Shown one piece after another: positions 1 through 64,000 of a DNA stretch of 64,000 bases. Below the pieces are notes generated by a model. It saw only the letters and a list, made by a program, of their open reading frames with translations. It had not been told where the DNA came from and made no database searches. This DNA comes from an uncultured virus (IMG/VR IMGVR_UViG_3300037088_000381) (lineage: Duplodnaviria > Heunggongvirae > Uroviricota > Caudoviricetes), in the IMG/VR virus record IMGVR_UViG_3300037088_000381; one strand, given 5' to 3'. The position numbers were made by a program, and so were the translations under genes. Positions within the stretch are counted from its first letter, which is position 1. The number at the start of each line of letters is the position of its first letter.

Positions 1-200
1 AAAAAACTTCCTGAAAATGAAATTGTAGACTTCCTTTTTCTTTAATAGTACAAGCGACAAGCAATCAAGCAATAAAAAAACTTCCTGAAAATGAAATTGT
101 AGACTTCCTTTTTCTTTAATAGTACAAGCGACAAGCAATCAAGCAATAAAAAAACTTCCTGAAAATGAAATTGTAGACTTCCTTTTTCTTTAATAGTACA
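1..200 (+). repeat. Tandem repeat, 74-bp unit, about 2.7 copies visible (may extend left of the window)
   Basis: CTTCCTGAAAATGAAATTGTAGACTTCCTTTTTCTTTAATAGTACAA starts at 7, 81 and 155; the copies are identical. Confidence 0.95.
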
Positions 201-235
201 AAACAAACAACAAACATTTAACGAAAGGTTTTATC

Positions 236-649
236 ATGTTTACACACAATTTTTCCGACTATGATTCTAGCGACACACTAACTAGACATAGTGACGTTCA
301 AAACCAGACAGAAGTTTTAACAATGCAAGGTCAAGGCATAGCAGTCAACAAAAAATTAAACACCAGAACAATTTTTATCGGTGGTCGAAAGCAAACAATC
401 ACAGCACAACAATACAATAACATACAAGCAAGATTAAAAGCCCGTGAAGAATTTACGAAAGATTTAAAACGAGAAACACCTTGTTTGTTCGGCGGTCGAA
501 ACAATCTGGCCAAAGTAACCAAGTCAAATTTTTCAAGCCCGGCAGGAAAAGACTTGTCGAAGGTTGAAACACGACACGCCATAAGAGAAGGTCTGGCCGG
601 GTCCCGTAAAGAGCAAATCGAAAAGCAATGGTCAAATCTAACCAAGTAA
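236..649 (+). CDS. Hypothetical basic protein
   Basis: 137-aa ORF with GAAAGG RBS, followed by a terminator. Confidence 0.7.
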   Translation: MFTHNFSDYDSSDTLTRHSDVQNQTEVLTMQGQGIAVNKKLNTRTIFIGGRKQTITAQQYNNIQARLKAREEFTKDLKRETPCLFGGRNNLAKVTKSNFSSPAGKDLSKVETRHAIREGLAGSRKEQIEKQWSNLTK

Positions 650-655
650 TTATAT

Positions 656-698
656 AAGCCCACGTCTAGACCTAGGTCTGGCGTGGGCTTTTTTATTT
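656..698 (+). terminator. Rho-independent terminator
   Basis: AAGCCCACG...CGTGGGCTT stem followed by a T-tract. Confidence 0.85.
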
Positions 699-881
699 AA
701 AGCAAACATAAAGGAGTCATTCCCCATGAAAAAGCAAAAACGATATACGCTTGAAGAAATCTACCAGACAGCATTAAAAGTAATTGGGCTTATAGTCGTA
801 ATAGCTTTTATGTGTGGATCTATGATTATACTTTTTGAAATTGCCATAGGAGTCATTAAACTTTAAAGAAAGGTGTCCATC

Positions 882-1376
882 ATGAACATCACGTACAATG
901 GCCAGACTGTCGAAGTCAATTCCGATCACGTTACAATCAATCTGTCTAGCACTGGCGGTCTAGAAATTAAGGCAATCAATAAGCCCGTCCATACCGAAGT
1001 CGTCCATCAAGTTATCAATACCGCTCCATTAACCCAGACAGTTCGGTCTGGAAATGGGCACAAAAGTTTGAAGGTCAGAGGTCTGGACGATGCCGAGAGA
1101 GATAAAATCCGACGTTTCTTTCTGGCGTACAATGGGGAGATTAAACCAGATGCTTGTGTCAGTCTGCATAAGACCATGAGTCCCGATCTGGCAATATTCC
1201 AGATAACAGGATTCGTGACCTACCTTCATGGGGAATGCCGAAAAGGTCTGGTTCCACTCCGTAACTATGCACGGTACGAAACTTATTTGCAATCGCATAG
1301 GGATCAATGGGCAACATACAATTCACCGAAGTACGTTTCCATGAGAGCTAAGAATCTAGACCCCATCTTTATCTAA
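882..1376 (+). CDS. Hypothetical protein carrying an unnamed ~90-aa domain (paralog of 1615..2157 and of the C-terminal half of 61154..62560)
   Basis: RBS GAAAGG; ATG at 882; manual alignment with the paralogs. Confidence 0.8.
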   Translation: MNITYNGQTVEVNSDHVTINLSSTGGLEIKAINKPVHTEVVHQVINTAPLTQTVRSGNGHKSLKVRGLDDAERDKIRRFFLAYNGEIKPDACVSLHKTMSPDLAIFQITGFVTYLHGECRKGLVPLRNYARYETYLQSHRDQWATYNSPKYVSMRAKNLDPIFI

Positions 1377-1511
1377 CCGCACAAGTAGTGATAACATCCA
1401 AGTACCCCTAACCAGTCTGGAGGATAGTATGTAGTGTGCTAGACGTCCAGGTAAATTCAGCACTCCCGACACCGGGAGCCGTTTAACCCAAGGAGTCGTA
1501 CCATGAATTAT

Positions 1512-1580
1512 TAAGGTGACGGCAGTCTCCCTCAGTCTGGGAGACTGTAAACCACAGTCCCAGTCCGAAGTCTGGGACGT
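1512..1580 (+). repeat. Structured intergenic element, copy 1 (two hairpins)
   Basis: TAAGGTGACGGCA-[stem]-TGTAAACCACAGTCCCAGTCCGAAGTCTGGGACGT, repeated at 2155-2234. Confidence 0.85.
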
Positions 1581-1614
1581 TTATCTACACACAATTTCTC
1601 AAAGGAGTCGTATC

Positions 1615-2157
1615 ATGAATCACACAATCACCATCAATGGCCAGACCATCACTGTTCCAGAAGGTATGTCCGTCAATCTCGTTGCAGGTGGAATCCAAAT
1701 CGTCCCGATCAATGCACCGACACATAAGACCGTTCGAGTACCCTTCGGTCAGAAGGTCGATACCAAGAAACTGTCTGGCGAAGTCAAATCCTCGACCAAG
1801 GCCAAGTCTGGGAAAGAGAAAAAGGTCTATGACAAGGACAATCCGTTCCTCACCAAAGAACAAATGGCCGCAATCAAGTCCTTCTTCCTCGCCAAAGATG
1901 GCCGAGTAACCAAGGGCGATGCCGATACCCTTGCCCCACAAATCGGTCTGGCAAAGGATGAGGCCGGTAAAATTGGATACCGCTTCAACCAAATGCGAAA
2001 AGCCGTATGTTACGGTTCAATCATCGTGAAAGACCAGGACGCCTTCGTGAAGAATCTCCAGACCGAAGGAAGCTACATCGCTAAGATGTTCTTTGACCCA
2101 AAAGTCATGGAAGCCCGTATCGCAAAACTTGCCGAAGCTGAATCGGTAAAATCGTAA
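1615..2157 (+). CDS. Hypothetical protein, paralog of 882..1376
   Basis: AAAGGAG RBS before ATG 1615; N-terminal TINGQT...VNL..GGIQI matches TYNGQT...INL...GGLEI. Confidence 0.8.
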   Translation: MNHTITINGQTITVPEGMSVNLVAGGIQIVPINAPTHKTVRVPFGQKVDTKKLSGEVKSSTKAKSGKEKKVYDKDNPFLTKEQMAAIKSFFLAKDGRVTKGDADTLAPQIGLAKDEAGKIGYRFNQMRKAVCYGSIIVKDQDAFVKNLQTEGSYIAKMFFDPKVMEARIAKLAEAESVKS

Positions 2158-2234
2158 GGTGACGGCACTCCCCCAGAGACTCCCAGGAGTCTGGGGGAGT
2201 GTAAACCACAGTCCCAGTCCGAAGTCTGGGACGT
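2155..2234 (+). repeat. Structured intergenic element, copy 2
   Basis: Same flanks as copy 1; the first stem differs in sequence but keeps its pairing. Confidence 0.85.
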
Positions 2235-2264
2235 AATCCAATAAACTTTTTAAAGGGAGGCTCT

Positions 2265-2627
2265 ATGAGCAAGGTACGTATCTTTCAAACCATCAACCGT
2301 ACAATTTCCGTCAAGCCTGGTCAAATCTATGCAGGAATGTCCGTTGAAGCATCTCAGGAAGCCCGACGCCTTGAGCAACGTAAGATCATAGGGGAACGTA
2401 TCAAGACGCTCAAGAACCTTACCTATGACACCCTTGCAGGTCAATACGTACCACAAGGTCGTGCCAAATGCCTGGATATATACAAAGACGGTCTGGAAAA
2501 GATTCGAGACCTAGGAAGAAAAGGAGGAGCCGATTACGACCACCTATTAACAGCACTGAAGTATACATGGGATTCAAAGGAAAATTTCCAAGAAGTCGAA
2601 ATGATCCTTACAGGACGAAACCTCTAA
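2265..2627 (+). CDS. Hypothetical protein
   Basis: GGAGG RBS, 120 aa. Confidence 0.7.
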   Translation: MSKVRIFQTINRTISVKPGQIYAGMSVEASQEARRLEQRKIIGERIKTLKNLTYDTLAGQYVPQGRAKCLDIYKDGLEKIRDLGRKGGADYDHLLTALKYTWDSKENFQEVEMILTGRNL

Positions 2628-2724
2628 CCACAAGGGGAAACATAATGGACCCATTCACCACTTCCTTCTTGACCATGATCCTTGGTTGTATGTTCTTTGG
2701 TATCCTCCAAGGATAATCTTTTAA

Positions 2725-2758
2725 TTAAGAGGGTATAGTTTATATACCCTCTTATTTC
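2725..2758 (+). terminator. Hairpin, probable terminator
   Basis: TAAGAGGGTATA...TATACCCTCTTA inverted repeat followed by Ts. Confidence 0.6.
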
Positions 2759-2776
2759 TCTTTAAAGGAGTCCACT

Positions 2777-2989
2777 ATGAAGAAACTCGGTACACTTGCA
2801 CAAATCAAAGGCACAGAACTCAGATTCTTACTGGCCGAATCATCAGTAAAAGCCGCCGTCCCTGGTATATGCACTAATGATGGTTGCAGCTACACCAGTG
2901 ACGTCGAACCCGATCAAGCCCAAGGATATTGTGAAGTATGTAAAACCCAAACAGTCTCCTCCTGCCTCGTTCTTGCAGGAGTTATTTAA
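2777..2989 (+). CDS. Small Cys-rich (Zn-ribbon-like) hypothetical protein
   Basis: AAGGAG RBS; CxxxxC and CxxC motifs. Confidence 0.7.
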   Translation: MKKLGTLAQIKGTELRFLLAESSVKAAVPGICTNDGCSYTSDVEPDQAQGYCEVCKTQTVSSCLVLAGVI

Positions 2990-3047
2990 ACGGTCTGGCC
3001 CAGAGATTCTCTGGGCCTCTTCCCCCACCATAAAGAAGGGATTATCT

Positions 3048-3566
3048 ATGAACTGGAAATCATCACTAGCAAAACGATGTTTACCTTTAAACATCGAACC
3101 TACAGTGGAAGATACCAAAAACAAAGTAACCTTCTACTGTCCTATCGAACCTAAAGGCGTAGACAAAGCTAACCTTCTTAGAATCCTTCCCATGACCTGG
3201 GCATACGATTTTCAAATCTCTCCCAAGCCACAAACAATATTAGACCTCAGAAAGTTTCTCGAAAGGGAAGAAGGATTCAACCTTACATCGTCAATTTTAG
3301 ATAACCCCAAAATTCACTTGCCCGAAACAGTCGAACCAAGAACCTTACGAGATATTAACAACCTCCTTGCAAGTGATGGTTATTATCAATACTGGTCTAT
3401 CTTTATAGGTGATAATGAAACCCCGTACTTCTTAAAGGATGAACAGATAAGATTAAAGATGGACAAAGAAGTCAAACGAGATACACCTATAAATCAGGAT
3501 GATATTCTGAACCTCACTATCATGCTCGAAACTATGGACGTAAACGAATTTATCAACAGCTTATAA
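3048..3566 (+). CDS. Hypothetical protein
   Basis: Probable start MNWKSS within ORF 2877..3566. Confidence 0.6.
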   Translation: MNWKSSLAKRCLPLNIEPTVEDTKNKVTFYCPIEPKGVDKANLLRILPMTWAYDFQISPKPQTILDLRKFLEREEGFNLTSSILDNPKIHLPETVEPRTLRDINNLLASDGYYQYWSIFIGDNETPYFLKDEQIRLKMDKEVKRDTPINQDDILNLTIMLETMDVNEFINSL

Positions 3567-3582
3567 TAAAGGAGGCACTACC

Positions 3583-3798
3583 ATGTTGGAAGAACTCGAA
3601 ACCGAAGCCAATAAGATAGACTCCAGTCGTCTCACCTTACTAACTACCCAGGAACTCCAGACCCTCCTTGCCTATGCCTACTGGAAGGATGGTTGTGATG
3701 ATAAAGAATTCCTTACCATGATAAAAGATAATACAGAAGGATCTTCTTCCCAAGAGATGACTAATATCCTCCATCAACAATTCGGATACAGCCTATGA
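3583..3798 (+). CDS. Hypothetical protein
   Basis: AAGGAGG RBS. Confidence 0.65.
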   Translation: MLEELETEANKIDSSRLTLLTTQELQTLLAYAYWKDGCDDKEFLTMIKDNTEGSSSQEMTNILHQQFGYSL

Positions 3799-4058
3799 GT
3801 GAAACCTTACAGACTACAGGTAAAGTTTCATTCAAAAGATACCAGTGCAAAGATTGCGGTAACATAGTCGAACTCTCCACCAATCACTACGGAGAAATCT
3901 ACCCAACGTGTAGAAAATGCGGATGGAAACACCCCGACAGTCTGGGACAGGTACACACCTGTCTGGAACCTGTCCCGTCTGGATGGTCTGTCCCGAAACC
4001 CTGGACAAGTATAAAACTCAATGACCTGATTAAAATATTAGGTTGCACACACCATTAA
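3795..4058 (+). CDS. Zn-ribbon hypothetical protein
   Basis: CKDC and CRKC motifs; ATGA overlap with the upstream ORF. Confidence 0.7.
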   Translation: MSETLQTTGKVSFKRYQCKDCGNIVELSTNHYGEIYPTCRKCGWKHPDSLGQVHTCLEPVPSGWSVPKPWTSIKLNDLIKILGCTHH

Positions 4059-4071
4059 GAAGGAGTATCAC

Positions 4072-4761
4072 ATGGCCAATGTATGCAATTGTTATTTCGA
4101 AATCACTGGCCCTACAAATCAAATACAAGACCTCGGTAATAAAATCAAGACCCAGGACCCAGGTCTGGTAGGGATAGGATCTCCCAATGAAACCCCCAGA
4201 CCCATCTTCTACTGGTTCGGTGAATCTAATAACAGAAGATGCTACGGTCTGGTAGACAGTCCAGAGGACATTTTCTTAGAAGACCAGTTCATCGGTCTGG
4301 ATCTCTGCACACCCTGGAGCCCACAACACGATGACATAATATACCTATCCAAAGCTTATCCCGATTGCCTGTTCCGAGTCAGGTACGAAGAGTCTGGTTG
4401 TGAAATGTATGGCATTTCCTCCTACCTTAATGGAATACTTTCCGAACAAGTGGATATGTCCCAAGAAACTTACCTGGATAACTATGATGAAGAATACAAT
4501 GAAGCTGTAGCTTCAATTGAGGATGTGGATTATGAAAGCTTCCTCAAGAATATCCACCTCATAGATACCTTGGAAGATGATCCTGAAACTTGCAGGTATC
4601 CCGGTCTGGTAGAAAAGCAGTATCTTAAAAGATTATTAGATAAACATCTCCCCTTACTCCTCGCTCATAAATGGTTAAGTAAAACAAACCAAGATACATT
4701 TGAGCGACGTCTTAAAGGGGAACCTAAACCCTTAGCTAAGTCAGCAGAATGGACAGAATAA
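4072..4761 (+). CDS. YubB/DUF1281-like ferredoxin-fold protein with C-terminal LPLL tag
   Basis: N-terminal MANVC.C...I.G and TPWSP...LSK.YP...F...YEE.G motifs. Confidence 0.6.
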   Translation: MANVCNCYFEITGPTNQIQDLGNKIKTQDPGLVGIGSPNETPRPIFYWFGESNNRRCYGLVDSPEDIFLEDQFIGLDLCTPWSPQHDDIIYLSKAYPDCLFRVRYEESGCEMYGISSYLNGILSEQVDMSQETYLDNYDEEYNEAVASIEDVDYESFLKNIHLIDTLEDDPETCRYPGLVEKQYLKRLLDKHLPLLLAHKWLSKTNQDTFERRLKGEPKPLAKSAEWTE

Positions 4762-4762
4762 T

Positions 4763-5035
4763 ATGACCGAAGTAGAACATGAAATTAATACAGCCTCAAT
4801 TATAGGAACCCCGTACAAGGTTATCCTATTCAACGATGATGACCATGATATGCTCCAAGTAACCAATCAAATATCCAAGGCCATTTCCTGTGATGATACC
4901 AAAGCATATCTTATTATGCTCGAAGCTCACAAGAACGGTAGAGCAATAGTCTATACAGGAAGCCGTGAAAAATGCGAACACGTAGAAACAATACTGGCCG
5001 AGATAAGGTTGGGAACTAAGATCGAACCTGCATAA
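4763..5035 (+). CDS. clpS: ATP-dependent Clp protease adaptor ClpS
   Basis: YKVILFNDDDH, A..IMLEAH..GRA.V..G..E..E signature. Confidence 0.9.
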   Translation: MTEVEHEINTASIIGTPYKVILFNDDDHDMLQVTNQISKAISCDDTKAYLIMLEAHKNGRAIVYTGSREKCEHVETILAEIRLGTKIEPA

Positions 5036-5093
5036 GACTACCCTATCAAAAGTAGATTGCTTATAATCTATTAATAGACCAGTAAAAGACTCT

Positions 5094-5121
5094 GTTAACT
5101 CAAAAATAAATTTGAGTTAAC
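5094..5121. promoter_or_regulatory. 28-bp palindromic site, copy 1 (GTTAACTCAAA-N6-TTTGAGTTAAC)
   Basis: Perfect 11-bp arms; five copies in the window. Confidence 0.85.
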
Positions 5122-5143
5122 CAATTTCTCGAAAGGACTCTCT

Positions 5144-5569
5144 ATGAAGACAGATAAACCTAGTATCAATGTAATCGTTACCCGGTCTGGCCAGTTCAGG
5201 GCACGTATAGATGTACCCAATGAACCTCCCTATGAAGTAACCGTAGGTGGTGTTATGTGGAAACTAGGTAAAGGAAAAGAATATAAAGATGCCATACTAG
5301 CAAGATGCCTTCTCATTACACAAAGATTAATTGCTACCCTCATGATAGAAGCTACTAAAAATCCCGGTCTGGTAACCCTTCCAGAAAAACACAATTGCTT
5401 AACATGCAGTGTCCAGGGCAGTACAACTCAAAAATGTTGTCGTGAGTGTGTTGATTTTTCAAACTGGTGTCCCAGTCTGGAGGTAACCCCCTCGATTTCT
5501 GGCCCGATTCCAGAGGACGGGAACGAGAAATCTATACCCAAGAATGATTCAACCGCCATTTTCCCTTAG
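5144..5569 (+). CDS. Hypothetical protein with Cys cluster
   Basis: GAAAGG RBS, 141 aa. Confidence 0.6.
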   Translation: MKTDKPSINVIVTRSGQFRARIDVPNEPPYEVTVGGVMWKLGKGKEYKDAILARCLLITQRLIATLMIEATKNPGLVTLPEKHNCLTCSVQGSTTQKCCRECVDFSNWCPSLEVTPSISGPIPEDGNEKSIPKNDSTAIFP

Positions 5570-5688
5570 TGAAACGCAAGACCAAGGCCTCGGTATGGGA
5601 AAAATATATCTCAGAAAGGTCTGGTTCGAGACTGGATCTCGGTCTGGGTCATTGCTCATAGCATTTCAATTTCTCAGATTAATACCCA

Positions 5689-5716
5689 GTTAACTCAAAA
5701 ATATTTTTGAGTTAAC
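5689..5716. promoter_or_regulatory. 28-bp palindromic site, copy 2
   Basis: GTTAACTCAAA AATATT TTTGAGTTAAC. Confidence 0.85.
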
Positions 5717-6107
5717 GAATTTCATTTCCATTACAAGGCCCAGAAAATCGGGGATCAATACTAATATTTTGGAAGTCACTTTCCAGAATCAAGACCGAGA
5801 ACTGGGCACTTTTTCTGGGTGAAACATATTTTCATTATTTTACCCTTGAAGATTCCCAGGTCCCGGCCTTGATGAGAGTATGGTAAGTAGTATGGGAGAG
5901 TATTAGGTAGTGTAATTGGATTATGTGATCTGGAAATGAGATTGTAATAGATATAACGAAAGGATAACATGAGTAGCCATAGTAAGAGCAATGGAATCTA
6001 TATCTCTTGGAAATATATAATCCTATTAGCCTTGATCTTCTTCCTTCCAAGTCCTTGGAAGTGGGTATTGATAGCAGTAGCTATAGGAATGATACTACTA
6101 AGGGATG

Positions 6108-6135
6108 GTTAACTCAAAAAAATATTTGAGTTAAC
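6108..6135. promoter_or_regulatory. 28-bp palindromic site, copy 3
   Basis: GTTAACTCAAA AAAATA TTTGAGTTAAC. Confidence 0.85.
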
Positions 6136-6167
6136 TTCTATATAGGGAGTAATAGAAGTAATAGTTG

Positions 6168-6195
6168 GTTAACTCAAAAAAGATTTTGAGTTAAC
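6168..6195. promoter_or_regulatory. 28-bp palindromic site, copy 4
   Basis: GTTAACTCAAA AAAGAT TTTGAGTTAAC, 60 bp after copy 3. Confidence 0.85.
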
Positions 6196-6304
6196 AGGAA
6201 TAGTGTTACAGCCGTAAAAAGTGAAAAAGTATGTCTGTCAAAAAAGTTGGGTGTGATATTAAAAATTAAACGGAGCGCCCAGAAAGTAGAAAGAGAAATA
6301 CCCT

Positions 6305-9040
6305 ATGCACAATAAACCAGTACCAGTGAAGTATCTAAGACCTAACAAGGAAGGATATTCAGTGAGGATATACCAGGCATTACCGCCTAACTACCCAAGG
6401 ACTATAGAGCCATTGGGTAAGAATGTATTGCTCTGTATGGAGCATAAGGAGCGGATGACTTACATAGCATCTATTAATGTGTGGGCATGTCCACACTGTA
6501 CTAATGGAGGTATAAACATAGCATCGGTTCCCAGGGCCTTGGCTCTGGAGCAGTGTGATATAGTTGCTTAAAGTAATAGGTAATAAGGAGGGAAGGAATA
6601 TGGCTAAGTATTTAGTTAGTGTACAGAAGTGTATGTATAGTACAGGTAAGGTTGAAGTTGAGGCGGATAATGAAGTGGATGCGATTGATGATGTACAGGA
6701 GAGGATTAATAAGGGGGAGTTACAGACGACGGGAGTTGAGTGGGGAGATATGGTGTATGAGGATTGTTCATTTGGTACGACGGGGGATGTAGACTAACCT
6801 TTATAAAGTAGGGGAGGTGTTCTATGGTAAGTGTAAGTTATGTAGAGTCACCAGTAGCGGTTAAGTTTTGTACTACGGCGATGGAGAAGAAACCTGAGAC
6901 GGATAACACACGGTTACTTGAGAAGGTCTGGAGTAAGGTTCCGTTGAGTAGGGAAGAGAAGGATAGGGTTGCTTCGATACTGTATGGGACGTTTAGTAGT
7001 CATACATCTACGTATAAGTTAATGGGATGGGCATGGGTGATGTCGTATAGTTTGAAGCGTATCCTTGTGTCGTTCACCTATGATGAGGGGGTATTTAGGA
7101 CGTTTTATGCACCAGATAAGACCTCCTTACGGAAGGTATTGAGTAGTGTAGCAGAGATGATAGAGCCTAAGCAGGAGGTTCTATGAAGTATGTAGTGATA
7201 GTTTATGGAGTATCGATGTTTGATAGTGAGGATGAGTTAGTAGCTGGGAGGTATGCTACGTTATTAAAGGAGTCAGGTTGGAAGGGTGTCTCTATAAAGG
7301 AGGAAACACTATGAGGAACATAGAGAAGTTATCGTGGGGAGATTTTATAAAGCAGTATGATGAGAGTGTTCGTAAGCAGATAGCGGAGTATAGGAATCGT
7401 CCCGGAGTGTCTGGGGTAGCGACTTTGAAGTGTGAGGTAATGGATTCGAGTAGGTTTGGAACTGAGACTGCTTTGATCTATGGGCCTGGTTGTACGTATA
7501 AGACTTTGGATGACATGGTACGTAAGCAGGGTGGAATGGGGATATACATAACGGGTTCACCATCATCGGCGTCTTTTGTGTATAATCATACGGAGGATAA
7601 GCCGTTATGAAGACAGGGCGTGGTGTAGTAGAGAAGGTTGTTAATGGTGATCTATTGGGCTACCTTGTAACGATACCTTCTGATGGGATGTATTTCTTAC
7701 GTAATGGGGATATAACGGATAAGGATGTAGGTAAGAAGGTATTGGTGGACTATGAGCCTGGTCATTTTCTTTGCACGTTTGTTTCCCGAACGGAGGGTTA
7801 ATATGAAGAGGAGTAGAGCCATAACAAAGGATAGGAAGCTAACCTTTGTCGATCAGATAATTGTTCAGGATGAGATAAAGACATTGATGAACAGTTGTGT
7901 TGAGGGTTATGATGGTACGTGGGATTGTACGACTGATGAAGGACGTGAAGGATTTAAGGCGATGTATTATGGTCTGGAGAAGATGGCGAAGCGGTTGAAG
8001 GTGGATGGTACGTTGGATGTGAAGCCTATATGAGTGGGGAAGTTAAGACGGTGCTTGAAGCTTTATCGTTTGCCCGTGACCAGATCAGGTCTGAGAATGA
8101 CCTAATGAGGACTGTAGGGTTGGTGATGTTGGATAGGATTATATTAGAATTGGGATCTGGTAAGTGTGTACGGGACAAGATTGATTTCAACACGTAGGGA
8201 GGGACGCCATGAAGAAGAGGGGAGAAGGGGTAGTAGTTAGGACTGTAGGTAGTGACATCTATGATTATGCGGTGTCGATGGATGAGGGGAACTTCCTTAT
8301 AACGAACGGGGATGAGGAAATTCGGGAAGAGGATATAGGTAAGCGTATCATCGTGAACTATGAACCTGAGTGGCCTTGTTGCCAGTTTGTATGCTTCTAC
8401 AGTGAAGATAAGAAGGAGCCAGAGGTTGACTCTTGTGATAATTGTGTTGAGAGATTAACAGGAGTAGCTGGTTCATCGTGTGATGGTTGTCCCAAGAGGA
8501 TATAAGTAATCACTTTTATCGAAAGGTATATAAGATGAAAGCAATTATTGGTTGGTGTTGTACGATTGTGGTGTTTGTGTTTGTCCTGATGTTGTTTATT
8601 GATAACAAGTACAACCACAAGATGCAGGGTCATGTGTCTCTGGCATGTAGTCAGGCGTCGAAGGAAGCTTCGATAGAGGCGACTAATGTTAAGCGGAAGT
8701 TTATTAACTTCATAGATAAGAAAAAGTAGTAATTTATTTCGGCGGGTTAATAATATATAAAGGGTACTGGATGGCCGGTATCCTTTTCATTTAACAAGGA
8801 GTGTTACCCATGCCAACAATAGTACAAGACCACAAGAAGAACTTCGAGACGTTAAAGAAAGCATTTAAGAATGGTGCTGTATGTTTGATGGATTGTGTTG
8901 AGAAGTGTAGTGGGGAACACGTAGCGGTTATATGTACTTCGATGCCTCAAGAGGATGGAGGGATGGTATTTGTTCCCTTTGCTCGATTCTTTAATGGTAA
9001 TCCATACAGTCAGTTGATACCACCAGGGGATAACACATGA
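6305..9040 (+). other. Cluster of short hypothetical CDSs (6305, ~6600, 6824, ~7311, 7607, ~7803, 8209, ~8535, ~8810)
   Basis: Tightly packed plus-strand ORFs, most with GGAG RBS; 7607..7801 and 8209..8505 are paralogs. Confidence 0.65.
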
Positions 9041-9208
9041 AGACTCTGATTAAGTTAGCGGTTTACTTTCTTTCTCGAATATTATACATCTTGTTTGGGT
9101 TACTTGCCTTGGGCATTGCCATTGTTTCATTTATATTAATTAGGTTGAAGACTCTATAGTCGTTGGCAGTATGCTTTCTGTTTAATAATTTCCCAGTAAT
9201 CTACCGTG

Positions 9209-9236
9209 GTTAACTCAAAATAAAATTTGAGTTAAC
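9209..9236. promoter_or_regulatory. 28-bp palindromic site, copy 5
   Basis: GTTAACTCAAA ATAAAA TTTGAGTTAAC, just upstream of the RBS of 9260. Confidence 0.85.
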
Positions 9237-9259
9237 CTATTTCATATAAGGAGGTCTTT

Positions 9260-12200
9260 ATGGTTCGTCGTATCCTGGATGTAGTAGAAGTTGAAACAAG
9301 GAAACCTTTCCATAGTCTTAAAGGTAATGGTACATGGAACGTATTGGAATTGTTTCCTAAGCGAGAGCTTCAGTATCTTGCAAAGATATGTAGGCTTCCC
9401 CGGTCTGGGACTCGGTCGGACATAATTAGTCGGTTATGTGTCTTTCATCAGAGTCGTTATGGTGGTTTGCGTATGAAGGTAACATTAAGATAAGGAGTAG
9501 ATATGCGGATATGTTTATTGGTTTTAATATCCTTTGTAGTAGTGTATGGAGGACAGCCTTGGTATCAGGAGTATGTAGAAGCTTCACAATCAATGATGCG
9601 GTGGTTAATGTTTCCTTGGGGGTTTTTAATTATCCTTGGGTTAGCTGTGTTGTTAATAACGAAGATCATTAAGTATGGGTATAAGATTATAGGTAGCTTC
9701 TTCAGGGATGGTATGTAATGAAACAGTATCCAAGGTTTTATGGGGACGAGAGTATTAGAACTGTGACACTCTCTGGAAGTTCTAAGGATCGACGTAAGCA
9801 ACTAAGGAAGTTATGCAAGGACAATCCAGACTGCAAGGTCACACTTCATGCTCCTATAGTTATGAAGACTCTTAATGGTGAGAGGGTTGAATGTGATGAG
9901 GCCAATGTAGTGAGGACTCAGGTACGGATAACGAAAGAAATAAGGAATGATAAGGAGGAGAATGATATATAACACTGTTCATATAAATCCTACAAAGGTA
10001 TCAAAGCATAAGGAATCGTGGGAGGTTAGTATAGATAAGAGCAACAAAATGGATCGAGAGGACACTAAAACCTTACCAAATCCTTTAGGGTTCTACCATT
10101 ACCCAGAGGCTATGAGTGAGCGAGAAGCTACTGAGACTCTTATAAAGGTTATGGTTGGTAGGCATGAAGAGGAGATAGCCAGGCTTACTGTATCTAAAAA
10201 TGCCTTATTACTTTTATTAAGCGAGGTAATTAATGATAAGGAGGGTTAGATGAATGTAGTAAATGCTGATAGAAGTAACAACGTGGAAATTGTTCCAGAG
10301 AAATGGCCTGGGTATTCTATAGAAAAGAAGTCTAGGTTTCTGCCTCCTCTAAGTTCTTTGCTTGAGAGGATTGCCAAGCACTCTGGACGTGGTGAGTATG
10401 CTGAAAATCTTAAGAGGGGTATCCATAGGAAGTTTAAGTACCTATTAGATGAATGTCTCTGCAATGACTCTATAGCGAGTATGTGTGATGATGAGGGTAA
10501 GCCAAGTATGGATAAAGCTTTTGTTATTCTTGGTAAGGCTTACATACGGTTAAACGTAATCGACGAGATCAACAAGTCAATCAATGAAGCTTTGAACAGT
10601 ATCTATGTAACACATTGGAGCAAGGAGCTCTGGGATCTAAGGCAGGTCTGCATCGAGCAGAAGAGACTTGCTGAGGAGTTGGTTCGATCCATATACTATC
10701 ATAAGGAGAAAGAGAATGAGAAATCAATTCCAGAAGTTAGTGTCCCAGGGTGAGGATGCCCGTGATAAGTTAAGGGAAGCAATCAATAACCTTCCCGAGA
10801 CGTCTGGGGTAACTAAGTTGGGTAATAACTGTGTGACTGTACCTCTGAGTCTCCTAAGTGGGCATAACAATTGGAGTCCTTCTTATTGGATCTCTAAGGA
10901 AACGAAGCAGTTGCTTTTGAATGTAGTTGATTCCAAGAGGCCCGTGGACGGGTTCATTAAGGCGATGGATGAGATTATTAAGACTGGATGTGTGATAGAG
11001 CCTAAAGCAAGTTGTTACACGAGTGCTGGGCCTAAGATTCGTATTGCTCCTAATGTATTGGAGGAGTTAAAGAAGGTCTGGAATTGTTTAGGCTGTACGG
11101 ATTACGGTAAAGAGAAGTTACCTGCAAATGAGTCTCAGTGTTTAATATGTAATCGTTTTTACGGGGATAGATACAGACAATAACCTTTTAAATGGGAGAA
11201 GTAATATGAAAATTTTGAATGGTATCCTTTTAATGAGTCCACTTGTACTATGGATAATTGTTCGTTGTGTTGCGAGTTTGAATTTCAGTGTTGATTGTGG
11301 GGGTCATATAAAAAGGGCTGCTGATGCGAATACGATTGAGCTTGCAGCTCAGGAGCTTAGGACGGTGATAACTTATTGTGATGAGCATAAACTTACGTCT
11401 GGGGTGGTGTCTATAATAATAAAGCAACCGAAGAATGATGTAGGTTTTTGGTATACAAATCTTAAGGCATCGCTTACGGAGTTAGATAAGGTGACAGAAA
11501 CTACGTCACAGCTTGAGAAGACTAACATACTTATAAAATTACGGGAGACTTTGGTGGATCATGGTCAGTCTGGGATGAGTATAACTGTACCTGATGGTAT
11601 AACAATTTACCCACACAATGTAATGTATTTTTGGTGGGCAGTAATTGGGACGTTATTAGCGTGTGTCGGTGCTGGTTTAGTCTATCAACATCTTAGTGAA
11701 TGGTAGTTTGATAATCCTTACTATGGAGGTTAGGAGTAATCATGAAACACATACTCGAAGAGTTAGCCGAAGTAGCTAAGAGTAATCTCATAGAGAATGG
11801 ATACATAGCTTCGGTTATGTTTTGGTTTAAAGGCAATCAAATGATGAGGCCCATGCTCTTCAAGGACTTTGATGATTGTAATGGTGATGATATTAACACT
11901 CGGAATGCTTTTGTAGCGGGTATCATGTCGAATAAAATGGGGGCTGACTTGGTTGTGTTACTAACCGATGCAGCTTTCAGACATATCACCGATGGAAAGA
12001 TACCTTCCTCTCCAGAGGAGCAACCTTTATCCTATCCCAGATCGATGCGAACGGAATGTATAGTTATTATTGGTATCAAGGTTCCATCTGGTGAGTCTGA
12101 TGTGATGATGGTTCCTTATAAGGGTGGAGAAGGTGAGCCTGTAGAATTTATTCCTAATGAACTACCTAAAGAAGCTAAGTTTGAGACTCGGTTCTCGGAC

Positions 12201-12976
12201 TTGGTTGTTCAAGGGTGGAAGAAGGCGAGTATGTTTCCTAGCATCGAGGCAATGAACTAAGGAGTATATCATGTCAGATAATTGTGCTGATTGTGGAAGT
12301 CACAAAATTTATCCCGACCCAGACCCGAGCGATTGGTTCTGTGATGATGATGTGAAGGTAAGGTGTGAAGCAAACGGCCAGATGATAACCGTTGGTTGTC
12401 GGCCTCATCGTGTAAGGCAGGAGTGTGAGACTCCTGAATGGTGTCCCAAGAAAGCGAAAGCAGTAAAGGTAGTTGAAGAAAGTATGAATGAGTATACAAT
12501 CGTTGGCATTTATGCTGATGTTCAACAACTTGGATCGCTCAAGTAGTATCAAGTGATCCTACCAATGCGGCCATTAAAGGAATAGAAAAGATACATGCTG
12601 CTGATAGTGTGGAAATAGAAGACATATTTGTTGTGGGTATTCTTAAAGGTCACGTTGAGATGGCCTTAATCACGGATAAGATTCTCAACTTATGGGGTCT
12701 TAATGCTCTGGCCAAGAAGGAGGGTACATGATAATCAATGTTGCACACAAGAAAAAGAATCAGATTACGGTAGACATAAGGTGCAATCAGATACGTTATG
12801 TACATGACGTTCAAGGACATGGGAAGATAGAGTTCAATGATATATCCCAGACGACTTCCGAGTGTTACCAGTATCTCTTTGAGAACAACAAGGACTCCTT
12901 CCTTGAGAGTCTGGCAGAGGAGATGTCCGACTTCTTAATGAAGGGGATCAACACGAAAGACTTGGTGATAGTATGA
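9260..12976 (+). other. Cluster of hypothetical CDSs (9260, 9503, 9718, 9947, 10250, ~10716, 11206 membrane protein, 11742, 12271, 12728)
   Basis: Contiguous ORFs with RBS or overlapping stop/start codons. Confidence 0.65.
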
Positions 12977-13383
12977 ATCGAGCAAAACTTTATGCCTATT
13001 ATCTGGAGAAGGCTGCTCATATAAACTGCATGATTGATTTGATAAACAAACTTCCTTTGTGTTCCGAGAAGAGTCCTGATAAGATCATTCGATTCCGTGT
13101 TACATACCGTACTATAAACGATTGTTATGTAGGTGATCTGTTAGCAATCCCCAGACGATTCAATACCGAGTCCCTTATTATAGATGCAGTGGCGGGAGAT
13201 GATGCCTACCCTTTATATCGTGTTCCTCTTGGAGATACTAATGAAGGGCGTATATGTTTAAAGTTTAGGGACATTGTTTCTTGGGAAGAGTTTCAAGATA
13301 TTAACTTACCCTTGTACATTACTAAACAGATAAAGACCTTCTACCTAGAGAAAGCTTTTAAAAGAGTTCAGAAAGGTAATTGA
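12973..13383 (+). CDS. Hypothetical protein with C-terminal LPLY tag
   Basis: ...DINLPLYITKQIKTFYLEKAFK. Confidence 0.7.
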   Translation: MNRAKLYAYYLEKAAHINCMIDLINKLPLCSEKSPDKIIRFRVTYRTINDCYVGDLLAIPRRFNTESLIIDAVAGDDAYPLYRVPLGDTNEGRICLKFRDIVSWEEFQDINLPLYITKQIKTFYLEKAFKRVQKGN

Positions 13384-13497
13384 TATGGATGTATCACCCT
13401 GTTGCAATAAGGATATGGAGAAAATAAAACTATCAGTATATAAATGTCCTGGCTGTGGTAAAGAATGGCAACGGACTTTTGACCCAGACCTGAACAA

Positions 13498-13893
13498 ATG
13501 GGGATGGAAGGAGTTCAAATGATTGAAATGACTGTATGGCATAACAATAACTTCCTGAAGTATGCTTTTGATAACTACACGACCATGAGTCAGTACCGGG
13601 TCCTGGGCCAGACTTCGGCGGTTAAAGTAGCCGAAGTTAAATCTGATTGTTTAGCTCAAGCGTACGAGCTTACGAATAACATTGACCGTCCTTGGACTGA
13701 GAACTCTGGAGTAAGATCGTTTGGGGATGGCAGGTCGATACGATCTACTTCAGTAGGGGATATTATATATACTCCATCTGAGACTTCCAATCTGGAGCGT
13801 GAAGGGTATTATGTGGTGGAGAATTTTGGATTCAGGTGGATAAGTAATCCTGTAGAACTTAAAAAGATAACATTTCTCCAGGCTTTAGTATGA
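13498..13893 (+). CDS. YodL-like domain protein
   Basis: RSTSVGDII...YYVV..FGF motif. Confidence 0.55.
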   Translation: MGMEGVQMIEMTVWHNNNFLKYAFDNYTTMSQYRVLGQTSAVKVAEVKSDCLAQAYELTNNIDRPWTENSGVRSFGDGRSIRSTSVGDIIYTPSETSNLEREGYYVVENFGFRWISNPVELKKITFLQALV

Positions 13894-14298
13894 ATCTAAA
13901 CGAACAACAGAAGGCCAAGCGTAAAGAAGTTTTGACGACGATGGTTAAACAATATAAAGAAAGTCACCCTTGGCTTACTACACGACAGGCTGTTTATGAA
14001 GTAGGAGAGATACTTGAAAATGATCCTGTTCAACTACGGATCATCAATGCTTTATCAGCGAGTGCTACAATAGAAGGGAGTATCAATGTTAAAGATCATC
14101 TGCTTATACAGTAGTCCAGTAATGTGGTTCACGCTCTGGTTGGTTCTTCTCTTTATCTTTGGCGCTATTCTAAAGCGAATGTTTCCAAAGATTAAAGATC
14201 ATATATACTTCGGAACTGTTGGAGTCATTACAGCAATGCTTATAATAAGTGTTGTCATTACATACAGCCAGTTACTCTTTAGCGAATAGGGAGGATAG

Positions 14299-15420
14299 AT
14301 GAGCATAGTAAGATCGGTTGATCTTTCTTTCTGTGAGGGGTCAAGCGATAAAGAATACCACATGCAGATCATCAACGGCAATGGTGGTATGTTTACCCTC
14401 AATTGCCAATGGGGTCGAAGAGGTTCCACTCTCCAGAGCCAGGGCAAGGTTGTAGATGTACCCTTAGCTAAGGCTGAAGCGACCTATCAAAAGGTATTGG
14501 ATGAGAAACTTGGTAAGGGTTATCAACTCGATCTTGAATCGGGTTCAACCTACGTAACTCCAGAGGATAAGAAGGCCCCTGTGAAAACTAAGATGGATAC
14601 CACGGGGGAACTCAAACGTAAGATCCAGATTGACTGGGGTGATGAAGAGAAACTTATCCCCCAACTCCTTAACCCCATAGAAGAAAGTGAGGTTGAAAAG
14701 TATCTCAAGGATGGTGAGTGGGGAGCACAGGAAAAGAAAGACGGCAAGCACCAGATGCTTCGGTACATTGATGCCAAGCTAACCGCCTTCAATAAGAAGG
14801 GCAAAGAGGTTGGCTATCCCAAGGTCTGGGCCGACGCCTTATGCACTCCCGTTCTCTTGGACGGGGAAGCAATTGGTGATACCTTTCATGCCTTCGACAT
14901 ACTGGAAAGGTCCGGTAAAGATTATCGGAAGTTGAAATACATTACTCGACATGCCGAGTTAACGACTGTGGAGTTCGGTGAGTCTATCAAGATTGTTCCT
15001 TTAGCTATGGGCTACAAGGATAAGAAAGCTTTATACGATCAGCTCCTCAAGGATGGTAAGGAAGGGGTAGTATTTAAGAAGCTATCCTCAGAACATAAGC
15101 CAGGCCGTCCTGCGTCTGGTGGAGACATGGTTAAGTTTAAGTTCTATTCCACGGCCTCGGTTCGAGTAGTGAAGGGTAGAGAAGGTAAGCGGTCGATAGG
15201 TATGGAGATTCTGGATGGAAGTAAGTGGATCTTCATTGGTAACTGTACGATACCTCCCAATAAGGAAGTCCCGAAGCTCGGGGACATAGTTGAGATACGG
15301 TATCTTAATTACCAGGAAGGTGGGGCATTGTATCAACCTACGTACTTGGAAGTACGAGATGATACGGACCCAGAGGACTGTGTAAAGGCTCAATTAAAAT
15401 ATAAAGTCGTAGAAGAATAA
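14299..15420 (+). CDS. WGR-domain ATP-dependent DNA ligase
   Basis: N-terminal SDKEY...QWGRRG...EKLGKGY (WGR); QEKKDG motif I, LLDGE, AFDIL, EGVVFK, KFKF; OB-fold EIRY...LYQP.Y...RDD. Confidence 0.85.
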   Translation: MSIVRSVDLSFCEGSSDKEYHMQIINGNGGMFTLNCQWGRRGSTLQSQGKVVDVPLAKAEATYQKVLDEKLGKGYQLDLESGSTYVTPEDKKAPVKTKMDTTGELKRKIQIDWGDEEKLIPQLLNPIEESEVEKYLKDGEWGAQEKKDGKHQMLRYIDAKLTAFNKKGKEVGYPKVWADALCTPVLLDGEAIGDTFHAFDILERSGKDYRKLKYITRHAELTTVEFGESIKIVPLAMGYKDKKALYDQLLKDGKEGVVFKKLSSEHKPGRPASGGDMVKFKFYSTASVRVVKGREGKRSIGMEILDGSKWIFIGNCTIPPNKEVPKLGDIVEIRYLNYQEGGALYQPTYLEVRDDTDPEDCVKAQLKYKVVEE

Positions 15421-15433
15421 CATTGGAGGTCTA

Positions 15434-15820
15434 ATGTTTAAAAGCAATCGTAGTGGGTTCACTCTTATACAGTTGTTGGTTGTGTTAGTTTTCTTTGCCA
15501 TCATTGGTTCTGTTGTCTATGGGTATGGGCAGAAATTCTTTTCCAGATCCGAGCATGTCGGGGTGGTAAAGAATGTAGCTTCGATGACACCCAATGCAGT
15601 TATCGGCCATGTCAGTCAGGGTTATTATTCCTTCTCCATAGATATGGAGTGTGAGGGTAGTGAAATTGTTTCATTCTCTTCGGAGGATAGGAAGTTCTCT
15701 ACGGTTAATAAGGGTGATTCAATTCGGGTTGTTACTTTTACATATCCTTTTTGGAGCTTAGATAAGGCGGGTACGTTATACGGTGGTAGGTTGATTAAAA
15801 AATATAAGCTTGGACAATAA
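15434..15820 (+). CDS. Prepilin-type (class III signal peptide) protein
   Basis: KSNRSG|FTLIQLLVVLVFFAIIG; Gln in place of Glu at +5. Confidence 0.7.
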   Translation: MFKSNRSGFTLIQLLVVLVFFAIIGSVVYGYGQKFFSRSEHVGVVKNVASMTPNAVIGHVSQGYYSFSIDMECEGSEIVSFSSEDRKFSTVNKGDSIRVVTFTYPFWSLDKAGTLYGGRLIKKYKLGQ

Positions 15821-15837
15821 TTATTTCGACGGCCTTG

Positions 15838-15870
15838 GGGAGTGATAGAGTATCATCACTCCCTTTCTTT
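15838..15870 (+). terminator. Hairpin, probable terminator
   Basis: GGGAGTGAT...ATCACTCCC followed by TTTCTTT. Confidence 0.6.
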
Positions 15871-15887
15871 ATCCAGGAGGATACAAC

Positions 15888-16373
15888 ATGCCCAGAGCAA
15901 ACACACCAGCAAAACAAATGGGGTCTATCAAGTCAACACCAGAGCCTAAATTTAAAATAGGTCAGAAAGTTTTAATAGACTATAGGCATCCTTCTGATAA
16001 ACCTTTCTTTGAACGAACATATCTCAGATATTTAATAAGAAAAGATCGAAAGATCCATAACCGCCTCCTTAAAGGAGGGTACATAAAAGGTAGCAAGCTT
16101 TCTGATGGGTGTAAGAATGAGATTAGAGAGTGCATTAAAAGACTTCGGGAAGCTACTGAAGTAGAGATCGTAGGAATTGTTCCTTGGAGTATGTACAACA
16201 TTGACTCAGTTCAGTTTAACGAATGTTATGTAGGAGGAGTCTCTGGGGCTTCGGCTCCAATGGAATACCATTATCAAATACTTATTCGATTTAAGAATGA
16301 CAAAGGTAATAACATTGCTTTAATAACTGGTTGTCCTGTTGGAAGTGCTAACAGTTTCAAGGAGGTACTATGA
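15888..16373 (+). CDS. Hypothetical protein
   Basis: AGGAGG RBS. Confidence 0.7.
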   Translation: MPRANTPAKQMGSIKSTPEPKFKIGQKVLIDYRHPSDKPFFERTYLRYLIRKDRKIHNRLLKGGYIKGSKLSDGCKNEIRECIKRLREATEVEIVGIVPWSMYNIDSVQFNECYVGGVSGASAPMEYHYQILIRFKNDKGNNIALITGCPVGSANSFKEVL

Positions 16374-16615
16374 TAGACGACACAGAAGAAACACGAAGAT
16401 TCTTAACATCTAAAATCAATTCAGTTCAAGCTCAACGAGAAGAGCTTGAGAAGAAGCACGGCCAGGTCTGGGACACGCAGGAGTTGACCCGAGACTTTAC
16501 CGTGAAAAGTTTCCTTGCTCCCTTTGTTTCTGTAGTAAGGAAAGCGGATGGAGTTCCTGGGGCGTTACTGTTTCAACATGATCCTAGATATTACTTTAAT
16601 TTTACGGAGGATTAA
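16370..16615 (+). CDS. Hypothetical protein
   Basis: AAGGAGG RBS; WDT.EL..DF.V..F.APFV.V.RK.DG..G.L.FQH.PRYYF. Confidence 0.7.
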   Translation: MIDDTEETRRFLTSKINSVQAQREELEKKHGQVWDTQELTRDFTVKSFLAPFVSVVRKADGVPGALLFQHDPRYYFNFTED

Positions 16616-16847
16616 TATGAGTTTTGATTCATACCAAATTAATAAAAGGCTTGAGGCTATTAAATCTCTCGATGATTATTACACACAAATAATGGACCTC
16701 AACAAGATGAGCCTTGTTTTATTTCTTGATGAGTTCAAGGAGTCATAATTTAAAAAGGACATTCAAGCAGCCCTCAAACCAATCATTGAAAAATACCAAA
16801 GCAAACTTAAAGAGGCTGTTAAAAAATTCGTATAAGGAGTAACGACT

Positions 16848-17294
16848 ATGGCTCTCAGTCAACAATTGAAAGCCTATATGTCTGAACTAAAAACAGACCT
16901 CAAGGCTTCCAAAGAACAACTTAGTATTTATAGGCAGATAAGAAAAGGAACATTGGTCTATGCCGAACACTTACATATCAATACAGCCAGAGACGGCGTA
17001 GGTGGATGGCACTCCTCTTACAAGCCAGCTCTTTTAAAGTATAGAGACTGGAATTACTGTGAGGAAGGTTTTGCATTAGAGTTCGATGTGATAGCTTCAC
17101 AAGACTCTGAACCTTATAACCCACCATACCAACTTGAATACTCTGGTAGACAGGCCCAGATAAGAGGGCCCAAGTATTATATAGCTGACAAGATAAAGAT
17201 TATACCGCTTCTTAATCTGCCCCTGTTTCTTGATTACCCGTATAAGACTAGCTTGTTCGAGAAACTTTTCAAGGAGAATAAATGTTTGAAATAA
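16848..17294 (+). CDS. Hypothetical protein with C-terminal LPLF tag
   Basis: ...LNLPLFLDYPYKTSLFEKLFKE. Confidence 0.7.
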   Translation: MALSQQLKAYMSELKTDLKASKEQLSIYRQIRKGTLVYAEHLHINTARDGVGGWHSSYKPALLKYRDWNYCEEGFALEFDVIASQDSEPYNPPYQLEYSGRQAQIRGPKYYIADKIKIIPLLNLPLFLDYPYKTSLFEKLFKENKCLK

Positions 17295-18601
17295 AAGGTA
17301 AGTACACAACCGCTAAAGTAATGATAGATGACGTGGAAGAAAGTTGTGTTGCCCAGATAACTCAATTCGTTAACCATCCAGCCTTCACTAAACAAGTTTC
17401 TATCATGCCCGATACCCATGCAGGTCGGGGAAGCGTCATAGGTTTCACCATGCCTTTGACCGACAAAGTAATTCCCAATGTCGTGGGAGTGGACATCGGA
17501 TGTGGTATGCTTTCCATAAACATTGGTAAGAGTTTACCTTTATCCTTGGAACATCTTGACCATAAGATTCGCCAGAGAGTTCCTTTCGGAATGAGTACCC
17601 ATGATAAAGCTGTTATCAATATGGAGCGAGCATTTCCCTGGCATCAAGCAAACACCCTTGCTCAGAAGTTCTCCTTAGCTTATCGTGAGAAGTACGGAGA
17701 GATAAGTATACCTTCCTATGATATGAATTGGTTCATGAGTAAGTGTGAGAAGATAAGGGCAGGAGGTATGCGGCGATTCATTAACTCCATCGGGACTCTG
17801 GGTGGTGGCAACCATTTTATCGAGACAGGTCTTTCCGATACAGGAGATTACTGGATTACAATACATACAGGGAGTCGTAACTTCGGTAAGTGTGTATGTG
17901 ATTACTGGCAGGGTAAAGCTGCTAAGGACTTCAAGAGAGAAGGTAAGGATGGAGTTCTACAGCAGATCGAGCAACTCAAAAAAGATACAGCCGATAAGAA
18001 GGAGTTGTTTAATAAGATCAAGGAACTAAAGGCCCAGAGAAAGCCTGGCATTGATCTTAAAGGGTGTGAGTGGCTTGAGGGTGAGGATGCAATAGGTTAT
18101 TTGTTCGACATGATCTTCTCCCAGATCTATGCTGAGGTTAATCGCAACTACATCAAAACAATTATCTGTGATGCTCTTAGTGTTGTTCCTGTCGAAACAA
18201 TTGAAACTGTCCATAACTTTATCGACTTCCGAGACTTCATAGTACGTAAGGGAGCTATTCGCTCTTACGTAGGTGAACAAATGATCCTTCCCTTTAACAT
18301 GAGGGACGGTATTCTTATCTGTGAGGGTAAGTCTAATCCTGAATGGAACTTCTCGGCCCCGCATGGGGCAGGGCGATTGATGAGTAGGGGACAGGCGAAA
18401 AGGGAAATCAATCTTGAGGAGTTCAAGTCTCAAATGGTAGGAATTTATTCCACGTCTGTAGGGTCTGGGACGTTAGATGAAGCACCCGATGCTTATAAGC
18501 CTGCCCAGGTAATAGAGAATGCCATAGGGCCAACGGCAACGATTGTAGGAAGGATTAAGCCCATACATAACATGAAGGACTCACAAGGAGAGGATGATTA
18601 A
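17282..18601 (+). CDS. rtcB: RtcB family RNA ligase
   Basis: MPDTHAG, VGVDIGCGM, GTLGGGNHFIE, IHTGSR, HNFID, RKGA, SAPHGAGR, DEAPDAYK. Confidence 0.95.
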   Translation: MFEIKGKYTTAKVMIDDVEESCVAQITQFVNHPAFTKQVSIMPDTHAGRGSVIGFTMPLTDKVIPNVVGVDIGCGMLSINIGKSLPLSLEHLDHKIRQRVPFGMSTHDKAVINMERAFPWHQANTLAQKFSLAYREKYGEISIPSYDMNWFMSKCEKIRAGGMRRFINSIGTLGGGNHFIETGLSDTGDYWITIHTGSRNFGKCVCDYWQGKAAKDFKREGKDGVLQQIEQLKKDTADKKELFNKIKELKAQRKPGIDLKGCEWLEGEDAIGYLFDMIFSQIYAEVNRNYIKTIICDALSVVPVETIETVHNFIDFRDFIVRKGAIRSYVGEQMILPFNMRDGILICEGKSNPEWNFSAPHGAGRLMSRGQAKREINLEEFKSQMVGIYSTSVGSGTLDEAPDAYKPAQVIENAIGPTATIVGRIKPIHNMKDSQGEDD

Positions 18602-18857
18602 ATGCAAACGTATCTTCAGTACGGGCTTTCTGTATCTGTATGTTTCATTATCTTCTGTGTGATGGATCACGTAATGGGTCGAAGAATAAAGTTTGGTTAC
18701 AATTTATTCTACTGCCTGTGGTTATCATTTGCATACTCTTTATTTGCAAAAGGTTTTGTTATAACAGGATTACTTTTATGGGTAGCATCATTATTCTGTT
18801 CATGTTTTATATACAACACCCTCTTTATAAGGAGGGTTAAAACCAAGGAGTAAAGCT

Positions 18858-19571
18858 ATGTACTATACCTTTGATGGCAATGAGATTAAGAATGGTGTAT
18901 GGCAACCCATTGATCCTTATGACTACAACAAATTAAGTTATGGAGACTTCCATGAGTTCAAAGGTACGGTAACAGATGAGTTGTTAAAGACTCTCTATGT
19001 TATGCCCGACCTATTATCTGGTGGAGATTACTGTAACAGTTCTGAAGTTCATATCTCTAACCATCGAATCTTTTTAAAAGAGTTCGGTAAGGTTACAGGA
19101 GTTCATAACCTATACGGCGGATATGGAACCTTTGCCATAGCAATACGGGCTGACATAGCCGAGTCCCATGAAGGAATAAAAGAAACCCTTGATGGTCTGG
19201 ATGATTATCCCGTCATAGATGAAGAGGATATGAGCAAGTTAAGAAACGATTGGGAACAAGAAGCTGTTAAGGAGATGGTACATAACGTCCAGCGTTCCAT
19301 TGAAAATGATCTTGAAGAGTATATGGAAGACACCGAAGTAGACAGCGACAAGATTGAGTTACTTATATGGGATGGTATCAATGACTTGAATCTGGATTGG
19401 TCTTACGAATCTAACTCAGCGTATATGGATGATGATAAGGTTATCCCTTTCGTTGAGGATCAAATATTACTTGAGCGATGTAAGAGAACAACACTTCCAT
19501 TACTCATTACTCGGCAGTGGTCTTGCAAGGCTACCCAGAATAAATTCGAATCAAAACTAAAAGGAGAATAA
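18858..19571 (+). CDS. Hypothetical protein with C-terminal LPLL tag
   Basis: L.DYPVIDEE motif; ends LPLLITRQWSCKATQNKFESKLKGE. Confidence 0.75.
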   Translation: MYYTFDGNEIKNGVWQPIDPYDYNKLSYGDFHEFKGTVTDELLKTLYVMPDLLSGGDYCNSSEVHISNHRIFLKEFGKVTGVHNLYGGYGTFAIAIRADIAESHEGIKETLDGLDDYPVIDEEDMSKLRNDWEQEAVKEMVHNVQRSIENDLEEYMEDTEVDSDKIELLIWDGINDLNLDWSYESNSAYMDDDKVIPFVEDQILLERCKRTTLPLLITRQWSCKATQNKFESKLKGE

Positions 19572-19576
19572 ATATT

Positions 19577-19930
19577 ATGAGTGGATCAATACGCCTTCAT
19601 AAAGAACATGGATTGAATCCTACAATCTCTACCTGTTTCTTTTGTGGCCAGGATAAGAATGAATTGGTTCTTCTGGGAGCTGCTTATAAAGAACAGGCTC
19701 CTATGCACATGGTAATGAATAAGGAACCCTGTGATACTTGTAAGGGTTACATGGAGCAAGGGGTGATGTTAATATCAGTACGTGATGGAGAGCATGGAGA
19801 TAACCCGTATAAGACTGGCAAGATTGCAGTGGTTAAAGTAGAGTACATGCAGAGAGTAAGCCCAGGCTTCAAGGGTCGTATAGCTTTCATAGAAGATTCT
19901 GTGTGGACAAAGTTAGGACTTCCAGAGTAG
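19577..19930 (+). CDS. Hypothetical Zn-binding protein
   Basis: HGLNP...CFFCG...EPCDTC. Confidence 0.7.
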   Translation: MSGSIRLHKEHGLNPTISTCFFCGQDKNELVLLGAAYKEQAPMHMVMNKEPCDTCKGYMEQGVMLISVRDGEHGDNPYKTGKIAVVKVEYMQRVSPGFKGRIAFIEDSVWTKLGLPE

Positions 19931-20511
19931 GAGTAATTTATGGGAATGAATTTTATAAAAGGGGCACTTCTTTATATGGCCCTTGAAAGTTTAGTGCGGG
20001 ATATAATGGGTAAGGAAGCGTACATTATATATGTAAGAGACGCCTGGTTATCTGGATGGTACACAGTTCCTTTTGCCCTTATAGCTTTAGCTTTTATTAT
20101 CATCGACACTGTACAGGATCAAATCAAACTTAATAAACTTTACAAGAAGTATGTAACCAATGAAACTAAGAGTACCATTACCAAAACAAACTGAAGCGGT
20201 CTTTAAAGACAAGCGGAAGTACGACCGTAAGAAAACCAAGAAGATTATAAATGAGGAGGTAGGCAATGAGAACAACAAAGGACCATCTCCCTTGGGAAAA
20301 AAATAAACTCTTTTGGGTATGTCCAGAGTGTGGAGAAGTTAATGCTTACAGTTACGACGATGCTGAACGTGCTGCTAAGAAACTTAAAGTTGTTAAAGTT
20401 TTTATCTGTTATGGGAGTTGCTTTGATAATATTTGTGGGAGCTGTGGATCGAACATAGTTAAACCAGACTCCCCGATCCTTGCTTCATGTTACACTCATG
20501 AAGGAGATTAA

Positions 20512-20883
20512 ATGGATAACAGGCTTTCTTTAATTAGAGACTCTGAGCGAATGATAAAATTTTACCAACTGAAATTAAATACTCTCAACATATTGGAACG
20601 TGGTTATGTTTATTCTTTCAAGAGCAGGTATGGTAATGGTAATAATTACATGGGCCGTGTGGTTGCATTCAGTACCAACTCTGTAAGGTTTGAAGTATTT
20701 ACCTCTAGTTTTAGTACCAATTGGCTGTCAAAGAATTTTCAAACCTTTTATTATGATGCCTTTGAAAACCTTCAGCAGTTAAAATCTAAAACCGATCTTA
20801 TACTTTACATGAATTGGAATTGGTTGAGTCCTGATTACTTGGCCCTGTTAAAAGGTACGAGTAAGCTTAGACTTAAGTTCTAA
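20512..20883 (+). CDS. Hypothetical protein with C-terminal tag variant
   Basis: ...TDLILYMNWNWLSPDYLALLKG. Confidence 0.65.
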   Translation: MDNRLSLIRDSERMIKFYQLKLNTLNILERGYVYSFKSRYGNGNNYMGRVVAFSTNSVRFEVFTSSFSTNWLSKNFQTFYYDAFENLQQLKSKTDLILYMNWNWLSPDYLALLKGTSKLRLKF

Positions 20884-21149
20884 GTTCTTTTATACCAACA
20901 ACGTAAGGATATGGTTATGAGTGTATTCTTTTTAAACCCGACCAATGATTCTAACCCTGATTTAATTTGTCCTTACTGCAAACAGGGCTTGAAAGTAGAG
21001 ACTGTTGAGGAACCCTGTGATGGTATGGAAATAAAATCCTGCCCTGAGTGCAATAAAGAAATAGAAGTAAGTACGAGAATACGTATTACTTACTATGCAT
21101 ACGTTAGAGGAACCATGTCTCGAATGGGACTTGAACCAGGAGTGTAATC

Positions 21150-21746
21150 ATGCAAGCATATAACCGCACTCGAATAACAAACGGTAAACAACTTAATAAA
21201 ATCATAACCGATTGGATTGATAACATCAACCCAGAGTATAAAGATGGCGATATGATCTGTATTACCGGACCGAAGTTACCTGCATGGTTACATTCATGGA
21301 CACCTGAAGATAATCGCCCGAAACTTTGGATGCCCGAGTCACATAGAAGCCCACAACAACAAGCGGATTATATTACAATAATTAGAAAAACAGTATCATA
21401 CCATAACCTTATCGTGTTTACTTACTCTCCCTTCATTATATCAGACTTTAATAAGGAGAATGTTTTAGTGTTCGGTAAGAATAGTATTGTTACCAAACCA
21501 GAGTTCAATACTTTTGGATCGAGCGTCAATAAAATAACGACGTGCTTGTTAAATCAAACCCATACTTTTGGTAACTATGCCGTAAGCGAATTAGAAAAGT
21601 ATCGACAACGAGCTAAAGAAAGCACACCAGAACAAATGAAAAGTTTAATAGATGAAATGTATAAAGTCTTTGGCGATTCAGTTGAAAGAACAATCCTTAT
21701 CAATAGCTGTATAAATAAAGAAGAAAAAATAGAAACAACTTTTTGA
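21150..21746 (+). CDS. Degenerate ABC/AAA ATPase C-terminal fragment (PtuA or restriction-associated ATPase-like)
   Basis: MPESH.SP resembles DEPE.H..P; TYSPFIISD resembles THSPFIISD; TFGSSVNKIT; no intact Walker A. Confidence 0.55.
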   Translation: MQAYNRTRITNGKQLNKIITDWIDNINPEYKDGDMICITGPKLPAWLHSWTPEDNRPKLWMPESHRSPQQQADYITIIRKTVSYHNLIVFTYSPFIISDFNKENVLVFGKNSIVTKPEFNTFGSSVNKITTCLLNQTHTFGNYAVSELEKYRQRAKESTPEQMKSLIDEMYKVFGDSVERTILINSCINKEEKIETTF

Positions 21747-21829
21747 TGCCCTTCTTCCTCAAATAAAGTATCAAGTTCTTTCATTCCAAGTACATATAAA
21801 ATAATATATATTTAAAAGGGGTTACACAA

Positions 21830-22975
21830 ATGAATATTGAAACCACAATACGAACACTCAAATGGCTACCACCAAGACAGTCGGTACTCATTGAAGCGAA
21901 TCACGGTACAGGTAAGTCCAGCGTCGTTGCCCAGACCGCAGCTCAACTCTCTATCGAATTGAAAAAGCCTTTCGGCTTCGTTGATATTCGTCTCGGTCAG
22001 TATGAGATAGGGGACTTGATCGGACTCCCCCGTGCTCGTGAAAAATATGACATCGTTAGCAAGGTATTCGATAAAGGAATCCTTGTTGAAAGTAAAATAG
22101 AAGCCGAACACGTTACCGTACATGACTTACCATTATGGTTCCCAAGGGACTCGGACTCGCAAGGGTTCTTATTCTTCGATGAGCTTAACCGTGGTTCCCG
22201 TGATACTCAACAGTGGGCAATGCAGATTGTCTTAGACTACAAGAGTAACTTTGTTGAACTCCCGATGGGCTGGCGTGTTATAGCTGCCTGTAACGATGAC
22301 CAGGATGTTTACAATGTCATGGGCCTTGATGCTGCTTTGTATGATCGGTTCATGGTAATCAAGTTTCAACCCACAGTAAAAGAATGGTTGGACTATGCAG
22401 AGAAGCACGGCGTTCATCCTGCCATTGTAAAATACGTATCAAAGGTTGGTTCTGAATTAGATCCCCCAGAGAAAATGGAACCAGGTAAGAAGTATCCATC
22501 AAGAAGGTCTTGGGAAAAATTCTCCATAACACTTCAGCACATGGATAAAAGAGGGGATGATCCTTTAAAGGATCTGGAATATTTAATTCACCTTGGTAGT
22601 GGATTTGTTGGCTCAACCTCAGCGGTCGGCTTTAAAGAGTTCGTCCAAAAGGATTATAAAATATTTACCCCTGAAGAGATCCTTAATAAGTTCCCGAAGC
22701 TCAAGTCTGAGTTCGAGAAGATGGTTGCCACGGACATAGCCTTCTATAATAAGGAACTTGTTTCTTACATCAAGAAAAATGGAATCAAACTTGCCAAGAA
22801 ACAATCGGATAACTTATTCGACTACATAAAAGTTATCCCCCGTGAAACAGCTTCAGGTTTCTGGAGAGCTTTCCTGAGTGAGTGTAAAGAAGAGTCTACA
22901 AGATTCTATACCAGTAGCAAAGTCATTACAGATTATATCTTTGGGCTACTGGATAAATCTACATCCATGAAATAA
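21830..22975 (+). CDS. MoxR-like AAA+ ATPase
   Basis: ANHGTGKS Walker A, FFDELNR Walker B, AACN sensor, DAALYDRF, PSRRSWE. Confidence 0.9.
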   Translation: MNIETTIRTLKWLPPRQSVLIEANHGTGKSSVVAQTAAQLSIELKKPFGFVDIRLGQYEIGDLIGLPRAREKYDIVSKVFDKGILVESKIEAEHVTVHDLPLWFPRDSDSQGFLFFDELNRGSRDTQQWAMQIVLDYKSNFVELPMGWRVIAACNDDQDVYNVMGLDAALYDRFMVIKFQPTVKEWLDYAEKHGVHPAIVKYVSKVGSELDPPEKMEPGKKYPSRRSWEKFSITLQHMDKRGDDPLKDLEYLIHLGSGFVGSTSAVGFKEFVQKDYKIFTPEEILNKFPKLKSEFEKMVATDIAFYNKELVSYIKKNGIKLAKKQSDNLFDYIKVIPRETASGFWRAFLSECKEESTRFYTSSKVITDYIFGLLDKSTSMK

Positions 22976-23003
22976 GGAAGGGGCTTTGTCCCCTTCCCTT
23001 TCA
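22974..23003 (+). terminator. Hairpin between the AAA and VWA genes
   Basis: GGAAGGGG...CCCCTTCC followed by Ts. Confidence 0.5.
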
Positions 23004-23017
23004 AATAGGGGTACACC

Positions 23018-24322
23018 ATGCAGATAATAATTACAAACCAAAAGGAAATAGACCCTCGTGAAATAGATAAGGCCAAGAAAAGAATGGAATGGCTTACAGG
23101 GTTTATGACTATCAAGTTCCAATTCGTTTACCAGGTACTCGGGATGATGACTAAAGTATGTGTCCCCTACTATGAAACAATGGGAGTAAGAGTTCTTGGT
23201 AGTGGAAACTTTCAATTAATCTATGACCCTATCTTTGTTAATGGATTAAAGGACACAGAATTAACCTACGTAATGTACCACGAGATTCTACATCTGGTTC
23301 TGCATCACTGCACTACCAGAAACTATGATGACCGTGAACTTGCAAATATTGCCCATGATCTTGCAGTCAACGAGCTTGTACCAACAGATAGTCAGTCCTG
23401 TATGAAACCTATGAAGGATGGAAAACTCTTCGGATTATTTGTATCAGAGCTTAAGAAAAGTGGCATGTACTCAGACATTAAAGAAATGCAGAGTGCTGAA
23501 TGGTACTATAACTACCTTAAACAAAAAGCTAAAGAGAACGAATCTAAGAATGGAAAAGACCCAGGTAAAGAAGATGGAGAAGGTCAAGGCCAAGGTCAGG
23601 GCAAAGGGGATAACAAAGATAAGGATAATAATAAAGGAGGTGGTAGCGGGAAGGGTGTGAAACCAGACCTCAAGAGTTCGTTCGATAAGCACGGTGAATG
23701 GAAAGAGGATGAGATCGGGGACGAAAAGATACGGGCTAAGGTACATGAAATTTCCAAGTCCGATACCTGGGGCAATATAGAATCTTCAGCAAAGGAATTG
23801 ATCCTTGCTGCTCAGACCCGACGTATAAATTGGAGGAACCTTCTCAGACAGTTCTATGGTAACATGGCATGGCATGAGAAAGAAGCAACCCGCAAACGTC
23901 CGAACAGACGTACAGGTTTAATTCATCCAGGTAATAGAAAGATTCATGTTGATCGGCACTTGGTTGTAGCTGATACGTCTGGATCAACACAAGGTTTGTT
24001 ACCTCAGTTCCTTTCCGTTATAAATGAAATGACGGAATACTTTCCTATCGACTTCATGCAATGTGATTGTGGAATAAAAGAACTTCCTAAACCCTTTGAT
24101 CGTAAGAGAAAGGAATATACTTTCACTGGTCTTGGAGGGACAGACTTTCAACCGATCATCGACATAGTAAATGAAAGGCGTTACAAATCTGTAGTGATCC
24201 TCACTGATGGAGCAGCTCCTGAATGCACACAGCCAAAAGCCAGAGTAGTATGGGTCTTACCTGAAGGTATGAAACCCCCAGTCGAATGGGGCATGAGAAT
24301 ACACATGGCTGCAAATGTTTAA
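23018..24322 (+). CDS. DUF2201-type metallopeptidase/VWA-like protein
   Basis: HEILH..LHH; DLAVN; DTSGS MIDAS; GGTDF.P; LTDG. Confidence 0.9.
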   Translation: MQIIITNQKEIDPREIDKAKKRMEWLTGFMTIKFQFVYQVLGMMTKVCVPYYETMGVRVLGSGNFQLIYDPIFVNGLKDTELTYVMYHEILHLVLHHCTTRNYDDRELANIAHDLAVNELVPTDSQSCMKPMKDGKLFGLFVSELKKSGMYSDIKEMQSAEWYYNYLKQKAKENESKNGKDPGKEDGEGQGQGQGKGDNKDKDNNKGGGSGKGVKPDLKSSFDKHGEWKEDEIGDEKIRAKVHEISKSDTWGNIESSAKELILAAQTRRINWRNLLRQFYGNMAWHEKEATRKRPNRRTGLIHPGNRKIHVDRHLVVADTSGSTQGLLPQFLSVINEMTEYFPIDFMQCDCGIKELPKPFDRKRKEYTFTGLGGTDFQPIIDIVNERRYKSVVILTDGAAPECTQPKARVVWVLPEGMKPPVEWGMRIHMAANV

Positions 24323-24696
24323 GGAGAGGGTATGGTTATCAATCCTATTATCATTTACCATTTAGATGTTCGATACATCTATCTGTCTAAAGAAGGTATG
24401 AGAGAAAAGAGCATGACTCAATTATTCCTTGCAGAGAATGATTACCATGCGGTACTTACCGCATGGGCTTGGGCTAAGGGTAGGTATGAAGTTATTATAA
24501 AGGATACCTACCCAAGATCTTCTATAGGATCAATAAGAGTTGGTGAGTTTCTTATTGGTGGTCTTATGGAGGATAACAGAATGGAGACTAAACACTTAGG
24601 CCCATTCTTTGAATGGAAGTGTGACTTCCCAATGTACTCTCTCGAACAATACATAGCCGTTAAGAAAGAGGAGTTAAATAAACCAAGGAGAATTAT

Positions 24697-25494
24697 ATGA
24701 GCCGACAAAGACCCTCAGTAAGAAATTACATTCAGGCTTTAAACTTTCTTGGCGATAAAGAAACCAGAAAGCTTTGTAACAATACTACCCTTCATAAATA
24801 CAGGGATGGCACTCTCGCTATCCAATTACATTGGACCGATGTTATATCCTTTAAACCTAACCGAGATACAGTATTTGATACAGGAGGTTGGCGTTCGGTA
24901 ACTACTAAGGATCGAATCAATGAGTTCTCCGAGTACAGTGTCTATTCAAAGAAAGGTGAATGGGTTGTTAGGAGTAAAGACGAAACTGAATATCTATTTG
25001 AACGTGGTATGGTTATCAAAGCTGATGGATCAATAAGTACCTGTCCTTATTATGCTATCACCCTGGGTAATATTTCCGGGCAAGAATGTAAAAGCAAAGA
25101 GGACATGCTAAGTATTATAAAGGAACTTGATAAGAAAACTATAGCAAAATTCCTTAACCGTATCACGATTGACTTCAGCCCAGTCTCGGTTCTATGCCTT
25201 ACCAGAATCACTGACAAGGATACCTTTCAAGAAAGTATCGAAGCTCTTACCCTTGAACAGTTATGGAAGATATGGAAACGAGCCTCATACGATCTCAGGA
25301 AACAGATTGAACCCAGACTCGCGGACTTGATCTATGAGCAGACCTTTCAGGTGCTACTAAGTATGTGGGAGCACTGCCGTAATGTAGGCAGGTATTTCAT
25401 TGCAGAAAATTGCCCGAAGGAGTTCTTACCATTAACCCTAAATTATCATGGCCCTTTCAGGTACATAGTTGAATCACGACTTAAAGAAGATTAA
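24697..25494 (+). CDS. Hypothetical protein with C-terminal LPL tag
   Basis: GGW.SVTTK.RIN; ends FLPLTLNYHGPFRYIVESRLKED. Confidence 0.75.
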   Translation: MSRQRPSVRNYIQALNFLGDKETRKLCNNTTLHKYRDGTLAIQLHWTDVISFKPNRDTVFDTGGWRSVTTKDRINEFSEYSVYSKKGEWVVRSKDETEYLFERGMVIKADGSISTCPYYAITLGNISGQECKSKEDMLSIIKELDKKTIAKFLNRITIDFSPVSVLCLTRITDKDTFQESIEALTLEQLWKIWKRASYDLRKQIEPRLADLIYEQTFQVLLSMWEHCRNVGRYFIAENCPKEFLPLTLNYHGPFRYIVESRLKED

Positions 25495-25509
25495 AGAAAG
25501 GATTGTAGT

Positions 25510-25842
25510 ATGGCTCTAATTAAAAAGGCTTGGTTCTTTGGATCTGAATCCAAACCAAATGCTCAACCACACCAGACTCTACTTTATGAGAATGGTACAA
25601 CCTCTTGTGGGTGTAACGGATGGACCAGGCGTTGTGTCGATGGGGTACGTACTTGCAGGCACGTAAGATTCGTTGAAGCAGGTATGGCAGACTCGCAATG
25701 TTTGTCTAGCGTAGAGTATGAGGACGGCAAACCTATTAACTCTAAAGCTGACACTGTTGAAAGTAAACCTAAACCAAAGGTTAAAAAGACTCTGGCTAAA
25801 GAAGAATACATCGAACCACCCCGAAGGAAAATTCAATGGTGA
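25510..25842 (+). CDS. SWIM zinc-finger protein
   Basis: SCGC...TCRH. Confidence 0.7.
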   Translation: MALIKKAWFFGSESKPNAQPHQTLLYENGTTSCGCNGWTRRCVDGVRTCRHVRFVEAGMADSQCLSSVEYEDGKPINSKADTVESKPKPKVKKTLAKEEYIEPPRRKIQW

Positions 25843-26177
25843 ATTTTAATGGTAAGGAATCTCGATGCACTACCAAAGAAAAATCGTACAAGATCCCAAT
25901 GATGTTCGGAGTCGAACATACTATGTGTATGTATGTTCCGTATGTAAAAAGGCTGAATGGTTTAACTGGGTTCCAAACTTTGACACTACCAGACTCCGCA
26001 AGTGCCCTAACTGTGGGACACTTGATGACACCACCGATAAAGAATATCTCCTGACTCGGAAAGCGGAACTCACCGAGCAACTCAATAAATTAAACGATGA
26101 TCTTATGACAATCGTATCCAGATTAGAGGTTCTGGAAATTGAACAACGACCAATGCCCGAACAGGAAGGGGTCATGA

Positions 26178-26696
26178 ATGCAAAGGATATTTGTAACGAC
26201 GGATACCCACCTGGGGCACACGAGTCTCAGTGATGATGGGTTACGGCCTAAAGACTTCTCTGAAAGTATCCTTACCAAGCTTAACCGTAACCTAAACCCC
26301 AGTGATGTCCTGATACATCTGGGAGACGTTTGCTTTAATGAAGATATTATGTGGCATGAAAGATTATCCTTTATCACCTGCAAGAAATGGCTTGTAAGGG
26401 GGAACCATGATAAGAAGTCCCTGACTTGGTACACGGAACACGGATGGGATATGGTATGTGAATCCTTTTGTCTGGTAGCCTTTGGTAAAAAGATTCTCTT
26501 CTCACACATTCCTATAAAGGATGATGGATGGTATGACATAAATATACACGGTCACTTTCACGACTTCAGTATCGAGAAGGTAAAGGAATTTGAACCCGAA
26601 GTATTTAAGATCATGAGTTCAAAGCACCACCTTATAAGTCTTGAAGCTCTTCATTATGAGCCTATAAAGCTTCAACGTATCATCGAACAATACTAA
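26178..26696 (+). CDS. Calcineurin-like metallophosphoesterase
   Basis: DTHLGH, HLGD, GNHD, SH.P, HGHFH. Confidence 0.9.
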   Translation: MQRIFVTTDTHLGHTSLSDDGLRPKDFSESILTKLNRNLNPSDVLIHLGDVCFNEDIMWHERLSFITCKKWLVRGNHDKKSLTWYTEHGWDMVCESFCLVAFGKKILFSHIPIKDDGWYDINIHGHFHDFSIEKVKEFEPEVFKIMSSKHHLISLEALHYEPIKLQRIIEQY

Positions 26697-26712
26697 CCAA
26701 GGAGTAATCCTA

Positions 26713-27297
26713 ATGAATGCTTTCGACAAAGTAGCCAAGAAAGCCACAGACTCAACACGTTCCGAAGTCATTGCCGCCACCATAAACAAAACCGTTGCCA
26801 ACGACATCGATACCTTCGTATCCATTAAGCAGGACATCAAAACTGCTGAAGCTGATCTCAAGATCGTTGAAGTAAGAGTCATTGAACACCTTCGTGCCCA
26901 ACAAGATGCCCTGGCATACGGCGGTAACTTTACCAAGTCCTTACGAGCACAAGGCATTGTCAACAGCATTACTTATGTGACCTCGGATAAGTTCTCAGTC
27001 CCACAGGATGAGGATTCATTAAAGGCACTTAAGAAAGTTGCTGGTGATATGTACGATGACTTGTTCGAGACCAAAAGAAATATCTCCATCAAGAAAGAAG
27101 TTCTTGATAACGATACCCTTGTTAATAAAATTGCTACTGCCTGTGAGAAGGCCGGGTTATCCATTGGAGAAATCTTTGATGTGGGCGACAAGGTTGTTGC
27201 CAAGTCCGGGCTCGATAAGAAACAATACGACCTACCGAAATCCAAACTTGAAGTCTTCCGTACTCTGGTGAAGCAGAACAAACCTGCTTTAAAATAA
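26713..27297 (+). CDS. Hypothetical protein
   Basis: AAGGAG RBS, 194 aa. Confidence 0.75.
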   Translation: MNAFDKVAKKATDSTRSEVIAATINKTVANDIDTFVSIKQDIKTAEADLKIVEVRVIEHLRAQQDALAYGGNFTKSLRAQGIVNSITYVTSDKFSVPQDEDSLKALKKVAGDMYDDLFETKRNISIKKEVLDNDTLVNKIATACEKAGLSIGEIFDVGDKVVAKSGLDKKQYDLPKSKLEVFRTLVKQNKPALK

Positions 27298-27321
27298 ACT
27301 GTTCCTTGTGAAAGGAACTCT

Positions 27322-27939
27322 ATGACAACCTTCATCAATGGGCGGTCCTTTAAGGACCGCTCTTTAAATGTTATCCTCAGTAAGATTACCGAATGTGAAC
27401 AAGTAAGACTTCGCTTATATAATAAACGATGGAAACCCTGGACTGAAGAAGGAGATAAACTTAATAAATTCTGGGGCATGTATAAGCGTGATAAAATATG
27501 TATAAACTTTTCCGAGTATGGCTTCAATTCTAATGTGCTTACGACCCCAGAGGAACTGGCATTGATTGTAGATGAAAAGAAACTTCCCTTATTGATTCAT
27601 GATCCTAAATGGGCTTCGGCTCTTAACGTAATAGAGAAAAGATTGAAAGGAGAACTTCAACCTCCACTAAAACGCCAAGACCTCCTTGATGAATATTTCA
27701 GATTGCAAATACGGGATAAGCATATCGGTATGATTCATGGGTGGTATAAAGAACTCCTCTATCATTATCTTCGATCAAACCATTTAAATAATATATACAA
27801 CCATAACAGAACGGTTCAATTGATCGTGCTGACAAACAACAACCGTAACTTCTATGTGACTTTAACGAAGAACAATTTTCATCTCCACTCTCAAAGCGAG
27901 ATATATAATGTTGATGAAAAAGATTCTACAGGAGATTGA
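27322..27939 (+). CDS. Hypothetical protein with internal LPLL tag
   Basis: KKLPLLIHDPKWASALNVIEKRLKGE. Confidence 0.7.
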   Translation: MTTFINGRSFKDRSLNVILSKITECEQVRLRLYNKRWKPWTEEGDKLNKFWGMYKRDKICINFSEYGFNSNVLTTPEELALIVDEKKLPLLIHDPKWASALNVIEKRLKGELQPPLKRQDLLDEYFRLQIRDKHIGMIHGWYKELLYHYLRSNHLNNIYNHNRTVQLIVLTNNNRNFYVTLTKNNFHLHSQSEIYNVDEKDSTGD

Positions 27940-28209
27940 AGTCTCAAGGATATGGACACGACTTGCAATGGAAGGTAACTATAGTTTAATAGACAGGCTT
28001 CACAAGGCCGAGACCAAGGAGCCTGGATACACGACAATCATTGTACCAGACGAAGGGTTCAGTCCTGATGACGATGTGCATAACTCTATTATCGATTGGC
28101 TTAAAGCCCGTAAGTATATTAACATAATCAATGTTAGGAAAGAAGTTTACGAGTTAGAGAAGTCTCGATCATGGGTTAAATAAATTTCGGTGGTGTGTAG
28201 TGTGGTGAG

Positions 28210-28243
28210 TGAGGGGGTTGTGGTAGCCCCCTCATTTTATTTT
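28210..28243 (+). terminator. Rho-independent terminator
   Basis: TGAGGGGGTTG...TAGCCCCCTCA followed by TTTTATTTT. Confidence 0.7.
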
Positions 28244-28257
28244 AAGCAGGAGGCCCA

Positions 28258-28659
28258 ATGAATAAGGATGGGATACTTGAACTCAAGTTGGATTGCATTG
28301 ATAAACTTCAAGAAGAGATTGATAACATTAGGCAGCTTGAAGCAAAGCGCCTCTATAAGATCAAGGAATTAGATTGGAGTATGCAAGGTCAGAAGGATAC
28401 ACTCTTTGAAACCTGGGGTTATATAGAATGTTTCAATAAGGAATCATGTCGAGTATGTGTCGTTGCTTCAAACAATGATAGATACTCGGACAAGTCTGGA
28501 CGCCATCGGCATAATATCAATATGTTTGATTACTATAAACTTGCAAATAACGTAACCCGAGCAAAGAGAATAGACCTGCCTTTATTACTTGGCTTACCTT
28601 TCAGGTCTACCGAACTCGAACTGTTATTCAAGGGTAAGAAAATTCTAATGGATGAATAG
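28258..28659 (+). CDS. Hypothetical protein with C-terminal LPLL tag
   Basis: RIDLPLLLGLPFRSTELELLFKG. Confidence 0.7.
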   Translation: MNKDGILELKLDCIDKLQEEIDNIRQLEAKRLYKIKELDWSMQGQKDTLFETWGYIECFNKESCRVCVVASNNDRYSDKSGRHRHNINMFDYYKLANNVTRAKRIDLPLLLGLPFRSTELELLFKGKKILMDE

Positions 28660-28827
28660 GAGTGCTTATGAATACCATGTTAATATTTTTACTGGCTTTA
28701 GGAGTTGGTATCCTTTGCCTAATCTTCTTTGCACTGCTTCTTATATGTCGAAGCGTAACGTCATTTAATAATAACTTTGCCAAGTATATAAAGTATAAAA
28801 TAACAGGCCAATGGTAAAGGAAACATT

Positions 28828-29457
28828 ATGTCTCATCACACTATCATCGCTAAAGTCTGGGCTGATACGGAAGAGGAAGCTGAAGCGACAGTAGTAGATG
28901 CTATGGAAGATTCAATTCAATCAAGCCATAACTCGGAAGGGTGGAGCTACTTTGATTCAGCAACCCTTATTAATAAACTTGAACTGCCTTCAAAGTTTGG
29001 AGTTAAAACTTTTGAAGAACTTGAAACCAAACTAATAAAGAATCGCCAGGATACTATGGACTCCTTTATAGCACAGGTTAAGGATGACCTGATAGTTAAA
29101 CTGGCCCCGTACTTCCTGGATAAAAGGGAAGCTGCCCTGTACATCGACACAGAGAATAAAGAATTAAAAGAACACGTTGAAAAGATATTGAAAAAAAAGA
29201 AGGACATTGTTAAGCCTGTTACCTTTGAGGATGTCACCAATATCTTTGTAAAAATTGTTACTGACATTCCCAAAGATGATATGACTCATTCGATGACTAT
29301 GTATAGGTTAAATAAAATAAAGAAACTCCAACGCTGTACAGGCATTGCTGATATGGAAGACAGTCTGCAATGTAACGTCAATCCATTTGCAGAGTTTCCC
29401 TATGATGATGATATTCCTTTAACGGCTTATTACTTTGAATGTATACGTGGTAACTAA
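28828..29457 (+). CDS. Hypothetical protein with internal tag variant
   Basis: REAALYIDTENKELKEHVEKILK. Confidence 0.7.
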   Translation: MSHHTIIAKVWADTEEEAEATVVDAMEDSIQSSHNSEGWSYFDSATLINKLELPSKFGVKTFEELETKLIKNRQDTMDSFIAQVKDDLIVKLAPYFLDKREAALYIDTENKELKEHVEKILKKKKDIVKPVTFEDVTNIFVKIVTDIPKDDMTHSMTMYRLNKIKKLQRCTGIADMEDSLQCNVNPFAEFPYDDDIPLTAYYFECIRGN

Positions 29458-29992
29458 GGAGAACTGTATGGGTAGTTTAAAATATAAGCTCTATAGGAGC
29501 TTTGAAGAAATACCCGTCACCGTAGAATTCAATTACTCACCAGCCCAACGGGGAGCACGAGAACACGGAACGGGAGTACCTCTCGAACCAGACTACGAAG
29601 AGGAAATTGAAATCATCTCCGTAAAAAATAACGATGGCGTGGAAGTCAAACTCCACGCCACAGAAGATGATGAACTAATAGAAGCATGTGTCCAGAGTAT
29701 TCATGGATGCCGTGAACAGTCTATCATCGACCACTTCATCTCTCGACAAGAGGAGTTCCAATGAAAACAGTTTATATCGTAGCTACAATTCAGCGAGCCC
29801 ATGTTCAGGGAGACGACGTGTTTGCAGACATTGTTCTTGTTACTGAAGACATTGCCCAGGCCAAGACCATGAAGAAGATCATTAAGGAACGCCGACCCTA
29901 TCCTGGTCTGGACTATAACCTGCTTGCCCCTTACGAGGATGTGATATGGTTCGAGAGGGAGCTTGGATCGGTTGTCATTAATAAGGAGACGG

Positions 29993-30334
29993 ATGATGAG
30001 CAAGAAAGCAAAGGAACTAATTAAGCAGGCAATCGAATCTTACTTGGTGGATGATGGGGCTACCGATCTGGGAAGTTGTCGTGATGCCATAACCGATATT
30101 CTACATCTTGCACACAAGAGGCTTAGAAAAAAGTATGACATAGATAATCTCTATAACCATTTGTTTCCTTCAAGCTTTAGTATTTTTAAAGACGAGCTTA
30201 TGGATGCAGAGCACAAAAGGATAGCAAGGATTAAACGTAAGGATCTTCCTCTGCACATTCACGACAATTTTGAGTTTGAAGAATCTAAAGATTTTTTAAT
30301 GGCTCGTTTAAAACACGAGGTTAGAACGGAGTAA
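29993..30334 (+). CDS. Hypothetical protein with C-terminal LPLH tag
   Basis: KDLPLHIHDNFEFEESKDFLMARLK. Confidence 0.7.
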   Translation: MMSKKAKELIKQAIESYLVDDGATDLGSCRDAITDILHLAHKRLRKKYDIDNLYNHLFPSSFSIFKDELMDAEHKRIARIKRKDLPLHIHDNFEFEESKDFLMARLKHEVRTE

Positions 30335-30790
30335 GTATGCCACAATTTAAAACAACAATGAGACCCATTGCTTACTGGAGACTTAGGCCGAGACAGATAT
30401 ATGCGATATGGATTGCTCAATACAAAGCTAAGTTAGAAGGAAGTTCTATCTCTCCCTGTGCAGTAGTTAAGGGAGTTAGAATGGATCACTTTGAAGAACA
30501 TAGTTTCACTCTCGAAAAGGGTAAAGAATATTTTTGGTATAACACAGAAGATCAAAGTACCCACGTCATAGACGTAGGTGAACTTATCAATGGGCCTATT
30601 GGCCTTAGACAAGTGATAGGAGTTTAAGATGCCTTTGTTCACGTCAATAATTGTTGGAGCATGGTTACTTGTAAATGCTATGTATCATTTCGATGTCACT
30701 CCAGAGAAGTATAAGACATTCCACTTCAAACATAAAGTCGAAGTCAGTAAGGAGATCAAAGCACCAGACGATAAAAAATAAGGAGGCCCT

Positions 30791-31123
30791 ATGGCACAAC
30801 CCTGTATAATATGTGGTAGGAAGATAGCACGGAAAATCAAATGCCCGAGTGGCTCCTTACATCTATGCACAGACCGTGAGTGTCTACAAGCTCTTAACTA
30901 TCGAGTCAATGATGGGGCAGTCCCAGTAACATGGTTTTGTATGCAGGAGATAAAGGATCGTGAATTAATTAATGAGACTATCTTTAATTTTTATAGTAAG
31001 GATGAATCAGTAACTTCCGATCTTGCAGATGATGTAAGTGATTATATATGGAGCGGTGAGATTTTTGGAGAAATGTTTCATGAAGCTGTAGTAGAGACAG
31101 CACAAAAACTGGAAAAGAATTGA
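30791..31123 (+). CDS. Hypothetical Cys-rich protein
   Basis: AGGAGG RBS; CIIC. Confidence 0.65.
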   Translation: MAQPCIICGRKIARKIKCPSGSLHLCTDRECLQALNYRVNDGAVPVTWFCMQEIKDRELINETIFNFYSKDESVTSDLADDVSDYIWSGEIFGEMFHEAVVETAQKLEKN

Positions 31124-31346
31124 TTTAAATAATGCTTTAAAGGTCTTAAATAAATACGGAACCATTATCATACACGATACCGACCCCATAGAAAAGTTCC
31201 TTGGAGAAGGAGCTACAGAAGATAGCTATAAGATTATCGACTATATAGAATCCAATCCTGAGTTATCCTCTGTGACTATACAAGCCAATGACGTAGGTAT
31301 GACAATAGTTAAACGGCGTAATGATCGCCGTGTTACTTTAAGATAA
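31119..31346 (+). pseudogene. Start-less C-terminal fragment resembling a class I SAM methyltransferase
   Basis: Manual translation IDLNNALKVLNKYGTIIIHDTDP...DSYK...GMTIVKR; +1 frame relative to 30791..31123. Confidence 0.45.
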
Positions 31347-31630
31347 GGAATTAAAATGAAACGCTTAACTGTATTGAAGAAGCCTATGTCCAGACGTAAA
31401 CTTAAAGCAGCCTACATGAAGAGTGAGCGAATAAGTTTTATCTTCCCTGTTACTATAGGCGACTTACTTGGAGCTACAATTGATGGCCTTAACAATAGAG
31501 TTGAGGAAGCATGTGTAGGTGATAACTGTTTCATGTTCGAGAACATAGCCTACGTACCAGTTGAAGTTCGTAAGAACATAATTCTCATAGAAGTATCGGC
31601 CAACCTCGAAGCAGTTTAAAGGAGCTTAAC

Positions 31631-32230
31631 ATGAGTGGAGACTTTTTAATAGCATGCTTCTGGGAAGAGATGGATGAACAACATCGGCCAGTAAAGAAAC
31701 CCGATTGGAAAAAAGGCCATGACAGTATAGATATACTCTGCGATGATATGGAAAAGAAAGGTGTGGTCGATCCAGACATCGAGCATCTCGGTGAAGACGG
31801 ATGTGGAGACCCAGAAGACATACCTGAGATTCGTAAGACTCTCCATAGGTATCTAAAGGAAGTAGAACACGGATACAACTCAAGTACCGATGACCTTGCT
31901 TACTTAGAGTTCCCTCCTTACCGAGTATGGATCACAGGAGGAACAGCTTATGGTAACAACCCAACGGAAATTTATCCTGCTATTGAGAATCTAAACCAAC
32001 TCACTGTCTTAGAAGAAGTAGGATTAAATCCTCCCCTGCTTGATTATAAAAACATCATCAACAAAATAGTTAAAGTTAAACCTCTTCAACCCCTACTCAT
32101 AGGGATTGATAATGAACTCGATTCCCTTCTTGAGAAGGAGCTTCGCAATGATACGGACATTCACAAAGGACAAGTTTGCACAAGTCGTGGCAGACAGACC
32201 CGCATCAATAAGACATCTAAAAAACTTTGA
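31631..32230 (+). CDS. Hypothetical protein with tag variant
   Basis: KPLQPLLIGIDNELDSLLEKELR. Confidence 0.7.
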   Translation: MSGDFLIACFWEEMDEQHRPVKKPDWKKGHDSIDILCDDMEKKGVVDPDIEHLGEDGCGDPEDIPEIRKTLHRYLKEVEHGYNSSTDDLAYLEFPPYRVWITGGTAYGNNPTEIYPAIENLNQLTVLEEVGLNPPLLDYKNIINKIVKVKPLQPLLIGIDNELDSLLEKELRNDTDIHKGQVCTSRGRQTRINKTSKKL

Positions 32231-33488
32231 CGATAACTTCATAGCCCGATGCCTTCATTTAAATTCTAAAGTCTACAATTTCATTGATAAAAAATTACTT
32301 ACCCTCACAGTCTTACAAGATCTTATTAACCGTATGTGTAACGAAAAGAATAAAAGATACGGGCATACTTACCCACTGGAACACTTCTCTCAATATATTA
32401 GAGACTCCCTTCCAGAAAAGTATGTACGTAAACTTTGTGTGGTACATCCACAGGCAGTAACACTTTTCTCAAAAGTATCTTATGACTTATATAAAGCCTA
32501 TGCTCTTGATCGAAACACTTACCTGGACTATAAAGACATACCAGAAGAACACAGGACAGAGGAACTACTTGCAGGTATGCTAAGTGAAAAGCCTCGGTTA
32601 GATATACCTGAAGAAGTTTTTACGGACAGCCTTGTAGATAAAATATTAAGCATGAACAGCAGCTGTTGTATCAATTTCGTTCCAGTAAACTTTATAACCC
32701 ACGACCGACTTGTCCAAGCCTTTACAAAACAACCTAAAATGGAACTGACTCGGAATGTACCTGTTGATGCTTGGTGTAAAAATCAAGTTCCCGATCTCGA
32801 CCTGATTAAGTTAGCGGCAACTAATGGATGTAATCTGGAATATATTCCTGAAGAATTTATCACAAGAGAAATGTGTCTTGAAGTAGTAAAAGAAATTGGC
32901 ACTCGAATAAAACTTGTGCCTAAAAAACTAAGGAGTAAAGAAATTGTATTAGAGGCTATGTGTTCTTGTAGCCTATCCAATATCAAAGAGTGTATACCAG
33001 TAAACATTTTAACTCGACCCTTCCTTATTGAACTGGCTAAAAGGGATGCAGTATCAAATGAATCTAAGACTCTTACTCGTGACTGGTGTTTCGGAATAAA
33101 GAACTATCAACTGGTTAAAACTATTGATACGGATGAATGGGTTGATGTGATTAATGTCTGCCCTTCTGCTATAATACTTATCGAAAAATTGCTTCAGTCC
33201 GATGCAATAATGAAAACGTTCTTTGAGAATGCTTCCATATCGGTAATCAATAAAGTAATTAACTTCCTTAACCTTGCAAAGATAAAGAAAGAATATATCC
33301 CCTACTGTATAGGGTCCGATGTAAAAGTCTTGCAAGATATTATGGAACGAAAAATGTCCTACACCCCTAAGAAAAGAAATGCGAAACCAGTAGCTCCTGC
33401 TCTGGAACTCATATCAGGTACTGATGTAGTTGGTGTTGATCTTACCGATGCTGAGTACCGAGACATCATTCACAAGTTTGGAGCATAA
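32148..33488 (+). CDS. DUF4116-like helical repeat protein
   Basis: Repeats such as LEYIPEEFITREMCLEVVK and IKLVPKKLRSKEIVLEAM; AAGGAG RBS before 32148. Confidence 0.7.
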   Translation: MIRTFTKDKFAQVVADRPASIRHLKNFDDNFIARCLHLNSKVYNFIDKKLLTLTVLQDLINRMCNEKNKRYGHTYPLEHFSQYIRDSLPEKYVRKLCVVHPQAVTLFSKVSYDLYKAYALDRNTYLDYKDIPEEHRTEELLAGMLSEKPRLDIPEEVFTDSLVDKILSMNSSCCINFVPVNFITHDRLVQAFTKQPKMELTRNVPVDAWCKNQVPDLDLIKLAATNGCNLEYIPEEFITREMCLEVVKEIGTRIKLVPKKLRSKEIVLEAMCSCSLSNIKECIPVNILTRPFLIELAKRDAVSNESKTLTRDWCFGIKNYQLVKTIDTDEWVDVINVCPSAIILIEKLLQSDAIMKTFFENASISVINKVINFLNLAKIKKEYIPYCIGSDVKVLQDIMERKMSYTPKKRNAKPVAPALELISGTDVVGVDLTDAEYRDIIHKFGA

Positions 33489-33731
33489 CTATGGATGACC
33501 TACAAGAACTCATTGGAGATTATCAAAAGGAACAAGCTTACATTCAAGCTGAGGAGGAAGCATGCCAAAGTATAGAGTCAATGTCTGCCGTATCGCCTTT
33601 AGTAATATGGACATCGAAGTCGAAGCCCATAACAAAGAAGAAGCGGAACACGTTGCAGAGAACGAAGCAGGGAGTCACTCATTCCCCAATGAGCACACCA
33701 GTGAATACCAAGTGCAAAGCGTAACACGACT

Positions 33732-34208
33732 ATGAGTGTATACTTAGAACTCTTTCACGGTAGAGATAGTCCCGATAAAGACTTAGACGATTGGGGATTT
33801 CAAGGGCCAGTTCTTGGCCCTTTCCCTTTTATACAAGTTACCTATGGCGAAATTAAACTTGGGGAAACTATAACTTGGCATGAGAAAGAAGCAACCAGTA
33901 ACCCTCATTATCTCGATCCCCTCTATATAAGTAAGGACGGCCTTGTTACCTATATAGGATCTTTTTACGGAGACTTCTCCATCTTCAGTAACCCTAACCC
34001 TGAACTAAAAAAACAAATTAAAGAAACTCAAAAGGTATTCAATACAGACCCAGCTCTTTTAATAACACATGAAAGAGAATGGGTAAAGCGTTACGCCGAA
34101 TGGAGGTTTAAAAATGAACATACCAATACCAACAAACCTGGGACTACTGGTCGGAGTAAAAGACGATCGAGCCTCCGTGATAGAAAGAATATTCAAAGGT
34201 CAAACTGA
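33732..34208 (+). CDS. Hypothetical protein
   Basis: YL.LFHGR.......DWG..GP..GP; YGDFS. Confidence 0.7.
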   Translation: MSVYLELFHGRDSPDKDLDDWGFQGPVLGPFPFIQVTYGEIKLGETITWHEKEATSNPHYLDPLYISKDGLVTYIGSFYGDFSIFSNPNPELKKQIKETQKVFNTDPALLITHEREWVKRYAEWRFKNEHTNTNKPGTTGRSKRRSSLRDRKNIQRSN

Positions 34209-34908
34209 TCTTGAAACAAACCTGCTTGACCTAAGCAAGCACTGGAAAATAAAGTTGTGGTTTGATAAGGTCATCCAGATAAGAACTATACCACACTGGA
34301 CCAAGCCACAGAAAACTGAGCATGGCACAACGAGAACCCGTATCAATTATAAGAATGCCCCCGAACATACGTTCTCCCGTTTCTTTAAATCAAACGGACA
34401 GTTGTGTTATGCCCCGAGTCGAGGGGCAAAGCATGGCTACCCTTTTGAATACTTAGAGTCTATAACTAAGTATGAACCTGTAATAGAGTCTGCTTCTGCC
34501 GAGTTTAAATCTTATAAGCAATTTGCTTCTAAGTTTGATCCTCGGTTCATTGATGAGCCTACAATCAAAGACCTATGGGATAGTAAGTCTTCCCAACATG
34601 GTGGGAAGTATATGCCCTCAGACTTCCACCGCATAGGGCCACAAGGAAAGAAAGTCCTTGCTGATTTTCTTAGACTCTTTAAAGGGCTAACAGTTGAAGG
34701 GGTATGTTACTTTGAATCAAGTGATAAAAAATATAAGTATCTATCACAACAGCATCAATCTCATAGCGGACAGGGACGAGATATAAAAGTCTCACACACC
34801 CTTGGCATTGGACACGTATCCTATGCCAGTGAATATCACGGATGTGGAAACGGAAGATACGGGTTGCTGGCTAATGAAAAAGAATTCCTTTGGCTCGAAG
34901 ATGATTAA
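34114..34908 (+). CDS. Hypothetical protein with N-terminal tag variant
   Basis: PTNLGLLVGVKDDRASVIERIFKG; GGAGG RBS. Confidence 0.7.
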   Translation: MNIPIPTNLGLLVGVKDDRASVIERIFKGQTDLETNLLDLSKHWKIKLWFDKVIQIRTIPHWTKPQKTEHGTTRTRINYKNAPEHTFSRFFKSNGQLCYAPSRGAKHGYPFEYLESITKYEPVIESASAEFKSYKQFASKFDPRFIDEPTIKDLWDSKSSQHGGKYMPSDFHRIGPQGKKVLADFLRLFKGLTVEGVCYFESSDKKYKYLSQQHQSHSGQGRDIKVSHTLGIGHVSYASEYHGCGNGRYGLLANEKEFLWLEDD

Positions 34909-34922
34909 CCGAAAGGTTTACA

Positions 34923-35486
34923 ATGTTACTGTATTACTATCCCAACAGACCTACATTGATTCCTCCCAATAAAGATTACATAAACAAACTCGAACAATCA
35001 GGTGAGTACATAGCAGAAAAGAAATGGAATGGAGATAACGTCCTCATCTATACAGACACTATGGAGTTCTGGAATAGAAGGAAGGAACGGCATCGCTTCA
35101 TACCTACCCCTGCCATGAGAGAAGAACTTAATAAGTGGCCGAAGCATTCAGTGCTCAATGCTGAACTGATGAACTATCGAACCAAGGATATTAAAAATAT
35201 CCTTATCGTTCATTGCATCATGGCATATAAAGGTAAGCCCCTCGTAGGAAAGACCTGGGGTGATTCCAGAAAGATTATCGAGCAACAACAATCAGGTCCC
35301 TGTGTCCAGGTCTCGCAAGTTAACCAGGCAGGGTTCTGGAACTTATTCGAGTCTGCCGATGGAGTAACGATTGAGGGAGTCGTTATTAAAAGACTTGCAG
35401 GTAAATTAATATTCTCTACTACACCAATCGATGATGTGTCGTGGATGTTTAAAGTAAGGAAACCTTGTAAGAAGTATTCCTTCTAG
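34923..35486 (+). CDS. Minimal ATP-dependent ligase-like nucleotidyltransferase (adenylation domain only)
   Basis: AEKKWNG motif I, LNAEL, EGVVIK, W.FKVR; no OB-fold. Confidence 0.75.
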   Translation: MLLYYYPNRPTLIPPNKDYINKLEQSGEYIAEKKWNGDNVLIYTDTMEFWNRRKERHRFIPTPAMREELNKWPKHSVLNAELMNYRTKDIKNILIVHCIMAYKGKPLVGKTWGDSRKIIEQQQSGPCVQVSQVNQAGFWNLFESADGVTIEGVVIKRLAGKLIFSTTPIDDVSWMFKVRKPCKKYSF

Positions 35487-35711
35487 GAGTTATAATGAAT
35501 GTTAACTGGAAACATATTGCTGATCGTATGATCGAGCAAGGTATAAACCCTAAAGACATTAAGGAAGGAAACTTTAATGGGTTTACCAATAACCTTGTTG
35601 ATGCTATGGAGAATCTTTATGGAATCGAAACCGCAGTCACTCAGGAGTTAAGAAGAAGAGATGACTTGGAAAAACTTAATCACGTACTAGAAAATAAATA
35701 AGGAGCACGTT

Positions 35712-35894
35712 ATGGGTATGACTTTGTTAGCCATTATATGTATTGCAGCTTTAATGTTTTATTTCCTTCCTTCATTGATCGGTAGGAAAAAGAAAAACGC
35801 CAATGCAATTTTCATCTTGAATCTTTTATTAGGATGGACATTCATTGGATGGGTAGTGGCTCTTGTATGGGCAGTCACGGTTGAAAAAGAATAA
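35712..35894 (+). CDS. imm: Superinfection immunity protein (T4 Imm-like)
   Basis: YFLPSLIG....NA.AIF.LNLLLGWT.IGWVVALVWA. Confidence 0.85.
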   Translation: MGMTLLAIICIAALMFYFLPSLIGRKKKNANAIFILNLLLGWTFIGWVVALVWAVTVEKE

Positions 35895-36191
35895 GGAGTT
35901 AACCATGAATATAAAAGGACAATTCGTTTCAGTATGGGAAGAAGGCGTTGTACAAACCCATTGTGAACTCGACCCTTCAACCGGAGAAGTCTTTCCAGAC
36001 TCCGTTGATACCGTTGACCTCGGAACTCTGGAACGAGAGTATTTCGAGACCAAGGACGGGGATGAACTTGAAGTATGCCCCACCTGTCATGGGTATATAC
36101 TTAAGACCGTAATGAACCCGGGTATCGGGCATGACCTTAACGAAGAAAATGAATGCTCTGATCCAGAATGCGAATCACATGAGGAGTAACC

Positions 36192-36818
36192 ATGAGTGAG
36201 CCAATAGGTATAACAATAGAGATTGGTGGGGATCTCCCTGCCAATCGTATTGAAGGGTTCTTAGAAGCACTTAGAAGTGAGTGCTACGATGTTGTAGGAC
36301 CATCAACAGAAAATGAATTACGAAACAAAACAGGTAGGAATCAAACAATAAAAATCAATGCCACGGCTAACTTCGGAAACTGTGACGACCTGATGATCTT
36401 CTGCCGTAAAAATAAACTCGGGTACATTCACCACTGTGAAGCTAAGTATGAATATGAGGCCGAGATTACTTACTGGGTTCCAGGAATGAAGAAGGCCAAG
36501 AGCCTGAGAGCTGACCAAGGAGGAACAGCACTTATTAATATCGAGTATGTCAAACCTGTTACCGATTTTCTTTTTAAATATCTTAATGAAGGTCCAACAG
36601 TATTCCCTCTTCACATTAATGAAGACTCTTTAAAATCAATAGCCGAAAAATGTTTAAAAGCCACAACACAAAAACAAATTCTTGGAGTCTTTGAAAGGAA
36701 GTTCAATGAACTCCTTCCAGGGAGACCCAGACTCGACCCCTTTAATATTGTGGAGGAATCAAATGTTAACTCCAGAACAATATCGAAAAGCAAAAGCGGA
36801 ATCAAAAAGAGCACATAA
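36192..36818 (+). CDS. Hypothetical protein with tag variant
   Basis: VFPLHINEDSLKSIAEKCLK. Confidence 0.7.
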   Translation: MSEPIGITIEIGGDLPANRIEGFLEALRSECYDVVGPSTENELRNKTGRNQTIKINATANFGNCDDLMIFCRKNKLGYIHHCEAKYEYEAEITYWVPGMKKAKSLRADQGGTALINIEYVKPVTDFLFKYLNEGPTVFPLHINEDSLKSIAEKCLKATTQKQILGVFERKFNELLPGRPRLDPFNIVEESNVNSRTISKSKSGIKKST

Positions 36819-37641
36819 AGAAATTGATTTAAAAGATAGTAAAAAGGATAAAGATATTTCCACAATCCAGTATGATGTCTACAGACCAAAAATACATGAG
36901 CTGGAAAGATTACGTGATGAGGAAGTTGAAAAAGTAAAAAAGAATTTCTCCGAATTTAAAACAAAGCGTGAGCAGGAAAACCAACCTAACATAGAAATAA
37001 TAACGGCAACGAAAAGGATCATGAGTCTATTTGAAATTATTATCCATACTCCTGATCTTGCTCTTGAAGTTTATACTTACTCAGACCGTGATGATAATGG
37101 AAACTATTTAAGAGGAAACAGACGACAGATTCACTACACCTCAATCGATACCATCGCCCAAGACCAGTACAAAAACATTCAAGTTTATATCGTACCAAAT
37201 AAAAAGCCTATAAACAAATTCTCACTTACGATAAGGGGTAACAGTTTATTTGCCAAAGTGCTAAATGATGAAAGAAGAAATGGTTATATAAACGGTCTCA
37301 ATGGAAGGTCTGACCTATCAATTGTTTTAAAAGAAGGACCTAGAGCTGAGGACTTAAAAAATTATTATGAAAAGCGTAAGGAAAATACACTATTAGATTT
37401 CCTTGCCACCCATACCAAGGTAGAGTCTGAGTACGAAGAGGCCAAGAAACTTTTCAAGGCTCTCGAATGGAAGCTCCTTTATATAGAGCATCTAATCGAA
37501 AACCATTCTGATAACGCTGATTTTAAAAAGCTTCATAAAATACTTTCAACCAATCCTCGAAACCTTCCCCTTCTTACCGGGCAATTAGAATCTGACACAG
37601 GAAAGGATTTACTTGAATACTTTTTCAAGGAGCAACATTAA
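36763..37641 (+). CDS. Hypothetical protein with C-terminal LPLL tag
   Basis: GGAGG RBS before 36763; ends PRNLPLLTGQLESDTGKDLLEYFFKEQH. Confidence 0.7.
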   Translation: MLTPEQYRKAKAESKRAHKEIDLKDSKKDKDISTIQYDVYRPKIHELERLRDEEVEKVKKNFSEFKTKREQENQPNIEIITATKRIMSLFEIIIHTPDLALEVYTYSDRDDNGNYLRGNRRQIHYTSIDTIAQDQYKNIQVYIVPNKKPINKFSLTIRGNSLFAKVLNDERRNGYINGLNGRSDLSIVLKEGPRAEDLKNYYEKRKENTLLDFLATHTKVESEYEEAKKLFKALEWKLLYIEHLIENHSDNADFKKLHKILSTNPRNLPLLTGQLESDTGKDLLEYFFKEQH

Positions 37642-37932
37642 ATGGGTAGTGATCAATTTATTATAGCATCCAAAGGTAAGACTGCTCAAGAAGCTTTTGT
37701 TAATGCAATACAGGATGCACAATATAAAAACGGCCATAACGGGTACACAGGAACGATAGCTGAGAAGAGTTCCTTTATAGAGTTTCCTTTTCCAAACGAT
37801 AAGCCTTTAAGAAAGTACATCGATGAGTTAATGGCAAATGAAATTGAAGACAAGTGGGGGCCAGCAGGATGTATAGCATTCAAGCCTGGTCACCCTGATG
37901 AGTTTATCTTTTTCGGTTGGGCATCCTGTTAA
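37642..37932 (+). CDS. Hypothetical phage protein
   Basis: GH.GYTGTIAEK...DKWGPAGCI...FFGWAS. Confidence 0.7.
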   Translation: MGSDQFIIASKGKTAQEAFVNAIQDAQYKNGHNGYTGTIAEKSSFIEFPFPNDKPLRKYIDELMANEIEDKWGPAGCIAFKPGHPDEFIFFGWASC

Positions 37933-38179
37933 GGAGTAACAATGAAAAGTAAATTAATATTAAAAGGTAAGCAGTACACGGACGGTAAGGGAAGCATTCG
38001 GGAAGTCCTTGATGTTGGTCCTCAGTATGTCTTATACCAAGGCCAAGCCGAGACGGATAACCTACAGTACAAGCTCTTAGTAAAGAAACGTGGCCCTTTA
38101 ACTGTCGGCCATTGTTATAACTCTACCAGGTCTTCTTTCGCGGCCTGGGCAAAGTCGGAGATAGTAAAGGAGTAATACT

Positions 38180-38767
38180 ATGGGTGAGTGTGCTTATTAT
38201 TTCAAAGCAGAGTTCCCTACAAAGAAGGAAGCTCTGGCAGCATCAAAGAAACTTAATAAATTCTTTCTACAAGCAAGGCATGCCTATGACTACTGGCAGA
38301 ATCCGCTTGCGTTGCTGAAAGATCAACGCTTTCCGATTGCCCAGTTAGACAATAAACTTTTCTGGAATACCTTTCAAGAAAGGTACCCTCTTGTTACGGA
38401 GTATGTAAAGCACGAACAGTTATTTGGACGTGATCCAGGTGTGCTCAGTAGGAAGTTAGACTTCGGACAAACCTCAGATAACGAAACTATTCTAATTGGA
38501 GACACTGTTGGATGGTGTGACTCCAGTGTAGGTCACATGAGTGATTGGTCCCCACTGTGTGCCTTTGTAAAAGAAGTGTATGGTGCAGTCAGAGCAGTCT
38601 ACGGGAATGAAGAAGACGGCTGTGCAAGCTTAGAGTCTTTAAATCTTTATGAGTGGGAAGACATTGTTAAAGCAATCCTTAAACAGAAAAAAGTTCTCCC
38701 ACTTCTCCTTCACGTTAATAATGATCTGGATGAACTTATAGAAAGAACAATGAGGAATAACAAATGA
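38180..38767 (+). CDS. Hypothetical protein with C-terminal LPLL tag
   Basis: KVLPLLLHVNNDLDELIERTMR. Confidence 0.7.
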   Translation: MGECAYYFKAEFPTKKEALAASKKLNKFFLQARHAYDYWQNPLALLKDQRFPIAQLDNKLFWNTFQERYPLVTEYVKHEQLFGRDPGVLSRKLDFGQTSDNETILIGDTVGWCDSSVGHMSDWSPLCAFVKEVYGAVRAVYGNEEDGCASLESLNLYEWEDIVKAILKQKKVLPLLLHVNNDLDELIERTMRNNK

Positions 38768-39653
38768 AAATAGTTTTAGCAAGACCCTTTGATGATAACG
38801 ACATCGTAGAAGTATATGTTGTCGAACATAAAACAAAGCTTAACGACTTCCATCTTGAATGGGACAAGGCAAAGACCGCAGTAATTAAAAAGGACCCAGA
38901 GACCTGGAACATTAATCAGGTTATCAAGCTTATGGAGAAGCATGGATGGCAAATACTTCACGTCGATGATGTTGAAACTGTCCTCTACTAAGGAGCCACG
39001 ATGAATATAAGAAAAGTTGATACAGCAAAGTTACTTCAAGAAATTACCGACACGATGTGCCACTGGGAAGGTGAAGACATTGCCGAAAAAGCCCAAGAGG
39101 TACTCGGTCATCCAGTAGAATATCTCGGTGATGATATATATGAAGTCAAGGAGGACTAATGAAAGAAGACCTTGAACAGATGAAGCGCCCACCATGAAGG
39201 AGCTGAGGAAGTTATCAACTCCATTACCGAAGTTCTTAGACGAGCAAGTCCCCAAACAATTGAAGAGGTAGCCAAGGTTGCCGGCCTTAACGGCATCAAG
39301 TATGCAGGTGGACTTATGTTTGAAGTGGAGGAATTTTAAATGGAAAACAAACCAGATGGTTACTTTCAAAAAAAGAAAGACACCATTAAAGAAAGAATTG
39401 CAGAGCTTATAAGTCATGGCATGGACTCGTATGATATTGATAAAGACATATCTCCCTGCACAACTAAAACATTAGTAAGTATAATAACAGACTACATGGA
39501 AGCTGATCTGGAAAGTCATTGGAAGGAAGCCAATGGCCTCTTGGAAAAAGTTGCCAACAGTTATGAAGATACAGGATGTGATGATTGTGGCACCGTATCG
39601 AAAGAAGTTATCAATGAGATCCGATTGTTTCTCGGGTGGAAGGAAGTTTAAAC

Positions 39654-40160
39654 ATGCCCAGAATAAAATTCCGAGAAGGCTCCTCTCGATCTACAGGATA
39701 CTTCTACTGTCCTAAGTGTAAGAGAGAGTGGAGTGCCATGCTGTCCGAACCTGAAGTACCAGAAGAATGTCCCGATTGCAAATCAACAAAAGGAAACATT
39801 ATGAAAAAAGTAACCCCTCAAGCATATAACATTGGCAAGAACCCCTACGTCTTTAAATGCTTAGACATATCAATGGGGCACATAACCAAAAAGGATGCCG
39901 AGCTTCTTATAATAGATGACTCACATCCTGTTGCCCACGAAAAGTACCATAACAATCCCGTGGTCTCCTACGAATTTGAATACGGCTTCTTTGTTTTCGT
40001 CCCTGAAAATGATGAGGGCTATTCCAAAGACGCTCTCAAGTTCGGATACTCCAAAGCATTCGTAGAGGTCATGGACAAGGCCAGGAAACTTAAATGCAAG
40101 TTCATCCAGTTTGATGGTGACGGCATTGAGTATGATGACCTTCCAACCTTTAAATGGTAG
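39654..40160 (+). CDS. Zn-ribbon plus DUF5983-like protein
   Basis: LDIS.GHIT..D...YGFFV...AR...C....FD.DG....LP.F.W. Confidence 0.55.
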   Translation: MPRIKFREGSSRSTGYFYCPKCKREWSAMLSEPEVPEECPDCKSTKGNIMKKVTPQAYNIGKNPYVFKCLDISMGHITKKDAELLIIDDSHPVAHEKYHNNPVVSYEFEYGFFVFVPENDEGYSKDALKFGYSKAFVEVMDKARKLKCKFIQFDGDGIEYDDLPTFKW

Positions 40161-40187
40161 GTATCTTTAAAAAATAGTGTGCATTAC

Positions 40188-40216
40188 TTGAAAAACATAG
40201 TATAATACTGTAACAT
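40188..40216 (+). promoter_or_regulatory. Candidate sigma70-type promoter upstream of the cas operon
   Basis: TTGAAA-17bp-TAACAT, with a TATAAT at 40201 inside it. Confidence 0.45.
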
Positions 40217-40236
40217 GGTATAAGCATGGAGACAAA

Positions 40237-40434
40237 ATGAATTTCAAATTTTCACAAGATGAACTTAAGAACACAGGAAGCGGAGGCCTTGAGATTAAAA
40301 TCGAAGGCCTCACAGGAGATCCCACGGATCAATCCCCAGGCACCAGTGTGTTCATTGAGAACTATGAAGGAAAAATCCTTTGCCATGTTTGGACTGACGG
40401 CAAACAAGACTGTCAGTCCATAACACTAACTTAA
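40237..40434 (+). CDS. Small hypothetical protein preceding the cas genes
   Basis: GGAG RBS, 65 aa. Confidence 0.65.
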   Translation: MNFKFSQDELKNTGSGGLEIKIEGLTGDPTDQSPGTSVFIENYEGKILCHVWTDGKQDCQSITLT

Positions 40435-40447
40435 AAGAAAGGAGCTT

Positions 40448-42310
40448 ATGCTCTACAATGAACTCAACCTTATTAAGAAATTAATGGATGGGCCTCAATC
40501 TAAAGTTATAACCCTCCATCAATATTCTAAAGGTGCAGGGATACCTACCAACCCAAAGTTTGCCAAGACCACGGCCTGTCGCCTTATTAAAGTTATTAGG
40601 GATGAGCATGGACGATTAGCTTTCCAGTATGAAAGGCATCCAGCAGTATTGGATTCCTTTATGGATGCCTACTCACTCTTCTATAAGAACTGTCCGAGTG
40701 ATACAAAGGGTACACCTCATTATTACTTTGGAGATATATTCCTGGGAGTTAATATAAAATCCAGTAACGATCTCCTTAATAGGATCATACCTTTTTACTT
40801 TGAAGAAAAGTTTCCTTTGGTAACAGAATTCAATCAGCTTATCAGGGATGAGTTCCTTAATTTCTGGTCCTACGTAGAACAGATGTTTGACCAGATAAAT
40901 AAGAATCCTATGGCTGATGGCATGAAAGACTTGAAAAAATATACTGGTATGTTTATTCACTTTGACTTCAGCGATGTAGCCGAGAGTGAGCATTGGTATA
41001 ACCTAAAAAGTATCATTGAGTTTCTAGACTACCTTGAACTCGAAGGACTTAAAAGAAATACTAAAGGCAAAGCTGCCTTCGACTACATACCTGAAGTCTC
41101 AGGCTACTCACTTAATAAAGGCTTCTTTCATACCGTGACCTCTGGGGATGAGAAAAGCGATAACCAGTTCCCAGGATTCGACCTTACACAAAAATATAAA
41201 TCCTTTAGCCTTGCTGAAGATCAACTCCGTAGCATCTTCTATTACTCTAAAACTTTAAAGAGGTGTCAGATTGGAATACCTGATTCTGCTCCTTACTGTT
41301 TCCGATTAATTCCAGTAGGATCATATAGCACTCAAAGTGCTGTAGATTATATCGACCATATAAAGGAACTCAGAAGAGGTGTACCCGAAGATCAACTAAA
41401 CAAATTGGAAAAGTTAGAGGATCAAGTTGTAAGTGAAGATGAAGAACCAGAGGAACTCGGATCTAGTTGGGACCCAACTGAACTTATCGCACAAGCCGCA
41501 GAAAAATGTGCTAAGGAAATGATCTCCTTCGATCTTATTCTTCTAAGGCTTGGCACTAAAGGTCCAGATGTAAACGTCGGTGAAATAAATAACATGTCTC
41601 GAAGTTCTCTAAGGAAAAACTTATCAGTCATTAAAGAAAAGGTTAATCAAATAAAGGACAAAAGAAAAGCAAGGACATCAGTGACAAGAGCTTTCTTTAA
41701 TGTACACTACAAAGGAAAAAGAAAGGGAGAAGATAAATACCAAGTTAAATTTGCCCGTATGATGCTCAAGCTTTATAGAGGCTTGTACTTTGGAGACCCC
41801 GAGCTTGATAAGATATTTCTTGATAGGGTGCATAAAGATATAAGAGAGACAGGAATGAAAAATTATTACGGGCTCAAAACTTCATATAGCCTTCTTAAAC
41901 TATTATCAAATAAAGGAGATGAGATGACAAAGTCCCAAGAACTAAGTAAGAGTCTCGGGCGACACTTAGCCCAAATCATGTGGCCCCTATCTTTCGTTAT
42001 CGGACGAAGATCAAGGAGCTTTGAAAAAGCTCAGGTAGGTCAGATACGATACCGAGTAGGAACTCTTCCACAAGTAGTAAGGCTCCTGGGAGAGTATCGT
42101 GGTCGTATATCATTGCATGCAAATGAGAGCCTTGGAAAAGATACTGAAAGAGTTGTTGATGTTGGTAGAGCTGGAAGAGCTCTACACGATGCCAACAGCA
42201 CTATTGAAACCCTTGAAAAAGAAAACTGCAAGTACGATCGAGACCAGTTGGTGCTAGGGTTCTTCGATGAGTATGACTTACAATGTTACCTTGCTTCAAA
42301 ACCTAAATAA
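40448..42310 (+). CDS. cas8: Type I CRISPR large subunit (Cas8b-like)
   Basis: 620 aa immediately before cas7/cas5/cas3; NQFPGF...YKSF motif; helical C-terminus with an internal RBS. Assigned mainly by position. Confidence 0.75.
   Translation: MLYNELNLIKKLMDGPQSKVITLHQYSKGAGIPTNPKFAKTTACRLIKVIRDEHGRLAFQYERHPAVLDSFMDAYSLFYKNCPSDTKGTPHYYFGDIFLGVNIKSSNDLLNRIIPFYFEEKFPLVTEFNQLIRDEFLNFWSYVEQMFDQINKNPMADGMKDLKKYTGMFIHFDFSDVAESEHWYNLKSIIEFLDYLELEGLKRNTKGKAAFDYIPEVSGYSLNKGFFHTVTSGDEKSDNQFPGFDLTQKYKSFSLAEDQLRSIFYYSKTLKRCQIGIPDSAPYCFRLIPVGSYSTQSAVDYIDHIKELRRGVPEDQLNKLEKLEDQVVSEDEEPEELGSSWDPTELIAQAAEKCAKEMISFDLILLRLGTKGPDVNVGEINNMSRSSLRKNLSVIKEKVNQIKDKRKARTSVTRAFFNVHYKGKRKGEDKYQVKFARMMLKLYRGLYFGDPELDKIFLDRVHKDIRETGMKNYYGLKTSYSLLKLLSNKGDEMTKSQELSKSLGRHLAQIMWPLSFVIGRRSRSFEKAQVGQIRYRVGTLPQVVRLLGEYRGRISLHANESLGKDTERVVDVGRAGRALHDANSTIETLEKENCKYDRDQLVLGFFDEYDLQCYLASKPK
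41924..42310 (+). CDS. cas11: Internally translated Cas11 small subunit (predicted)
   Basis: In-frame ATG at 41924 preceded by AAAGGAG inside cas8; 128 aa. Confidence 0.65.
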   Translation: MTKSQELSKSLGRHLAQIMWPLSFVIGRRSRSFEKAQVGQIRYRVGTLPQVVRLLGEYRGRISLHANESLGKDTERVVDVGRAGRALHDANSTIETLEKENCKYDRDQLVLGFFDEYDLQCYLASKPK

Positions 42311-42341
42311 CATATAACAAATTTCAAAAGGAGTTTTCACT

Positions 42342-43319
42342 ATGACTAATTTAAAAGTAAGACGCTCACAGTTAATTTTTATCTATGACTCAATCTTCTG
42401 TGTACCAAACGGCGATCCCTATACAGGGGAACAACGTTATGATGAAGCCACTTCAAGACCCCTCATCTCGGATGTTCGAATCAAAAGATTTGAAAGGGAT
42501 TTCTTTTTGTTCTTAAATATGCTTGACTCAAAAAATAATTATGACATCTACATGCAAGATGTCGATAAGACTCTTTTGGAAAATGATGAAATCAAAGGAT
42601 CAGGCTCTGAAGCACGGCTTAAAATATTAGCAAAGAAGTACGGACTCCAAGCAGCAAAACCTGAAGAGGGTGCTAAGAAAGGTAAGAAGAGTCCGAAGTT
42701 CGATGTTGATACCCTAATGAAAAAGTGTATTGATGTCCGACTGTTCGGTGGTGTATCAACTGCCGAAAGTAACAACTCAAAATTTACCGGCCCAATTCAA
42801 TTCGAGAATCTGAATCCTGCTCTTAATAAATGTGAACTTCGACGACATCAAAACACAACGGTCTTTCAATCGAGCATGGAAAAAGATCAAGGCTCAATGG
42901 GCACAACCAGTCTTGTCCCTTTCTCATTGAATCAAATCATCGGATACATTAACCCTTTCCTTGCCATGAAAACGGATCTGACAGAAGCAGACATCTCATT
43001 ATTTCTGGATGCAATGTGGAAATCAATCAACATCTGCACATCCAGAAGTAAGATCGGCCAAACCTCCCGCTTGCTATTAAGGATCAACCTTGTAGATCCA
43101 ATGGCAAAGATTGCTGACCTCCATAATAAAATTCGTATCAATGAAGCAGAAAGCTTTGACCTTCGTAGCCTCTCCGACATTACCTGGGACTTCTCGGGAC
43201 TCGTAACCTTAATAGCTTCGGACAAAGTTAAGGACGTAGAGTATCGAGTTGAAGATGCACTGGCCGATATCTTTCACAATCAAACCAGCTCCGTGGCCTC
43301 GAAACTTGTAAAGTTTTAA
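42342..43319 (+). CDS. cas7: Cas7 (Csh2/Cas7b family)
   Basis: PNGDP...SDVRIKR..RD; DVRLFG; TGPIQF; SRSK.GQ..R.L. Confidence 0.92.
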   Translation: MTNLKVRRSQLIFIYDSIFCVPNGDPYTGEQRYDEATSRPLISDVRIKRFERDFFLFLNMLDSKNNYDIYMQDVDKTLLENDEIKGSGSEARLKILAKKYGLQAAKPEEGAKKGKKSPKFDVDTLMKKCIDVRLFGGVSTAESNNSKFTGPIQFENLNPALNKCELRRHQNTTVFQSSMEKDQGSMGTTSLVPFSLNQIIGYINPFLAMKTDLTEADISLFLDAMWKSINICTSRSKIGQTSRLLLRINLVDPMAKIADLHNKIRINEAESFDLRSLSDITWDFSGLVTLIASDKVKDVEYRVEDALADIFHNQTSSVASKLVKF

Positions 43320-43333
43320 GTTATACAAACTAC

Positions 43334-43365
43334 GAGTGATAGGGTAACTCCTATCACTCCTTTTT
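43334..43365 (+). terminator. Hairpin between cas7 and cas5
   Basis: GAGTGATAGG-GTAACT-CCTATCACTC followed by CTTTTT. Confidence 0.65.
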
Positions 43366-43378
43366 AAAAAGGATATAT

Positions 43379-44056
43379 ATGAAAGGTATTGTATTTAAAC
43401 TCACTGGGCAGTATGGGCATTTTAAGCAACCCCAAACAAACAATAACCCCTGTACCTTTGCTTACATGCATAAGGTTGCAATCATAGGGTTCCTCGGAGC
43501 CGTCACAGGGATTGAACGAGAATTGATGGCAGTTTTATATCCACAGTTATGTGAGGATTTAATTTGCTCCATTAAATTACTCACCCCGATTGTTAAAGAG
43601 CCCCATGCTTTTACAAAAAGAATAGTCATTGAAGAATTTTTCTATGGTCAAGGACGAAGGTTTTGCGAGTACCTTAAAGATCCAGGTTATGAAATCACCC
43701 TGGCACTTAAAGGTGAACGATCGAAACAACAGTTCGAAGATTTCTGTCACAACATAAAAAATGATCTGGCAGTCTACCCGACTTCTTTCGGAGTAGTTAA
43801 TTGCCCGGCATACTTCGAGTTCATTAAAGACGTAGAGGTTTCAAATGAGTTGAACGGGCCCTTTGAAACAGATTCAATCATATCAGACACTCATGTGTTA
43901 GCTGATAATGATTTTGTTTCCGAACGGGTTCCAACTAATGAACCTCAAAACATGTTACATGCTGACCATGTTCTAACGGTTTGTGTTCAAGGTACTACCG
44001 TATCAACCTCTGGCCCATACAGAAAGGTTGACGGTAAATCTGTATGGTTCATGTAA
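43379..44056 (+). CDS. cas5: Cas5 (Cas5h, I-B-like)
   Basis: VF.L.G.YGHFK.P.TN....TF......A..G.LGA..G; EYLKDP.Y; G...CPA. Confidence 0.9.
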   Translation: MKGIVFKLTGQYGHFKQPQTNNNPCTFAYMHKVAIIGFLGAVTGIERELMAVLYPQLCEDLICSIKLLTPIVKEPHAFTKRIVIEEFFYGQGRRFCEYLKDPGYEITLALKGERSKQQFEDFCHNIKNDLAVYPTSFGVVNCPAYFEFIKDVEVSNELNGPFETDSIISDTHVLADNDFVSERVPTNEPQNMLHADHVLTVCVQGTTVSTSGPYRKVDGKSVWFM

Positions 44057-44072
44057 AAGGAAAGAGGTAAAC

Positions 44073-46622
44073 ATGATGGTATCTAAATACGTTAAAGAAC
44101 TTAAGTCCCATCCCCGTAAGACTCTTATCTGTCACATTACAGGGGTTCAGGATTGGGGTCTTAGGATCTATGATGATTACAGAGTTAGAACCTCTGCACT
44201 CTTTCACGATGTAGCTAAGATAACAAAAAACTTTCAAGATAAATTAGCTGGCAAAGATGTGAAAGATCTTTATACCAATCATGCTTACCTCTCTTTTTAT
44301 ACCATGCTTAACTATGTAGCTCAGCATGGATTCAAACCAGGCATAATCGAAAACAAAAAAGATCTTATCCTTATAGGAGCTTGTATCCTTAAACACCATG
44401 GAGGACTACCTAACCTTCATGAGATCATTAACGTAGAAGAATGGGATAGGATGAAAGCCTTCCTTGCAACAAACCCCTATCTTCCAACCGATGAGTTTAT
44501 GAATGCCGTTAAGTTAGAAAAAGAAGATATACATTTCTCTTTAAAGGACATAGCCCTATCCAGAATACACAGCGGCCAAAAAGCTTTATTCTCCCCAATA
44601 GGTTTAAGAAAAGCAATAGCCGATCCCCAGGCCCCAGGGATTAATGAACTTCAATTCTTTATAGACTTGAGATTATGTTTCTCAGCAATCGTTGCAGCTG
44701 ATAAAGGGGATGCAGGTAATCAAAAGATCTCAGATGATACTTATAAAGAAATGTCTAAGGTATACCAATCCAGAATTTGTACATACTTAAATGGCTTTAA
44801 CAATAAAACTATAACAGACTTAAACAAAGTCCGTACTGAAATCAGAACGACTTGTGTTAATAACCTATGTAGCACAATGAAAACTAATCCTGGGCAGCAT
44901 GTCTTCTCCCTTACCGAACCTACCGGGTCAGGTAAGACTGCGATCCTTCTTACTCTGGCGAATGAGATAATGAAAGAGAAGAAGGTAAACAAATGTGTAT
45001 ACAGCATTCCTTTCTTATCTATAACCGAGCAAGTATATGGGATCATAGAAGGTATCTTTGATAAGGAACAAGGATGTATTAAAAGAATGGATTGTAAAGC
45101 CCAGCCTGAGTTCGATGCCTCCGAGATTGGTGAGAACTATGGCGAAGAGAACATGCTTAAGAAATTAATGTCTGCCTTACGAAAGGCTCTTAAAGGTCAA
45201 ACAATAAGAGAGGAAGCCGTTGAGGATGTTCTAAGAACGGATTACTTAGAGTCTACTTTTAATTACCCACTTATCGTAACAACGTTTGTTCAGTTCTTTC
45301 AATCATTCACTACATCAACTAACAAAGGCTTGATGAGGTTTGCTTCTCTTCAAAATTCTGTGTTCTTAATTGATGAGATTCAAGCAATGCCTTCAAGGTT
45401 ATATTCATTCTTTGTGGCTCTGCTTGATGAGTTCTGCCGTAAGTGTAATAGCTATGCTATCATATCTACAGCAACAATGCCATGCTTTAAAATTCCTATC
45501 AATGCTCCAGAAGCTAAGTTGATGTTTAAAAATTATCAGATTCCAATTGAGATAGGGGATCTAAATCATTTCGCTTATGATGTCTTCAACCGTTATGAGC
45601 TTCATGTGGATAAGGGTTCAATTGATATAGATGAGTTAGTTCTTCGAGTAAGAAAAGAAACTGAAGCAACCCTTGTTGTTCTTAACACCGTTAATGATTC
45701 TCGTGAAGTGTATGATAAACTTAAAGTCTCTGTAGACTGTCCTGTAAAATTAATGAACTCAAACTTTCATGCCCAAGACCGCAGAGTTATACTTAAACAA
45801 TGTCAGGATATGTTAGATGCTGGAACAAAATTTTTCTTTGTCACGACCCAGTTAATTGAAGCTGGTGTAGACATAGACTTTCCGATAGTCTATCGAGACA
45901 TCGCTCCACTACCTAATCTTATTCAAACGGCAGGGCGCTGTAATAGAGAAGGGCGCTTAAGGTATACAGACGGGAGTCGACGACGGGGTATCGTACATAT
46001 CTTTATGCTCAAGGATGAATCTCAACCAGTACTAAGAGCTCAGTATATTTATAATGGTCTTGATGCTCCTTTTCTTGATTATGCCATTCGTGTTTTGGTT
46101 AACGTTCCTCAAGTAATCTTTGAAGAAAAAAATCTTCTCAAACTTCAACAGGATTACTTTACTTACATGGCTCAGTCTCTAAAATTCGGGGCCTGGGAAA
46201 AGAGTTATGAAAGATGTAACTTCATTCAGCAGATACAAAATTTTAGGTTCAAAGATATTGGAGCATACACAGTCATACCTGCAACGGCATACGGAGCCCA
46301 GGAAAGATTTTATGTTCCAATAGATGAGCATGATAGATCATTCGAAAAGTTATATGAGTTAATGGCCGAAAAAGAAAACATAGATCAAGCAGGAAACCAA
46401 AACAATAAAGATAATCTTAGGGAGATAATTTTTAGGGGCACACAACTACATGTTCATCTAAAGAAAATGATGGATAGAGTTGTGCAGGTAAATATTAAAG
46501 AGGAAGAAGTTAAGAACTTAGTTGAGTATGAAGCAGCAACCTGTTATATGTATAAACTAAAACCTGGATATTATACTCAGGGTCCTGAAGGGCATAGTGA
46601 GTATGGATTCCAAAAGGAGTGA
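44073..46622 (+). CDS. cas3: Cas3 HD nuclease/SF2 helicase
   Basis: FHDVAK and HHG (HD domain); PTGSGKT, IDEIQ, STAT, TQLIEAGVDIDF, QTAGRCNR. Confidence 0.95.
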   Translation: MMVSKYVKELKSHPRKTLICHITGVQDWGLRIYDDYRVRTSALFHDVAKITKNFQDKLAGKDVKDLYTNHAYLSFYTMLNYVAQHGFKPGIIENKKDLILIGACILKHHGGLPNLHEIINVEEWDRMKAFLATNPYLPTDEFMNAVKLEKEDIHFSLKDIALSRIHSGQKALFSPIGLRKAIADPQAPGINELQFFIDLRLCFSAIVAADKGDAGNQKISDDTYKEMSKVYQSRICTYLNGFNNKTITDLNKVRTEIRTTCVNNLCSTMKTNPGQHVFSLTEPTGSGKTAILLTLANEIMKEKKVNKCVYSIPFLSITEQVYGIIEGIFDKEQGCIKRMDCKAQPEFDASEIGENYGEENMLKKLMSALRKALKGQTIREEAVEDVLRTDYLESTFNYPLIVTTFVQFFQSFTTSTNKGLMRFASLQNSVFLIDEIQAMPSRLYSFFVALLDEFCRKCNSYAIISTATMPCFKIPINAPEAKLMFKNYQIPIEIGDLNHFAYDVFNRYELHVDKGSIDIDELVLRVRKETEATLVVLNTVNDSREVYDKLKVSVDCPVKLMNSNFHAQDRRVILKQCQDMLDAGTKFFFVTTQLIEAGVDIDFPIVYRDIAPLPNLIQTAGRCNREGRLRYTDGSRRRGIVHIFMLKDESQPVLRAQYIYNGLDAPFLDYAIRVLVNVPQVIFEEKNLLKLQQDYFTYMAQSLKFGAWEKSYERCNFIQQIQNFRFKDIGAYTVIPATAYGAQERFYVPIDEHDRSFEKLYELMAEKENIDQAGNQNNKDNLREIIFRGTQLHVHLKKMMDRVVQVNIKEEEVKNLVEYEAATCYMYKLKPGYYTQGPEGHSEYGFQKE

Positions 46623-47170
46623 CAATGTATAAGTTTATTACCAATCAAATTAAATTCAGTAGTGAAGACGGGCACATACGGCATCAAGAAATCCAGAAAC
46701 ACTTTCCTTATGGAAGTGATGTTCGATTCCGTGCTTATCCAGATAAGGTTATCATATGCAGTTCCAATCTTCCCGTTACTGGAATCTCTTGTGATATGGT
46801 TGTTCTACAACCGTATAATATAGGAGACCAGTTGAAGTTTAATATATTAGCCAATGCTACCTACACTGTGAATGATAACATCCTCCCTGTCCTGGGGATT
46901 AAAAACCTTGTAGGATGGTTTCAAGACCAGGCATCAAAGCACGGCTTTGATATTAAAGCATGGGAGAAAATAATTTCCCTGGGGTTTGTAAAAGCAACTA
47001 AAGAAGATCAGATAAGGACTCATAACTCGGTTGAGTTCCAAGGGAAGTTAAAAGTTATGGATGCCAATAAGTTTAATAAGACTATCGGAAGTATAAAGTC
47101 AGATCATTATGGGATAGGTCGAGCTAAGTATTGTGGCTTCGGTATCCTGGAGGTAGACAATGTATCTTGA
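46619..47170 (+). CDS. cas6e: Cas6e (I-E type), short
   Basis: GDQLKF...AN.T; WF...A..HGF; V.FQG.L.V.D...F; GIGRAKYCGFGIL Gly-rich loop. Confidence 0.85.
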   Translation: MTMYKFITNQIKFSSEDGHIRHQEIQKHFPYGSDVRFRAYPDKVIICSSNLPVTGISCDMVVLQPYNIGDQLKFNILANATYTVNDNILPVLGIKNLVGWFQDQASKHGFDIKAWEKIISLGFVKATKEDQIRTHNSVEFQGKLKVMDANKFNKTIGSIKSDHYGIGRAKYCGFGILEVDNVS

Positions 47171-48005
47171 TCTCGAGTGTAAACTACCGCATGCTTACAT
47201 GGAAATGGGAAGACTCTGTGTGAAAGGGGCTTCCCTTCACTATGTAAATGAAACAACAGACATAGTTATTCCTGTGGGAAGAATTGAAAGTTTATTTATT
47301 GGCCCAGGAGCTACTATAACACATAGTGCAATTAAATTATGTTCATGGGCTAATTGTACAGTGGTATGGGTAGGAGAAGACATATCAAAATGTTATGCTG
47401 TATCTTCCTGTAACTCAAGATCATCGAAGAATTTAATAAAACAAATTTATTTATACGAGCATAAGAAGTCTCTTCTAATTAAACGTTATTGTATGAAGAG
47501 ATTTGGAAGAAAAGTTTTCTTGGGTAAAATAGATGAAGATAAAATAAGAGGGCTAGAAGGCAGCTATATGAAAAAGATTTATATAGAGTGTGCGAAAAAA
47601 TACGGTATCCCTTGGAATGGGAGAGTTAAGCACGGAGAATGGGATAAGCAGACTTTATATAACAAGTCTATTTCAATATGTAACTCTTATCTATATGGGA
47701 TATGTTGTGCTGTCCTCAATACTTTAGGGTACTCTACAGCTCTCGGATTGTTACATAAAGGAGACATGTTATCTCTAGTTTTTGATATTGCAGATCTTTA
47801 TAAAATAAATTTCTCTCTTCCTTTAGGTTTTGAAATAGCTTGTGATTATAAGGATAAAAAAATTCCAGATCAAGAAGTAGAAAAAGAATTAAGGCACAGA
47901 ACCTTACAAAAGTTTCAAGACTGTAAACTTCTAACACTTATCTTAACAGACTTAGAAGATATTTTTAATGATAGCAATATGTGTAGTGAAAAACATAACG
48001 AATAA
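47160..48005 (+). CDS. cas1: Cas1, I-E type
   Basis: IPVG....L.IGPGATITH.A; VWVGE; RGLEG; YG..W.GR; LGY...LG..H.G...S.VFDIADLYK. Confidence 0.93.
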   Translation: MYLDLECKLPHAYMEMGRLCVKGASLHYVNETTDIVIPVGRIESLFIGPGATITHSAIKLCSWANCTVVWVGEDISKCYAVSSCNSRSSKNLIKQIYLYEHKKSLLIKRYCMKRFGRKVFLGKIDEDKIRGLEGSYMKKIYIECAKKYGIPWNGRVKHGEWDKQTLYNKSISICNSYLYGICCAVLNTLGYSTALGLLHKGDMLSLVFDIADLYKINFSLPLGFEIACDYKDKKIPDQEVEKELRHRTLQKFQDCKLLTLILTDLEDIFNDSNMCSEKHNE

Positions 48006-48240
48006 AACAAAACTTATCTTGGCAGCATATCTATATGAAATACAAGTTAATGTTTTTGTTGGTACAATTAATTTTAAACTATCTGAAGAAATTTTAGTTT
48101 ACCTTAAAGAAAAAACAAAAGGTCGAGAACAATCTGTTTTCATAAAGGAGTGTAAGAAAACATATGAAGGATTTGACGTTCAATATATTAACTGTCCAAA
48201 AAGATATATTGATTTTGACGGGCTAAAATTTTTTAAATGA
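47968..48240 (+). CDS. cas2: Cas2, I-E type
   Basis: L..YL.E....VFVG; EGF.......R..DFDGL. Confidence 0.88.
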   Translation: MIAICVVKNITNKTKLILAAYLYEIQVNVFVGTINFKLSEEILVYLKEKTKGREQSVFIKECKKTYEGFDVQYINCPKRYIDFDGLKFFK

Positions 48241-48277
48241 CTTAAGTATTTAATATCACTTGTTTTAAGTGCTTAGG

Positions 48278-49895
48278 GTCTTCCCCGCTTATGCGGGGAT
48301 TGAATAAAGACAGCCTTCCAATTTTAGCTGTTCTTTAATGTCTTCCCCGCTTATGCGGGGATTGAATATCGATAGGTAAAACTGCAGTATCTTGATCTAG
48401 TCTTCCCCGCTTATGCGGGGATTGAATATAAGGCACCTCCATAATAATGTGATTTTTGTGTCTTCCCCGCTTATGCGGGGATTGAATAATCGATCTGTTG
48501 TCGATAGGCTTATATCGTTTGTCTTCCCCGCTTATGCGGGGATTGAATGGAAGAGGGAGGAGACGACATCGAGACTTATTTGTCTTCCCCGCTTATGCGG
48601 GGATTGAATTGGTTCCTTATCCCTGTTGCATAGAGAAGCTCAGTCTTCCCCGCTTATGCGGGGATTGAATAGACGGGGAAGGAGGGTACTTATTTGACAA
48701 GTCGTCTTCCCCGCTTATGCGGGGATTGAATAATGGTATCAGGAACAGGATATCGTTTAGAGACTATGTCTTCCCCGCTTATGCGGGGATTGAATTCTAC
48801 TTTTAATCTCATTAACCAAATCCAGAAGTCTTCCCCGCTTATGCGGGGATTGAATTTTAGCGTAATGACCAGCCCAGATCAGAGAACAGTCTTCCCCGCT
48901 TATGCGGGGATTGAATCTATAGGCAGGTGGCCTTGTCCGCCTCTCCTGCTGTCTTCCCCGCTTATGCGGGGATTGAATTCAACTACTCGGAAATGCGGCA
49001 TTAGGAAAATTGTCTTCCCCGCTTATGCGGGGATTGAATAAACCGCATAAGGAAGATCATCAAATAAAGCCTGTCTTCCCCGCTTATGCGGGGATTGAAT
49101 AGGGATTGAATATAAACGGCTCGATGAAATCTATGTAGTTCATGTCTTCCCCGCTTATGCGGGGATTGAATGGCGTGTGAGGTGCTAAATCAATCTGCAT
49201 AATGTCTTCCCCGCTTATGCGGGGATTGAATTGCTCGCAATGCCTTGAGATTGTCAATCATCCGTCTTCCCCGCTTATGCGGGGATTGAATATTTCTTTT
49301 ATCATTTCGGATAAGGGGTAATGTCTTCCCCGCTTATGCGGGGATTGAATCTATAGGCAGGTGGCCTTGTCCGCCTCTCCTGCGTCTTCCCCGCTTATGC
49401 GGGGATTGAATTCGATCGTGATCGTCAAGCTTGTTTTCTATCAGTCTTCCCCGCTTATGCGGGGATTGAATAGTTGTGTCCAAGTAAGAGCTAACTGGGT
49501 GTCTGTCTTCCCCGCTTATGCGGGGATTGAATTGTATAAATGTCCTCCTGCATTATTTCTAAACCGTCTTTCCCGCTTATAAGCGGGATTGAATAATCGG
49601 CTTTAGAAATGTCCGCGATGGTTCAGGAGTCTTCCCCATAAGCGGGGATTGAATGCATGATTTACATCGCATTATCACATCGTAGCCGTATTCCCCATAG
49701 TGGGATTGAATATTTAGGGCTGAATCAAAATGCCCATACCCATTATCTTCCCTATGTAAATGGGATTGAATTTCAAGAAGTGAGTCAATGTCTTGCTGAA
49801 CGTTACTATCTTCCTATCAATAACGGGATTGAATTTTAAAAGGTTTATTGTCTGACTTAAGATCGATGGCTTCCCATTAAGTTATGGGATTGAAC
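48278..49895 (+). CRISPR. CRISPR array with 27 repeats (21 identical 28-bp GTCTTCCCCGCTTATGCGGGGATTGAAT plus 6 degenerate distal repeats) and 26 spacers, mostly 32-33 bp
   Basis: Read directly from the sequence; degeneration at the cas-distal end fixes the orientation. Confidence 0.98.
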
Positions 49896-49970
49896 CTGCT
49901 TTTACCAAGAATGAAAAGAAACTTTATTATTCCCTAAAGCTATAGGGCTAATCATTAACAAGGAGTCAAT

Positions 49971-50735
49971 ATGATTTCTAATGTGGTACGTATCAGTGTA
50001 ACGAATAATTTTAACTGCACCGATAAAGAGTGGAAACAGGTTGACACTTTTGCTAAAGCAAATCCATACAAATACTTTTTCATTAACAGTAACATCCGAA
50101 CTCCGAAACTCGCAACCGTAACCAAGCATCCCTATAAGGTTGTGGTCACAGCGAATCCCGACCTACTCATGACCCAAGCCCAATTCAAAAAAGTAATAGA
50201 CAAGATTGACCTTATCAAATCCAAACTTGCCTTCGTCCGTGTAAAGTATATCCCGAACGATAAACAAATCTTCACCCTGATCGGGGCCTTGCTTAAAAGA
50301 AACATCCCCGTGATCTTGACCCTGCAACGATTCAATGGTAAGGCTTCTCTCCTTAAGTATACCGACTTATCTTTCTACAAGTTCTCTTGTAGCCGTTACC
50401 GTTTGAACGGACAAGAGCTCGAGCATATCCTGAAAGTTGTTGACGACTTCAACAAACTTGGATTCAAGATATGGGTCTGCGATCGTAAGGGCGAAGGTTG
50501 TGAGGGTTGCGGCTTATGTAGCAAGCTCACGATAGGTAAAGATTTAAAAATATCTTCCTTGAACCTTTCGACCTCTGGCATCTGCCCATACAATTGCGTG
50601 GATTGTTATGCCAAGACTATGCAAAGATTCTCTAAGGCCATGGGAAACAAACCCATCATCTACGATACGATTCGGCAGAATGAAAAACAGGCCGGCCGAC
50701 TTGAACATATCAAAGCACATCGAAAGGCTGCATAA
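49971..50735 (+). CDS. Putative Fe-S/radical-SAM-related protein
   Basis: CEGCGLC plus C-terminal CPYNCVDCYA (CxxxCxxC). Confidence 0.45.
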   Translation: MISNVVRISVTNNFNCTDKEWKQVDTFAKANPYKYFFINSNIRTPKLATVTKHPYKVVVTANPDLLMTQAQFKKVIDKIDLIKSKLAFVRVKYIPNDKQIFTLIGALLKRNIPVILTLQRFNGKASLLKYTDLSFYKFSCSRYRLNGQELEHILKVVDDFNKLGFKIWVCDRKGEGCEGCGLCSKLTIGKDLKISSLNLSTSGICPYNCVDCYAKTMQRFSKAMGNKPIIYDTIRQNEKQAGRLEHIKAHRKAA

Positions 50736-51462
50736 TGAAAAGGCATGAACTCAAAAGCAATGAAAAAAAAGAATACCCAGTGATTCGATACAAACTACCG
50801 TTTATGCTACAAACATTTCTACATTTAACTTCAGGAGAGTGTGTCCCTCCTGATAAAAAGAATAAGAAAGAATACAAGAAGTTTTTTCTAACATATATTC
50901 GGTGGTCCTTGCAATATTATCTTGATGCTGGTGATGACGAACTTATAAGTGGAATGGGAATGCCTCAAATAGATGAGATTACGGATTGGGGGTCTGAATG
51001 AAAAGACATGAGTTCTCCGCTTTAAGAAAAGCTTTGAAGCTCCCAGGCATGCAGTCACACATTACTCGTAAGGCTGCATCCTGGAGAGTAGTGTCTGGGG
51101 GTTTTTGGCTGGAATGTACGCTGATTATCGTTTCAAGGGTAGCGCACTAAAGAAGAATGAAGATCAAACATATAAACCTACTAACGAGACCAAGTATTCC
51201 TGGGCCAGCCATAGAGTGGCCCAGGAACTTCACTCAGAGTTAATGAAGCTACCCTTGTCCCAGTTACTTGCAATTAAAGAGCATGGAATTAAAGACCTGG
51301 CTGAGTATGCTGAAAATATAAATGAATATATGGGACAAATTAGCAAAAGAAAGTCGGCAGCGGATTAACCTCCTCATGAAATAAGAGGGTGACTTTAGAT
51401 TAACTCAACTATTATTTTTCAAGAGGAAATATCTGTATCCAAATATACACGGAGTAAAATAA

Positions 51463-53153
51463 ATGAATTCAAGAATTGACGATCTGGTTAACAAGGCCTT
51501 ATCAGACCTTGATCGGTTCTACTCTAACTACGGAGAGTACAAACCGAAGTCTTCCCCTAAGTTAGATAAGCCAGAAAAAGTGGCACATAAAAAAGCCTGC
51601 TTCTGCCAATTCCCTGGATGCTATAAAAAAACCGAACCTAAAAAAACTTTCTGCTCCCAACACATTCTCGAAAACAAATTCAATAAGCAGGAAGCCATAA
51701 AGAGTACACCAAAGATAATATACAGACCAGCAATCTTACCCGACTCCGAACCACCTCAACCAGTTCCTCCTCCCCCTAAAGAATTATCAATTAATATCAA
51801 AGGCTTAAGCTCACGTAAGATCATCGATCTCGTAAAGAAAGAAACAGGTGAACTCATTACCATCTGTGTTAAAAGTAAAAAGAATGTTATTCGACATGCC
51901 AAGATAATCCTGCAGAAGAAGGGATACACCTTACATGAGTAAAAACAAGATCGTAATTAAAGATGAAAAGGTAATCGGCCTACGTGGACCCCTGGCCGAT
52001 ATGTGTATCATAGTAAAAGATAAACAAGACGTCGAGTGGTTCTCCAAAATGAATCCTGACCAATTCAAAATGCAGAAGGATGATTACGGAGTCCAAGTCT
52101 ACGACCATGAAGGTAAACCAGCAAAGAAGTATCTCAAAGGCTTCTTAAAGTATGTCTCCGAGTTCACTCTCAAGCTTAACGACCAAGAGATACCAGTTAC
52201 CACAGTAAAGAAAATAACTCTACCAAAAGTATCTTCCTCTTTCTTCCCAGATGATATCCCTGATGAAGAAGAGATTGTAGATCTTATCCCCGAACCAATC
52301 GAAGTCAATGCCGATGATGAGTCACCAGACGAGCCCGAGATTGCAGGAGACGTTAACGCTCCCGATGATCCCGAACTTCCTGAACCTAAAATTGATGAGG
52401 AATCTCAACACTACCATGCCTAAGTTGAAACACAGAGTGTGAGTTGAAATATTAATCTTTTAAGGAGTGTGTATACCATGGCCAGTACAGTAACAAACTT
52501 CTGGATACAGCCCGACCCTAAGAACTTACCCCTTACAACTAAAGAAGTTTCCTTCGGATACACCGACAGCAAAGGAAACAAAAAAGAATATAAAGTTACC
52601 CGTAAAAATAAATTGTATGCCTTTCATGCTTTCATTCATGGTATAATGATAGCTAAGAAAAAGAATCTTCTCCCCTGGACAATGAGTGCTATAAGAGCAG
52701 TTAAGGATGAAGTGACTATAGTAAACCTTAAAGATGATGCAGTCCAAATGGAAATGGATCTTCAAGTAACAGCTCACAGCGTTATTGAAAGATTCCAAGA
52801 GAAGCTTCCCTGGGAACAATAGAGAGGAGACTCGTATGGGAGTCCAAGGCCGAGACCTAGGTCATCACGAATATAGATTCTACACTGGCCCAGATTACCT
52901 AGGCAAGAGTAAGTACATAGGTAAGTCTCCCTGTAGGAAGTCTATAAAGAAGTTAACTCCTAAAGCAGTTCTTGATCGAGCTGAATTATGCCAGGCTTAT
53001 TACTGGAAGAAATGTATCCTGGTAGATGGCCAAGATCACATACTGGATAGGATGTCGTTCAATAAAGCACACACTGGTTACTTTAGAAGTATAATAAACC
53101 AGATAACAATAAGCCCTAAGAATATTCTTGGGCCAAGAGAGATAGAGTGTTAG
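51463..53153 (+). other. Hypothetical CDSs (51463, 51935 with acidic tail, 52469, ~52816)
   Basis: Contiguous ORFs with RBS. Confidence 0.6.
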
Positions 53154-54049
53154 TCGAGAACCTTAGGGCCTACTTGAATCTTTGAAAGTTCTTTAACGTT
53201 TTTCTTCGACTCAGATAATTCTTGTTCAGGCTTTCGCATAACATCTTTAAAGTCTCGAATGGTTTGATTCATAGGACGAGGATCGAAATGAGTAGCCTGA
53301 TTAAAGAAGGCTTGTAAAGGTTCGAGTATAGTTAATTGAAATGGTTCCCTGTTGGATGGAGCATAACCTTTAACAATCTCTTTAAGTTTTTTATATGTAG
53401 CCTTTATATCTTCAGGCTTTAAATTAGACTTGTCCAGTATCTCTCTAACTATTATAGACTTAAGGTGGCTGCTACTTGGTAGTACACCCTGTGCTTTATT
53501 AAGGTACTCTTTTAGATTACTCACACTCAACAATGCTACAACGTCTCTAAGGTGAGAGGCTAATGAAACTCTCATCACTGGCTTACTCATAATATCCTCG
53601 AATTCTTTTTTGGTCGTTTCAAAATCCTTATGAAGAATACCTATACCACCCATCTTCTTCCAAGGGTCTAGGTTCTTTAGCATATCATCTATTAAGATAG
53701 AGTCTCTCTCTGCATAGTAAAACTTATCATCCTCAAAGAAGACAGGAGTACCAGGCAGGTTCTTATCGATCCATTGTATCTTACCACTCTGAGCATAGGG
53801 AAACTTACCCGGGGAACTTAATAGGGTAGGCTTGTAAGGCTTGAAGTATTCCCATAGGGCTTCCCCATCGGGCATCCACTGCATGTCCGCCCAGAAGGGT
53901 TCCCCTGCTTTGTTCATGGCATCCCACATTACTTGTTTCTGTTCGTGGGTAGCATTCTCTGCGAGACCCTGCTCGGCGTCTGGGCCTAAAGCTTTAACAG
54001 CTCCACAGAAATCTGTGATAACGGAATCCATATCAATGTATAATTTCAT
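53150..54049 (-). CDS. HAD-family 5'(3')-deoxyribonucleotidase-like protein with C-terminal extension
   Basis: LYIDMDSVITDF; LSSP; K..W; ILIDD...N...W...GG.GI.H. Confidence 0.85.
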   Translation of the reverse strand: MKLYIDMDSVITDFCGAVKALGPDAEQGLAENATHEQKQVMWDAMNKAGEPFWADMQWMPDGEALWEYFKPYKPTLLSSPGKFPYAQSGKIQWIDKNLPGTPVFFEDDKFYYAERDSILIDDMLKNLDPWKKMGGIGILHKDFETTKKEFEDIMSKPVMRVSLASHLRDVVALLSVSNLKEYLNKAQGVLPSSSHLKSIIVREILDKSNLKPEDIKATYKKLKEIVKGYAPSNREPFQLTILEPLQAFFNQATHFDPRPMNQTIRDFKDVMRKPEQELSESKKNVKELSKIQVGPKVLD

Positions 54050-54112
54050 ATGTACCCTACTTAAATTAAAAGATAATTATCAAAACACGAACAAGCTTAC
54101 TACGGAGCATAC

Positions 54113-54994
54113 ATGAAAAACCCTGTTGGAAGAAAGCCCCTTTTTATTAAGCAGAGAAAAAATGATTGCGGAATATGGAAAAATGATGAAATAGGAACAC
54201 ATGATTTAATTCCAAAAGAATTTAAACAAAAGGAAAAAGGACAAAATCCTATCTCAATTTTATTTAATAGTTGTTATTTCTGCGGTCGAATAGGAGAAAC
54301 CCCAACACACTACCATCGTTTTGATACTGGCACAAGATGGGAAATAATGGAGAAATTCAATATAACCGAAAGGGACTTAGACCTGCATGAAGAAAAGGGA
54401 CTATATGAAAATAACATTTTTCACACAGAAGGACCAGTTCCTTTATTAATTAAAGGATATGGGATAAAATTCAGAGAAAAATTCTGGATTTATCAATTAT
54501 GCCCCGAGTGCCAACCTTTATTAAAACTTCCACATTATGAATCTATTATAGAGGAGACAAATATGAACACAGTATTACTATTGACTGGTCGAGCTATGAA
54601 AACTGGAAACGAAACCCGTAAAAGTTGCTATTTTTGTGGTCGGCATGAAGGCACAGACTCTGTAAACTTACTTGCAAACTCAGATGGAAGTTACCAAATA
54701 CTACAGGCTGAGTTATACCTTAAAGAAGTTATAAGAGCAGTTAGTGAAACTGGTACCTATAAATATTTTCTATGCCCCGAATGTGAAGTTTTATTAGGTC
54801 TTTCACCCAGAATTGTTTTAACCGAAGATGGTGGGCATGTTAATGGTGAATCCTTTTTTGAAGCCTTTAACAAATACACTGACATAAACAATGCTTTCAA
54901 GGATGCTGATTTTGTTAAAAAAGCAGCAGCACTCATCAATAGTATAGGAGCAGAGGAATTTTTAAATCAGCTAATAAGTAATTTAAAACCATGA
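54113..54994 (+). CDS. Protein with two SCYFCGR...LCPEC Zn-finger modules (possibly two genes fused; internal RBS near 54551)
   Basis: Internal duplication visible in the translation. Confidence 0.6.
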   Translation: MKNPVGRKPLFIKQRKNDCGIWKNDEIGTHDLIPKEFKQKEKGQNPISILFNSCYFCGRIGETPTHYHRFDTGTRWEIMEKFNITERDLDLHEEKGLYENNIFHTEGPVPLLIKGYGIKFREKFWIYQLCPECQPLLKLPHYESIIEETNMNTVLLLTGRAMKTGNETRKSCYFCGRHEGTDSVNLLANSDGSYQILQAELYLKEVIRAVSETGTYKYFLCPECEVLLGLSPRIVLTEDGGHVNGESFFEAFNKYTDINNAFKDADFVKKAAALINSIGAEEFLNQLISNLKP

Positions 54995-55392
54995 AAATAT
55001 TACTCACCCACCCAAACTTAATAGGCATTGTAGATAGGGTGCAGGAAAAATGCTCTGCCCCTATCATCGGAAGTTCAAACTACCAGGAGGTGCTTAATAA
55101 AATTGCACAAGGTGAAGTAGAAAAACTCGGCATTGTATTTGAAGTTACAGGCATCGATTCTTTAGAATTGATTAAAAAAGTATATGCCCTCGATCCCACA
55201 CTCCCTATCCTGGCCTGGGACTGTGTGGGATTGCACTTCGATGAGCTCGGAGATTACCAGGAATTACTTGAAGATCACATATTCTATATCAATAGCAAGG
55301 ACCTAAAAGGCGACCCATTCTTTGAAATGTTCGACAAGTTCTATTGTGGAACCCTGATACCATTCAACTTTTTAGAACTGGAGAAAACATGA
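54991..55392 (+). CDS. Degenerate receiver-domain-like protein
   Basis: MKILL...; G.D..ELIKK....DP.LPIL pattern; the phospho-acceptor Asp is not evident. Confidence 0.4.
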   Translation: MKILLTHPNLIGIVDRVQEKCSAPIIGSSNYQEVLNKIAQGEVEKLGIVFEVTGIDSLELIKKVYALDPTLPILAWDCVGLHFDELGDYQELLEDHIFYINSKDLKGDPFFEMFDKFYCGTLIPFNFLELEKT

Positions 55393-55738
55393 TTCTTAAA
55401 ATATACAATTTAGGGAAAATATGTAACTTAAACTTTCTCGAACTAAATGCCGCCATAGTAAATAACGATAAGGTTATATTCACAGACAATGAGGCTCTTC
55501 ATACTGTCCATTATCTTAACGACCTTGTTTGTGGAGAAATAACAGCAAAACAAATAATAGAGAGTGAGCCCGTTAGCAGTACAGATAATTTAGGAGAGTG
55601 GGTAAGAACTTCTGGAGGCCGAATTGAACATAATTATGAGCTTCTATTAAAGAGCATTCAAGAGATAGGACTGGACCCTAAGGATTTCCCAAGATAACCG
55701 ACCTGGTGCGCTTTCAAGAAGAGGCGTGGTCGGTGTTG

Positions 55739-56242
55739 TTAGATAATCCCATGCTGTTGCATGTTCTTTAATTCTTCAGGAGTTACATGAGGTCTCTTTG
55801 AATCTCCCGCAGGTATCTTATAGGTAAGTTCATTCAAGAATTCTAATGCCATATGGGCTTTATGCTTAGCTGCATCAGGGTCCATACCCTTAAACTTAAT
55901 GTTCCACTCAGGAGATCTTTCAATTCCCTTAGCAAGAAACTGCATACCTGGGTCACCAACTTTTCCTGTAGTCTTTATTAACTGCTCTACACGGTCTAAA
56001 ATCTCTCCCATTGTCTTTAGCCCACTAAAGTTATAGCCAAAGAAATTGGTCGAAAGATGATGGCTTGTATGCAGCATAAGAGGCTCATCCTGTATCGATA
56101 TGAAGTATCCCTTATCTAACATTTTTTCCAGATGAGTTATCATCTGCTTAAGCTCTTCCTTGGTAAGTGTAGCACCAAGAATGATAGCAGCCATACGCTT
56201 TAAATAAGTATTAACCAAATTAAGCATAAAAATTCCTCTCAA
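55739..56242 (-). CDS. Hypothetical protein
   Basis: 167-aa minus-strand ORF with GAGG RBS. Confidence 0.65.
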   Translation of the reverse strand: MRGIFMLNLVNTYLKRMAAIILGATLTKEELKQMITHLEKMLDKGYFISIQDEPLMLHTSHHLSTNFFGYNFSGLKTMGEILDRVEQLIKTTGKVGDPGMQFLAKGIERSPEWNIKFKGMDPDAAKHKAHMALEFLNELTYKIPAGDSKRPHVTPEELKNMQQHGII

Positions 56243-56316
56243 GAAAAGTTATCTCACCAATAAATTATTAAAACATTATTAAGCCAGATAAGTATAATAC
56301 AACGGAGGTATACATT

Positions 56317-57522
56317 ATGAACGATAAAATTGGACTCCTTCAAAAGAAACTTGCTATCCTGCAAGATATGAATCGAGTCACTTTGGTTGCAAAAGATATG
56401 AAAAAGTATACGTTCCCAAGTGTAGACCTTCTCAAAGATTATCCCGAAAATACTTCTGGAAATCAAATGGATCCAAAAATCATCGAAGAAAAAATTCGTG
56501 AGTTCGGCCTCGATGCCGAAGTGGTTAATGTACGTAAAGGCCCCATGATCACCCGATACGAGTTAAAGCTTCTCAAGGGAACCAAACTTTCCAATGTCCG
56601 TTCCTTATCCGAAGACCTGGCAGTAGCTCTTATGTCAGGGAGCATCCGTATCCTGGCCCCGATCCCTGGGACCAGCCTGGTAGGTATCGAAGTTGCCAAT
56701 GAAAAGCTTTCAACCATCGGACTTAAAACCGTTTTATCTGCAATCAAGAATGAAAAGATTCCAATAACGATAGGTGTAGACAGCGTTGGTATACCTAAAG
56801 TTATCGACTTGGCAAAAATGCCCCACCTATTAATTGCCGGTCAAACTGGTTCAGGTAAATCTGTATGCCTTAACAGTATCATTCTTTCTATCCTTTATTC
56901 AAAGACTCCTGAAGAATGCGAACTAATACTCGTCGATCCTAAACGTGTTGAAATGGCTTCCTATAAAAGCATCCCCCATCTCCGATGCCCAGTCGTGACC
57001 GAGACCTCGGATGCTATTGAAGTATTTACTTCTTTAATAGAAGAAATGGAACACCGATACGAACTCCTGGCCAATGCCAATGTCAGGAACATCGAAAGCT
57101 TTAACGAAACAACCTCAGCCAAATTACCTTACATCGTAATGTTGGTTGATGAAATGTCCGACCTCCTTACTTCAAATAAAGAAATGACAAAGCAACTTGA
57201 AGAAATGATCGTTCGCCTGGCCCAGAAGTCTCGGGCAGCAGGTATCCATCTTGTATTGGCAACTCAGCGTCCAGTTAAGGAAGTTGTTACTGGCCTGATC
57301 AAAGCCAATATGCCTTCAAGGATCGCCTTCCAAGTAGCGTCTCAGATTGATTCCCGAGTGATTCTGGATCGTAATGGAGCTGAGAAACTTATCGGTCGTG
57401 GCGATATGCTTATGACTTATCCTGGCGCCTCAGACCCTGAACGGTTCCACGGGGCTTGGGTAAGCGATGCTGAAATTACTAAAGTTGTTGAATCTTTTCT
57501 TCCTTATAAAATTGTGAGGTAA
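56317..57522 (+). CDS. ftsK: FtsK/SpoIIIE DNA translocase, motor domains only
   Basis: GP..TRYEL, MPHLLIAGQTGSGKS, VDPK.VE, VDEM.DL, RLAQKSRAAGIHLVLATQRP, GAEKL.G.GDML. Confidence 0.92.
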   Translation: MNDKIGLLQKKLAILQDMNRVTLVAKDMKKYTFPSVDLLKDYPENTSGNQMDPKIIEEKIREFGLDAEVVNVRKGPMITRYELKLLKGTKLSNVRSLSEDLAVALMSGSIRILAPIPGTSLVGIEVANEKLSTIGLKTVLSAIKNEKIPITIGVDSVGIPKVIDLAKMPHLLIAGQTGSGKSVCLNSIILSILYSKTPEECELILVDPKRVEMASYKSIPHLRCPVVTETSDAIEVFTSLIEEMEHRYELLANANVRNIESFNETTSAKLPYIVMLVDEMSDLLTSNKEMTKQLEEMIVRLAQKSRAAGIHLVLATQRPVKEVVTGLIKANMPSRIAFQVASQIDSRVILDRNGAEKLIGRGDMLMTYPGASDPERFHGAWVSDAEITKVVESFLPYKIVR

Positions 57523-57525
57523 TCT

Positions 57526-58026
57526 ATGAAAATCGTAACAAAAAATATGACGCCAGATGTTATTCAAGGTCTTATCGTGTGCTACGGATCAGTACCCAAA
57601 ACGGCCAAGGTATTAAACATTACCTCTTCAGCACTGTATGAACGTATGCATCGAGTAGGGCTCAAGCCAGCAGGATACAGATTACTCCCAGGAGAACCAG
57701 TAAACTTTCGTGAGAAAGCAGACTGGCTACGAGACCTTTTAAAGACCAAGACCGTAAAAGAAATTGCCAAGGACTTCGGAATCACTCCCTCGGCAGTCCG
57801 TAGCCGTATGATGAGCTACGGTATCAAATTAACACTCGATAAAGATGTACGTGTCGCCATGTTTAAAACCTTACTGAAAAAGTATAAAACAGGCACAGCA
57901 GTGGCCAAGGTCCTGAATGTCTCCACTCAAACCGTTTATGAAAGAATCAAACTCTACGGTCTTGAAGGGCTCCTTCAACAAAAGGCGGTCACACATGAAC
58001 CGAGAACTGCTGAATGTAAAGTTTGA
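57526..58026 (+). CDS. Protein with three tandem HTH motifs
   Basis: TAKVLNITSSALYERM; IAKDFGITPSAVRSRM; VAKVLNVSTQTVYERI. Confidence 0.8.
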   Translation: MKIVTKNMTPDVIQGLIVCYGSVPKTAKVLNITSSALYERMHRVGLKPAGYRLLPGEPVNFREKADWLRDLLKTKTVKEIAKDFGITPSAVRSRMMSYGIKLTLDKDVRVAMFKTLLKKYKTGTAVAKVLNVSTQTVYERIKLYGLEGLLQQKAVTHEPRTAECKV

Positions 58027-58242
58027 TAAGAATATTAAATTAAAGAAATTCAAGAAAGCAGATGCACCCAAACCCTCCCGTAACGATTCAATAACTTACA
58101 AGAAAACAATCAGACTCGTTTATTTCATTGTCTTAGTCATAGCTTCAATCTTACTATTCAAAGGAGGCCTTGAACTCGTATTCACTTTATGTACGGGGCA
58201 ACATTATAGTCTCGAACAAATCTATAAAGAAATGAAATATGA

Positions 58243-59310
58243 TTGGAACCATCAATGAGGAGGCCAACTATGACGTATAGAAACTTTGATCGCCCCGAAA
58301 AATCAAACGGACAGAAGCTTAAAGAAAATTTAATCTTCATGACCGTAGCGTGTATCTTTCTTAATATCATTGATAGAGCAATCGAATTCATAGCCAAGCC
58401 CCTTCGGACCCCAGTAAATGACGATACGGATGATTTTAAAGAAGAAAAGGATGCAGATAAAAGACAAGCACGAATTGAATACTATGCAAGGATCTCCGAT
58501 GATGATACCGATCCCATGTATCAGTTCCAGCTTCGCCACCTTACTGATGTTGAAAAGTTTCGATCTCGATCTGATACCCCTACTAATAAAGCATTAAAGG
58601 ATTGGTATCTATCCTGGAAACGTGGTGAAGTAATCGACAGTGCTTTAAGATGGGCTCCAGATGTATTACTCGAAGATGGTGAATCCTATAACCCTGCATT
58701 CATCCAGTATATGAAGATTCAACTTGATCTCCATAAAAAGACTGCCTCCTTCTTCAAAAGGAAAGTCTTTTCAAACACGATCAATAAATATTATCCTGAA
58801 CTCTCTTCTAACCTGACCAGGCTTGAACGTGACCTTGCTGCCCTGGAATCCTTAGTAGAGGAAGAAAAATTAAAGATCGATCTTAAAGAAGCCATTAAAA
58901 CCTACGGCCTACCCGATGACCTTGCAGATTACCTTATCGAGAATAATGCAGGACCTGCAAAGCTCAAGGCCCAGGCCCAGTCTCTTAAAGAGTTTCACGA
59001 TCGACGTATGCAGTCCGTTACTTGTATCTGTGCTATGGAAAATAAACTTACTATGGACTGTGCTCAGGTCGTAGATAAAGTTGTTACCGAATTCAAACTT
59101 CCTGCAAAGGTTGGATTAGCCTATGCAAATAAAGAGATCACCATTGCCGACATTACAAACTTAGTTGAATCCATGGATTATCTCTGTGGTACTTATGGTG
59201 ATGATATCTACCACATAAGGGAGGGTGAGAACTTCACTATCTATGACGAATTTATCGACGAGTTCCTAAAGGAATATAAAGCTAAAAAACGTCAGCTTAA
59301 ATTCAAATAA
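58243..59310 (+). CDS. Hypothetical protein
   Basis: 355-aa ORF. Confidence 0.7.
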   Translation: MEPSMRRPTMTYRNFDRPEKSNGQKLKENLIFMTVACIFLNIIDRAIEFIAKPLRTPVNDDTDDFKEEKDADKRQARIEYYARISDDDTDPMYQFQLRHLTDVEKFRSRSDTPTNKALKDWYLSWKRGEVIDSALRWAPDVLLEDGESYNPAFIQYMKIQLDLHKKTASFFKRKVFSNTINKYYPELSSNLTRLERDLAALESLVEEEKLKIDLKEAIKTYGLPDDLADYLIENNAGPAKLKAQAQSLKEFHDRRMQSVTCICAMENKLTMDCAQVVDKVVTEFKLPAKVGLAYANKEITIADITNLVESMDYLCGTYGDDIYHIREGENFTIYDEFIDEFLKEYKAKKRQLKFK

Positions 59311-59327
59311 TAAGGAAACTATTCATT

Positions 59328-59795
59328 ATGAACCTTGAAATTGCCAAACACGTAGCGGAACAAACATTGATTCAAGCCCAGGACCTTATGAGGAAGAATA
59401 GTTTCATTGAGCCTATCTTCCTCGTTCTAACTGATGAATCCGTTAACCAGGACTGGCCCCAGATGGAGATCGGGACCTTCGAAGGATTTGAAGTTTTAAT
59501 AGAGAAACACTATAAAACTTCCGAAGCATTAGTAATGATCTTTGCTTCTATCACTCGAGACCACGATGATAACTTTAAAGAACCCGTAGAAGATCTATCT
59601 GAAACCGATGAAGAGAATTATAAATGCCTGTTATGTATCGTGCATACTAAAGAAGATACTGTAGTAATGCAGAGCGTGTATGCAGAAGAAAACGGCAAGT
59701 TTCTTTTTATAAATAATCCATGGGATAAACCTATTGAAGACACCAATGGGAGTGTCTTCTCCAATCCTTATAAAAAATCTTCTGGTAAAGTATAA
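59328..59795 (+). CDS. Hypothetical protein, possible distant paralog of 11742..12260
   Basis: Similar N-terminal pattern (A...L..N..I....F). Confidence 0.6.
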   Translation: MNLEIAKHVAEQTLIQAQDLMRKNSFIEPIFLVLTDESVNQDWPQMEIGTFEGFEVLIEKHYKTSEALVMIFASITRDHDDNFKEPVEDLSETDEENYKCLLCIVHTKEDTVVMQSVYAEENGKFLFINNPWDKPIEDTNGSVFSNPYKKSSGKV

Positions 59796-59802
59796 AAAGA
59801 AC

Positions 59803-59831
59803 TTGACAGCAATAAATAATCGCTGTATATT
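59803..59831 (+). promoter_or_regulatory. Sigma70-type promoter
   Basis: TTGACA-17bp-TATATT. Confidence 0.75.
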
Positions 59832-59861
59832 TAGATACTAACACAATATCGAGGTAATCAA

Positions 59862-60302
59862 ATGAGTCACAACATAGCAATAAAGACAGCAATTAAGGAC
59901 GGGAAATGCCTGGTCCGAGCCTTAGAGAGGCTCGGGTTCAAGGGCCAGGTTGAAGTACATGAATTCCCACAGCATCTGTACGGTTATCAAGGTGATATGC
60001 GAAAAGAAAAAGCCCATGTTATTGTTCGAAGAAAACATGTTGGCTCAAGTTCCAATGACATCGGATTTGAAAACGTAGGCGGATTTTACACAGCCTACAT
60101 AAGTGAATTCGACGAAGGCACTGGAACATATTCTGGTCGGCATGATACTGCCCGATGCAATAAAGTTTGGCAAAATAAACTGCTCGTCCATTACGGAGTC
60201 GAAGTAGCGAAACTCGAATGCGAAAAGAAAAAAATAAGGTATGAAGAATATGTGGATCCGCAAGACGATCAACAACGTATCCAACTTAAAACCTGGTTAT
60301 AA
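59862..60302 (+). CDS. DUF1257 domain protein
   Basis: MSH...IKT.IKD...L..AL..LG; LYGYQGD.R...A....R......SNDIGF. Confidence 0.8.
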   Translation: MSHNIAIKTAIKDGKCLVRALERLGFKGQVEVHEFPQHLYGYQGDMRKEKAHVIVRRKHVGSSSNDIGFENVGGFYTAYISEFDEGTGTYSGRHDTARCNKVWQNKLLVHYGVEVAKLECEKKKIRYEEYVDPQDDQQRIQLKTWL

Positions 60303-60313
60303 AGGAGACTCCA

Positions 60314-60526
60314 ATGGCTGAAATGATACTCATATTCAATTGGGATGGCACAATAACCAAGAAGACTAAAGGTTTCGTTGGAAGCGAATGCGTTTCCAAA
60401 ACAAAGTTTATGGAAGATGCTTTAGGAACCACGGTGGGTGAAAGAAAGAAGACAGCAGAATATTATGAAACAGAAAAATCCAGCGAATCCCAACGAATCG
60501 AAAACCGAGGTAACTCTAACTTTTGA
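60314..60526 (+). CDS. DUF2997 domain protein
   Basis: DG......GF.G..C...T...E.ALG.......TAEYY. Confidence 0.8.
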   Translation: MAEMILIFNWDGTITKKTKGFVGSECVSKTKFMEDALGTTVGERKKTAEYYETEKSSESQRIENRGNSNF

Positions 60527-60947
60527 GGCTGACACAGTGAGTGCCTCTTGGTATCACCCTAAACTAAACCCGATCTTATGTGCTTTATGTGAAAAGGATT
60601 GTAACAATCAACCAAAGCCAGCACCGGGAACATTAACGGTTAACAGGTGTGTTAATATTAACCCCTACTGCGGATAAGGATTAAATATGCTTACTCTACT
60701 GGCCATCGTTGGTTTATGTTACCTCTTCTCAAAGTTATCAAAAGGATTAACCCGTATAGGCAACATACTTGAAGCACTCGGAGATAAGTTAACCAATCAC
60801 GACTATAAAAGGAATTATCCTCATCCCGAGGACCTTGAAGAGCGAAAGAAACATTTTAAGAAGGCTCGAAAAGAAATCATAGATGCAGACTACAACAACC
60901 ATATCGAGAAACAAATCGATGAGCTTACAAAATAAAGAAAGATAAGT

Positions 60948-61142
60948 ATGGAACCGGACGAAGCCTTTGACCGAGTCAAGGCAAAGAACCCCGATCGAGT
61001 CTATCTTATAGAGCTCGTAGAAGATAATGTAGGTTTCTATGAGATAGCTCGACGTTTTGAGGTGTCAACAACATGTGCAAGAGATCACATAGCTAAAGTA
61101 CGTAAGATGGTTAAAAAAGAAATAGAAGACTCCCCTTACTAA
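60948..61142 (+). CDS. Small sigma region-4-like HTH protein
   Basis: GFYEIARRFEVS...RDHIAKVRK. Confidence 0.55.
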   Translation: MEPDEAFDRVKAKNPDRVYLIELVEDNVGFYEIARRFEVSTTCARDHIAKVRKMVKKEIEDSPY

Positions 61143-61153
61143 AGGATGTTCTT

Positions 61154-62560
61154 ATGAGCTTAAAATTACCCAGCGATGTAACTAACTTCCCGTTGTTCTA
61201 TAATGAAAACCGTAAAGAGATGAATAGAATTCTCATTGCAGTGTGTAGGAAGCATCAGTTAATCCTGACTCTTCAACATATGGAAATCGAGGATATGTGC
61301 AATGAGCTCTATATCAAACTTGCTGATTCAAGCGTGTTAAGTGATTTCGATCCTAAGCAATCACAACTCCATACATACATGACCAACCGAGCAAGGCATT
61401 ATGCTCAGCATTTAGTAACAAAATTAAAAACCAAACATGAAAAGTCAGGTCAAGCCGTTTCATTCCAGGAACTTAACGCTCTAGGTGATAACGATCTCGC
61501 TCCTGAATTACCTTCTCGAGAAAAAGGTATCGATCAAGAAATAGTCTTTAAAGATATCATCGAACGAGTAAAAGAAAAATGTCCAAATAATTTAAAGCTT
61601 CTCAGCTTTTTAGAGAACGATGTAAGTATTCTTGATATAGCAAAACACATGGGAGTATCTACTGCCTGTGTAAGAATACAACTCAACTCATTAAGGAAAA
61701 CTCTTAAACCCCTTTACACTGAGGTCTCCGAGGAAGTCCCAGTAAAAGAAGTACATCATGATAAACCTGCAACGAAAGTTAGCAGCATAGTAAAAATAGA
61801 TAACAGTATTGTTAAAATTAACGAACCAAAAATCGAGACCGTCAAACTTATAGTCGAACCAAAAATCGAACCAGTAGACACAAACACAATAGCTACTGTA
61901 GTGAAGCCAATCAAAAAATCAAAACCAATCAAAAAGGAGATTTATATGATGAACAAAAATCATCATGCCATCGAAAAGAAACGCCCCCTTACCAAAAATG
62001 AAATCAAGAAAATCAAAGACAGATTCATTGAGCTTGATGGTGTCATACCATACAAAACCTGGTCAAAGCTTAAAGAAACGATGAAGTCCGATATTAGTGT
62101 GTATCAAATCTCCGGCGAAGGTGTGAAGTTTCATAATGAAGTCAAAAACGGCAGCATCATACTCAAAGATAAAAAGGCCTATGAAAAAGCCCTCGAAGCA
62201 AAACATGAAAAATGGAAAACTTATGATTCTCCACGGTATAGAAAAATGTCTGAAGGGATAAAGACTGATACCAAAACGGCAGTGGCCAAGATCAAAGCTA
62301 GAACCAAGAGCCAGATGAAAGCCGTAACCAAGACTATCAAAGCCAAAGCACCTATCAAGACTCTTAAAGTCAAAGCGATCGAACACAAAACCGAGGTCAA
62401 AAAGATTCCCGTACGCATCGCCATCCTCAAACATGATCTTACTTGGGAAGAACGTAAGATTCTGACCGAGACCAAGGTGGTGGATAAGTTCGAGATCCCC
62501 GGACTCCTGGGCATGGAAAAAGTGCCTGATGACGTGGCCGATTTCGTGGTCCTTGCTTAA
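61154..62560 (+). CDS. ECF/sigma70-like factor fused to the unnamed ~90-aa domain
   Basis: EDM.NE..IKL......FDP.....TY...RA (region 2); S..DIAKHMGVS...VR..L..LRK (region 4); internal AAGGAG RBS plus ATG at 61946. Confidence 0.7.
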   Translation: MSLKLPSDVTNFPLFYNENRKEMNRILIAVCRKHQLILTLQHMEIEDMCNELYIKLADSSVLSDFDPKQSQLHTYMTNRARHYAQHLVTKLKTKHEKSGQAVSFQELNALGDNDLAPELPSREKGIDQEIVFKDIIERVKEKCPNNLKLLSFLENDVSILDIAKHMGVSTACVRIQLNSLRKTLKPLYTEVSEEVPVKEVHHDKPATKVSSIVKIDNSIVKINEPKIETVKLIVEPKIEPVDTNTIATVVKPIKKSKPIKKEIYMMNKNHHAIEKKRPLTKNEIKKIKDRFIELDGVIPYKTWSKLKETMKSDISVYQISGEGVKFHNEVKNGSIILKDKKAYEKALEAKHEKWKTYDSPRYRKMSEGIKTDTKTAVAKIKARTKSQMKAVTKTIKAKAPIKTLKVKAIEHKTEVKKIPVRIAILKHDLTWEERKILTETKVVDKFEIPGLLGMEKVPDDVADFVVLA

Positions 62561-62685
62561 AGATACTTGAAGCGCTTGTGGGCAGAAATGTCCACAAGCT
62601 TACTACGGTTCTGCAGTGTGTACCCATAAAGGTCTGTTATACTCCTAAAGCATCATTACTATACCTAAAAAGGGCTATTATCATT

Positions 62686-64000
62686 ATGTCTAAAAACATC
62701 TTTCTCGATTACGTATTAGCTGGCTATCCTCTGTTATGGGTATCAACTTATGAAGAGTACCGTGCTATGACAACCTTTGCCCGAGAACTCGGTGCATCAA
62801 AGAAACAATACTCGTACTACTCCTGGGATAGAGCAGCAGGATTACAGTCCTATGAATTGGTAAAGGGTATTCTTAAGGCCACCACTTTTAAGGTAGAGGA
62901 TTCAATAGTCTTTAAAGAGATCGATGATCCCCTTAGCGTTTTAAGATGGGCCGAAAAAGATCTTCCAGAAGATTCAATTCTTTTCCTTAAAGATTACCAC
63001 CACTATGCCAAAAAAGACATCATAAGCCGTACAATAAGAAACCTTATTCCTTCTTTCAAAGCACAAAGCAAGGTTTTAACAATCCTTTCACACACAGTAG
63101 ACATCCCGATCGAGATCGAAAAAGAAATCACTGTCGTTAACTTCAAACTTCCAGATATGGATCAATTACGAATCACCCTAAAGAAAATATGCGAGGACTG
63201 CAGTTCTCCTGGACGTGTCGTGGAATACCCTAAAGATGATGAAGAAATTCTCAAAGCCAGCCTGGGCATGACCTCGGCTGAAGCTGAGAATGCCTTTGCT
63301 TTATCCATGATCGAGAAAAAGAAATTCGATCCTGCTATTATCTGCCGGGAAAAAGCAGCCATTGTTAAAAAGACAGGCCTCTTAGAGGTCATTGAATCTA
63401 ACCTAACCTTAGAGGATGTTGGAGGTCTCGAGACCTTAAAAGGATGGCTTGAAGCACGTAAAGACTGCTTCTCCGAAAAGGCTAAAGCATTCCGTATTGA
63501 TCCTCCAAAAGGTATCCTCCTTATCGGAGTCCCTGGTACAGGTAAAAGCCTTGTTGCCAAGGCCATTGCATCTGCTTGGAAACGCCCCTTATTAAGACTT
63601 GAAATGGGTAAGGTATACGGTTCCCTCGTAGGAGAATCAGAAGGTAACTTACGTAAGTGCCTCCATATTGCAGAAGCTGTTTCGCCCTGCGTTTTGTTCA
63701 TTGACGAATTAGAAAAAGCATTTGCAGGAGCCAAGACCGGGGCAGGAGACTCGGGTGTGTCCAGAAGACTTTTTGGATCATTCCTTACTTGGTTGCAAGA
63801 AAAAACGGCTGACGTGTTTCTGGTTGCTACAGCCAATGATGTTCAAGATCTTCCTCCCGAACTCCTCCGTGGAGGTCGTTTTGATTCTATCTTCTGGGTA
63901 GACCTACCCGAAGAAGAACAGCGTAAAGAAATTATCAGCATTCATTTATCCAAAGTGGGTCGTTCAGCGAATAAGTATAATAGAGAGATATTAGTCAAAG
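62686..64000 (+). CDS. Ycf46-like AAA+ ATPase (runs off the window end; absent from the ORF track)
   Basis: Manual translation from ATG 62686: AGYPLLWV.TYEE.R, LKDYH, DVGGLETLK.W, PKGILLIGVPGTGKSL.AK, GESE, FIDELEK, LTWLQE, TAN..LPPELLR.GRFD. Confidence 0.9.
   Translation, partial: MSKNIFLDYVLAGYPLLWVSTYEEYRAMTTFARELGASKKQYSYYSWDRAAGLQSYELVKGILKATTFKVEDSIVFKEIDDPLSVLRWAEKDLPEDSILFLKDYHHYAKKDIISRTIRNLIPSFKAQSKVLTILSHTVDIPIEIEKEITVVNFKLPDMDQLRITLKKICEDCSSPGRVVEYPKDDEEILKASLGMTSAEAENAFALSMIEKKKFDPAIICREKAAIVKKTGLLEVIESNLTLEDVGGLETLKGWLEARKDCFSEKAKAFRIDPPKGILLIGVPGTGKSLVAKAIASAWKRPLLRLEMGKVYGSLVGESEGNLRKCLHIAEAVSPCVLFIDELEKAFAGAKTGAGDSGVSRRLFGSFLTWLQEKTADVFLVATANDVQDLPPELLRGGRFDSIFWVDLPEEEQRKEIISIHLSKVGRSANKYNREILVK

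Follow-up and report, generated by a model that had tools for sequence, protein, structure and literature searches.

Throughout the first 5.7 kb of the window, i.e. the whole 64-kb stretch of DNA analyzed here, the hexamer GTCTGG is written, mostly in one orientation, into nearly every place that the encoded proteins permit, an occupancy that identifies it as a DNA signal under selection whose reading depends on direction. The word is under selection, it is polar, its density changes in steps, and it is conserved in L074, a relative with 78% nucleotide identity. Our tentative reading, held with clearly less than even confidence, is that its extended form CRGTCTGG represents Chi-like sites recognized by an end-processing helicase-nuclease of the host, within an early module that would be terminal and possibly repeated.

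Selection on GTCTGG in the left module

The early-type module (236 to 5693, plus strand) comprises 13-14 small genes with strong AGGAG ribosome sites, of which only two match a family, namely ClpS (4763-5035) and a DUF1281_C/Api92-like domain (4072-4761). The source element is uncultivated and phage-like, and comes from peat. The GC skew of the module is negative, and the plus strand is G-poor, as had been claimed (-0.06 to -0.10 in 1-5700). On this strand, exactly 28 copies of GTCTGG were found in 591-5647, 19 of them in 4.6 kb of coding and nine in about 1.07 kb of non-coding sequence, in line with the expected occurrence in both. All 16 positions listed in the original prediction are among these copies, together with 12 more, and its estimate of about seven copies of CCAGAC agrees with the seven minus-strand copies found in 591-5647 (eight in 1-5700). 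The expectation of about one copy by chance was also borne out, at 0.9 under an order-1 and 2.3 under an order-2 Markov model in 1-5700; an order-3 model, which already includes the 4-mers of GTCTGG itself, gives 9.4. By raw count GTCTGG is the most frequent hexamer of the module, the next non-overlapping word reaching 11. Over both strands of the 64-kb window, 77 copies stand against a mean of 23.3 (sd 5.2, maximum 39) in 100 dinucleotide shuffles, none of which attained this number.

The original prediction had been staked on the enrichment surviving a codon or dipeptide null model, which it does. When synonymous codons were shuffled 2000 times in 13 genes, preserving both protein sequences and codon usage, a mean of 1.64 and a maximum of 6 coding copies arose, compared with the 19 observed, and none of the 2000 shuffles gave 19. 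Shuffling the codon order within genes produced a mean of 0.96. GTCTGG ranks first among the hexamers under the synonymous shuffle (z = 14), and 19 of the 25 amino acid and codon contexts that permit the word are occupied (76%, about 1.7 contexts being expected). The share of permissive codon contexts in use could itself serve as a simple, composition-free means of detecting signals of this kind in phage genomes from metagenomes. The flanking bases extend the word to the consensus CRGTCTGG, with C at position -2 in 17 of the 28 copies and G or A at position -1 in 16 and nine, respectively; CAGTCTGG is one of its two forms. The copies follow no fixed register, and those on the plus strand are spaced evenly across the module, with no pile-up at either border (KS against uniform, p = 0.46).

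The density of GTCTGG is maintained in L074, with 22 plus and three minus copies and with 12 of 15 permissive contexts occupied against 0.96 expected. In well-aligned blocks the window and L074 have 14 sites each, only 8-9 of which are common, and new sites arise via synonymous change, e.g. from TGC CTG to TGT CTG at 2469. Density is conserved here with turnover of single sites, and the claim of a selected signal with meaningful orientation is supported. The word does not occur in two distant relatives with single genes in common (G001, and L116 from a Muribaculaceae MAG) and is thus lineage-specific. A CRISPR-repeat scan of genomes yielded no match; the sole genome match was a 28%-identical protein, and the Muribaculaceae MAG contig that carries it is without GTCTGG. 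In an index of other sequence stretches, neither the first 6.3 kb of the window (as DNA) nor its ligase (as protein) had a look-alike.

Orientation, density steps and the contig edge

Eight copies are situated on the opposite strand of the module (304-4201; starts at 304, 764, 902, 1034, 1641, 2058, 3657 and 4196), six of them in the leftmost 2.1 kb. Read as CCAGAC on the coding strand, they occupy eight of 22 contexts against 2.4 expected (Poisson p = 0.003), while 10 contexts are occupied at 20-32 kb against 2.3 expected (Poisson p = 0.00014). Within the module, minus copies lie to the left of plus copies (one-sided Mann-Whitney p = 0.022), and plus contexts are used more fully than minus contexts (19/25 versus 8/22; Fisher p = 0.0085). 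The suggestion that GTCTGG follows the direction of transcription is contradicted by the enrichment of CCAGAC on the same coding strand, which favors a direction-read signal at the DNA level over a signal in the transcript.

Counted on both strands, the density is 6.3 copies per kb in 0-5.7 kb, then 1.43, 1.38 and 1.33 up to 32 kb, 0.40 at 32-37 kb and 0.11 at 37-64 kb, where three copies are found. The proposed decay with distance is thus real, but it is stepwise, from 6.3 over about 1.4 to 0.1 per kb. A second tier (5701-37000, both strands) consists of 19 plus and 19 minus copies at about 1.2-1.4 per kb, roughly four times the expectation, with plus copies farther left than minus copies (Mann-Whitney p = 0.017). 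From 28 plus and eight minus copies in the module, the strand counts change to 8 and 1 at 5.7-12 kb, 6 and 5 at 12-20 kb, and 5 and 11 at 20-32 kb, and the shift from plus to minus between 5.7-20 kb and 20-37 kb is weak (Fisher p = 0.022). Consequently, the claim that the word stays on the plus strand across the GC-skew switch stands for 5.7-12 kb but not from 12 kb on, where minus copies are equally or more frequent, and enriched. From 37 to 48.2 kb, a region that includes the cas operon (40.4-48.2 kb), GTCTGG is absent in either orientation, although about 3.6 copies would be expected.

The contig edge carries three copies of a 74-bp tandem repeat (1-222, plus strand), the third 78% alike. 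In run X1 the contig of this repeat has five times the depth of the neighboring DNA, implying that the true array is longer and that the assembly broke at the repeat. Position 1 is merely a contig break inside the tandem repeat, and a physical genome end is a candidate only. In runs X1 (20.7-22.4 versus 12.4), X7 and X9, i.e. in three out of four runs, each from a different study, the stretch 172-5440 is covered about 1.7-2 times as deeply as 5411-8000; in X7 the depth dips to 3.0 at 5040-5345, and X8 has no clear step. This step fits a collapsed terminal repeat, and can equally be explained by co-occurring strains having the module in common. At the right border, the switch in GC skew falls in an AT-rich palindromic gap (5.7-6.3 kb). 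The palindrome GTTAACTCAAA-N6-TTTGAGTTAAC occurs five times; four copies (5094, 5689, 6108 and 6168, spanning 5094-6195) lie in the gene-poor, skew-switching module boundary and at junctions with other genes in L074, and the fifth is at 9209-9236.

Possible readers of the word

If CRGTCTGG is Chi-like, a host helicase-nuclease of the RecBCD or AddAB type would read it on the unwound 3'-ended strand. The element would have loaded GTCTGG to saturation into an early-gene module at its end, which is probably a terminal repeat, such that an enzyme coming from a free end would reach a correctly oriented copy after a few hundred bases, cease degradation there and load RecA. RecA loading would in turn protect the early genes and promote end-to-end recombination, i.e. 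the formation of circles or concatemers. The majority of copies, on the plus strand, would be oriented toward a leftward-moving enzyme, e.g. one from a right-end copy of the repeat, and the minority minus copies, clustered in the leftmost 2 kb, toward one that comes in from the left end. The helicase-nuclease as reader, the terminal, repeated state of the module and the end served by each orientation are what we infer here.

Chi-like sites are supported by selection acting on sheer density (28 copies against 0.9-2.3 expected, 19 against 1.64 in coding sequence), and by the unequal enrichment of both orientations, as for an enzyme arriving from either side. GTCTGG is densest at the left contig edge, as originally noted, in an early-type gene module, and the position of the array behind a tandem repeat, the fit of the depth step to a collapsed terminal repeat and the six of eight minus copies in the first 2.1 kb all argue in the same direction. 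Known Chi words are G/T-rich and of similar length, and CRGTCTGG, which is G/T-rich and effectively eight bases long, resembles them. No anti-RecBCD or recombinase families were found in the window, among the proteins scanned (104 with Pfam, 105 with PHROGs, 69 with NCBIfam), which lends Chi slight support, since most of these proteins matched nothing; in phages, Chi abundance accompanies the absence of anti-RecBCD or of an own recombination module (PMC12315714). Phages LLS and MD8, compared below, add a precedent.

The orientation counts against Chi-like sites. A top-strand Chi is active only for an enzyme arriving from the right (PMC12315714), so the plus copies would shield the left end only if CCAGAC, on the bottom strand, were active, or given a right-end repeat. 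The 28 top-strand copies face entry from the right and the eight bottom-strand copies face the left edge; the original prediction of a Chi mimic guarding the first-injected left end therefore finds no support in its original form, and barring a CCAGAC reading or a real terminal repeat, most copies point the wrong way to protect a left end that is the first to enter. As an active word, CCAGAC would be C-rich and unlike the known Chi words. Chi-like sites are further weakened because the depth step may reflect co-occurring strains, because the plus copies are even across the module, because copies at 6-32 kb are about 4-fold enriched although, with 28 copies in place, those so far out should not be selected for end protection, and because the shift from plus to minus runs opposite to that expected for left-end entry. 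If the cas genes are host-derived, the lack of GTCTGG in their region would speak against a host genome rich in it. Were CRGTCTGG nevertheless Chi, it would provide a bacterium from peat, itself uncultivated, with a candidate Chi sequence, and would show that a large phage-like element can raise Chi density in its terminal early genes as far as coding allows.

The word could also be read by the element itself. KOPS (GGGNAGGG) and SRS (GAGAAGGG) are polar sequences that steer FtsK and SpoIIIE, respectively; KOPS is read by the gamma domain of FtsK and occurs replicon-wide, converging on dif. It is conceivable, though doubtful, that GTCTGG is a phage-owned analog of these, i.e. an address label or polar loading site for an element-encoded DNA-handling protein, in keeping with the second option of the original prediction. 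We are similarly hesitant about taking CRGTCTGG not as host Chi but as a label used by a polar DNA-handling system that would belong to a clade of large phage-like elements. Such a label would mark the entry-proximal 30-37 kb, with the terminal early module at saturation, and would govern DNA movement, protection or recombination. Its reader could be a split FtsK, in which a soluble motor works with a multi-HTH protein as detached reading head, or else a coat or translocation protein that is made early or brought in by the virion. A candidate pair is encoded at 56317-58026 (plus strand), where an FtsK homolog of 401 aa (56317-57522; match to FtsK in PDB 2IUU, E = 7.6e-98) is followed after 4 nt by a three-HTH protein of 166 aa (57526-58026). 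The homolog has the alpha and beta domains only, with no match to a gamma domain, and it is a conjecture that the three-HTH protein substitutes as reader for the missing gamma domain.

In addition to this pair, i.e. a real motor without the sequence-reading domain, an element-owned reader is favored by the polarity and saturating density of the word, by step-like domains ending at 32-37 kb, and by the lack of the word in G001 and L116. This lineage-specificity is equally expected of a host-specific Chi, however, and the FtsK/HTH pair is situated 50 kb away, without any link to GTCTGG. KOPS-type words are moreover replicon-wide and converging, whereas here the density is concentrated in 0-5.7 kb, far from a weak convergence zone at 12-20 kb, the word is near-absent beyond 37 kb, and the strand shift is weak. 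We know of no phage precedent for an element-owned polar label. Should the reader be encoded by the element, GTCTGG would be the first polar DNA word of the KOPS/Chi type to belong to a phage, and whether host or element reads it, it could be used as a handle for fishing out its reader.

It appears unlikely that GUCUGG acts in the early transcripts, where an RNA-binding protein or nuclease, of host or phage origin, would bind or cleave it and so set message stability, processing or translation. All 28 plus copies are on the sense strand of one one-directional operon, and this operon is RNA-processed, with two twister ribozymes and long G-U-paired hairpins in the plus transcript only. The ribozymes belong to Twister-P5 (RF02684) and are found at 1515-1575 (plus strand, intergenic; 48.0 bits; GTCTGG at 1535 and 1570) and 2158-2229 (plus strand; 46.7 bits; GTCTGG at 2189 and 2224), with a third copy in L074 (344-396; 45.4 bits). 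All three exceed the Rfam gathering score of 37.6, applied to the intergenic cassettes only, and keep the family stems, while the first stem varies among them with compensated pairing. They carry GUCUGG in place of the family consensus GCCCGG, and the two in the window contain four of the nine non-coding copies. A long imperfect hairpin cassette with AGACC...GGTCT arms and G-U pairs (5579-5645, plus strand; GTCTGG at 5619 and 5642) occurs twice in L074, each time directly upstream of a palindrome (three sequences in all). Altogether, eight of the nine non-coding copies are in or adjoin RNA structures, and the element encodes an RtcB RNA ligase at 17282. No RNA run contained the sequence. The enrichment of CCAGAC on the coding strand (8 versus 2.4 and 10 versus 2.3) is not, however, what an RNA signal predicts, and since CCAGAC is paired with a nearby GTCTGG in only one or two cases, hairpins fail to explain these copies.

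A role as primase start site, with plus copies priming the lagging or complementary strand for rightward forks or left-end entry, is quite improbable. GTCTGG does include GTC (T7-type site) and CTG (DnaG-type site), its strand bias matches the lagging-strand template of a rightward fork, and the AT-rich palindromic gap at the skew switch (5.7-6.3 kb) could be an origin. Against this, there is no orientation flip at that switch (28 plus and eight minus to its left, eight plus and one minus to its right), primase sites of the T7 gp4 or DnaG type are needed replicon-wide and only three copies occur in 37-64 kb, and GTCTGG has six fixed bases where known primase sites specify 3-5. Protein family scans recognized no primase in the 64-kb window.

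Least credible by far is an absence of function, with the excess arising incidentally from cassette duplication, from codon or dipeptide usage, or from composition: the two twister cassettes do supply four copies and the paralogous genes 882-1376 and 1615-2157 three each, and the peptide P-G-L-V is seen four times, yet the shuffles yield 1.64 and 0.96 where 19 are observed, 19 of 25 permissive contexts are occupied, L074 is equally saturated at different sites, and non-coding DNA is enriched too. A codon or dipeptide artifact is excluded, being contradicted by the shuffles, the context use and L074.

Comparison with known systems

In the early operon of T7, RNase III sites are intercistronic RNA processing sites. 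The module resembles it in being a one-directional early operon, at what may here too be a genome end, with structured RNA between genes, but two of the elements here are self-cleaving twister ribozymes, and two thirds of the GTCTGG copies are in coding sequence, not at gene boundaries. With KOPS and SRS, GTCTGG shares the character of an oriented, over-represented word of about eight bases, in an element that encodes an FtsK alpha-beta motor; unlike in those systems, the motor is without gamma, the density is concentrated in 5.7 kb, and the word is not purine-rich.

In phage LLS (E. coli), 20 out of 23 Chi sites point the same way and are grouped at one end, and in phage MD8 (P. aeruginosa) the two orientations number 32 and 0; both are lambdoid phages with terminally clustered Chi and without a recombination module, and the word there is an established Chi, that of a known host, with activity demonstrated genetically (PMC12315714). 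The candidate described here differs in that it has only 6-8 bases, is about 10 times denser, at 5 per kb, and is enriched in the opposite orientation too. Its orientation to the nearest contig edge would also be the "inactive" one, barring other-strand reading or a terminal repeat. As in LLS and MD8, however, a short oriented word occurs far above chance, with strong orientation bias and near one end, and its sites are inside genes, their number being selected and not their exact position. If GTCTGG is Chi, the strategy of LLS, MD8 and P1 would extend well beyond enterobacteria.

Saturation of the left-end module

GTCTGG occurs 77 times on the two strands of the 64-kb window, compared with a mean of 23.3 and a maximum of 39 in 100 dinucleotide shuffles. 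The original prediction had put the density at the left end at about 28 plus-strand copies in the first 5.7 kb, against about seven of CCAGAC and roughly one expected copy, on a plus strand said to be G-poor, and these figures were borne out: exactly 28 plus-strand copies were counted in 591-5647, together with seven on the minus strand (eight in 1-5700), the expectation for 1-5700 was 0.9 (order-1 Markov) to 2.3 (order-2), and the GC skew there was -0.06 to -0.10. Ranked by raw count, GTCTGG comes first among the hexamers of this module of small, early-type plus-strand genes (28 vs 11 for the next non-overlapping word).

As also proposed, both coding and intergenic DNA carry the word, with 19 copies in the 13 plus-strand genes set in 236-5569 for the codon tests and nine in approximately 1.07 kb of non-coding DNA. 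The phase of the coding copies was xGT-CTG-Gxx in 13 cases and xxG-TCT-GGx in six, while GTC-TGG was never used. The enrichment survived the codon-aware null: shuffling synonymous codons with proteins and codon usage kept (n = 2000) gave a mean of 1.64 copies (sd 1.16, maximum 6) against the 19 observed, and shuffling codon order within genes gave a mean of 0.96. Under the synonymous shuffle GTCTGG reached z = 14, the remaining top words all being its overlapping sub-words. The module proteins offer 25 permissive contexts, i.e. tripeptide contexts able to carry the word through synonymous codon choice, and it is used in 19 of these; of the other six, two carry the word in L074, a related metagenome contig. 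The copy-free genes, 3048-3566 and 3583-3798, have only one and zero permissive contexts, respectively. The module is thus saturated with GTCTGG. The observation is real, and stronger than first reported.

The flanks of the 28 plus-strand copies yield the consensus C-R-GTCTGG, one of whose two forms is CAGTCTGG, with C at position -2 in 17 and G or A at position -1 in 16 and nine copies, respectively; the same preference is seen in L074 (-2 C 13/22; -1 G 12/22, A 6/22). With positions judged by eye, gaps between copies appeared near random, with no fixed register and no excess of short gaps, and recurring gaps of 33-35 nt stem from duplicated cassettes and paralogues. In the paralogous genes 882-1376 and 1615-2157, two copies have kept their distance from each other (35 and 33 nt), although the reading phase and the encoded amino acids differ (R-S-G...G-L-D vs L-S-G...K-S-G).

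Eight of the nine non-coding copies were found in or beside RNA-type structures. These are a terminator-like hairpin (copy 676), two intergenic cassettes scored by Rfam as twister-P5 self-cleaving ribozymes at 1515-1575 (48.0 bits vs a gathering threshold of 37.6; copies 1535 and 1570) and 2158-2229 (46.7 vs 37.6 bits; copies 2189 and 2224), a hairpin just after 2993, and a long imperfect hairpin at 5579-5645 (copies 5619 and 5642). Both ribozymes have GTCTGG in place of the family-consensus GCCCGG. A further twister-P5 ribozyme is found in L074 (344-396; 45.4 vs 37.6 bits), and the first stems of all three, which lie between early genes, differ in sequence with pairing kept. Twister cleavage leaves cyclic phosphate and 5'-OH ends; such products are substrates of RtcB, and the element has its own RtcB at 17282-18601.

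Distribution along the window and orientation

The density does fall with distance from the left end, as had been claimed, but in steps rather than as a smooth decay. Counting both strands, it is 6.3 copies per kb across 0-5.7 kb and 1.43, 1.38 and 1.33 in the successive intervals as far as 32 kb, after which it drops to 0.40 (32-37 kb) and 0.11 (37-64 kb). The three copies beyond 37 kb, vs approximately 8.7 expected, are a weak shortfall on which no conclusion rests. The fraction of permissive contexts in use, taken over the 113 plus-strand ORFs among 131 greedy ORF calls (minus-strand ORFs excluded), declines likewise: 19/25 in 0-5.7 kb, 8/22 in 5.7-12 kb, 6/21 in 12-20 kb, 4/23 in 20-32 kb, 0/32 in 32-48.3 kb and 1/27 in 49.9-64 kb, where regional codon usage predicts 1.1-1.7 in each case. 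Also situated at the first step are a gene-poor gap (5.7-6.3 kb), four palindrome copies and a jump in GC skew, which rises from about -0.01 at 4-6 kb to +0.42 at 6-8 kb while gene direction is unchanged. The skew stays positive to about 32 kb, and C is very scarce on the coding strand of 6-12 kb.

CCAGAC on the plus strand is enriched as well, which had been missed. It is used in 8/22 contexts in 0-5.7 kb (2.4 expected; Poisson p = 0.003) and in 10/29 in 20-32 kb (2.3 expected; p = 0.00014), where it is the top hexamer (11 vs 5). Within the module, the plus orientation is used more fully than the minus (19/25 vs 8/22; Fisher p = 0.0085), and of the eight minus copies six fall within the first 2.1 kb (p = 0.022, one-sided Mann-Whitney). 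In 5.7-37 kb there are 19 copies in either orientation, the plus copies lying further left (Mann-Whitney p = 0.017), and the balance shifts from 14+/6- (5.7-20 kb) to 5+/13- (20-37 kb; Fisher p = 0.022). A word that merely tracked the direction of transcription, one of the options first put forward, would not be enriched in both orientations where all genes are on the plus strand. From the enrichment of CCAGAC in the same messages and the difference in orientation use, it follows that GTCTGG is a signal read on DNA, for which direction matters and both directions are of some value.

Relatives, gene content and the left edge

Related DNA was absent from 50,697 phage records (1-8000 searched in distant mode, 30000-50000 in near mode), and IMG/VR scans with the twister cassette, the palindrome and the proteins 4072-4761 and 23018-24322 gave no match. 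When metagenome contigs were scanned for the palindrome, at least 112 stretches were obtained, flanks being taken for 80. Motif density and tblastn searches with 29 proteins of the window then served to screen 115 loci. Among the matches listed, one of the 115 loci was a true relative, namely L074 (4540 bp), in which nine proteins match those of the module at 38-88% identity and the DNA at 78% over 3927 aligned columns. GTCTGG is again the commonest hexamer (22 plus and three minus copies), with 12 of 15 permissive contexts used vs 0.96 expected and 10 non-coding copies in approximately 1.07 kb. The well-aligned blocks (3213 columns, 82.5% identity) contain 14 copies per genome, of which nine are shared (eight counted from the other side), so that the word is kept only somewhat more than the background hexamer conservation of 39.6% (binomial p = 0.055). 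Unshared copies differ by synonymous changes, e.g. TGC-CTG to TGT-CTG at 2469 and TGC-CTC-GTT to TGT-CTG-GTC at 2963, or lie within inserted cassettes. Selection thus maintains the density of GTCTGG and not particular sites.

The word is missing from two distant elements that have only single genes in common with the window. The sole match to the ligase query, G001 (467 kb, GC approximately 46-55%, ligase at 50% identity), has no excess of GTCTGG over the whole record (84 forward and 98 reverse vs a control of 64/64) and no cluster within the 61 kb examined. An alignment of the DUF1281-like protein against genomes gave one distant locus, L116, in a Muribaculaceae MAG (28% protein identity), with zero plus-strand and three minus-strand copies. 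Over the whole 10.8 kb of L116 one strand has 12-20 occurrences of another strand-biased word, GGAGGCTCTA(TG), with AGGCTCTA found 15 vs 2 times between strands; it looks like a fixed Shine-Dalgarno-plus-start cassette preceding numerous small genes, and the lineage is described as not depending on Shine-Dalgarno sites.

Most of the 104 window proteins had no match in a Pfam scan, and the first gene of the module had no usable match in the protein atlas. Recognizable products include ClpS, a WGR-domain protein with a LigD-type (end-joining) ligase domain (14299-15420), RtcB, a MoxR-like ATPase with a DUF2201 protein, and a phosphoesterase, with further matches to an FtsK motor, a three-HTH protein, an AAA ATPase and a 468-aa sigma-like protein (61154-62560) whose ECF-type sigma domain falls just below the family cut-off (40.3 vs 42.9 bits). 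A complete type I cas operon at 40.4-48.2 kb (from 40448; large-subunit candidate, Cas7, Cas5, Cas3, Cas6e-like, Cas1 and Cas2) precedes a CRISPR array at 48.28-49.9 kb with approximately 25 repeats, GTCTTCCCCGCTTATGCGGGGATTGAAT, the distal ones degenerate; the 24-base repeat core, TTCCCCGCTTATGCGGGGATTGAA, had no exact match in 185,579 species genomes. Structural phage genes and conjugation genes were both absent from the window. The sequence is present in peat metagenomes of 12 studies, and no RNA run was among the 15 runs listed for it. The element is large, very novel and phage-like, a phage or a plasmid.

The window begins inside a 74-bp tandem repeat (1-222) with ACTTCCT twice per unit, and no leftward continuation past its start was found among the contigs examined. 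In the peat run X1 the contig depth of the repeat was 113.8 vs 22.4 beside it; the array is thus longer than assembled, and the assembly breaks there. The same depth would put the true array at about five times the copies per module relative to a single-copy stretch. The repeat may represent tandem early promoters, iterons or a terminal feature.

Contig depth was compared in four runs from four studies. It was 20.7-22.4 over 172-5440 vs 12.4 over 5411-8000 in X1, 6.3-7.9 over the module vs about 4 downstream in X7, and about 4-5 vs at most 2.4 in X9, while X8 had no clear step. A module depth of approximately 1.7-2 times that downstream in three of four peat runs, i.e. a ratio near 2, is consistent with a terminal direct repeat (about 5.4-5.9 kb) that was collapsed. 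The ratio could also come from a mixture of strains with the module in common. The dip to 3.0 in X7 at 5040-5345 falls exactly where L074 has a different gene. An apparent alternative junction at 5128 was discarded, being the palindrome copy at 9.2 kb. This palindrome, GTTAACTCAAA-N6-TTTGAGTTAAC, has five copies (5094-5121, 5689-5716, 6108-6135, 6168-6195 and 9209-9236), each 20-30 nt upstream of a ribosome site and at junctions where L074 has other or extra genes. It looks like an operator/promoter cassette doubling as a recombination joint for gene shuffling.

Possible readers of the word

Short, polar, over-represented words with interchangeable copies under selection for number are known to us in two classes only, each read by a DNA translocase: Chi, by RecBCD/AddAB, and KOPS/SRS, by FtsK/SpoIIIE. 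The main rival to a Chi-type signal is a reader encoded by the element itself, which we consider rather unlikely. At 56317-58026 a genuine, soluble FtsK alpha-beta motor (E = 7.6e-98 to PDB 2IUU), lacking the membrane domain and the KOPS-reading gamma domain, is followed after 4 nt by the 166-aa three-HTH protein, which gave nothing below E = 0.07 against PDB sequences. The pair may form a split translocase with a separate DNA-reading subunit, although nothing ties it to GTCTGG. The other rivals are each less likely than such a reader: a role at the RNA level is improbable, as a pure transcript signal does not predict enrichment of CCAGAC in the same messages; primase sites are more improbable still; and an absence of function is scarcely credible. 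Restriction or BREX-type targets were rejected, as these are avoided whereas GTCTGG is enriched, and so were pac or iteron arrays, whose extent is a few hundred bases and not kilobases of coding sequence, as well as integron attC sites and other recombinase cores.

We tentatively favor a Chi-type signal for an end-entering enzyme, situated in a terminal repeat. According to PMC12315714, top-strand Chi is active for an enzyme entering from the right, and by this rule the 28 top-strand copies would face a leftward-moving enzyme. For them to guard the left end, the bottom-strand 5'-CCAGAC-3' would have to be the active word. With the module as a terminal repeat, an enzyme entering the right terminus would meet all 28 in the right-end copy, and the left-end copy would present the eight opposite copies, of which six lie no more than 2.1 kb from the edge; recombination between the two module repeats would also be promoted. 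Chi sites in a terminal repeat would explain why density drops sharply at the border of the module, why both orientations are enriched and why depth is doubled, leaving unexplained the fourfold enrichment up to 32 kb and the shift from plus to minus there. The interpretation first offered was right in kind, i.e. a selected, polar DNA signal in an early, probably terminal module, but its orientation argument was incomplete. Literature searches gave no paper combining GTCTGG with bacteriophage, nor one combining Chi sites, terminal redundancy, phage and RecBCD. Direct phage precedent for the Chi reading is provided by two phages (PMC12315714): LLS, where 20 of 23 Chi sites have the active orientation and are grouped at the end entered by RecBCD, and MD8, whose 32 sites all point the same way.

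Follow-up and report, generated by a model that had tools for sequence, protein, structure and literature searches.

A candidate snap-on docking tag on unrelated small accessory proteins of large uncultured phages

In a single clade of large uncultured phages, dozens of small, otherwise unrelated accessory proteins bear the same tag. It has the look of a snap-on module for docking, so far undescribed, in a huge phage and its relatives. The shared tag was confirmed as real by profile and pattern searches. The reading favored here, by a modest degree, is that the tag is a portable domain by which its carriers dock to a single common partner. A trio of constant neighboring genes is the likeliest candidate for that partner, an assignment suggested by gene neighborhood and put forward tentatively.

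Results

The window is a stretch of 64,000 nucleotides, and the contig on record for its proteins measures 474,422 bases. The tag found in it consists of an acidic residue, L-P-L-[LY]-[IL], a stretch of ∼8–14 residues that often includes a tryptophan, and a final h-E-x-[RK]-L-K-G. A clear motif is present in 14 window proteins between 4 and 39 kb, with HMM scores of 20.8–29.1 bits that are circular, as the same copies trained the HMM (Table 1). The peptides quoted in the first-pass annotation were all present at the genes that it named. Its figure of about 17 tagged proteins was only partly borne out: among 74 ORF candidates starting at 4–39 kb there are 14 strong copies and one weak copy (gene 33732), but 32148 gave no tag match by HMM and the main frame of 28828 scored very weakly, at about 5–6.5 bits. 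No tag match of ≥10 bits occurs in the window outside 4042–38764, which agrees with the earlier confinement of the tag to 4–39 kb, and the Cas proteins and recognizable enzymes are free of it, as had also been noted.

Table 1. Tagged genes and the constant gene trio in the window
Feature	Position	Strand	HMM score (bits)	Remarks
Gene 4072-4761, tag at C-terminal end	4615..4731	+	29.1	14 residues after tag
ClpS-family adaptor gene	4763..5035	+		Pfam ClpS E 1.8e-17; directly after first tagged gene
Gene 12973-13383, C-terminal tag	13273..13374	+	22.4	
Gene 16848-17294, C-terminal tag	17190..17288	+	24.5	
Gene 18858-19571, C-terminal tag	19461..19568	+	21.8	
Gene 20512-20883, C-terminal tag	20764..20868	+	25.4	Variant L-I-L replaces L-P-L
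MoxR-type AAA+ ATPase (AAA_5, phrog_1297)	21830..22975	+		Mid tagged array
DUF2201 protein	23018..24322	+		Putative zinc metallopeptidase domain and VWA-like domain (Pfam)
Gene 24697-25494, C-terminal tag	25393..25491	+	21.7	
Gene 27322-27939, internal tag	27553..27663	+	25.7	Residues ∼86-112 of 205; 94 residues after tag
Gene 28258-28659, C-terminal tag	28543..28647	+	20.8	
Gene 29993-30334, C-terminal tag	30212..30328	+	27.6	
Gene 31631-32230, tag near C terminus	32054..32161	+	22.4	
Gene 33732-34208, weak degenerate tag	34029..34127	+	8.8	
Gene 34114-34908, N-terminal tag	34105..34212	+	22.2	
Gene 36192-36818, tag then extension	36570..36674	+	26.0	50-residue extension
Gene 36763-37641, C-terminal tag	37531..37638	+	23.6	
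Gene 38180-38767, C-terminal tag	38663..38764	+	25.2	

The tag is enriched over shuffled proteins, the comparison that the first-pass annotation had proposed. With patterns that were composed post hoc, on data already seen, the strict form (LPL[LFYHT][LIVMT]-x6-20-[EDQSK]xx[LFM][KR]) matched 9 of the 119 window proteins, and 500 rounds of residue shuffling gave 0.046 matches on average and never more than 1; a looser form matched 13 versus a mean of 0.41 (maximum 5). An HMM built from the 14 window copies alone detected 8 further ORFs in an unrelated contig, L004 (12.9–19.7 bits), and nothing above 6.7 bits on the opposite strand. Upon iteration, all 35 clade matches of ≥10 bits lay on the gene strand, and the best score in a reversed-sequence control was 6.2 bits. 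Six-frame translation of 54 other phage loci (887,605 bases) yielded a single match of ≥10 bits.

The tag behaves as a module: once the tags were masked, phmmer related no two of the 15 window bodies at E < 0.01 (best E 0.012). Tagged proteins have bodies of 58–452 residues that match different families, such as DUF1281_C (Api92-like; gene 4072-4761), Kyano_Gp96 (the N-terminal domain of gene 24697-25494, by Pfam), and phrog_3906. Window gene 30791 lacks the tag, and its orthologue in L004 has it. The tag occurs in six independent phage contigs with a GC content of 36%–53%, and a profile search of 1.84 billion proteins returned 99 representatives that carry it. Their bodies form 50 groups, of 23, 13, 8, 5, 3, 2, and 2 members plus 43 singletons; Pfam assigned 18 of 94 library matches to DUF1281_C and one, below threshold, to DpnD/PcfM, the rest having no Pfam family. 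Tag-only ORFs of 44–62 residues, some possibly fragments, are also among the library matches.

The earlier description of the tag as mostly C-terminal holds as well. It ends ≤5 residues from the C terminus in 78 of 97 scorable library matches, ≤15 in 90, and ≤35 in 96, and the tail that follows it ranges from 0 to 94 residues. In gene 36192-36818, the first part of the extension behind the tag is conserved, and the arrangement recurs in the gene's L006 orthologue. In one family the tag is N-terminal in two genomes, gene 34114-34908 and its L004 orthologue sharing this placement, and P0025, P0028, and P0045 are body-tag-body-tag fusions.

At the conserved L-P-L, all six leucine and all four proline codons are used, which indicates, as first proposed, that selection acts on the peptide and not on a DNA repeat. 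Some of the KG(E) endings run into the ribosome-binding site of the gene that follows, as the last KGE of gene 18858-19571 does into that of gene 19577. Since long-tailed, internal, and N-terminal copies share the same ending, this overlap does not explain it. In 8 of 14 comparisons between orthologues the tag was no less conserved than the body, and its lead was plain in the pairs that had diverged furthest: 64% versus 31% identity between gene 31631-32230 and its L006 orthologue, and 54% versus 31% between gene 36763-37641 and P0008. For gene 12973-13383 and its orthologue P0021, which keeps the tag, the values are 91% (tag) and 81% (body). The tag of gene 4072-4761 is retained in orthologues of as low as 39% identity, and that of gene 16848-17294 in L004, P0014, and P0017. 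P0026 and P0033, relatives of gene 29993-30334 by N-terminal sequence compared by eye, are also tagged.

Modeled by itself in AlphaFold2 (47 residues; alignment of 41 rows), the tag forms a confidently predicted three-helix unit with a pLDDT of 82, blocks near 90, and helices at residues 2–12, 15–21, and 29–40. The same helices are predicted in the whole 4072 protein, at 190–196 and 204–215 (block pLDDT about 83–85). As modeled, the tag, with a profile of 37 positions, is a unit of 30–40 residues in which a short helix with the near-invariant L-P-L is joined by a loop, often with a tryptophan, to a longer helix ending h-E-x-R-L-K-G. A proline typically lies 3–5 residues ahead of it, and polar linkers flank both sides. 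The initial view of a peptide signal needs to be modified in this respect: the shared peptide is real, but it is neither short nor disordered, as AlphaFold2 folds the unit by itself. The conserved residues are mostly hydrophobic or able to form intra-domain salt bridges, so folding, and not a binding surface, may be what conserves them. Structure comparison gave no match above Z 4.2 to any known binding domain.

Tagged genes form one-strand arrays around a trio encoding ClpS, the MoxR-type AAA+ ATPase, and the DUF2201 zincin-VWA protein; the related loci were reached via DUF1281 or DUF2201 genes, which builds this link partly into the sampling. In the relative G001 (68,110 bases), all 9 tag matches lie at 11.3–20.5 kb on a single strand and flank ClpS, AAA_5, and DUF2201 on both sides, and the arrays of L002, L004, and L005 are laid out in the same way. 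Orthologues of the ATPase (34%–50% identity) are found in L002, L004, L005, and L006, where DUF2201 orthologues also adjoin tag arrays. A clade-specific ClpS HMM matches only the window, L001, L004, L006, and, weakly, one of the other loci; L005 has many tags, and ClpS is absent within its 20.6 kb. The window and G001 overlap in just the trio, a single small protein without a tag, and two tagged families, indicating that the trio is constant and the tagged set varies. The pair of AAA_5 and DUF2201 also occurs without the tag in the 54 other phage loci and hence does not need tagged clients.

Discussion

No described family accounts for the tag among the resources searched, in agreement with the first-pass annotation. 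Pfam (E up to 0.01) and PHROGs matched the bodies of tagged proteins and left the tag uncovered, NCBIfam returned nothing for 22 queries that included the lone tag, and the best match of the tag profile to PDB sequences had an E of 0.66.

Domain shuffling has distributed the tag among dozens of small accessory proteins with unrelated bodies, where it would serve as a handle by which one common partner recognizes many different clients. The trio, in turn, might remodel, process, or remove tagged clients on schedule. The suggestion that the tag docks to the ClpS/AAA machinery finds its support in the neighborhood, as tag arrays lie beside ClpS, AAA_5, and DUF2201; shared descent can by itself preserve gene order among related phages. 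Capsid packaging, a replication compartment, and a host complex, the other hubs named in the first-pass annotation, are speculative.

In its logic, the nearest parallel is the dockerin-cohesin system, in which a small folded terminal domain docks many proteins on one scaffold. Dockerins are calcium-binding domains of ∼70 residues in secreted enzymes. The tag is not one of them, with 37 profile positions and no Pfam Dockerin match on any tagged protein; nor did Pfam recognize a secretion-related domain in the clients, and the analysis turned up no scaffold bearing repeated receptor domains. Terminal tags read by an AAA+ protein or its adaptor offer another likeness, as ClpS and AAA+ genes are constant neighbors here. 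Known degrons (ssrA, the SspB tail, ClpS N-degrons) are short, unstructured, and bound to the extreme terminus. An ssrA-like C-terminal degron is inconsistent with the tails of 12–94 residues behind the tag in 4072, 27322, and 36192, with the N-terminal tag in 34114, and with the internal copies in P0025, P0028, and P0045. A ClpS N-degron fares no better: the tag lies inside the chain, and a cut before its leucine would expose a second-position proline in >90% of 41 copies. In a large E. coli screen, second-position proline is called "universally stabilizing" (PMC12258705), and a cleaved Leu-Pro tag would be a poor ClpS substrate.

It is also conceivable, by analogy, that the tag is a virion-loading signal: by attaching to the scaffold or the inside of the capsid, it would have its carriers packaged and then injected along with the DNA. 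The element is a phage, and a large terminase, an endolysin, and a protein with a head-protease-like region are encoded in G001. The clients are small, DUF1281_C and the sub-threshold DpnD/PcfM bodies are mobile-element families, and a tag at either terminus would suit cargo. The tag helix often contains hydrophobic-x-E (by eye), recalling the (L/I)-x-E site of the T4 prohead protease. The T4 capsid-targeting sequence is similarly a phage-encoded address on otherwise unrelated accessory proteins, but it is N-terminal, has ∼10 residues, and is cut off by that protease, a position and size that do not fit the mostly C-terminal, longer tag. Encapsulin and microcompartment peptides resemble it in being terminal modules on linkers, at either end of unrelated clients, with one reader. 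Unlike the phage tag, they have ∼10–20 residues of different sequence, fold on binding only, and are encoded beside the shell gene. In none of the loci does a recognizable capsid or scaffold gene adjoin the tags, and families of the capsid or shell type are absent from the arrays, which come from partly covered genomes and include many neighbors without any family. The terminase and the head-protease-like gene of G001 are encoded on one strand and its tagged genes, with ClpS and AAA+, on the other. Together with a tag longer than known cargo peptides and predicted to fold, this makes virion loading rather unlikely. A mimic that plugs its L-P-L-L-I core into a conserved pocket of the host, for instance on the sliding clamp or in the substrate groove of Hsp70, and so recruits many phage effectors to one host machine, appears more doubtful still. 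The hydrophobic L-x-L-L core with charged flanks at protein ends does resemble the bacterial clamp-binding consensus, QL[SD]LF or QLxLxL, which occurs at either terminus with glutamine as its hallmark. Among the tag copies listed, inspection by eye shows glutamine ahead of the core in only about one, and D, N, E, or K predominates there. Such a mimic needs only 5–6 residues, whereas the tag also conserves another helix, of 20 residues, with the ending R-L-K-G, and the profile search of the protein library returned no known replication or chaperone families.

That the lone tag is predicted to fold, occurs at any chain position, and is found in tag-only ORFs would also suit a self-contained mini-domain with no separate reader, for example one that oligomerizes the tagged proteins or binds nucleic acid or membrane. 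This is improbable, given that inspection by eye shows neither a strong net charge nor an amphipathic pattern suited to membranes and that the tag lacks the structural matches mentioned above; it would also leave unexplained why tagged genes cluster around one constant trio. Least credible, and very improbable, is a single old, fast-evolving paralogous family of which only the C-terminal helices remain recognizable, with nothing portable. Tandem one-strand arrays of small ORFs are typical of duplicated families, and clear paralogue arrays flank DUF2201 in other phages. Against it stand the masked bodies, unrelated by phmmer and differing in length and family, the N-terminal tag of one family, and the orthologue pair of which one member is tagged and the other is not.

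Occurrence of the Tag

The first-pass annotation had proposed a shared peptide tag on about 17 window proteins. Every peptide it quoted was found at the window genes (named here by their start coordinates), and 14 of the copies are strong. The copy in gene 33732 is weak (8.8 bits), while the main frame of 28828 reaches ∼5–6.5 bits and 32148 gives no match, so the last two do not stand. A strict pattern of the motif occurs in 9 of the 119 window proteins, against 0.046 expected in shuffles, and a looser pattern in 13 against 0.41, confirming that the motif is in excess over shuffled sequence. Both patterns were devised post hoc, after inspection of the data, and independent tests were therefore sought. 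A profile HMM built from the 14 window copies (the seed-only HMM) identified eight further ORFs in the related tag-bearing contig L004 and also recovered the DUF1281 orthologues of two others, L002 and L003; on the opposite strand it reached a maximum of 6.7 bits. When the profile was extended with further copies (the iterated HMM), matches of at least 10 bits numbered 15 in the window (the 14 training copies and one alternative-frame ORF), nine in L004, five in L006, three in L005, and one each in L001, L002, and L003; lowering the threshold to 7 bits raises the L005 count to eight. All 35 of these clade matches of at least 10 bits lie on the gene strand. The best score in the reversed-sequence control was 6.2 bits, and 54 other phage loci encoding DUF2201 (887,605 bases) yielded a single match of at least 10 bits.

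A 45-codon ATG ORF (28898–29032, + strand) lies within gene 28828–29457, in a different frame and toward the 5′ end of its 209-residue ORF, and encodes little beyond a good tag-like peptide (seed-only HMM, 15.5 bits; iterated HMM, 24.5 bits). It could reflect a frameshift or assembly indel, an overprinted relic, or a real tag-only peptide.

Anatomy and Predicted Fold

The consensus was derived from 41 aligned copies and the HMM match lists. Upstream of the core there is usually a Pro at 3–5 residues, followed by one or two acidic or polar residues. Each position of L-P-L is conserved in >90% of the 41 copies; it is followed by [LYFH]-[ILVM], then by 8–14 residues often containing Trp or Phe, and the closing helix has the form hydrophobic-E-x-[RK]-[LF]-[KR]-[G or polar]. 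In the AlphaFold2 model of the whole 4072 protein, helices are predicted at residues 190–196 and 204–215 (block pLDDT ∼83–85). Modeled alone (47 residues, 41-row alignment), the tag has predicted helices at 2–12, 15–21, and 29–40, with a mean pLDDT of 82 and blocks near 90. With helices predicted this confidently, the tag looks like a small folded unit and not a disordered linear motif; as a compact predicted autonomous fold of ∼40 residues, it may be of interest to protein engineers. A fold search with the 4072 model gave a weak Api92 match only, for the body of the protein. The model of the tag alone gave at best a VIA-align Z of 4.2 and a Foldseek E of 8.9, matches that show only a common helical arrangement. 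The ESM Atlas contained no usable match to the tag region by features and, by structure, short helical look-alikes only.

One Tag on Many Bodies

The proteins that carry the tag were said to be otherwise unrelated, and indeed, with the tag masked, the best pairwise E among 15 window proteins is 0.012; without masking, several pairs do match, by the tag only. The bodies belong to different families, including DUF1281_C, Kyano_Gp96, and phrog_3906 (Pfam, PHROGs). An orthologous pair, tagged in L004 (18807–19232) and untagged in the window (30791–31123), is a natural case of tag gain or loss. The tag is N-terminal in the 34114 family, both in the window and in L004, and in the 36192 family it is followed by an extension conserved in its first part. 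Tags are retained across orthologues. Of 14 comparisons, 8 show the tag conserved as well as the body or better and 6 show it less conserved, and in the most diverged orthologue pairs the tag is the best-conserved segment. Three library proteins matched by the tag (P0025, P0028, and P0045) are body-tag-body-tag fusions. In three other predicted proteins (P0022, P0107, and P0096), a small tagged protein recurs head to tail in three or four nearly identical copies, which may be assembly artefacts or genuine tandem gene fusions.

The L-P-L of the 41 copies uses all six Leu and all four Pro codons, and the GC content of tag-carrying contigs ranges from 36% to 53%. In three window genes, the terminal K-G-E or K-E codons overlap the ribosome-binding site of the next gene; the K-G-E-type ending is also retained with 14 to 94 residues after the tag and in the N-terminal copy. 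Free codon variation and the keeping of the ending away from a ribosome-binding site thus bear out the proposal that selection acts on the peptide and not on a DNA repeat. A promoter or ribosome-binding-site shadow and a recombination linker are ruled out by the codon variation, the 36%–53% GC range, and the copies distant from a next gene.

Spread in Protein Libraries

Among the 16 proteins returned by a word-seeded search are orthologues of window families from other metagenomes. When 1.84 billion representatives were searched exhaustively with the profile, 99 proteins were obtained at E ≤ 0.001 (best, 5.7e-8). The profile holds no positional information. In the 97 library proteins with a match of at least 12 bits, the distance from the end of the tag to the C terminus is at most 5 residues in 78, at most 15 in 90, and at most 35 in 96. 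After masking of the tags, the 99 proteins fall into 50 BLAST groups (of 23, 13, 8, 5, 3, 2, and 2 members, plus 43 singletons, part of which are short fragments). A Pfam scan of 94 of them found DUF1281_C in 18, a family favored because it supplied 6 of the profile's 41 rows, a sub-threshold DpnD/PcfM in one, and no family in the rest. All 10 clusters whose origin was looked up are metagenomic. Viral-contig scans with the 18858 protein, alignment A1, and P0090 gave no match; a scan with the ClpS alignment returned G001, the viral contig nearest to the window, again, together with a single distant ClpS locus that carries no tags.

Pfam, PHROGs, and NCBIfam contain no model for the tag, and no PDB sequence spans it; the first-pass annotation likewise knew of no described family. 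Nor was it found in the literature on DUF2201, DUF1281, phage ClpS/N-degron, and huge-phage C-terminal motifs, represented mostly by titles and abstracts.

Tagged Arrays around ClpS, AAA_5, and DUF2201

In each locus of sufficient extent, same-strand arrays of tagged genes surround AAA_5 and DUF2201, usually with ClpS present, in a neighborhood biased by the fact that the loci were reached via DUF1281 or DUF2201. L004 has DUF2201, two tagged genes, ClpS, and ∼12 tagged genes; L005 has AAA_5, DUF2201, and ∼17 genes with a recognizable tag core (the eight at 7 bits or more among them), and ClpS was not found there; L002 has AAA_5, DUF2201, a small gene, and a tagged gene before the contig ends. 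In G001, all nine tag matches in 68 kb lie at 11.3–20.5 kb, flanking ClpS, AAA_5, and DUF2201. The window and G001 have in common this trio, one small untagged protein, two tagged families, and nothing more; thus, the tagged set varies around a constant trio. The ClpS subtype of the clade occurs in the window, L001, L004, and L006 only, with one weak match elsewhere, and in an alignment with a solved ClpS it retains the N-D-D and H positions. Pairing of AAA_5 with DUF2201 is also common in phages that lack the tag.

A de novo C-terminal motif scan for tags of their own in other DUF2201 phages found a shared ending, L-E-[VL]-I-[SN]-E-S-R directly before the stop, in four loci (L007, L011, L013, and L019), but this looks like one paralogous family and not a tag shared by unrelated bodies: the arrays consist of overlapping genes for ∼60-residue proteins (e.g., L013 2888–4156 and 7020–7525; L019 103–2247).

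Possible Function

It is somewhat more probable than not that the tag is a portable domain for docking and that a single shared partner reads it. The trio is put forward tentatively as the leading candidate for this partner because of the gene neighborhood and the pattern of constant machine and variable cargo; it would process, remodel, or remove its clients. The trio might then be a phage-encoded client-processing machine with the tag as its universal client handle, a possible but doubtful reading. Under such a scheme, a huge-phage clade would supply a single machine with an ever-changing set of small proteins for host takeover or anti-defence, and the machine would activate, remodel, or destroy them on schedule; overall, this would amount to phage-owned, tag-addressed proteostasis in which the machine stays constant and the tagged cargo is exchangeable. 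One specific route, cleavage before the Leu and transfer to ClpS as an N-degron, is unlikely because Pro would be the second residue, a position at which it is reported to be stabilizing in E. coli (PMC12258705); moreover, with C-terminal tags, only the tag fragment would be marked.

Among the rival explanations, loading of the tagged proteins into the virion is unlikely, and a mini-domain that acts by itself or self-associates, for which a compact predicted fold would be apt, is slightly more so. Mimicry of a motif of some host hub seems improbable. That the tagged proteins are a single diverged paralogous family is the least credible of these, set beside bodies that are unrelated once masked. 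The tag is of interest in that the genes of huge phages are mostly small and of no known function: a shared portable handle would unite dozens as one functional class, and it could be used as bait to recover its reader or as a key for listing every client in metagenomes. If the ClpS, MoxR, and zincin neighbors read the tag, they would form the first protein-processing system that is encoded by a phage and addressed by a tag, and DUF2201 would gain a function.

The Window and Its Other Genes

The recorded source of the window's own proteins is a 474,422-base contig, and G001 encodes a large terminase, a head-protease-like region protein, and an endolysin; therefore, the window is a fragment of a huge uncultured phage. 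G001 also encodes an RNA-polymerase-beta-like protein of 2088 residues. Searches of phage, plasmid, and GTDB records found no relatives among isolates or named genomes: phage and plasmid records held no close relative, with similarity at the level of RtcB only, the first GTDB scan had no match, and the single match of the second, a Bifidobacterium record, was judged spurious (a high-GC ORF without the tag). An ESM Atlas feature search with the 34114–34908 protein led to unnamed clusters (scores 0.94–0.95) whose few labeled members are Nanobdellota archaea; these labels may perhaps reflect binning of phage contigs and say nothing firm on the host. Nearly all window genes lie on the + strand.

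Recognizable features of the window
Feature	Position	Basis	Remarks
ClpS	4763–5035	Pfam / PHROGs	
WGR domain fused to ATP-dependent ligase domain	14299–15420	Pfam / PHROGs	untagged, within tagged array
RtcB RNA ligase, full-length	17282–18601	Pfam / PHROGs	untagged, within tagged array
AAA_5 ATPase, MoxR-type	21830–22975	Pfam / PHROGs	
DUF2201 zincin-plus-VWA protein	23018–24322	Pfam / PHROGs	
Phosphoesterase	26178–26696	Pfam / PHROGs	
DUF4116 repeat protein	32148–33488	Pfam / PHROGs	
Type I cas operon	40448–48240	Pfam / PHROGs	
CRISPR array, short	48278–48548		unit of ∼60 bases including a palindromic repeat of ∼28 bases
FtsK	56317–57522	Pfam / PHROGs	
Cdc48-like AAA ATPase	62578 onward	Pfam / PHROGs	

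The phage-borne type I CRISPR-Cas system (40448–48548) is of mixed make-up, with Cas7 and Cas5 of the I-C/I-B kind, Cas3, a Cas6e-like protein, Cas1, and an I-E-type Cas2; the first gene of the locus is large and without any family. GC skew is strongly positive at 6001–14000 (0.42, 0.33, 0.28, and 0.18 per successive 2 kb) and near zero in the flanks, and this region holds small ORFs without family matches. Before 12.9 kb, gene 4072 is the sole carrier of the tag. At the very start of the window (1–201), a 74-base unit forms a perfect tandem repeat of 2.7 copies.

Follow-up and report, generated by a model that had tools for sequence, protein, structure and literature searches.

A conserved CRISPR-Cas variant on a giant extrachromosomal element that combines type I-B effector genes with type I-E processing and adaptation genes

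Subtypes of type I CRISPR-Cas systems are classified by their effector module, and Cas8b is the signature of subtype I-B. The nearest canonical relatives of the locus described here form a I-B clade found mostly in Bacteroidota (loci L010-L037, for example in Emticicia aquatica, Hanamia caeni and Porphyromonas gingivicanis), whose genes for a Cas8b-like protein, Cas7b, Cas5b and a Cas3 with fused HD and helicase parts are ordered as in our locus, again without a separate cas11 gene. Unlike our locus, these systems also have an upstream cas6 (TIGR01877), cas4, cas1b (443-453 bits) and a generic cas2, and their repeats are unstructured (-1 to -2.3 kcal/mol), about 30 nt long and spaced at 64-67 nt, although the 3' end, ATTGAA(A)T, resembles ours. 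The I-E system of E. coli K-12 (casABCDE-cas1-cas2) shares with our locus the order casE-cas1-cas2-array and the absence of cas4. Type I-C systems contain Cas4 and have no Cas6, the RNA being processed by Cas5c. Cas11c of type I-C is reported to be made from an internal start, M489, of Cas8c, and internal translation of Cas11 has been published for I-B, I-C and I-D. CRISPR-Cas systems with spacers against other phages have also been described on giant mobile genomes, namely those of huge phages (Al-Shayeb et al. 2020, PMC7162821) and, as type I-F, that of Vibrio phage ICP1. According to the text of PMC7162821, Cas1, Cas2 and Cas4 are lacking in almost all huge-phage systems, and its Table S1 includes a type III system of a megaphage in which cas6e and a Cas1 of I-E type occur, so that I-E parts again accompany a foreign effector; we found no I-B, Cas8b or hybrid system of the present kind in the portions of its supplements that were searched.

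The window, by which we mean the whole 64-kb stretch of DNA analyzed here, taken from a contig of at least 474 kb, contains between positions 40448 and 49895 seven genes in the order cas8b-like, cas7b, cas5b, cas3 (HD and helicase), cas6e, cas1e and cas2e, followed by a CRISPR array (Table 1). We consider it likely that the locus is a complete, probably active type I CRISPR-Cas system belonging to a conserved variant lineage that had not been filed before. The first-pass annotation of this DNA had claimed seven cas genes and a 27-repeat array of mixed I-B/I-E make-up, without cas4, cas6b, cse1 or cse2, and its description of the parts held up. All seven genes were found intact and co-directional, 27 repeats were counted, and Cas4, Cas6b, Cse1 and Cse2 gave no match in a PADLOC search of the 119 ORFs of the window and were likewise absent among the ORFs scanned with Pfam. 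The per-gene HMMs, the folds and the trees agree on the mixed make-up: Cas8, Cas7, Cas5 and Cas3 group with I-B, the nearest solved fold of Cas8 being Cas8c, and Cas6, Cas1 and Cas2 group with I-E. The scores of Cas7, Cas5 and Cas6e all fall under the NCBIfam curated cut-offs.

Table 1. Positions in the window of the features of the CRISPR-Cas locus and the basis of each assignment
Feature	Coordinates	Strand	Basis or description
cas8b-like large subunit, 620 aa	40448..42310	+	PADLOC Cas8b1 97 bits, residues 218-561
Cas11-like small subunit, 128 aa, predicted product of internal translation from cas8 Met493	41924..42310	+	internal SD and ATG
cas7, I-B type, 325 aa	42342..43319	+	Pfam Cas_Cas7 2e-40
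Terminator-like hairpin between cas7 and cas5	43334..43359	+	11-bp stem, then T-rich tail (consensus scan)
cas5, I-B type, 225 aa	43379..44056	+	PADLOC Cas5b 87 bits
cas3, fused HD nuclease and SF2 helicase	44073..46622	+	PADLOC Cas3b 394 bits
cas6e pre-crRNA endoribonuclease, 183 aa	46619..47170	+	Pfam CRISPR_assoc 1.2e-11; PADLOC Cas6e 53 bits
cas1, I-E type, 281 aa	47160..48005	+	TIGR03638 Cas1e 222.1 bits, above cut-off 215.6
cas2, I-E type, 90 aa	47968..48240	+	TIGR01873 Cas2e 34.4 bits, above cut-off 33.15
Leader and leader-repeat junction	48241..48277	+	AT-rich, 37 nt, AGG end
CRISPR array, 27 repeats of 28 nt (GTCTTCCCCGCTTATGCGGGGATTGAAT), 26 spacers	48278..49895	+	repeat scan and fuzzy matching
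Spacer 20, perfect protospacer in tailed-phage contig	49472..49504	+	33/33 match, IMG/VR contig L046

Sequence searches of Pfam, NCBIfam and PDB with the cas8-like protein returned no match. Its AF2 model (pLDDT 88.6) gave type I-C Cas8c as best fold matches (Foldseek E 4e-4), the best solved structures being those of D. vulgaris and N. lactamica (8dex, 8g9s-u; Z 11-13 over residues 1-616; for 8dex_I, VIA Z 13.1, rmsd 4.5 and 343 residues aligned), while the I-B structure 8h67_L came at rank 21 (E 1). Relatives of this protein at 24-25% identity were found within canonical I-B operons of the Bacteroidota clade, to which the identity is 43% for Cas7 (locus L010), 34-35% for Cas3 and about 36% for Cas5. 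Cas7 scored 146.8 bits with TIGR02590 Csh2, under the curated cut-off of 171.55, and 149 bits with the PADLOC Cas7b profile versus 102 bits with Cas7c; Cas5 scored 56.4 bits with TIGR02592 Cas5h, under its curated cut-off of 97. For Cas7, Cas5 and Cas3 the HMMs prefer I-B over I-C, and the locus, unlike I-C, has a Cas6e. The cas3 ORF opens at GTG 43983, but the ATG listed in Table 1, which is preceded by a SD-like motif, is the likely start; cas3_core (146.9 bits) and cas3_HD (52.8 bits) both exceed their cut-offs, and the long ORF carries HD at residue 75, GSGKT at 315 and QTAGR at 648. Within cas8, the in-frame ATG at 41924 follows AAGGAG with a 5-nt gap, and a SD-like motif with an in-frame ATG occurs in 6/6 variant cas8 genes examined, where the product would be 127-131 aa long. 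Because the internal ribosome binding site and ATG are present in 6/6 genes, a separate Cas11 is predicted, and internal translation from cas8 probably makes up for the lack of a small-subunit gene. The C-terminal region from Met493 is a helical bundle in the AF2 model, and this start parallels M489 of Cas8c as reported for type I-C.

The second half of the operon resembles type I-E. Cas6e scored 36.5 bits with CasE, under the curated cut-off of 45.2, and its profile search of the PDB found Cse3/CasE alone; the model superposes on E. coli CasE and T. thermophilus Cse3 with TM 0.72-0.76 versus 0.37-0.43 for Cas6b. As in these I-E proteins there is a G-rich loop, and His22 aligns with E. coli CasE His20, which we take to be catalytic; 8/8 variant sequences keep both His22 and the GIGxxKxxGxG loop unchanged. 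Cas1 shares only 29% of its residues with E. coli Cas1 (E 2e-42), yet its RGLEGS, LLHKG and VFDIAD segments align with the corresponding E. coli segments, which presumably hold the active-site residues E141, H208 and D221, and it reached 25 bits with the Cas1b profile, whose cut-off is 304. Cas2 is 26% identical to E. coli Cas2 (E 1e-11). Unlike type I-E, the window has no Cse1/Cas8e, Cse2/Cas11e, Cas7e or Cas5e, and its Cas3 is I-B-like; unlike almost all huge-phage systems as the text of PMC7162821 describes them, it has Cas1-Cas2.

The seven-gene order and the array recur in L001, L002, L004 and L008, that is, in 4/4 metagenome loci scanned fully, and BLAST identified the variant gene order also in L005, L006 (where the locus is cut) and L009; Cas8 identity among the variant loci is 33-63%. 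It is unlikely that the joint between cas3 and cas6e is an assembly artefact because it is carried by seven independent contigs. In each tree the variant is set apart: a branch with 100% SH-aLRT splits the variant rows from 27 I-B rows for Cas7 and from 22 I-B rows for Cas3, and in the Cas1 tree a variant clade of 31 rows (95-97% support) stands apart from 46 other Cas1e rows, on a branch separate from that of E. coli. The subclades window+L001+L002 and L004/5/6+L008 recur in the Cas7, Cas3 and Cas1 trees. Cas1 relatives at 40-80% identity came from metagenomes only; an identity gap lies below 40%, and named I-E Cas1e proteins begin at 37% or less. Judged from these comparisons and from the repeat described below, the variant is no one-off chimera; it represents an old and conserved lineage that has a deep branch of its own in the Cas1 tree and a co-adapted repeat. 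The earlier reading as a working chimera therefore stands only in part, since the system looks functional (Cas1 and Cas6e retain their catalytic residues and motifs, the leader end shows spacer turnover and a spacer matches a phage) but, as a conserved old lineage, is not a single chimera.

Of the repeats in the window array, 21 are identical, five decayed ones were found via fuzzy matching, and the 27th (49868-49895), also decayed, was identified by eye. The spacers are mostly 32-33 nt long (range 31-36 nt, with one of 43 nt); one is duplicated and another begins with a 10-nt partial repeat. The AGG/GT leader-repeat junction is common to five variant loci, and the position of the leader end is supported by the decayed repeats at the opposite end and by spacer turnover at this end in L004 vs L005. 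The window repeat RNA folds into a 7-bp stem with a 4-nt loop at -15.1 kcal/mol, equal in energy and shape to the E. coli I-E repeat, whose stem bases are identical (TTCCCCGC-N4-GCGGGGAT). Variant repeats fold at -15.1, -12.9 and -8.4 kcal/mol, versus -1.0 and -2.3 for the I-B relatives and -15.1 for E. coli, and the repeat spacing is 60-61 nt in the variant, 61 nt in E. coli and 64-67 nt in the I-B relatives. Five variant repeats have GGGGATTGAAT in common. A compensatory G-C to A-U change is seen in the variant stem, with 36/36 cells pairing, on the basis of six sequences and one compensatory pair, and 28/500 shuffles were equally good. At the 3' end, ATTGAA-T of the window repeat lines up with the ATTGAAAT/C of the closest canonical I-B relatives, and the 3' part is TTGAAT in the window vs AAACCG in E. 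coli I-E. The repeat itself, by its sequence and predicted fold, is mixed, with an E. coli-type GC hairpin and a I-B-like 3' end.

L004 and L005 are identical in Cas7 and Cas3 and have two trailer spacers as well as the downstream flank in common, but their leader-side spacers are different (8 vs 22); we read such leader-end differences between near-identical loci, together with the perfect match of window spacer 20, as evidence of activity in nature. When spacers were searched for targets, as the first-pass annotation had suggested, two of four spacer fragments were matched in the viral collection and two were not; the whole window array gave no match in phage and plasmid collections. The protospacer of spacer 20 lies on the minus strand of L046 (15285-15317), the contig of a small tailed phage with genes for TerL, portal, major head protein and tape measure, and L005 spacers 7 and 22 matched another TerL/portal/MCP/TMP contig at 31/32 and 30/32 positions. 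The two protospacer 5' flanks end in GAC and TCC and, with n=2, define no PAM.

Under the effector-based rule, with Cas8b as the I-B signature, the locus could be regarded as a divergent member of the single subtype I-B whose I-E labels were over-read from weak HMM matches, as the Cas6e score under the NCBIfam cut-off would allow. We think this very unlikely. The genes do not all fall in one known subtype, as the effectors are I-B while Cas1e and Cas2e exceed the curated I-E cut-offs, with Cas1b far below its own; the top fold and profile matches of Cas6e are all I-E; Cas4 and Cas6b, present in canonical L010, L011 and L016, are absent from the window and the four scanned variant loci; and the hairpin and spacing of the repeat are I-E-like. 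A recent one-off recombinant or assembly chimera, whose halves need not cooperate, would need only a single breakpoint to join a I-B core (cas8-7-5-3) to a I-E 3' end (casE-cas1-cas2-array) arranged as in E. coli K-12. This reading is largely refuted, and we give it almost no chance: the joint recurs in seven or more independent contigs, among which Cas8 identity falls to 33%, the trees of both halves are congruent, Cas1 at no more than 37% identity to named I-E proteins has its own deep clade, the repeat has features of both halves, and the arrays, with up to about 37 repeats, are long and vary from locus to locus. It is also quite improbable that the locus is a decaying remnant or serves repression or another non-immune role, to which the six decayed distal repeats, the duplicated spacer and the spacer starting in a partial repeat might point, as the seven ORFs are intact with their motifs kept, including Cas3 HD and helicase, 21 repeats are identical, close relatives turn over leader-end spacers, and distal repeats commonly decay in arrays that are active.

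The locus sits on a giant extrachromosomal element, with contigs of its family running from 442 to 590 kb. We lean towards a huge phage, but the earlier label of a phage-encoded system is unproven for this element, whereas the published huge-phage systems sit on phages. It is a serious possibility, if not the one that we favor, that what carries the system is a giant plasmid-like element, another kind of extrachromosomal element or an island of a host that has been poorly sampled, in which case the system would be an ordinary element or host defence against tailed phages and no phage weapon. Neither the window (about 119 ORFs) nor the flanking DNA of five related loci yielded a capsid, terminase, portal or tail gene, the flanks of L001, L002, L004/5/6 and L008 likewise gave no gene for structure or packaging, and no variant relatives were found in the viral-contig collection. 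A FtsK/SpoIIIE ATPase (176 bits), AAA ATPases and an IS transposase adjoining L008 suit plasmids as much as phages, and tailed phages are the spacer targets expected of a cellular or plasmid defence. On the side of a phage, about 85% of the window ORFs have no family match and nearly all genes are co-directional; several HNH homing endonucleases, a RecE-like exonuclease VIII, a nucleoside 2-deoxyribosyltransferase, a 5'-3' deoxyribonucleotidase, RtcB and a MoxR/VWA pair match phage families; and conjugation, partition and replication-initiator families were not found among the ORFs scanned. Also on this side, the close family is missing from 185,579 species genomes and, among phage records, RtcB was matched best in an uncultured phage of 735 kb (47% identity). 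In that phage the three window proteins tried (Cas7, a 468-aa ORF and an AAA ATPase) had no match, an empty answer being uninformative in that search.

For the conserved variant, we infer the cleavage site, the composition of the complex, Cas11 translation and the PAM as parts of a model in which the repeat would be co-adapted to both modules. A I-B-type module (Cas8b-like, about six Cas7b, Cas5b, Cas3 and probably the internal-start Cas11) would recognize and degrade the target, while a I-E-type module (Cas6e, Cas1e and Cas2e, without Cas4) would process crRNA and acquire spacers. The first 21 nt of the repeat form the GC hairpin, which Cas6e is expected to recognize and to cleave at the 3' base, so that the 7 nt remaining on the next crRNA (AUUGAAU; predicted handle 7 nt vs 8 nt in E. 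coli I-E) would approximate the 8-nt I-B handle for Cas5b and Cas8b. The mature crRNA would be about 61 nt long (7 + 32/33 + 21), like that of the I-E Cascade, and Cas1e-Cas2e would insert 32-33-bp spacers at the cas2-proximal repeat. The terminator-like hairpin that separates cas7 from cas5 may serve to adjust how much Cas7 is made relative to the downstream proteins.

Our ORF map resolves the locus into seven co-directional, closely packed genes followed by a repeat array, and the families of these genes were assigned with Pfam, NCBIfam and PADLOC. The per-gene HMMs of NCBIfam and PADLOC place Cas8, Cas7, Cas5 and Cas3 nearest to type I-B and Cas6, Cas1 and Cas2 nearest to type I-E, which is the mixed make-up that the first-pass annotation had described. 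The gene set, the array and the absence of cas4, Cse1, Cse2 and an I-B Cas6, also claimed there, were borne out within the readable 64 kb by the ORF map and the three family collections, because PADLOC finds no further Cas family (Cas4, Cas6b, Cse1, Cse2) among the 119 window ORFs. NCBIfam gave no match to Cse1/Cas8e or Cse2/Cas11e within the locus, and the Cas6 model TIGR01877, present in the I-B relatives L010 and L016, was absent from the window and from four loci of the variant lineage. The Cas1b model of NCBIfam reaches 25 bits on the window Cas1 against a cut-off of 304. As in type I-E, Cas1e and Cas2e occur without Cas4, each above its curated cut-off. Type I-C lacks Cas6, has its pre-crRNA processed by Cas5c and contains Cas4, whereas the window has Cas6e, no Cas4 and a Cas5 that is best matched by Cas5b. 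Three I-B features, namely Cas6b, Cas4-Cas1b and an unstructured repeat, are missing from the variant, and the corresponding I-E features are found. The Makarova classification papers reportedly file systems by effector module, and by its effector the variant would be filed under I-B.

Family assignments of the seven genes of the locus
Gene	Pfam/NCBIfam	PADLOC	Remark
cas8-like	no family	Cas8b1, 97 bits, residues 218-561	620 aa
cas7	Csh2, 146.8 bits (NCBIfam), below curated cut-off 171.55	Cas7b 149 versus Cas7c 102	
cas5	Cas5h, 56.4 bits (NCBIfam), below curated cut-off 97	Cas5b 87	
cas3	two NCBIfam domain models, each above cut-off	Cas3b 394	fused HD-helicase
cas6e	CasE, 36.5 bits (NCBIfam), below cut-off 45.2	Cas6e 53	
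cas1e	222.1 bits (NCBIfam), above cut-off 215.6		
cas2e	34.4 bits (NCBIfam), above cut-off 33.15		

The structural model of the window Cas8 is confident (pLDDT 88.6, pTM 0.84), and its only clear structural relatives are Cas8c chains of type I-C (Foldseek E 4e-4 to 5e-2; against Cas8c, VIA, Z 13.1 and rmsd 4.5 Å for 343 aligned residues spanning 1-616); the solved I-B Cascade chain 8h67_L came at rank 21 with an E of 1 in Foldseek. These matches to Cas8c place the large subunit, as modelled, in the Cas8b/Cas8c kind and not with Cse1. Cas8b is the subtype signature of type I-B, and the I-B label of the large subunit is a sequence-based assignment that draws on the HMMs and on the operons of its relatives, those at 24-25% identity sitting in canonical I-B operons. 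The C-terminal region of Cas8 is a helical bundle in the predicted model, and an AAGGAG motif, five bases and an in-frame ATG (Met493) are found where this bundle begins. All six variant cas8 genes examined have such an SD-like motif followed by an in-frame ATG, with a predicted product of 127-131 aa. According to a bioRxiv preprint (10.1101/2020.04.18.045682), Cas11 is made by internal translation in types I-B, I-C and I-D, and the Cas11c of D. vulgaris starts at M489 of Cas8c. The likeness of the internal SD and ATG to this published arrangement suggests that the lack of a small subunit is probably only apparent, with Cas11 made from an internal start within cas8. Type I-B also has no separate cas11 and obtains its small subunit from within cas8, and at the level of sequence the variant would agree with it.

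The window Cas3 keeps its HD (residue 75), GSGKT (315) and QTAGR (648) motifs, and its start is probably an ATG, not an upstream GTG. A PDB profile search with eight variant Cas6e sequences returned exclusively Cse3/CasE chains as top matches, and the Cas6e model (pLDDT 80.7) has a TM of 0.72-0.76 to E. coli CasE and T. thermophilus Cse3 versus 0.37-0.43 to Cas6b. His22 of the window Cas6e aligns with His20 of E. coli CasE, which we take to be the catalytic residue, and both His22 and the GIGxxKxxGxG loop are invariant in the eight sequences; a catalytic His and a G-rich loop are likewise features of the Cas6e of type I-E. The window Cas1 is 29% identical to that of E. coli (E 2e-42); its RGLEGS, LLHKG and VFDIAD motifs are retained and line up with the segments of the E. 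coli protein that presumably hold E141, H208 and D221.

The array consists of 27 repeats and 26 spacers, the spacers being mostly 32-33 nt; 21 of the repeats are identical (28 nt), and the six at the end away from cas2 are progressively decayed. The period of the variant arrays is 60-61 nt, compared with 61 nt in E. coli and 64-67 nt in the I-B relatives, and a 28-29-nt hairpin repeat with 32-33-nt spacers is also what type I-E has. Five distinct variant repeats were compared with that of E. coli K-12, and all 12 stem bases, together with the flanking TT and AT, are common to the window and E. coli repeats. All 36 stem cells pair, one pair alternating between G-C and A-U in three of six sequences and another showing U-G. 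The covariation support for the stem is modest, since 28 of 500 shuffles do as well. The variant repeats fold at -15.1 (window), -12.9 and -8.4 kcal/mol, compared with -15.1 kcal/mol for E. coli and -1.0 and -2.3 kcal/mol for repeats of the I-B relatives, so that the window repeat differs in its stable hairpin from the unstructured repeat on which Cas6b acts in type I-B.

Repeats of the variant arrays and of E. coli
Source	Repeat
Window	GTCTTCCCCGCTTATGCGGGGATTGAAT
L001	GTCTTCCCCACACAGGTGGGGATTGAAT
L002	GTTTTCCCCGCACTTGCGGGGATTGAAT
L004/L005	GTTTGCCTCACGCATGTGGGGATTGAAT
L008	GTTTCCCCCACACATGTGGGGATTGAAT
E. coli K-12, read from the genome	GAGTTCCCCGCGCCAGCGGGGATAAACCG

The window repeat closes with the seven bases ATTGAAT, which align with the terminal ATTGAAAT/C of the repeats of the I-B relatives, and columns A22-A27 are invariant in nine aligned repeat sequences. 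The rest of the window repeat is also largely similar to the repeats of these relatives; judging from this wider likeness, the repeat may derive from an I-B repeat by gain of a hairpin rather than by recombination. Cas6e of type I-E cleaves at the 3' base of the stem, and the same cleavage in the variant would give crRNAs in which a guide of 32-33 nt lies between a 7-nt AUUGAAU handle and a hairpin of 21 nt. The repeat would keep an I-E hairpin for Cas6e and an I-B-like handle for Cas5b and Cas8b. As the length of the spacers is that of the I-E integrase, guides of I-E size must fit the I-B Cas7 filament.

The combination of I-B and I-E genes is not a one-off. A word-indexed search found eight close homologues of the window large subunit, the window copy itself being recorded on four contigs (the longest of 474,422 bp), and an exhaustive profile-free search gave 93 Cas8 relatives. 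A scan with the Cas8 alignment yielded 22 metagenome loci, nine of which (L001-L009) have 32-63% Cas8 identity. The order cas8-cas7-cas5-cas3-cas6e-cas1e-cas2e-array was found in all four loci scanned in full (L001, L002, L004 and L008), and the same genes were found by BLAST in L005, L006 (cut) and L009, while L003 and L007 are too short for a call of gene order. The other 13 metagenome loci and all 15 loci from species genomes (14 labelled Bacteroidota and one Oscillospiraceae) have a Cas8 identity of only 22-28%. Three of these relatives, L010, L011 and L016, are canonical I-B loci with cas8, cas7, cas5, cas3, cas4, cas1b (443-453 bits) and cas2, and L010 and L016 also have cas6; the remaining I-B labels rest on Cas7 and Cas3 homology and, for ten loci, on I-B-like repeats as well. 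Searches of 185,579 species genomes and of the viral-contig collection gave no close member of the variant.

Branches of 100% SH-aLRT divide eight variant rows from 27 I-B rows in the Cas7 tree and seven variant rows from 22 I-B rows in the Cas3 tree, both trees coming from a quick search with a midpoint root. The Cas1 search gave about 30 metagenome-only proteins at 40-80% identity, some of them on contigs of 589,645, 148,975 and 120,760 bp, then a gap, and then named I-E Cas1e proteins (Methanocella, Planctomycetaceae, Ignavibacteriaceae, Helarchaeota) at 37% or less. With Cas1b as the outgroup, the variant forms a clade of 31 rows (95-97% support), separate from a clade of 46 rows (86% support) to which E. 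coli Cas1e and the named I-E proteins belong, and it groups with the Cas1e rows and not with Cas1b, in a tree whose base is poorly supported and in which E. coli is a long branch. The split of the window, L001 and L002 from L004, L005, L006 and L008 recurs in all three trees, and therefore the two modules travelled together; effector and I-E genes were already joined before the loci diverged to about 33% Cas8 identity. There is a small discordance, in that the window Cas1 and Cas2 are nearer to L002 (79% and 58%) and the effector genes are nearer to L001.

The arrays carry signs of activity, one of them being that repeat decay in the window is confined to the end distal to cas2. An AGG|GT leader-repeat junction is common to five loci. 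L004 and L005, whose Cas7 and Cas3 are identical, share two trailer spacers and the downstream flank and have different spacers on the cas2 side (8 versus 22), a pattern that is expected from ongoing polarised acquisition. The 43-nt spacer 14 and the duplicated spacers 11 and 18 of the window are traces of aberrant integration and of repeated acquisition or local recombination.

The first-pass annotation had proposed a comparison of the spacers with phage and mobile-element sequences. The whole window array had no match in the phage and plasmid collections; the viral collection was searched with four 22-nt fragments, two of which matched, the 22-mers of window spacers 11/18 and 10 finding nothing among the viral contigs. 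Spacer 20 of the window matches at 33 of 33 positions a 20,261-bp tailed-phage contig that encodes a large terminase, portal, head-morphogenesis protein, major head protein, neck and tape measure, with the protospacer in the ORF directly after the tape measure; the GC content is 40.8% in this contig and about 40% in the window. Spacers 7 and 22 of L005 share one site (31/32 and 30/32) in an 18,474-bp contig with terminase, portal, major head and tape-measure genes, the site lying in an ORF upstream of the terminase, and this pair suggests that one target was sampled more than once as its variants diverged. The 5' flanks of the protospacers on the spacer-sense strand, ..TGAC and ..ATCC, belong to two different systems and define no PAM. 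The terminase of the target phage is nearest (30-33%) to phages of Riemerella, Chryseobacterium, Cellulophaga and Croceibacter, a kinship that hints at a Bacteroidota host. A comparison of 126 spacers from six variant arrays with the window and 37 loci returned chance matches only, of 20 nt or less.

The genes around the locus were examined for the nature of its carrier. Nearly all window ORFs are co-directional and small, and most have no family match. Those with one include a MoxR-like ATPase with a VWA/metallopeptidase partner, a phosphoesterase, a 5'-3' deoxyribonucleotidase, ClpS, an FtsK/SpoIIIE ATPase, an HTH protein, AAA ATPases and RtcB, and the flanks of related loci encode HNH endonucleases, a RecE-like exonuclease VIII, a helicase, methyltransferases, a nucleoside 2-deoxyribosyltransferase and one IS transposase. 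A block of six genes is syntenic between the window and L002, and single genes, in scattered positions, are also found in L001 and L004/L008; these contigs therefore belong to one element family. We concluded that the carrier is a giant extrachromosomal element, and a huge phage is the more likely reading, to which we give slightly better than even chances. The best phage-record match of the window RtcB is in a 735-kb uncultured phage (47% identity); three other window proteins tested (Cas7, the 468-aa ORF and an AAA ATPase) have no match in that phage, and the 5.3 kb around its RtcB has nothing but RtcB in common with the window. No capsid, terminase, portal or tail genes were found in the 64 kb of the window, part of a contig of at least 474 kb (PHROGs on about 73 ORFs of at least 87 aa, the remainder by Pfam or PADLOC), or among about 60 ORFs in the flanks of five related loci. 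Families for conjugation, partition or replication were likewise not found. The phage collection contained no DNA near-identical to 40000-50000, no match to 58243-59310, one weak match to Cas7 (26%) and only generic phage ATPases for the window AAA ATPase (28-34%). Single-protein patterns of Cas7 found nothing in viral and genome contigs, and viral contigs gave nothing for the Cas8 alignment or for the element-specific protein query A4 and one ATPase match (31%) for query A5. A Borg-like carrier, a reading prompted by the perfect tandem repeat at the window start, was set aside because the window has no other tandem repeats apart from those of the CRISPR array; the tandem repeat may mark a contig end or a terminal repeat.

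The analysis shows a real, complete and conserved locus with marks of recent use. We found no description of an I-B effector joined to Cas6e-Cas1e-Cas2e in the full-text literature, subscription journals and classification supplements aside. Al-Shayeb et al. (2020, PMC7162821) state that the CRISPR systems of huge phages nearly all lack Cas1, Cas2 and Cas4, and their supplements include a megaphage type III system with cas6e and an I-E Cas1; the available portions of a 2024 review (PMC11656645) mention no such hybrid. The variant may have arisen by an ancient fusion, in which an I-B interference module was joined to an I-E module for processing and acquisition and the repeat came to serve the two. 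Module exchange between CRISPR subtypes is known in outline, and a natural, conserved case that shows the changes needed for two halves to cooperate is rarely available. Our fuller reading, of huge phages of about 440-590 kb or larger with a self-sufficient fused immunity and a co-adapted repeat that actively acquire spacers against competing small tailed phages, is tentative, and we put it at somewhat below even chances. If it is true, self-immunisation that needs no Cas1-Cas2 from the host would be shown in huge phages for the first time. A carrier that proved to be a huge phage would be one of the rare phages that encode their acquisition machinery themselves, and its spacers would then be a record of warfare between phages. 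The variant is of clear interest to CRISPR specialists, as it raises hypotheses on which crRNA features each module reads, on the capping of an I-B Cascade by Cas6e and on how the PAM choice of a Cas4-less Cas1e is matched to Cas8b, and the compact seven-gene system is of possible engineering use.

Coordinates of the features (window positions unless a locus is named)
Position	Feature	Remark
1-201	tandem repeat	perfect 74-bp unit, 2.7 copies
1515-1575 (+)	Twister-P5 ribozyme match, RF02684	48 bits; gathering score 37.6
1516-2157	ORF, 213 aa	GTG start; no family match
2158-2229 (+)	Twister-P5 ribozyme match, RF02684	46.7 bits; gathering score 37.6
6001-12000	strong positive GC skew	0.42, 0.33, 0.28 versus about 0-0.1 elsewhere; dense with 64-170-aa ORFs
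8801-9040	DUF6117	sole family match in 6001-12000
14299-15420	WGR-domain ATP-dependent ligase	matches PADLOC WGR model
21150-21746	ORF, 198 aa	matches only C-terminal part of PtuA/Septu-like AAA ATPases, 39 bits
40448-48240	the seven cas genes	
41924	internal ATG of cas8	
43334-43359	terminator-like hairpin between cas7 and cas5	11-bp stem and T-rich tail; could attenuate transcription, giving Cas7 excess
44073	probable ATG of cas3	
48917, 49351	spacers 11 and 18	identical, with differing neighbours
49073-49143	region of spacer 14 (49101)	opens with 10-nt partial copy of repeat end, GGGATTGAAT
58243-63999	cassette in common with L002 (129-6688)	
61154-62560	468-aa ORF of the cassette	protein-atlas leads weak, sigma-factor-like
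L005 12151-12182, 13066-13097	similar spacers	4 of 32 positions different; same phage-contig site

The cassette that the window shares with L002 includes, among others, a 355-aa, a 155-aa and two small ORFs, a weak DUF1257-like ORF (20 bits versus a cut-off of 22.2) and an AAA ATPase that matches phrog_8638 (375 bits) and is 73% identical to its L002 copy; the L002 copy of the cassette has a DUF3150. SD-like motifs precede 67 of the 110 plus-strand window ORFs, compared with a background of 13.5%. Bacteroidota rarely use SD sites, and this abundance contrasts with the pointers to Bacteroidota given by 14 of the 15 nearest cellular Cas relatives and by the phages nearest to the spacer target. 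The two Twister-P5 matches bracket the 213-aa ORF exactly, and it could be a ribozyme-flanked gene cassette. The PtuA-like ORF and the WGR ligase may be fragments of defence or counter-defence systems.

Follow-up and report, generated by a model that had tools for sequence, protein, structure and literature searches.

CRISPR subtypes are well known to exchange adaptation modules, and it has long been assumed that the repeat divides its labour, with the hairpin serving Cas6 and the integrase and the tag serving Cas5. In the type I-E systems of E. coli K-12 and S. thermophilus CRISPR4, the repeats are 28-29 nt long, recur in units of 60-61 nt and, behind a 5-nt flank, fold a CCCCGC/GCGGGG stem (nt 6-11/16-21) around a tetraloop, the proteins include Cas6e, Cas1e and Cas2e, and cleavage is expected after nt 21, which leaves a 21-nt 3' handle. 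The I-E tails behind this hairpin read ATAAACC(G), ATGAACC(G) or GTGATCC. For the I-E system of S. thermophilus, the repeat was reported to measure 28 nt and the spacer 33 nt, with handles of 7 nt at the 5' end and 21 nt at the 3' end, and the I-E cut site was placed at repeat nt 21 for both 28- and 29-nt repeats (PMC3890593).

Type I-B systems (Csh/Hmari-like; here Haloarcula hispanica pHH126 and Deferribacter pDF308) have the order Cas8b-Cas7b-Cas5b-Cas3 and a repeat end of (A/G)TTGAA(A/G)C. They are processed by an upstream-encoded Cas6b and adapt by Cas4-Cas1b-Cas2, and the I-B repeats that we examined are 30 nt long without a 6-bp G/C stem. Repeat lengths of 30 or 37 nt were documented for I-B, together with the 8-nt crRNA tag AUUGAAAC of M. 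maripaludis and C. thermocellum (PMC3479195). The Cas6 of type IV-A3 was reported to be recruited from I-E, type IV repeats to resemble those of the partner subtype, and the central repeat motifs to act as anchors of Cas1-Cas2e (PMC7038947).

The locus described here lies in a stretch of 64,000 nucleotides (the window) from an uncultured virus (IMG/VR record IMGVR_UViG_3300037088_000381), and it is carried in peat by a very large element that resembles a phage or plasmid. It resembles the I-E systems in repeat length, stem position, tetraloop, unit length, expected cut and the presence of Cas6e, Cas1e and Cas2e, and that of S. thermophilus also in its 28-nt repeat and predicted 7-nt 5' handle. 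It is unlike them in its tail, ATTGAAT, in its effector genes, which are of I-B type, and in a compact Cas6e (183 aa) that scores under the NCBIfam cut-off. With the I-B systems it shares the effector gene order and a similar repeat end, whereas repeat length, stem, predicted tag length, processing enzyme and adaptation module differ and the Cas7 identity is only 25-28%.

The array, its hairpin and its spacers

In the CRISPR array (48278..49532, + strand), 20 spacers separate 21 identical copies of a 28-nt repeat, compared with 0 matches to the repeat expected from 100 shuffles of the window. Its first repeat (48278..48305, +) is composed of a 5-nt flank, a 6+1-bp stem, a UUAU loop and the 7-nt ATTGAAT tail, and the split GTCTT-CCCCGC-TTAT-GCGGGG plus ATTGAAT given by an earlier note on this DNA is correct. 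The repeat units measure 59-64 nt from start to start, with a single exception of 71 nt, and the spacers 31-36 nt, most of them 32-33 nt. The exceptional unit is due to a partial repeat copy (A + GGGATTGAAT) at 49101..49111 (+), which precedes the true 32-nt spacer at 49112-49143; the match in the protospacer contig begins at 49112, that is, after the partial copy. Behind the array follow seven decayed trailer repeats (49566..49954, +), in which the stem is variable and the tail kept, as GGGATTGAAT in five of the seven and GGGATTGAAC in one, with one tail lost. Since the decayed copies mark the distal end, the leader is the 37 nt adjoining cas2 and the sense strand is the + strand. This short leader (48241..48277, +) was read from the sequence as the interval from the cas2 stop codon to the first repeat. 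A consensus scan of the leader gave no convincing promoter, and the promoter and terminator scan was uninformative. The Rfam search returned no CRISPR-repeat family, only chance-level matches, and the locus had no megablast match among phages and plasmids. The array shows what is expected of a functional one: its repeats are identical and its spacers unique, the distal end has decayed, and there are spacers that match mobile elements.

The repeat RNA folds into a 7-pair stem (U5-A22 and six G/C pairs) with a 4-nt loop at -15.1 kcal/mol (z = -4.27), and one of 200 shuffles was equally stable. Its nt 1-21 stand in the exact I-E register: the flank takes up 5 nt, CCCCGC and GCGGGG pair at nt 6-11/16-21 around a tetraloop, and the whole repeat falls within the I-E length of 28-29 nt. 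Columns 1-23 aligned without gaps to seven I-E-type repeats, which bears out the earlier claim that the 5' part mirrors the I-E repeat. In that alignment C6-C9, C11, G16 and G18-G21 are invariant and 98.8% of 84 cells are paired. The Salinisphaera I-E repeat equals the window repeat at 17 of 21 positions, 16 of 17 outside the loop. The covariation amounts to one compensatory pair in one sequence, a count that 52 of 500 column shuffles also reach.

This compensated pair belongs to a second metagenome locus (L097), which has the same gene order as the window and proteins 47-79% identical to it. Its array holds 31 identical repeat copies that differ from the window repeat at 5 of 28 positions, three of them among the four loop bases and two in the stem, where G10-C17 is replaced by A10-U17 with both sides changed; the trailer copies of L097 still have G-C. 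All 12 flank positions are identical between the two loci. By hand arithmetic, the chance that five differences spare the seven tail positions is ~0.21, and that they spare the 12 flank positions ~0.04. In L097 the cas2 ORF ends at 11631 and the first repeat starts at 11683. The leader-side DNA of the two loci, read side by side and unaligned, had no evident similarity by eye.

In contigs of four peat runs, the same repeat is adjoined by other spacers. The spacer at 49472..49504 (+) matches a tailed-phage contig at 33/33 positions, and the target phage record encodes terminase, portal and major head proteins; phage record G002 was matched by one spacer only. When all 50 spacers were compared by blast with the window and the fetched loci, only short chance matches were found, and a distant-mode search of phages and plasmids with the array yielded matches at E >= 0.1 only. 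The five protospacer flanks (TAC, CCA, GAC, GGT and CCC) gave no PAM consensus. RNA runs were sought among 12 listed runs, and none of the 12 was recorded as RNA.

A cas operon of I-B-type and I-E-type genes

The seven cas ORFs are all open and stand in the order Cas8b, Cas7b, Cas5b, Cas3 (I-B type), then Cas6e, Cas1e, Cas2e (I-E type). Family, PADLOC and fold matches indicate a genuine mixture of I-B and I-E genes, in agreement with the hybrid system proposed earlier. The Cas8b-like large subunit (40448..42310, +; 620 aa) matches PADLOC Cas8b1 (E 2.4e-28) and is 63% identical to its L097 counterpart; it has no Pfam or NCBIfam family at E <= 0.01 and no PDB sequence match. Cas7 of the I-B (Csh2) type (42342..43319, +) matches PF05107 (E 2e-40) and PADLOC Cas7b (E 5.4e-44), and in PADLOC the Cas7b models outscore the Cas7c models. 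Its match to TIGR02590 Csh2 (E 8.7e-43) reaches 146.8 bits, under the 171.55-bit cut-off, and its identity with annotated Csh2 is 25-28%. Among PDB sequences the best match was 7xz3 (Csh2 family, 1.1e-23), followed by I-C Cas7, while I-E Cas7 was absent. Cas5 of the I-B type (43379..44056, +) was assigned by PADLOC Cas5b (E 4.7e-25); it matches TIGR02592 Cas5h under the cut-off (E 3.5e-15) and no PDB sequence, and its AF2 model (pLDDT 71) matches the I-A, I-C and I-E Cas5 folds, which does not separate the subtypes. Cas3 (43983..46622, +), with HD nuclease and helicase, matches TIGR01587 and TIGR01596 above cut-off and PADLOC Cas3b (E 3.8e-118). The listed GTG start of Cas3 overlaps cas5, and the true start may be later. 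Thus, PADLOC finds all four I-B effector proteins (Cas8b, Cas7b/Csh2, Cas5b and Cas3), with the NCBIfam models for Cas7 and Cas5 under their cut-offs. No family match (Pfam, NCBIfam, PADLOC) in the operon was obtained for the I-E effector proteins Cse1 (Cas8e), Cse2 (Cas11e), Cas7e and Cas5e, nor did the same searches detect Cas4 or a separate small-subunit gene in the operon ORFs.

The compact Cas6e (46619..47170, +), a predicted pre-crRNA endonuclease, was assigned by Pfam (PF08798, E 1.2e-11), PADLOC and fold; its match to TIGR01907 (E 6e-9) lies under the cut-off. Its AF2 model (pLDDT 95.6) is closest in Foldseek to T. thermophilus Cse3 and E. coli CasE (TMq 0.77-0.82, E about 1e-11), compared with a TMq of 0.35-0.45 for Cas6b. 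His20 is nearly invariant in 28 relatives. The Cas6e profile gave only a weak match to PDB sequences, at the G-rich loop, and identity with relatives in canonical systems is ~33% over 60% of the length; no relative was found in viral_contigs with the queries alignment A1, P0014 and P0005. Cas1e (47160..48005, +) matches TIGR03638 with 222.1 bits, above the 215.6-bit cut-off, and shares about 36% identity with plasmid-borne Cas1e, while the Cas1b model reached it with E 1e-5 only. Cas2e (47968..48240, +) matches TIGR01873 with 34.4 bits, above the 33.15-bit cut-off. The I-E set of Cas6e, Cas1e and Cas2e is therefore present, and the I-B combination of Cas6b with Cas4-Cas1b-Cas2 is not, Cas6 being Cas6e by fold and Cas1 being Cas1e.

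The ATTGAAT tail and its occurrence elsewhere

Compared by eye, the tail agrees at 6/7 positions with the I-B tag and likewise with the I-C repeat end of B. halodurans, at 5/7 with the I-B repeat ends of Haloarcula hispanica and Deferribacter, at 3/7 with the E. coli and Salinisphaera I-E tails and at 1/7 with that of S. thermophilus. It is ATTGAAT and not the I-E form AT(A/G)AACC(G). The B. halodurans I-C system is similar in having a G/C hairpin followed by an end in GGATTGAAAT and in supplying the second-best Cas7 match; it is different in its 32-nt repeat, its lack of Cas6 and its adaptation module. The earlier view of ATTGAA as an I-B-like handle holds in so far as the tail is I-B/I-C-like and not I-E-like, but the motif is also found in a type IV-A1 array and in I-C repeats. 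The repeat-derived part behind the hairpin is 7 nt, compared with the 8-nt I-B tag that ends in C, and the base that follows it is variable (C in 7/50 spacers). The 7-nt handle had been regarded as a departure from the usual 8 nt, yet S. thermophilus I-E also has a 7-nt handle, according to the account in PMC3890593. A PAM origin, which had been raised for the terminal T, does not agree with the protospacer flanks, as T stands at -1 in none of the five; the terminal T is no copy of the protospacer flank.

We scanned one genome per species, 185,579 species in all, for the stem-plus-ATTGAA pattern and obtained 93 loci. The earlier note had asked whether this repeat is common in canonical I-E or I-B loci; among the 93 loci from 185,579 species, no canonical I-E or I-B array had the ATTGAA tail throughout. 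The sole array in the scan with the tail throughout is that of a Duganella type IV-A1 system. It shares the 28-nt repeat layout and ends in ATTGAAG, but type IV systems have Csf1-3 and DinG and no Cas3, the Duganella array is degenerate, Cas1 was not found in the Duganella genome, and the window Cas6e had no match in that genome. ATTGAA was also seen in the last copy found of six of seven I-E-type arrays (L012, L021, L023, L056, L061 and L076); this was rejected as a signal because the motif search itself would select such copies. In viral_contigs, the first repeat pattern gave 0 loci and the second two single matches. A looser third pattern gave at least 120 stretches, and all 80 among the matches listed were single matches, so no related array was found in viral_contigs among the matches listed.

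A working model, its alternatives and its meaning

Taken together, the data suggest that the 28-nt repeat probably serves as crRNA scaffold in a natural type I system, one that combines an I-B-type interference module with I-E-type processing and adaptation modules. Cas1e-Cas2e would duplicate the 28-bp repeat and insert spacers of 32-34 bp. By analogy with I-E, Cas6e would cleave the transcript behind G21, where the hairpin ends at its 3' base. Each crRNA would then start with the 7-nt 5' tag AUUGAAU, continue with the guide and end in a 21-nt 3' hairpin to which Cas6e stays attached. The 5' tag would presumably be held by Cas5b together with Cas8b and the guide lined by Cas7b, while Cas8b would read the PAM and Cas3 degrade the target. 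Contacts between Cas6e and Cas7 are largely RNA-mediated. The bases of the hairpin would thus be tied to Cas6e and Cas1e-Cas2e, those of the tail to the I-B-type subunits, and the composite look of the repeat would come from these different protein partners. The earlier suggestion that the repeat evolved to serve both halves of the hybrid is reasonable as a hypothesis.

The repeat may instead be no recombination chimera. A G/C hairpin followed by (A/G)UUGAA would then be an old and widespread class 1 layout that was kept here, and the I-E tails would be derived. The Duganella array has this layout with its ATTGAAG tail, and a hairpin-ATTGAA(G) repeat in a type IV-A1 array means that the design need not originate in an I-B/I-E hybrid. 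The B. halodurans I-C repeat, which ends hairpin-GTGGATTGAAAT, and two further arrays of the genome scan with 65-67-nt periods (L045 and L085) share the layout, too. Moreover, the operon parted long ago from the canonical systems in both its halves (Cas1e ~36%, Cas6e ~33% over 60%, Cas7 25-28%), and a recent swap is therefore excluded. However, nt 1-21 and the 28-nt length stand in the exact I-E register and Cas1e and Cas2e score above the I-E cut-offs. The cas6e-cas1e-cas2e-array part resembles the 3' end of an I-E operon placed behind cas8b-cas7-cas5-cas3, whereas the I-B comparison locus has cas6 in front and cas4-cas1b-cas2 behind. We consider the old layout unlikely, and it would alter only the history of the repeat and leave the mechanism unchanged.

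It is improbable that the crRNA tag is 8 nt or longer, with Cas6e cutting one base earlier in the stem, or with Cas5b processing the transcript as in I-C (about 11 nt left) and Cas6e merely binding the hairpin. In I-C, processing is by Cas5 and leaves a longer tag. The window Cas7 is second-closest to I-C by sequence, and these points speak for a longer tag. So do the 8-nt tags described for I-B (PMC3479195). On the other hand, the locus encodes a well-modelled Cas6e that has the nearly invariant His20, and the I-E cut was reported at nt 21 regardless of a 28- or 29-nt repeat (PMC3890593). Still harder to credit is a decaying or inactive remnant whose tail is functionless drift. The seven decayed trailer repeats, the internal partial repeat and the failure to detect Cas4 and a separate small-subunit gene in the operon would fit with decay. 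But the seven cas ORFs are open, the repeats are identical within each array (21 in the window, 31 in L097), the spacers vary between samples, one spacer has an exact phage match, and the tail is identical in the two loci despite a protein difference of 21-53%.

The chances are about even that the locus represents a distinct and undescribed type I variant, "I-B/E", whose carriers in peat and comparable habitats would be huge phages or extrachromosomal elements of ~430-590 kb. It would have an I-B-type Cascade with Cas6e as the hairpin-binding subunit and Cas1e-Cas2e adaptation, with nt 1-21 shaped by Cas6e and the integrase and nt 22-28 by Cas5b/Cas8b. In such a system the processing enzyme and the integrase of one type I subtype would serve the interference complex of another, a step beyond the IV-A3 precedent, and the repeat would show which bases answer to which partner. 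With four proteins and a 28-nt RNA, the hybrid allows a direct test of the division of labour in the repeat, and it offers a natural template for the engineering of hybrid Cascades. The very large carrier and the tailed-phage target add a further example of CRISPR-Cas that is used by giant mobile elements or resides on them. If the I-B/E reading is true, crRNA handles would be naturally modular, and Cascades could be rewired by combining the hairpin of one subtype with the tag of another.

A hybrid operon and its array

Seven ORFs on the + strand lie directly upstream of the array in a single operon. The Cas8b-like protein (40448-42310) matched PADLOC Cas8b1 at 2.4e-28, the top-ranked models were I-B/Csh2, followed by I-C, for Cas7 (42342-43319), and Cas5b/Cas5h for Cas5 (43379-44056). 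Both Cas7 and Cas5 matched their NCBIfam I-B models, with scores below the curated cut-offs. Among solved structures matched by sequence, the nearest to Cas7 was 7xz3 (Csh2-family, 1.1e-23), then I-C Cas7, and no I-E Cas7 was present. Cas3 (43983-46622) carries an HD nuclease plus a helicase. Cas6e (46619-47170) was assigned by Pfam, PADLOC and fold, Cas1e (47160-48005) scored 222.1 bits against a cut-off of 215.6, and Cas2e (47968-48240) scored 34.4 against 33.15. The predicted structure of Cas6e, built with 28 relatives, had a pLDDT of 95.6; its best structural matches were T. thermophilus Cse3 and E. coli CasE (TMq 0.77-0.82, E ~1e-11), whereas Cas6b structures reached a TMq of 0.35-0.45 at most. 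Its His20 is almost invariant within the family. The operon ORFs gave no match to Cas4, Cas6b, Cse1 or Cse2. I-B-type and I-E-type gene families thus stand together here, and the hybrid system that the earlier note had assumed is real. In its first part the operon resembles an I-B operon, comparable to that of Haloarcula hispanica pHH126, to which the rear part of an I-E operon with its array is attached. This junction is old. Cas1e is ~36% identical to a plasmid-borne Cas1e, Cas6e ~33% identical to a Vibrio Cas6e over 60% of its own length, and Cas7 25-28% identical to annotated Csh2.

The array holds 21 identical copies of a 28-nt repeat (+ strand), from 48278-48305 to the array end at 49532, and no match to the repeat is expected by chance (0 in 100 shuffles of the window). 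Units measure 59-64 nt, apart from a single one of 71 nt, and the 20 spacers 31-36 nt, mostly 32-33. The array copies and the RNA fold agree with the repeat sequence described previously: U5-A22 and six G/C pairs enclose a UUAU loop (-15.1 kcal/mol, z = -4.27; an equal fold in 1 of 200 shuffles). Seven increasingly decayed copies follow the main array up to 49954, which marks the far end as the old end and the 37 nt adjoining cas2 as the leader. The tail is kept in six of the seven, once with a final C, and the stem is drifting.

An identical spacer is present twice, at 48917-48950 (34 nt) and 49351-49383 (33 nt), with the extra base at the leader-distal end. In a contig matching this spacer, four further bases equal the repeat start before the sequences diverge. 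In the 71-nt unit (49073-49143), a repeat is followed by A and a repeat's final 10 nt, and then by a spacer of ordinary length (32 nt), as if a deletion had taken out the larger part of a spacer together with nt 1-18 of the repeat behind it.

The hairpin, the tail and the phage target

The 5' part of the repeat was aligned with seven I-E-type repeats from a genome scan, labelled I-E from the repeats themselves and from Cas6e family matches, at any position in the genome, in three of five genomes searched. Columns 1-23 are gap-free, C6-C9, C11, G16 and G18-G21 are invariant, and 98.8% of the 84 helix cells are paired. Nucleotides 1-21 share 17 of 21 positions with the Salinisphaera I-E repeat (16 of 17 without the loop) and 15 of 21, including all 12 stem positions, with the E. 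coli repeat as given in PMC3890593. In I-E repeats, the semi-palindromic motifs at the centre are reported as Cas1-Cas2e anchors (PMC7038947).

The tail resembles other repeats. By our own counts over seven positions on the retrieved strings, it agrees at six with the I-B tag AUUGAAAC of M. maripaludis and C. thermocellum (PMC3479195) and with the end of the B. halodurans I-C repeat, at five with the I-B repeat ends of Haloarcula hispanica and Deferribacter, at three with the E. coli and Salinisphaera I-E tails, and at one with that of S. thermophilus.

A handle of 7 nt had been taken as a departure from type I-E. PMC3890593 describes a 28-nt repeat in S. thermophilus I-E and a crRNA with 5' and 3' handles of 7 and 21 nt around a 33-nt spacer, and in E. 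coli a repeat of 29 (28) nt with a spacer of 32 (33) nt. The layout in the window is thus the ordinary 28-nt I-E form rather than a truncated I-B tag. The base that follows the repeat varies in the window (A 10, T 6, G 2, C 2; n=20) and in L097, a second, diverged locus from a metagenome (T 13, A 7, C 5, G 5; n=30), so the tag has no constant eighth base.

In four peat runs, contigs carry alternative spacers adjoining the same repeat, and five long contigs from these runs match a spacer and then continue unlike the array. Their 5' flanks are TAC, CCA, GAC, GGT and CCC, from which no PAM consensus emerged. The suggestion that the terminal T derives from the PAM did not hold, as T stands at -1 in none of the five; the last T therefore belongs to the repeat. 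One of the five was found independently, with the same flanks, as an exact 33/33 match of spacer 49472-49504 in an IMG/VR contig encoding terminase, portal, major head and tape-measure proteins (L226, G002; 25% complete by CheckV). This protospacer (15285-15317) falls close to the beginning of a 264-aa ORF that directly follows the tape-measure-like gene, and is on the non-coding strand.

A second locus, further relatives and the host element

Relatives of Cas6e were scarce in a word-indexed search (three proteins at E <= 0.001 among 26 candidates), and a metagenome scan confirmed one among 295 pattern matches, at L097. This locus, on a 442-kb contig, has the seven cas genes in the same order as the window, with identities of 63% (Cas8b), 79% (Cas7), 72% (Cas5), 69% (Cas3), 60% (Cas6e), 70% (Cas1) and 47% (Cas2). 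Its array has 31 identical 28-nt repeats and spacers of 32-34 nt. Five of the 28 positions distinguish its repeat from that of the window: three in the loop, and two that replace G10-C17 by A10-U17, a pair that is still G-C in older trailer copies of L097. GTCTT and ATTGAAT are unchanged. By our arithmetic, five changes would spare the tail by chance about 1 time in 5 and all 12 flank positions about 1 in 23. The single compensated pair, found in this one sequence, was equalled in 52 of 500 shuffles. ATTGAAT is retained in four of five decayed trailer copies and is GTTGAAT in the fifth, with the stem drifting. By eye, the leaders showed no evident similarity.

Further members of the hybrid probably exist. 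A Cas6e profile search returned 335 proteins at E <= 0.001, 28 at 1e-10 and six at 1e-30, of which about 20 are compact and match full-length; the 10 clusters of relatives examined are all metagenomic, with 1-5 contigs apiece. For 2 of 11 Cas5 relatives the longest contigs (28,571 and 7,736 bp) equal those of two Cas6e relatives in size, which suggests that both halves occur together there too.

Several flanking genes are common to L097 and the window (33-55% identity) in differing order. A zinc-ribbon plus DUF5983 protein is encoded just upstream of the cas operon (39636-40160); its 36%-identical relative at L097 (18137-18496) sits downstream of the array, unlike in the window. The host element may be a huge phage, a plasmid or some other giant element. 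Proteins identical to those of the window were found on contigs up to 429-474 kb, and in each of eight peat metagenome runs over half of the words sampled from the window DNA are present. ORFs of at least 100 aa outside longer + strand ORFs are nearly all on the + strand, the clearest exception being a deoxyribonucleotidase-like ORF (53150-54049). PHROGs matches include RtcB, DNA ligase, ATPases and an FtsK-like protein, with no capsid gene within the window. Two type-P5 twister ribozymes on the + strand (1515-1575 and 2158-2229; 48 and 46.7 bits against a gathering score of 37.6) flank exactly a 213-aa ORF (1516-2157), as if the segment between them were cut out of a longer transcript. A perfect tandem repeat (1-201; 74-nt unit, 2.7 copies, 100% matches) runs past the window start. 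The region 6000-10000 has a strong positive GC skew (0.28-0.42) and short + strand ORFs only, with no ORF of at least 100 aa in 7610-9947; no tRNA or Rfam family was found in it.

Use of the repeat and origin of its tail

We consider it fairly probable that the I-E-type proteins work on the hairpin and the I-B-type proteins on the tail. Cas1e-Cas2e would build the array on the I-E-type repeat, and Cas6e would cut after G21 and remain on the hairpin. AUUGAAU would be held by Cas5b/Cas8b, the guide lined by Cas7b and the target degraded by Cas3. The analysis shows the array, the gene families, the pattern of conservation and the phage target; from these we infer the cut site and these contacts, as well as a tail re-adapted to its new partners.

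The main alternative keeps the same mechanism and takes the tail as ancestral rather than re-adapted; we regard it as unlikely. The deep divergence of both operon halves supports it, as do I-C repeats and a type IV-A1 array. The latter came from a scan for the stem followed by ATTGAA in 185,579 species, each represented by one genome, which gave 93 loci, 12 of them with a second similar copy within 3 kb. One, in Duganella vulcania (L095), has the tail throughout a degenerate array, with 28-nt repeats in the I-E register ending ATTGAAG, beside csf1, csf2, csf3, a type IV-A1 cas6 and dinG (12200-18725); Cas1 had no match in this genome. The design of hairpin plus ATTGAA is thus not unique to the I-B/I-E hybrid. 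According to PMC7038947, IV-A3 systems took their Cas6 from I-E, and type IV repeats are similar to those of partner subtypes. Two of the 12 loci (L045, L085) have periods of 65-67 nt, and two are not arrays. The other seven are I-E-type arrays with the motif in a single copy, internal in L017 and in the last copy found in six (L012, L021, L023, L056, L061, L076), where that copy alone has the I-B-like end ATTGAA(A/C/G) and the others keep the tail typical of the array. Such copies are what a motif search picks out, and we rejected them as a real signal because the pattern probably selected for it. In the scanned genomes, canonical I-E or I-B loci therefore do not commonly carry this repeat; had they done so, the earlier note would have counted its reading as refuted.

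No description of an I-B effector with Cas6e, Cas1e and Cas2e was found in full-text searches; supplementary tables may list such loci. The same holds for the available text of the 2025 classification (PMC12669027; 0 occurrences of 'Cas6e', no such hybrid) and of PMC10910872 (no mention on a term search), both with supplementary tables that may list them, and a term search of the available part of PMC3150331 gave no mention. Module exchange in general is already well known; in the present case, the hairpin would be read by an I-E-type processing and adaptation module and the tail by an I-B-type interference module.
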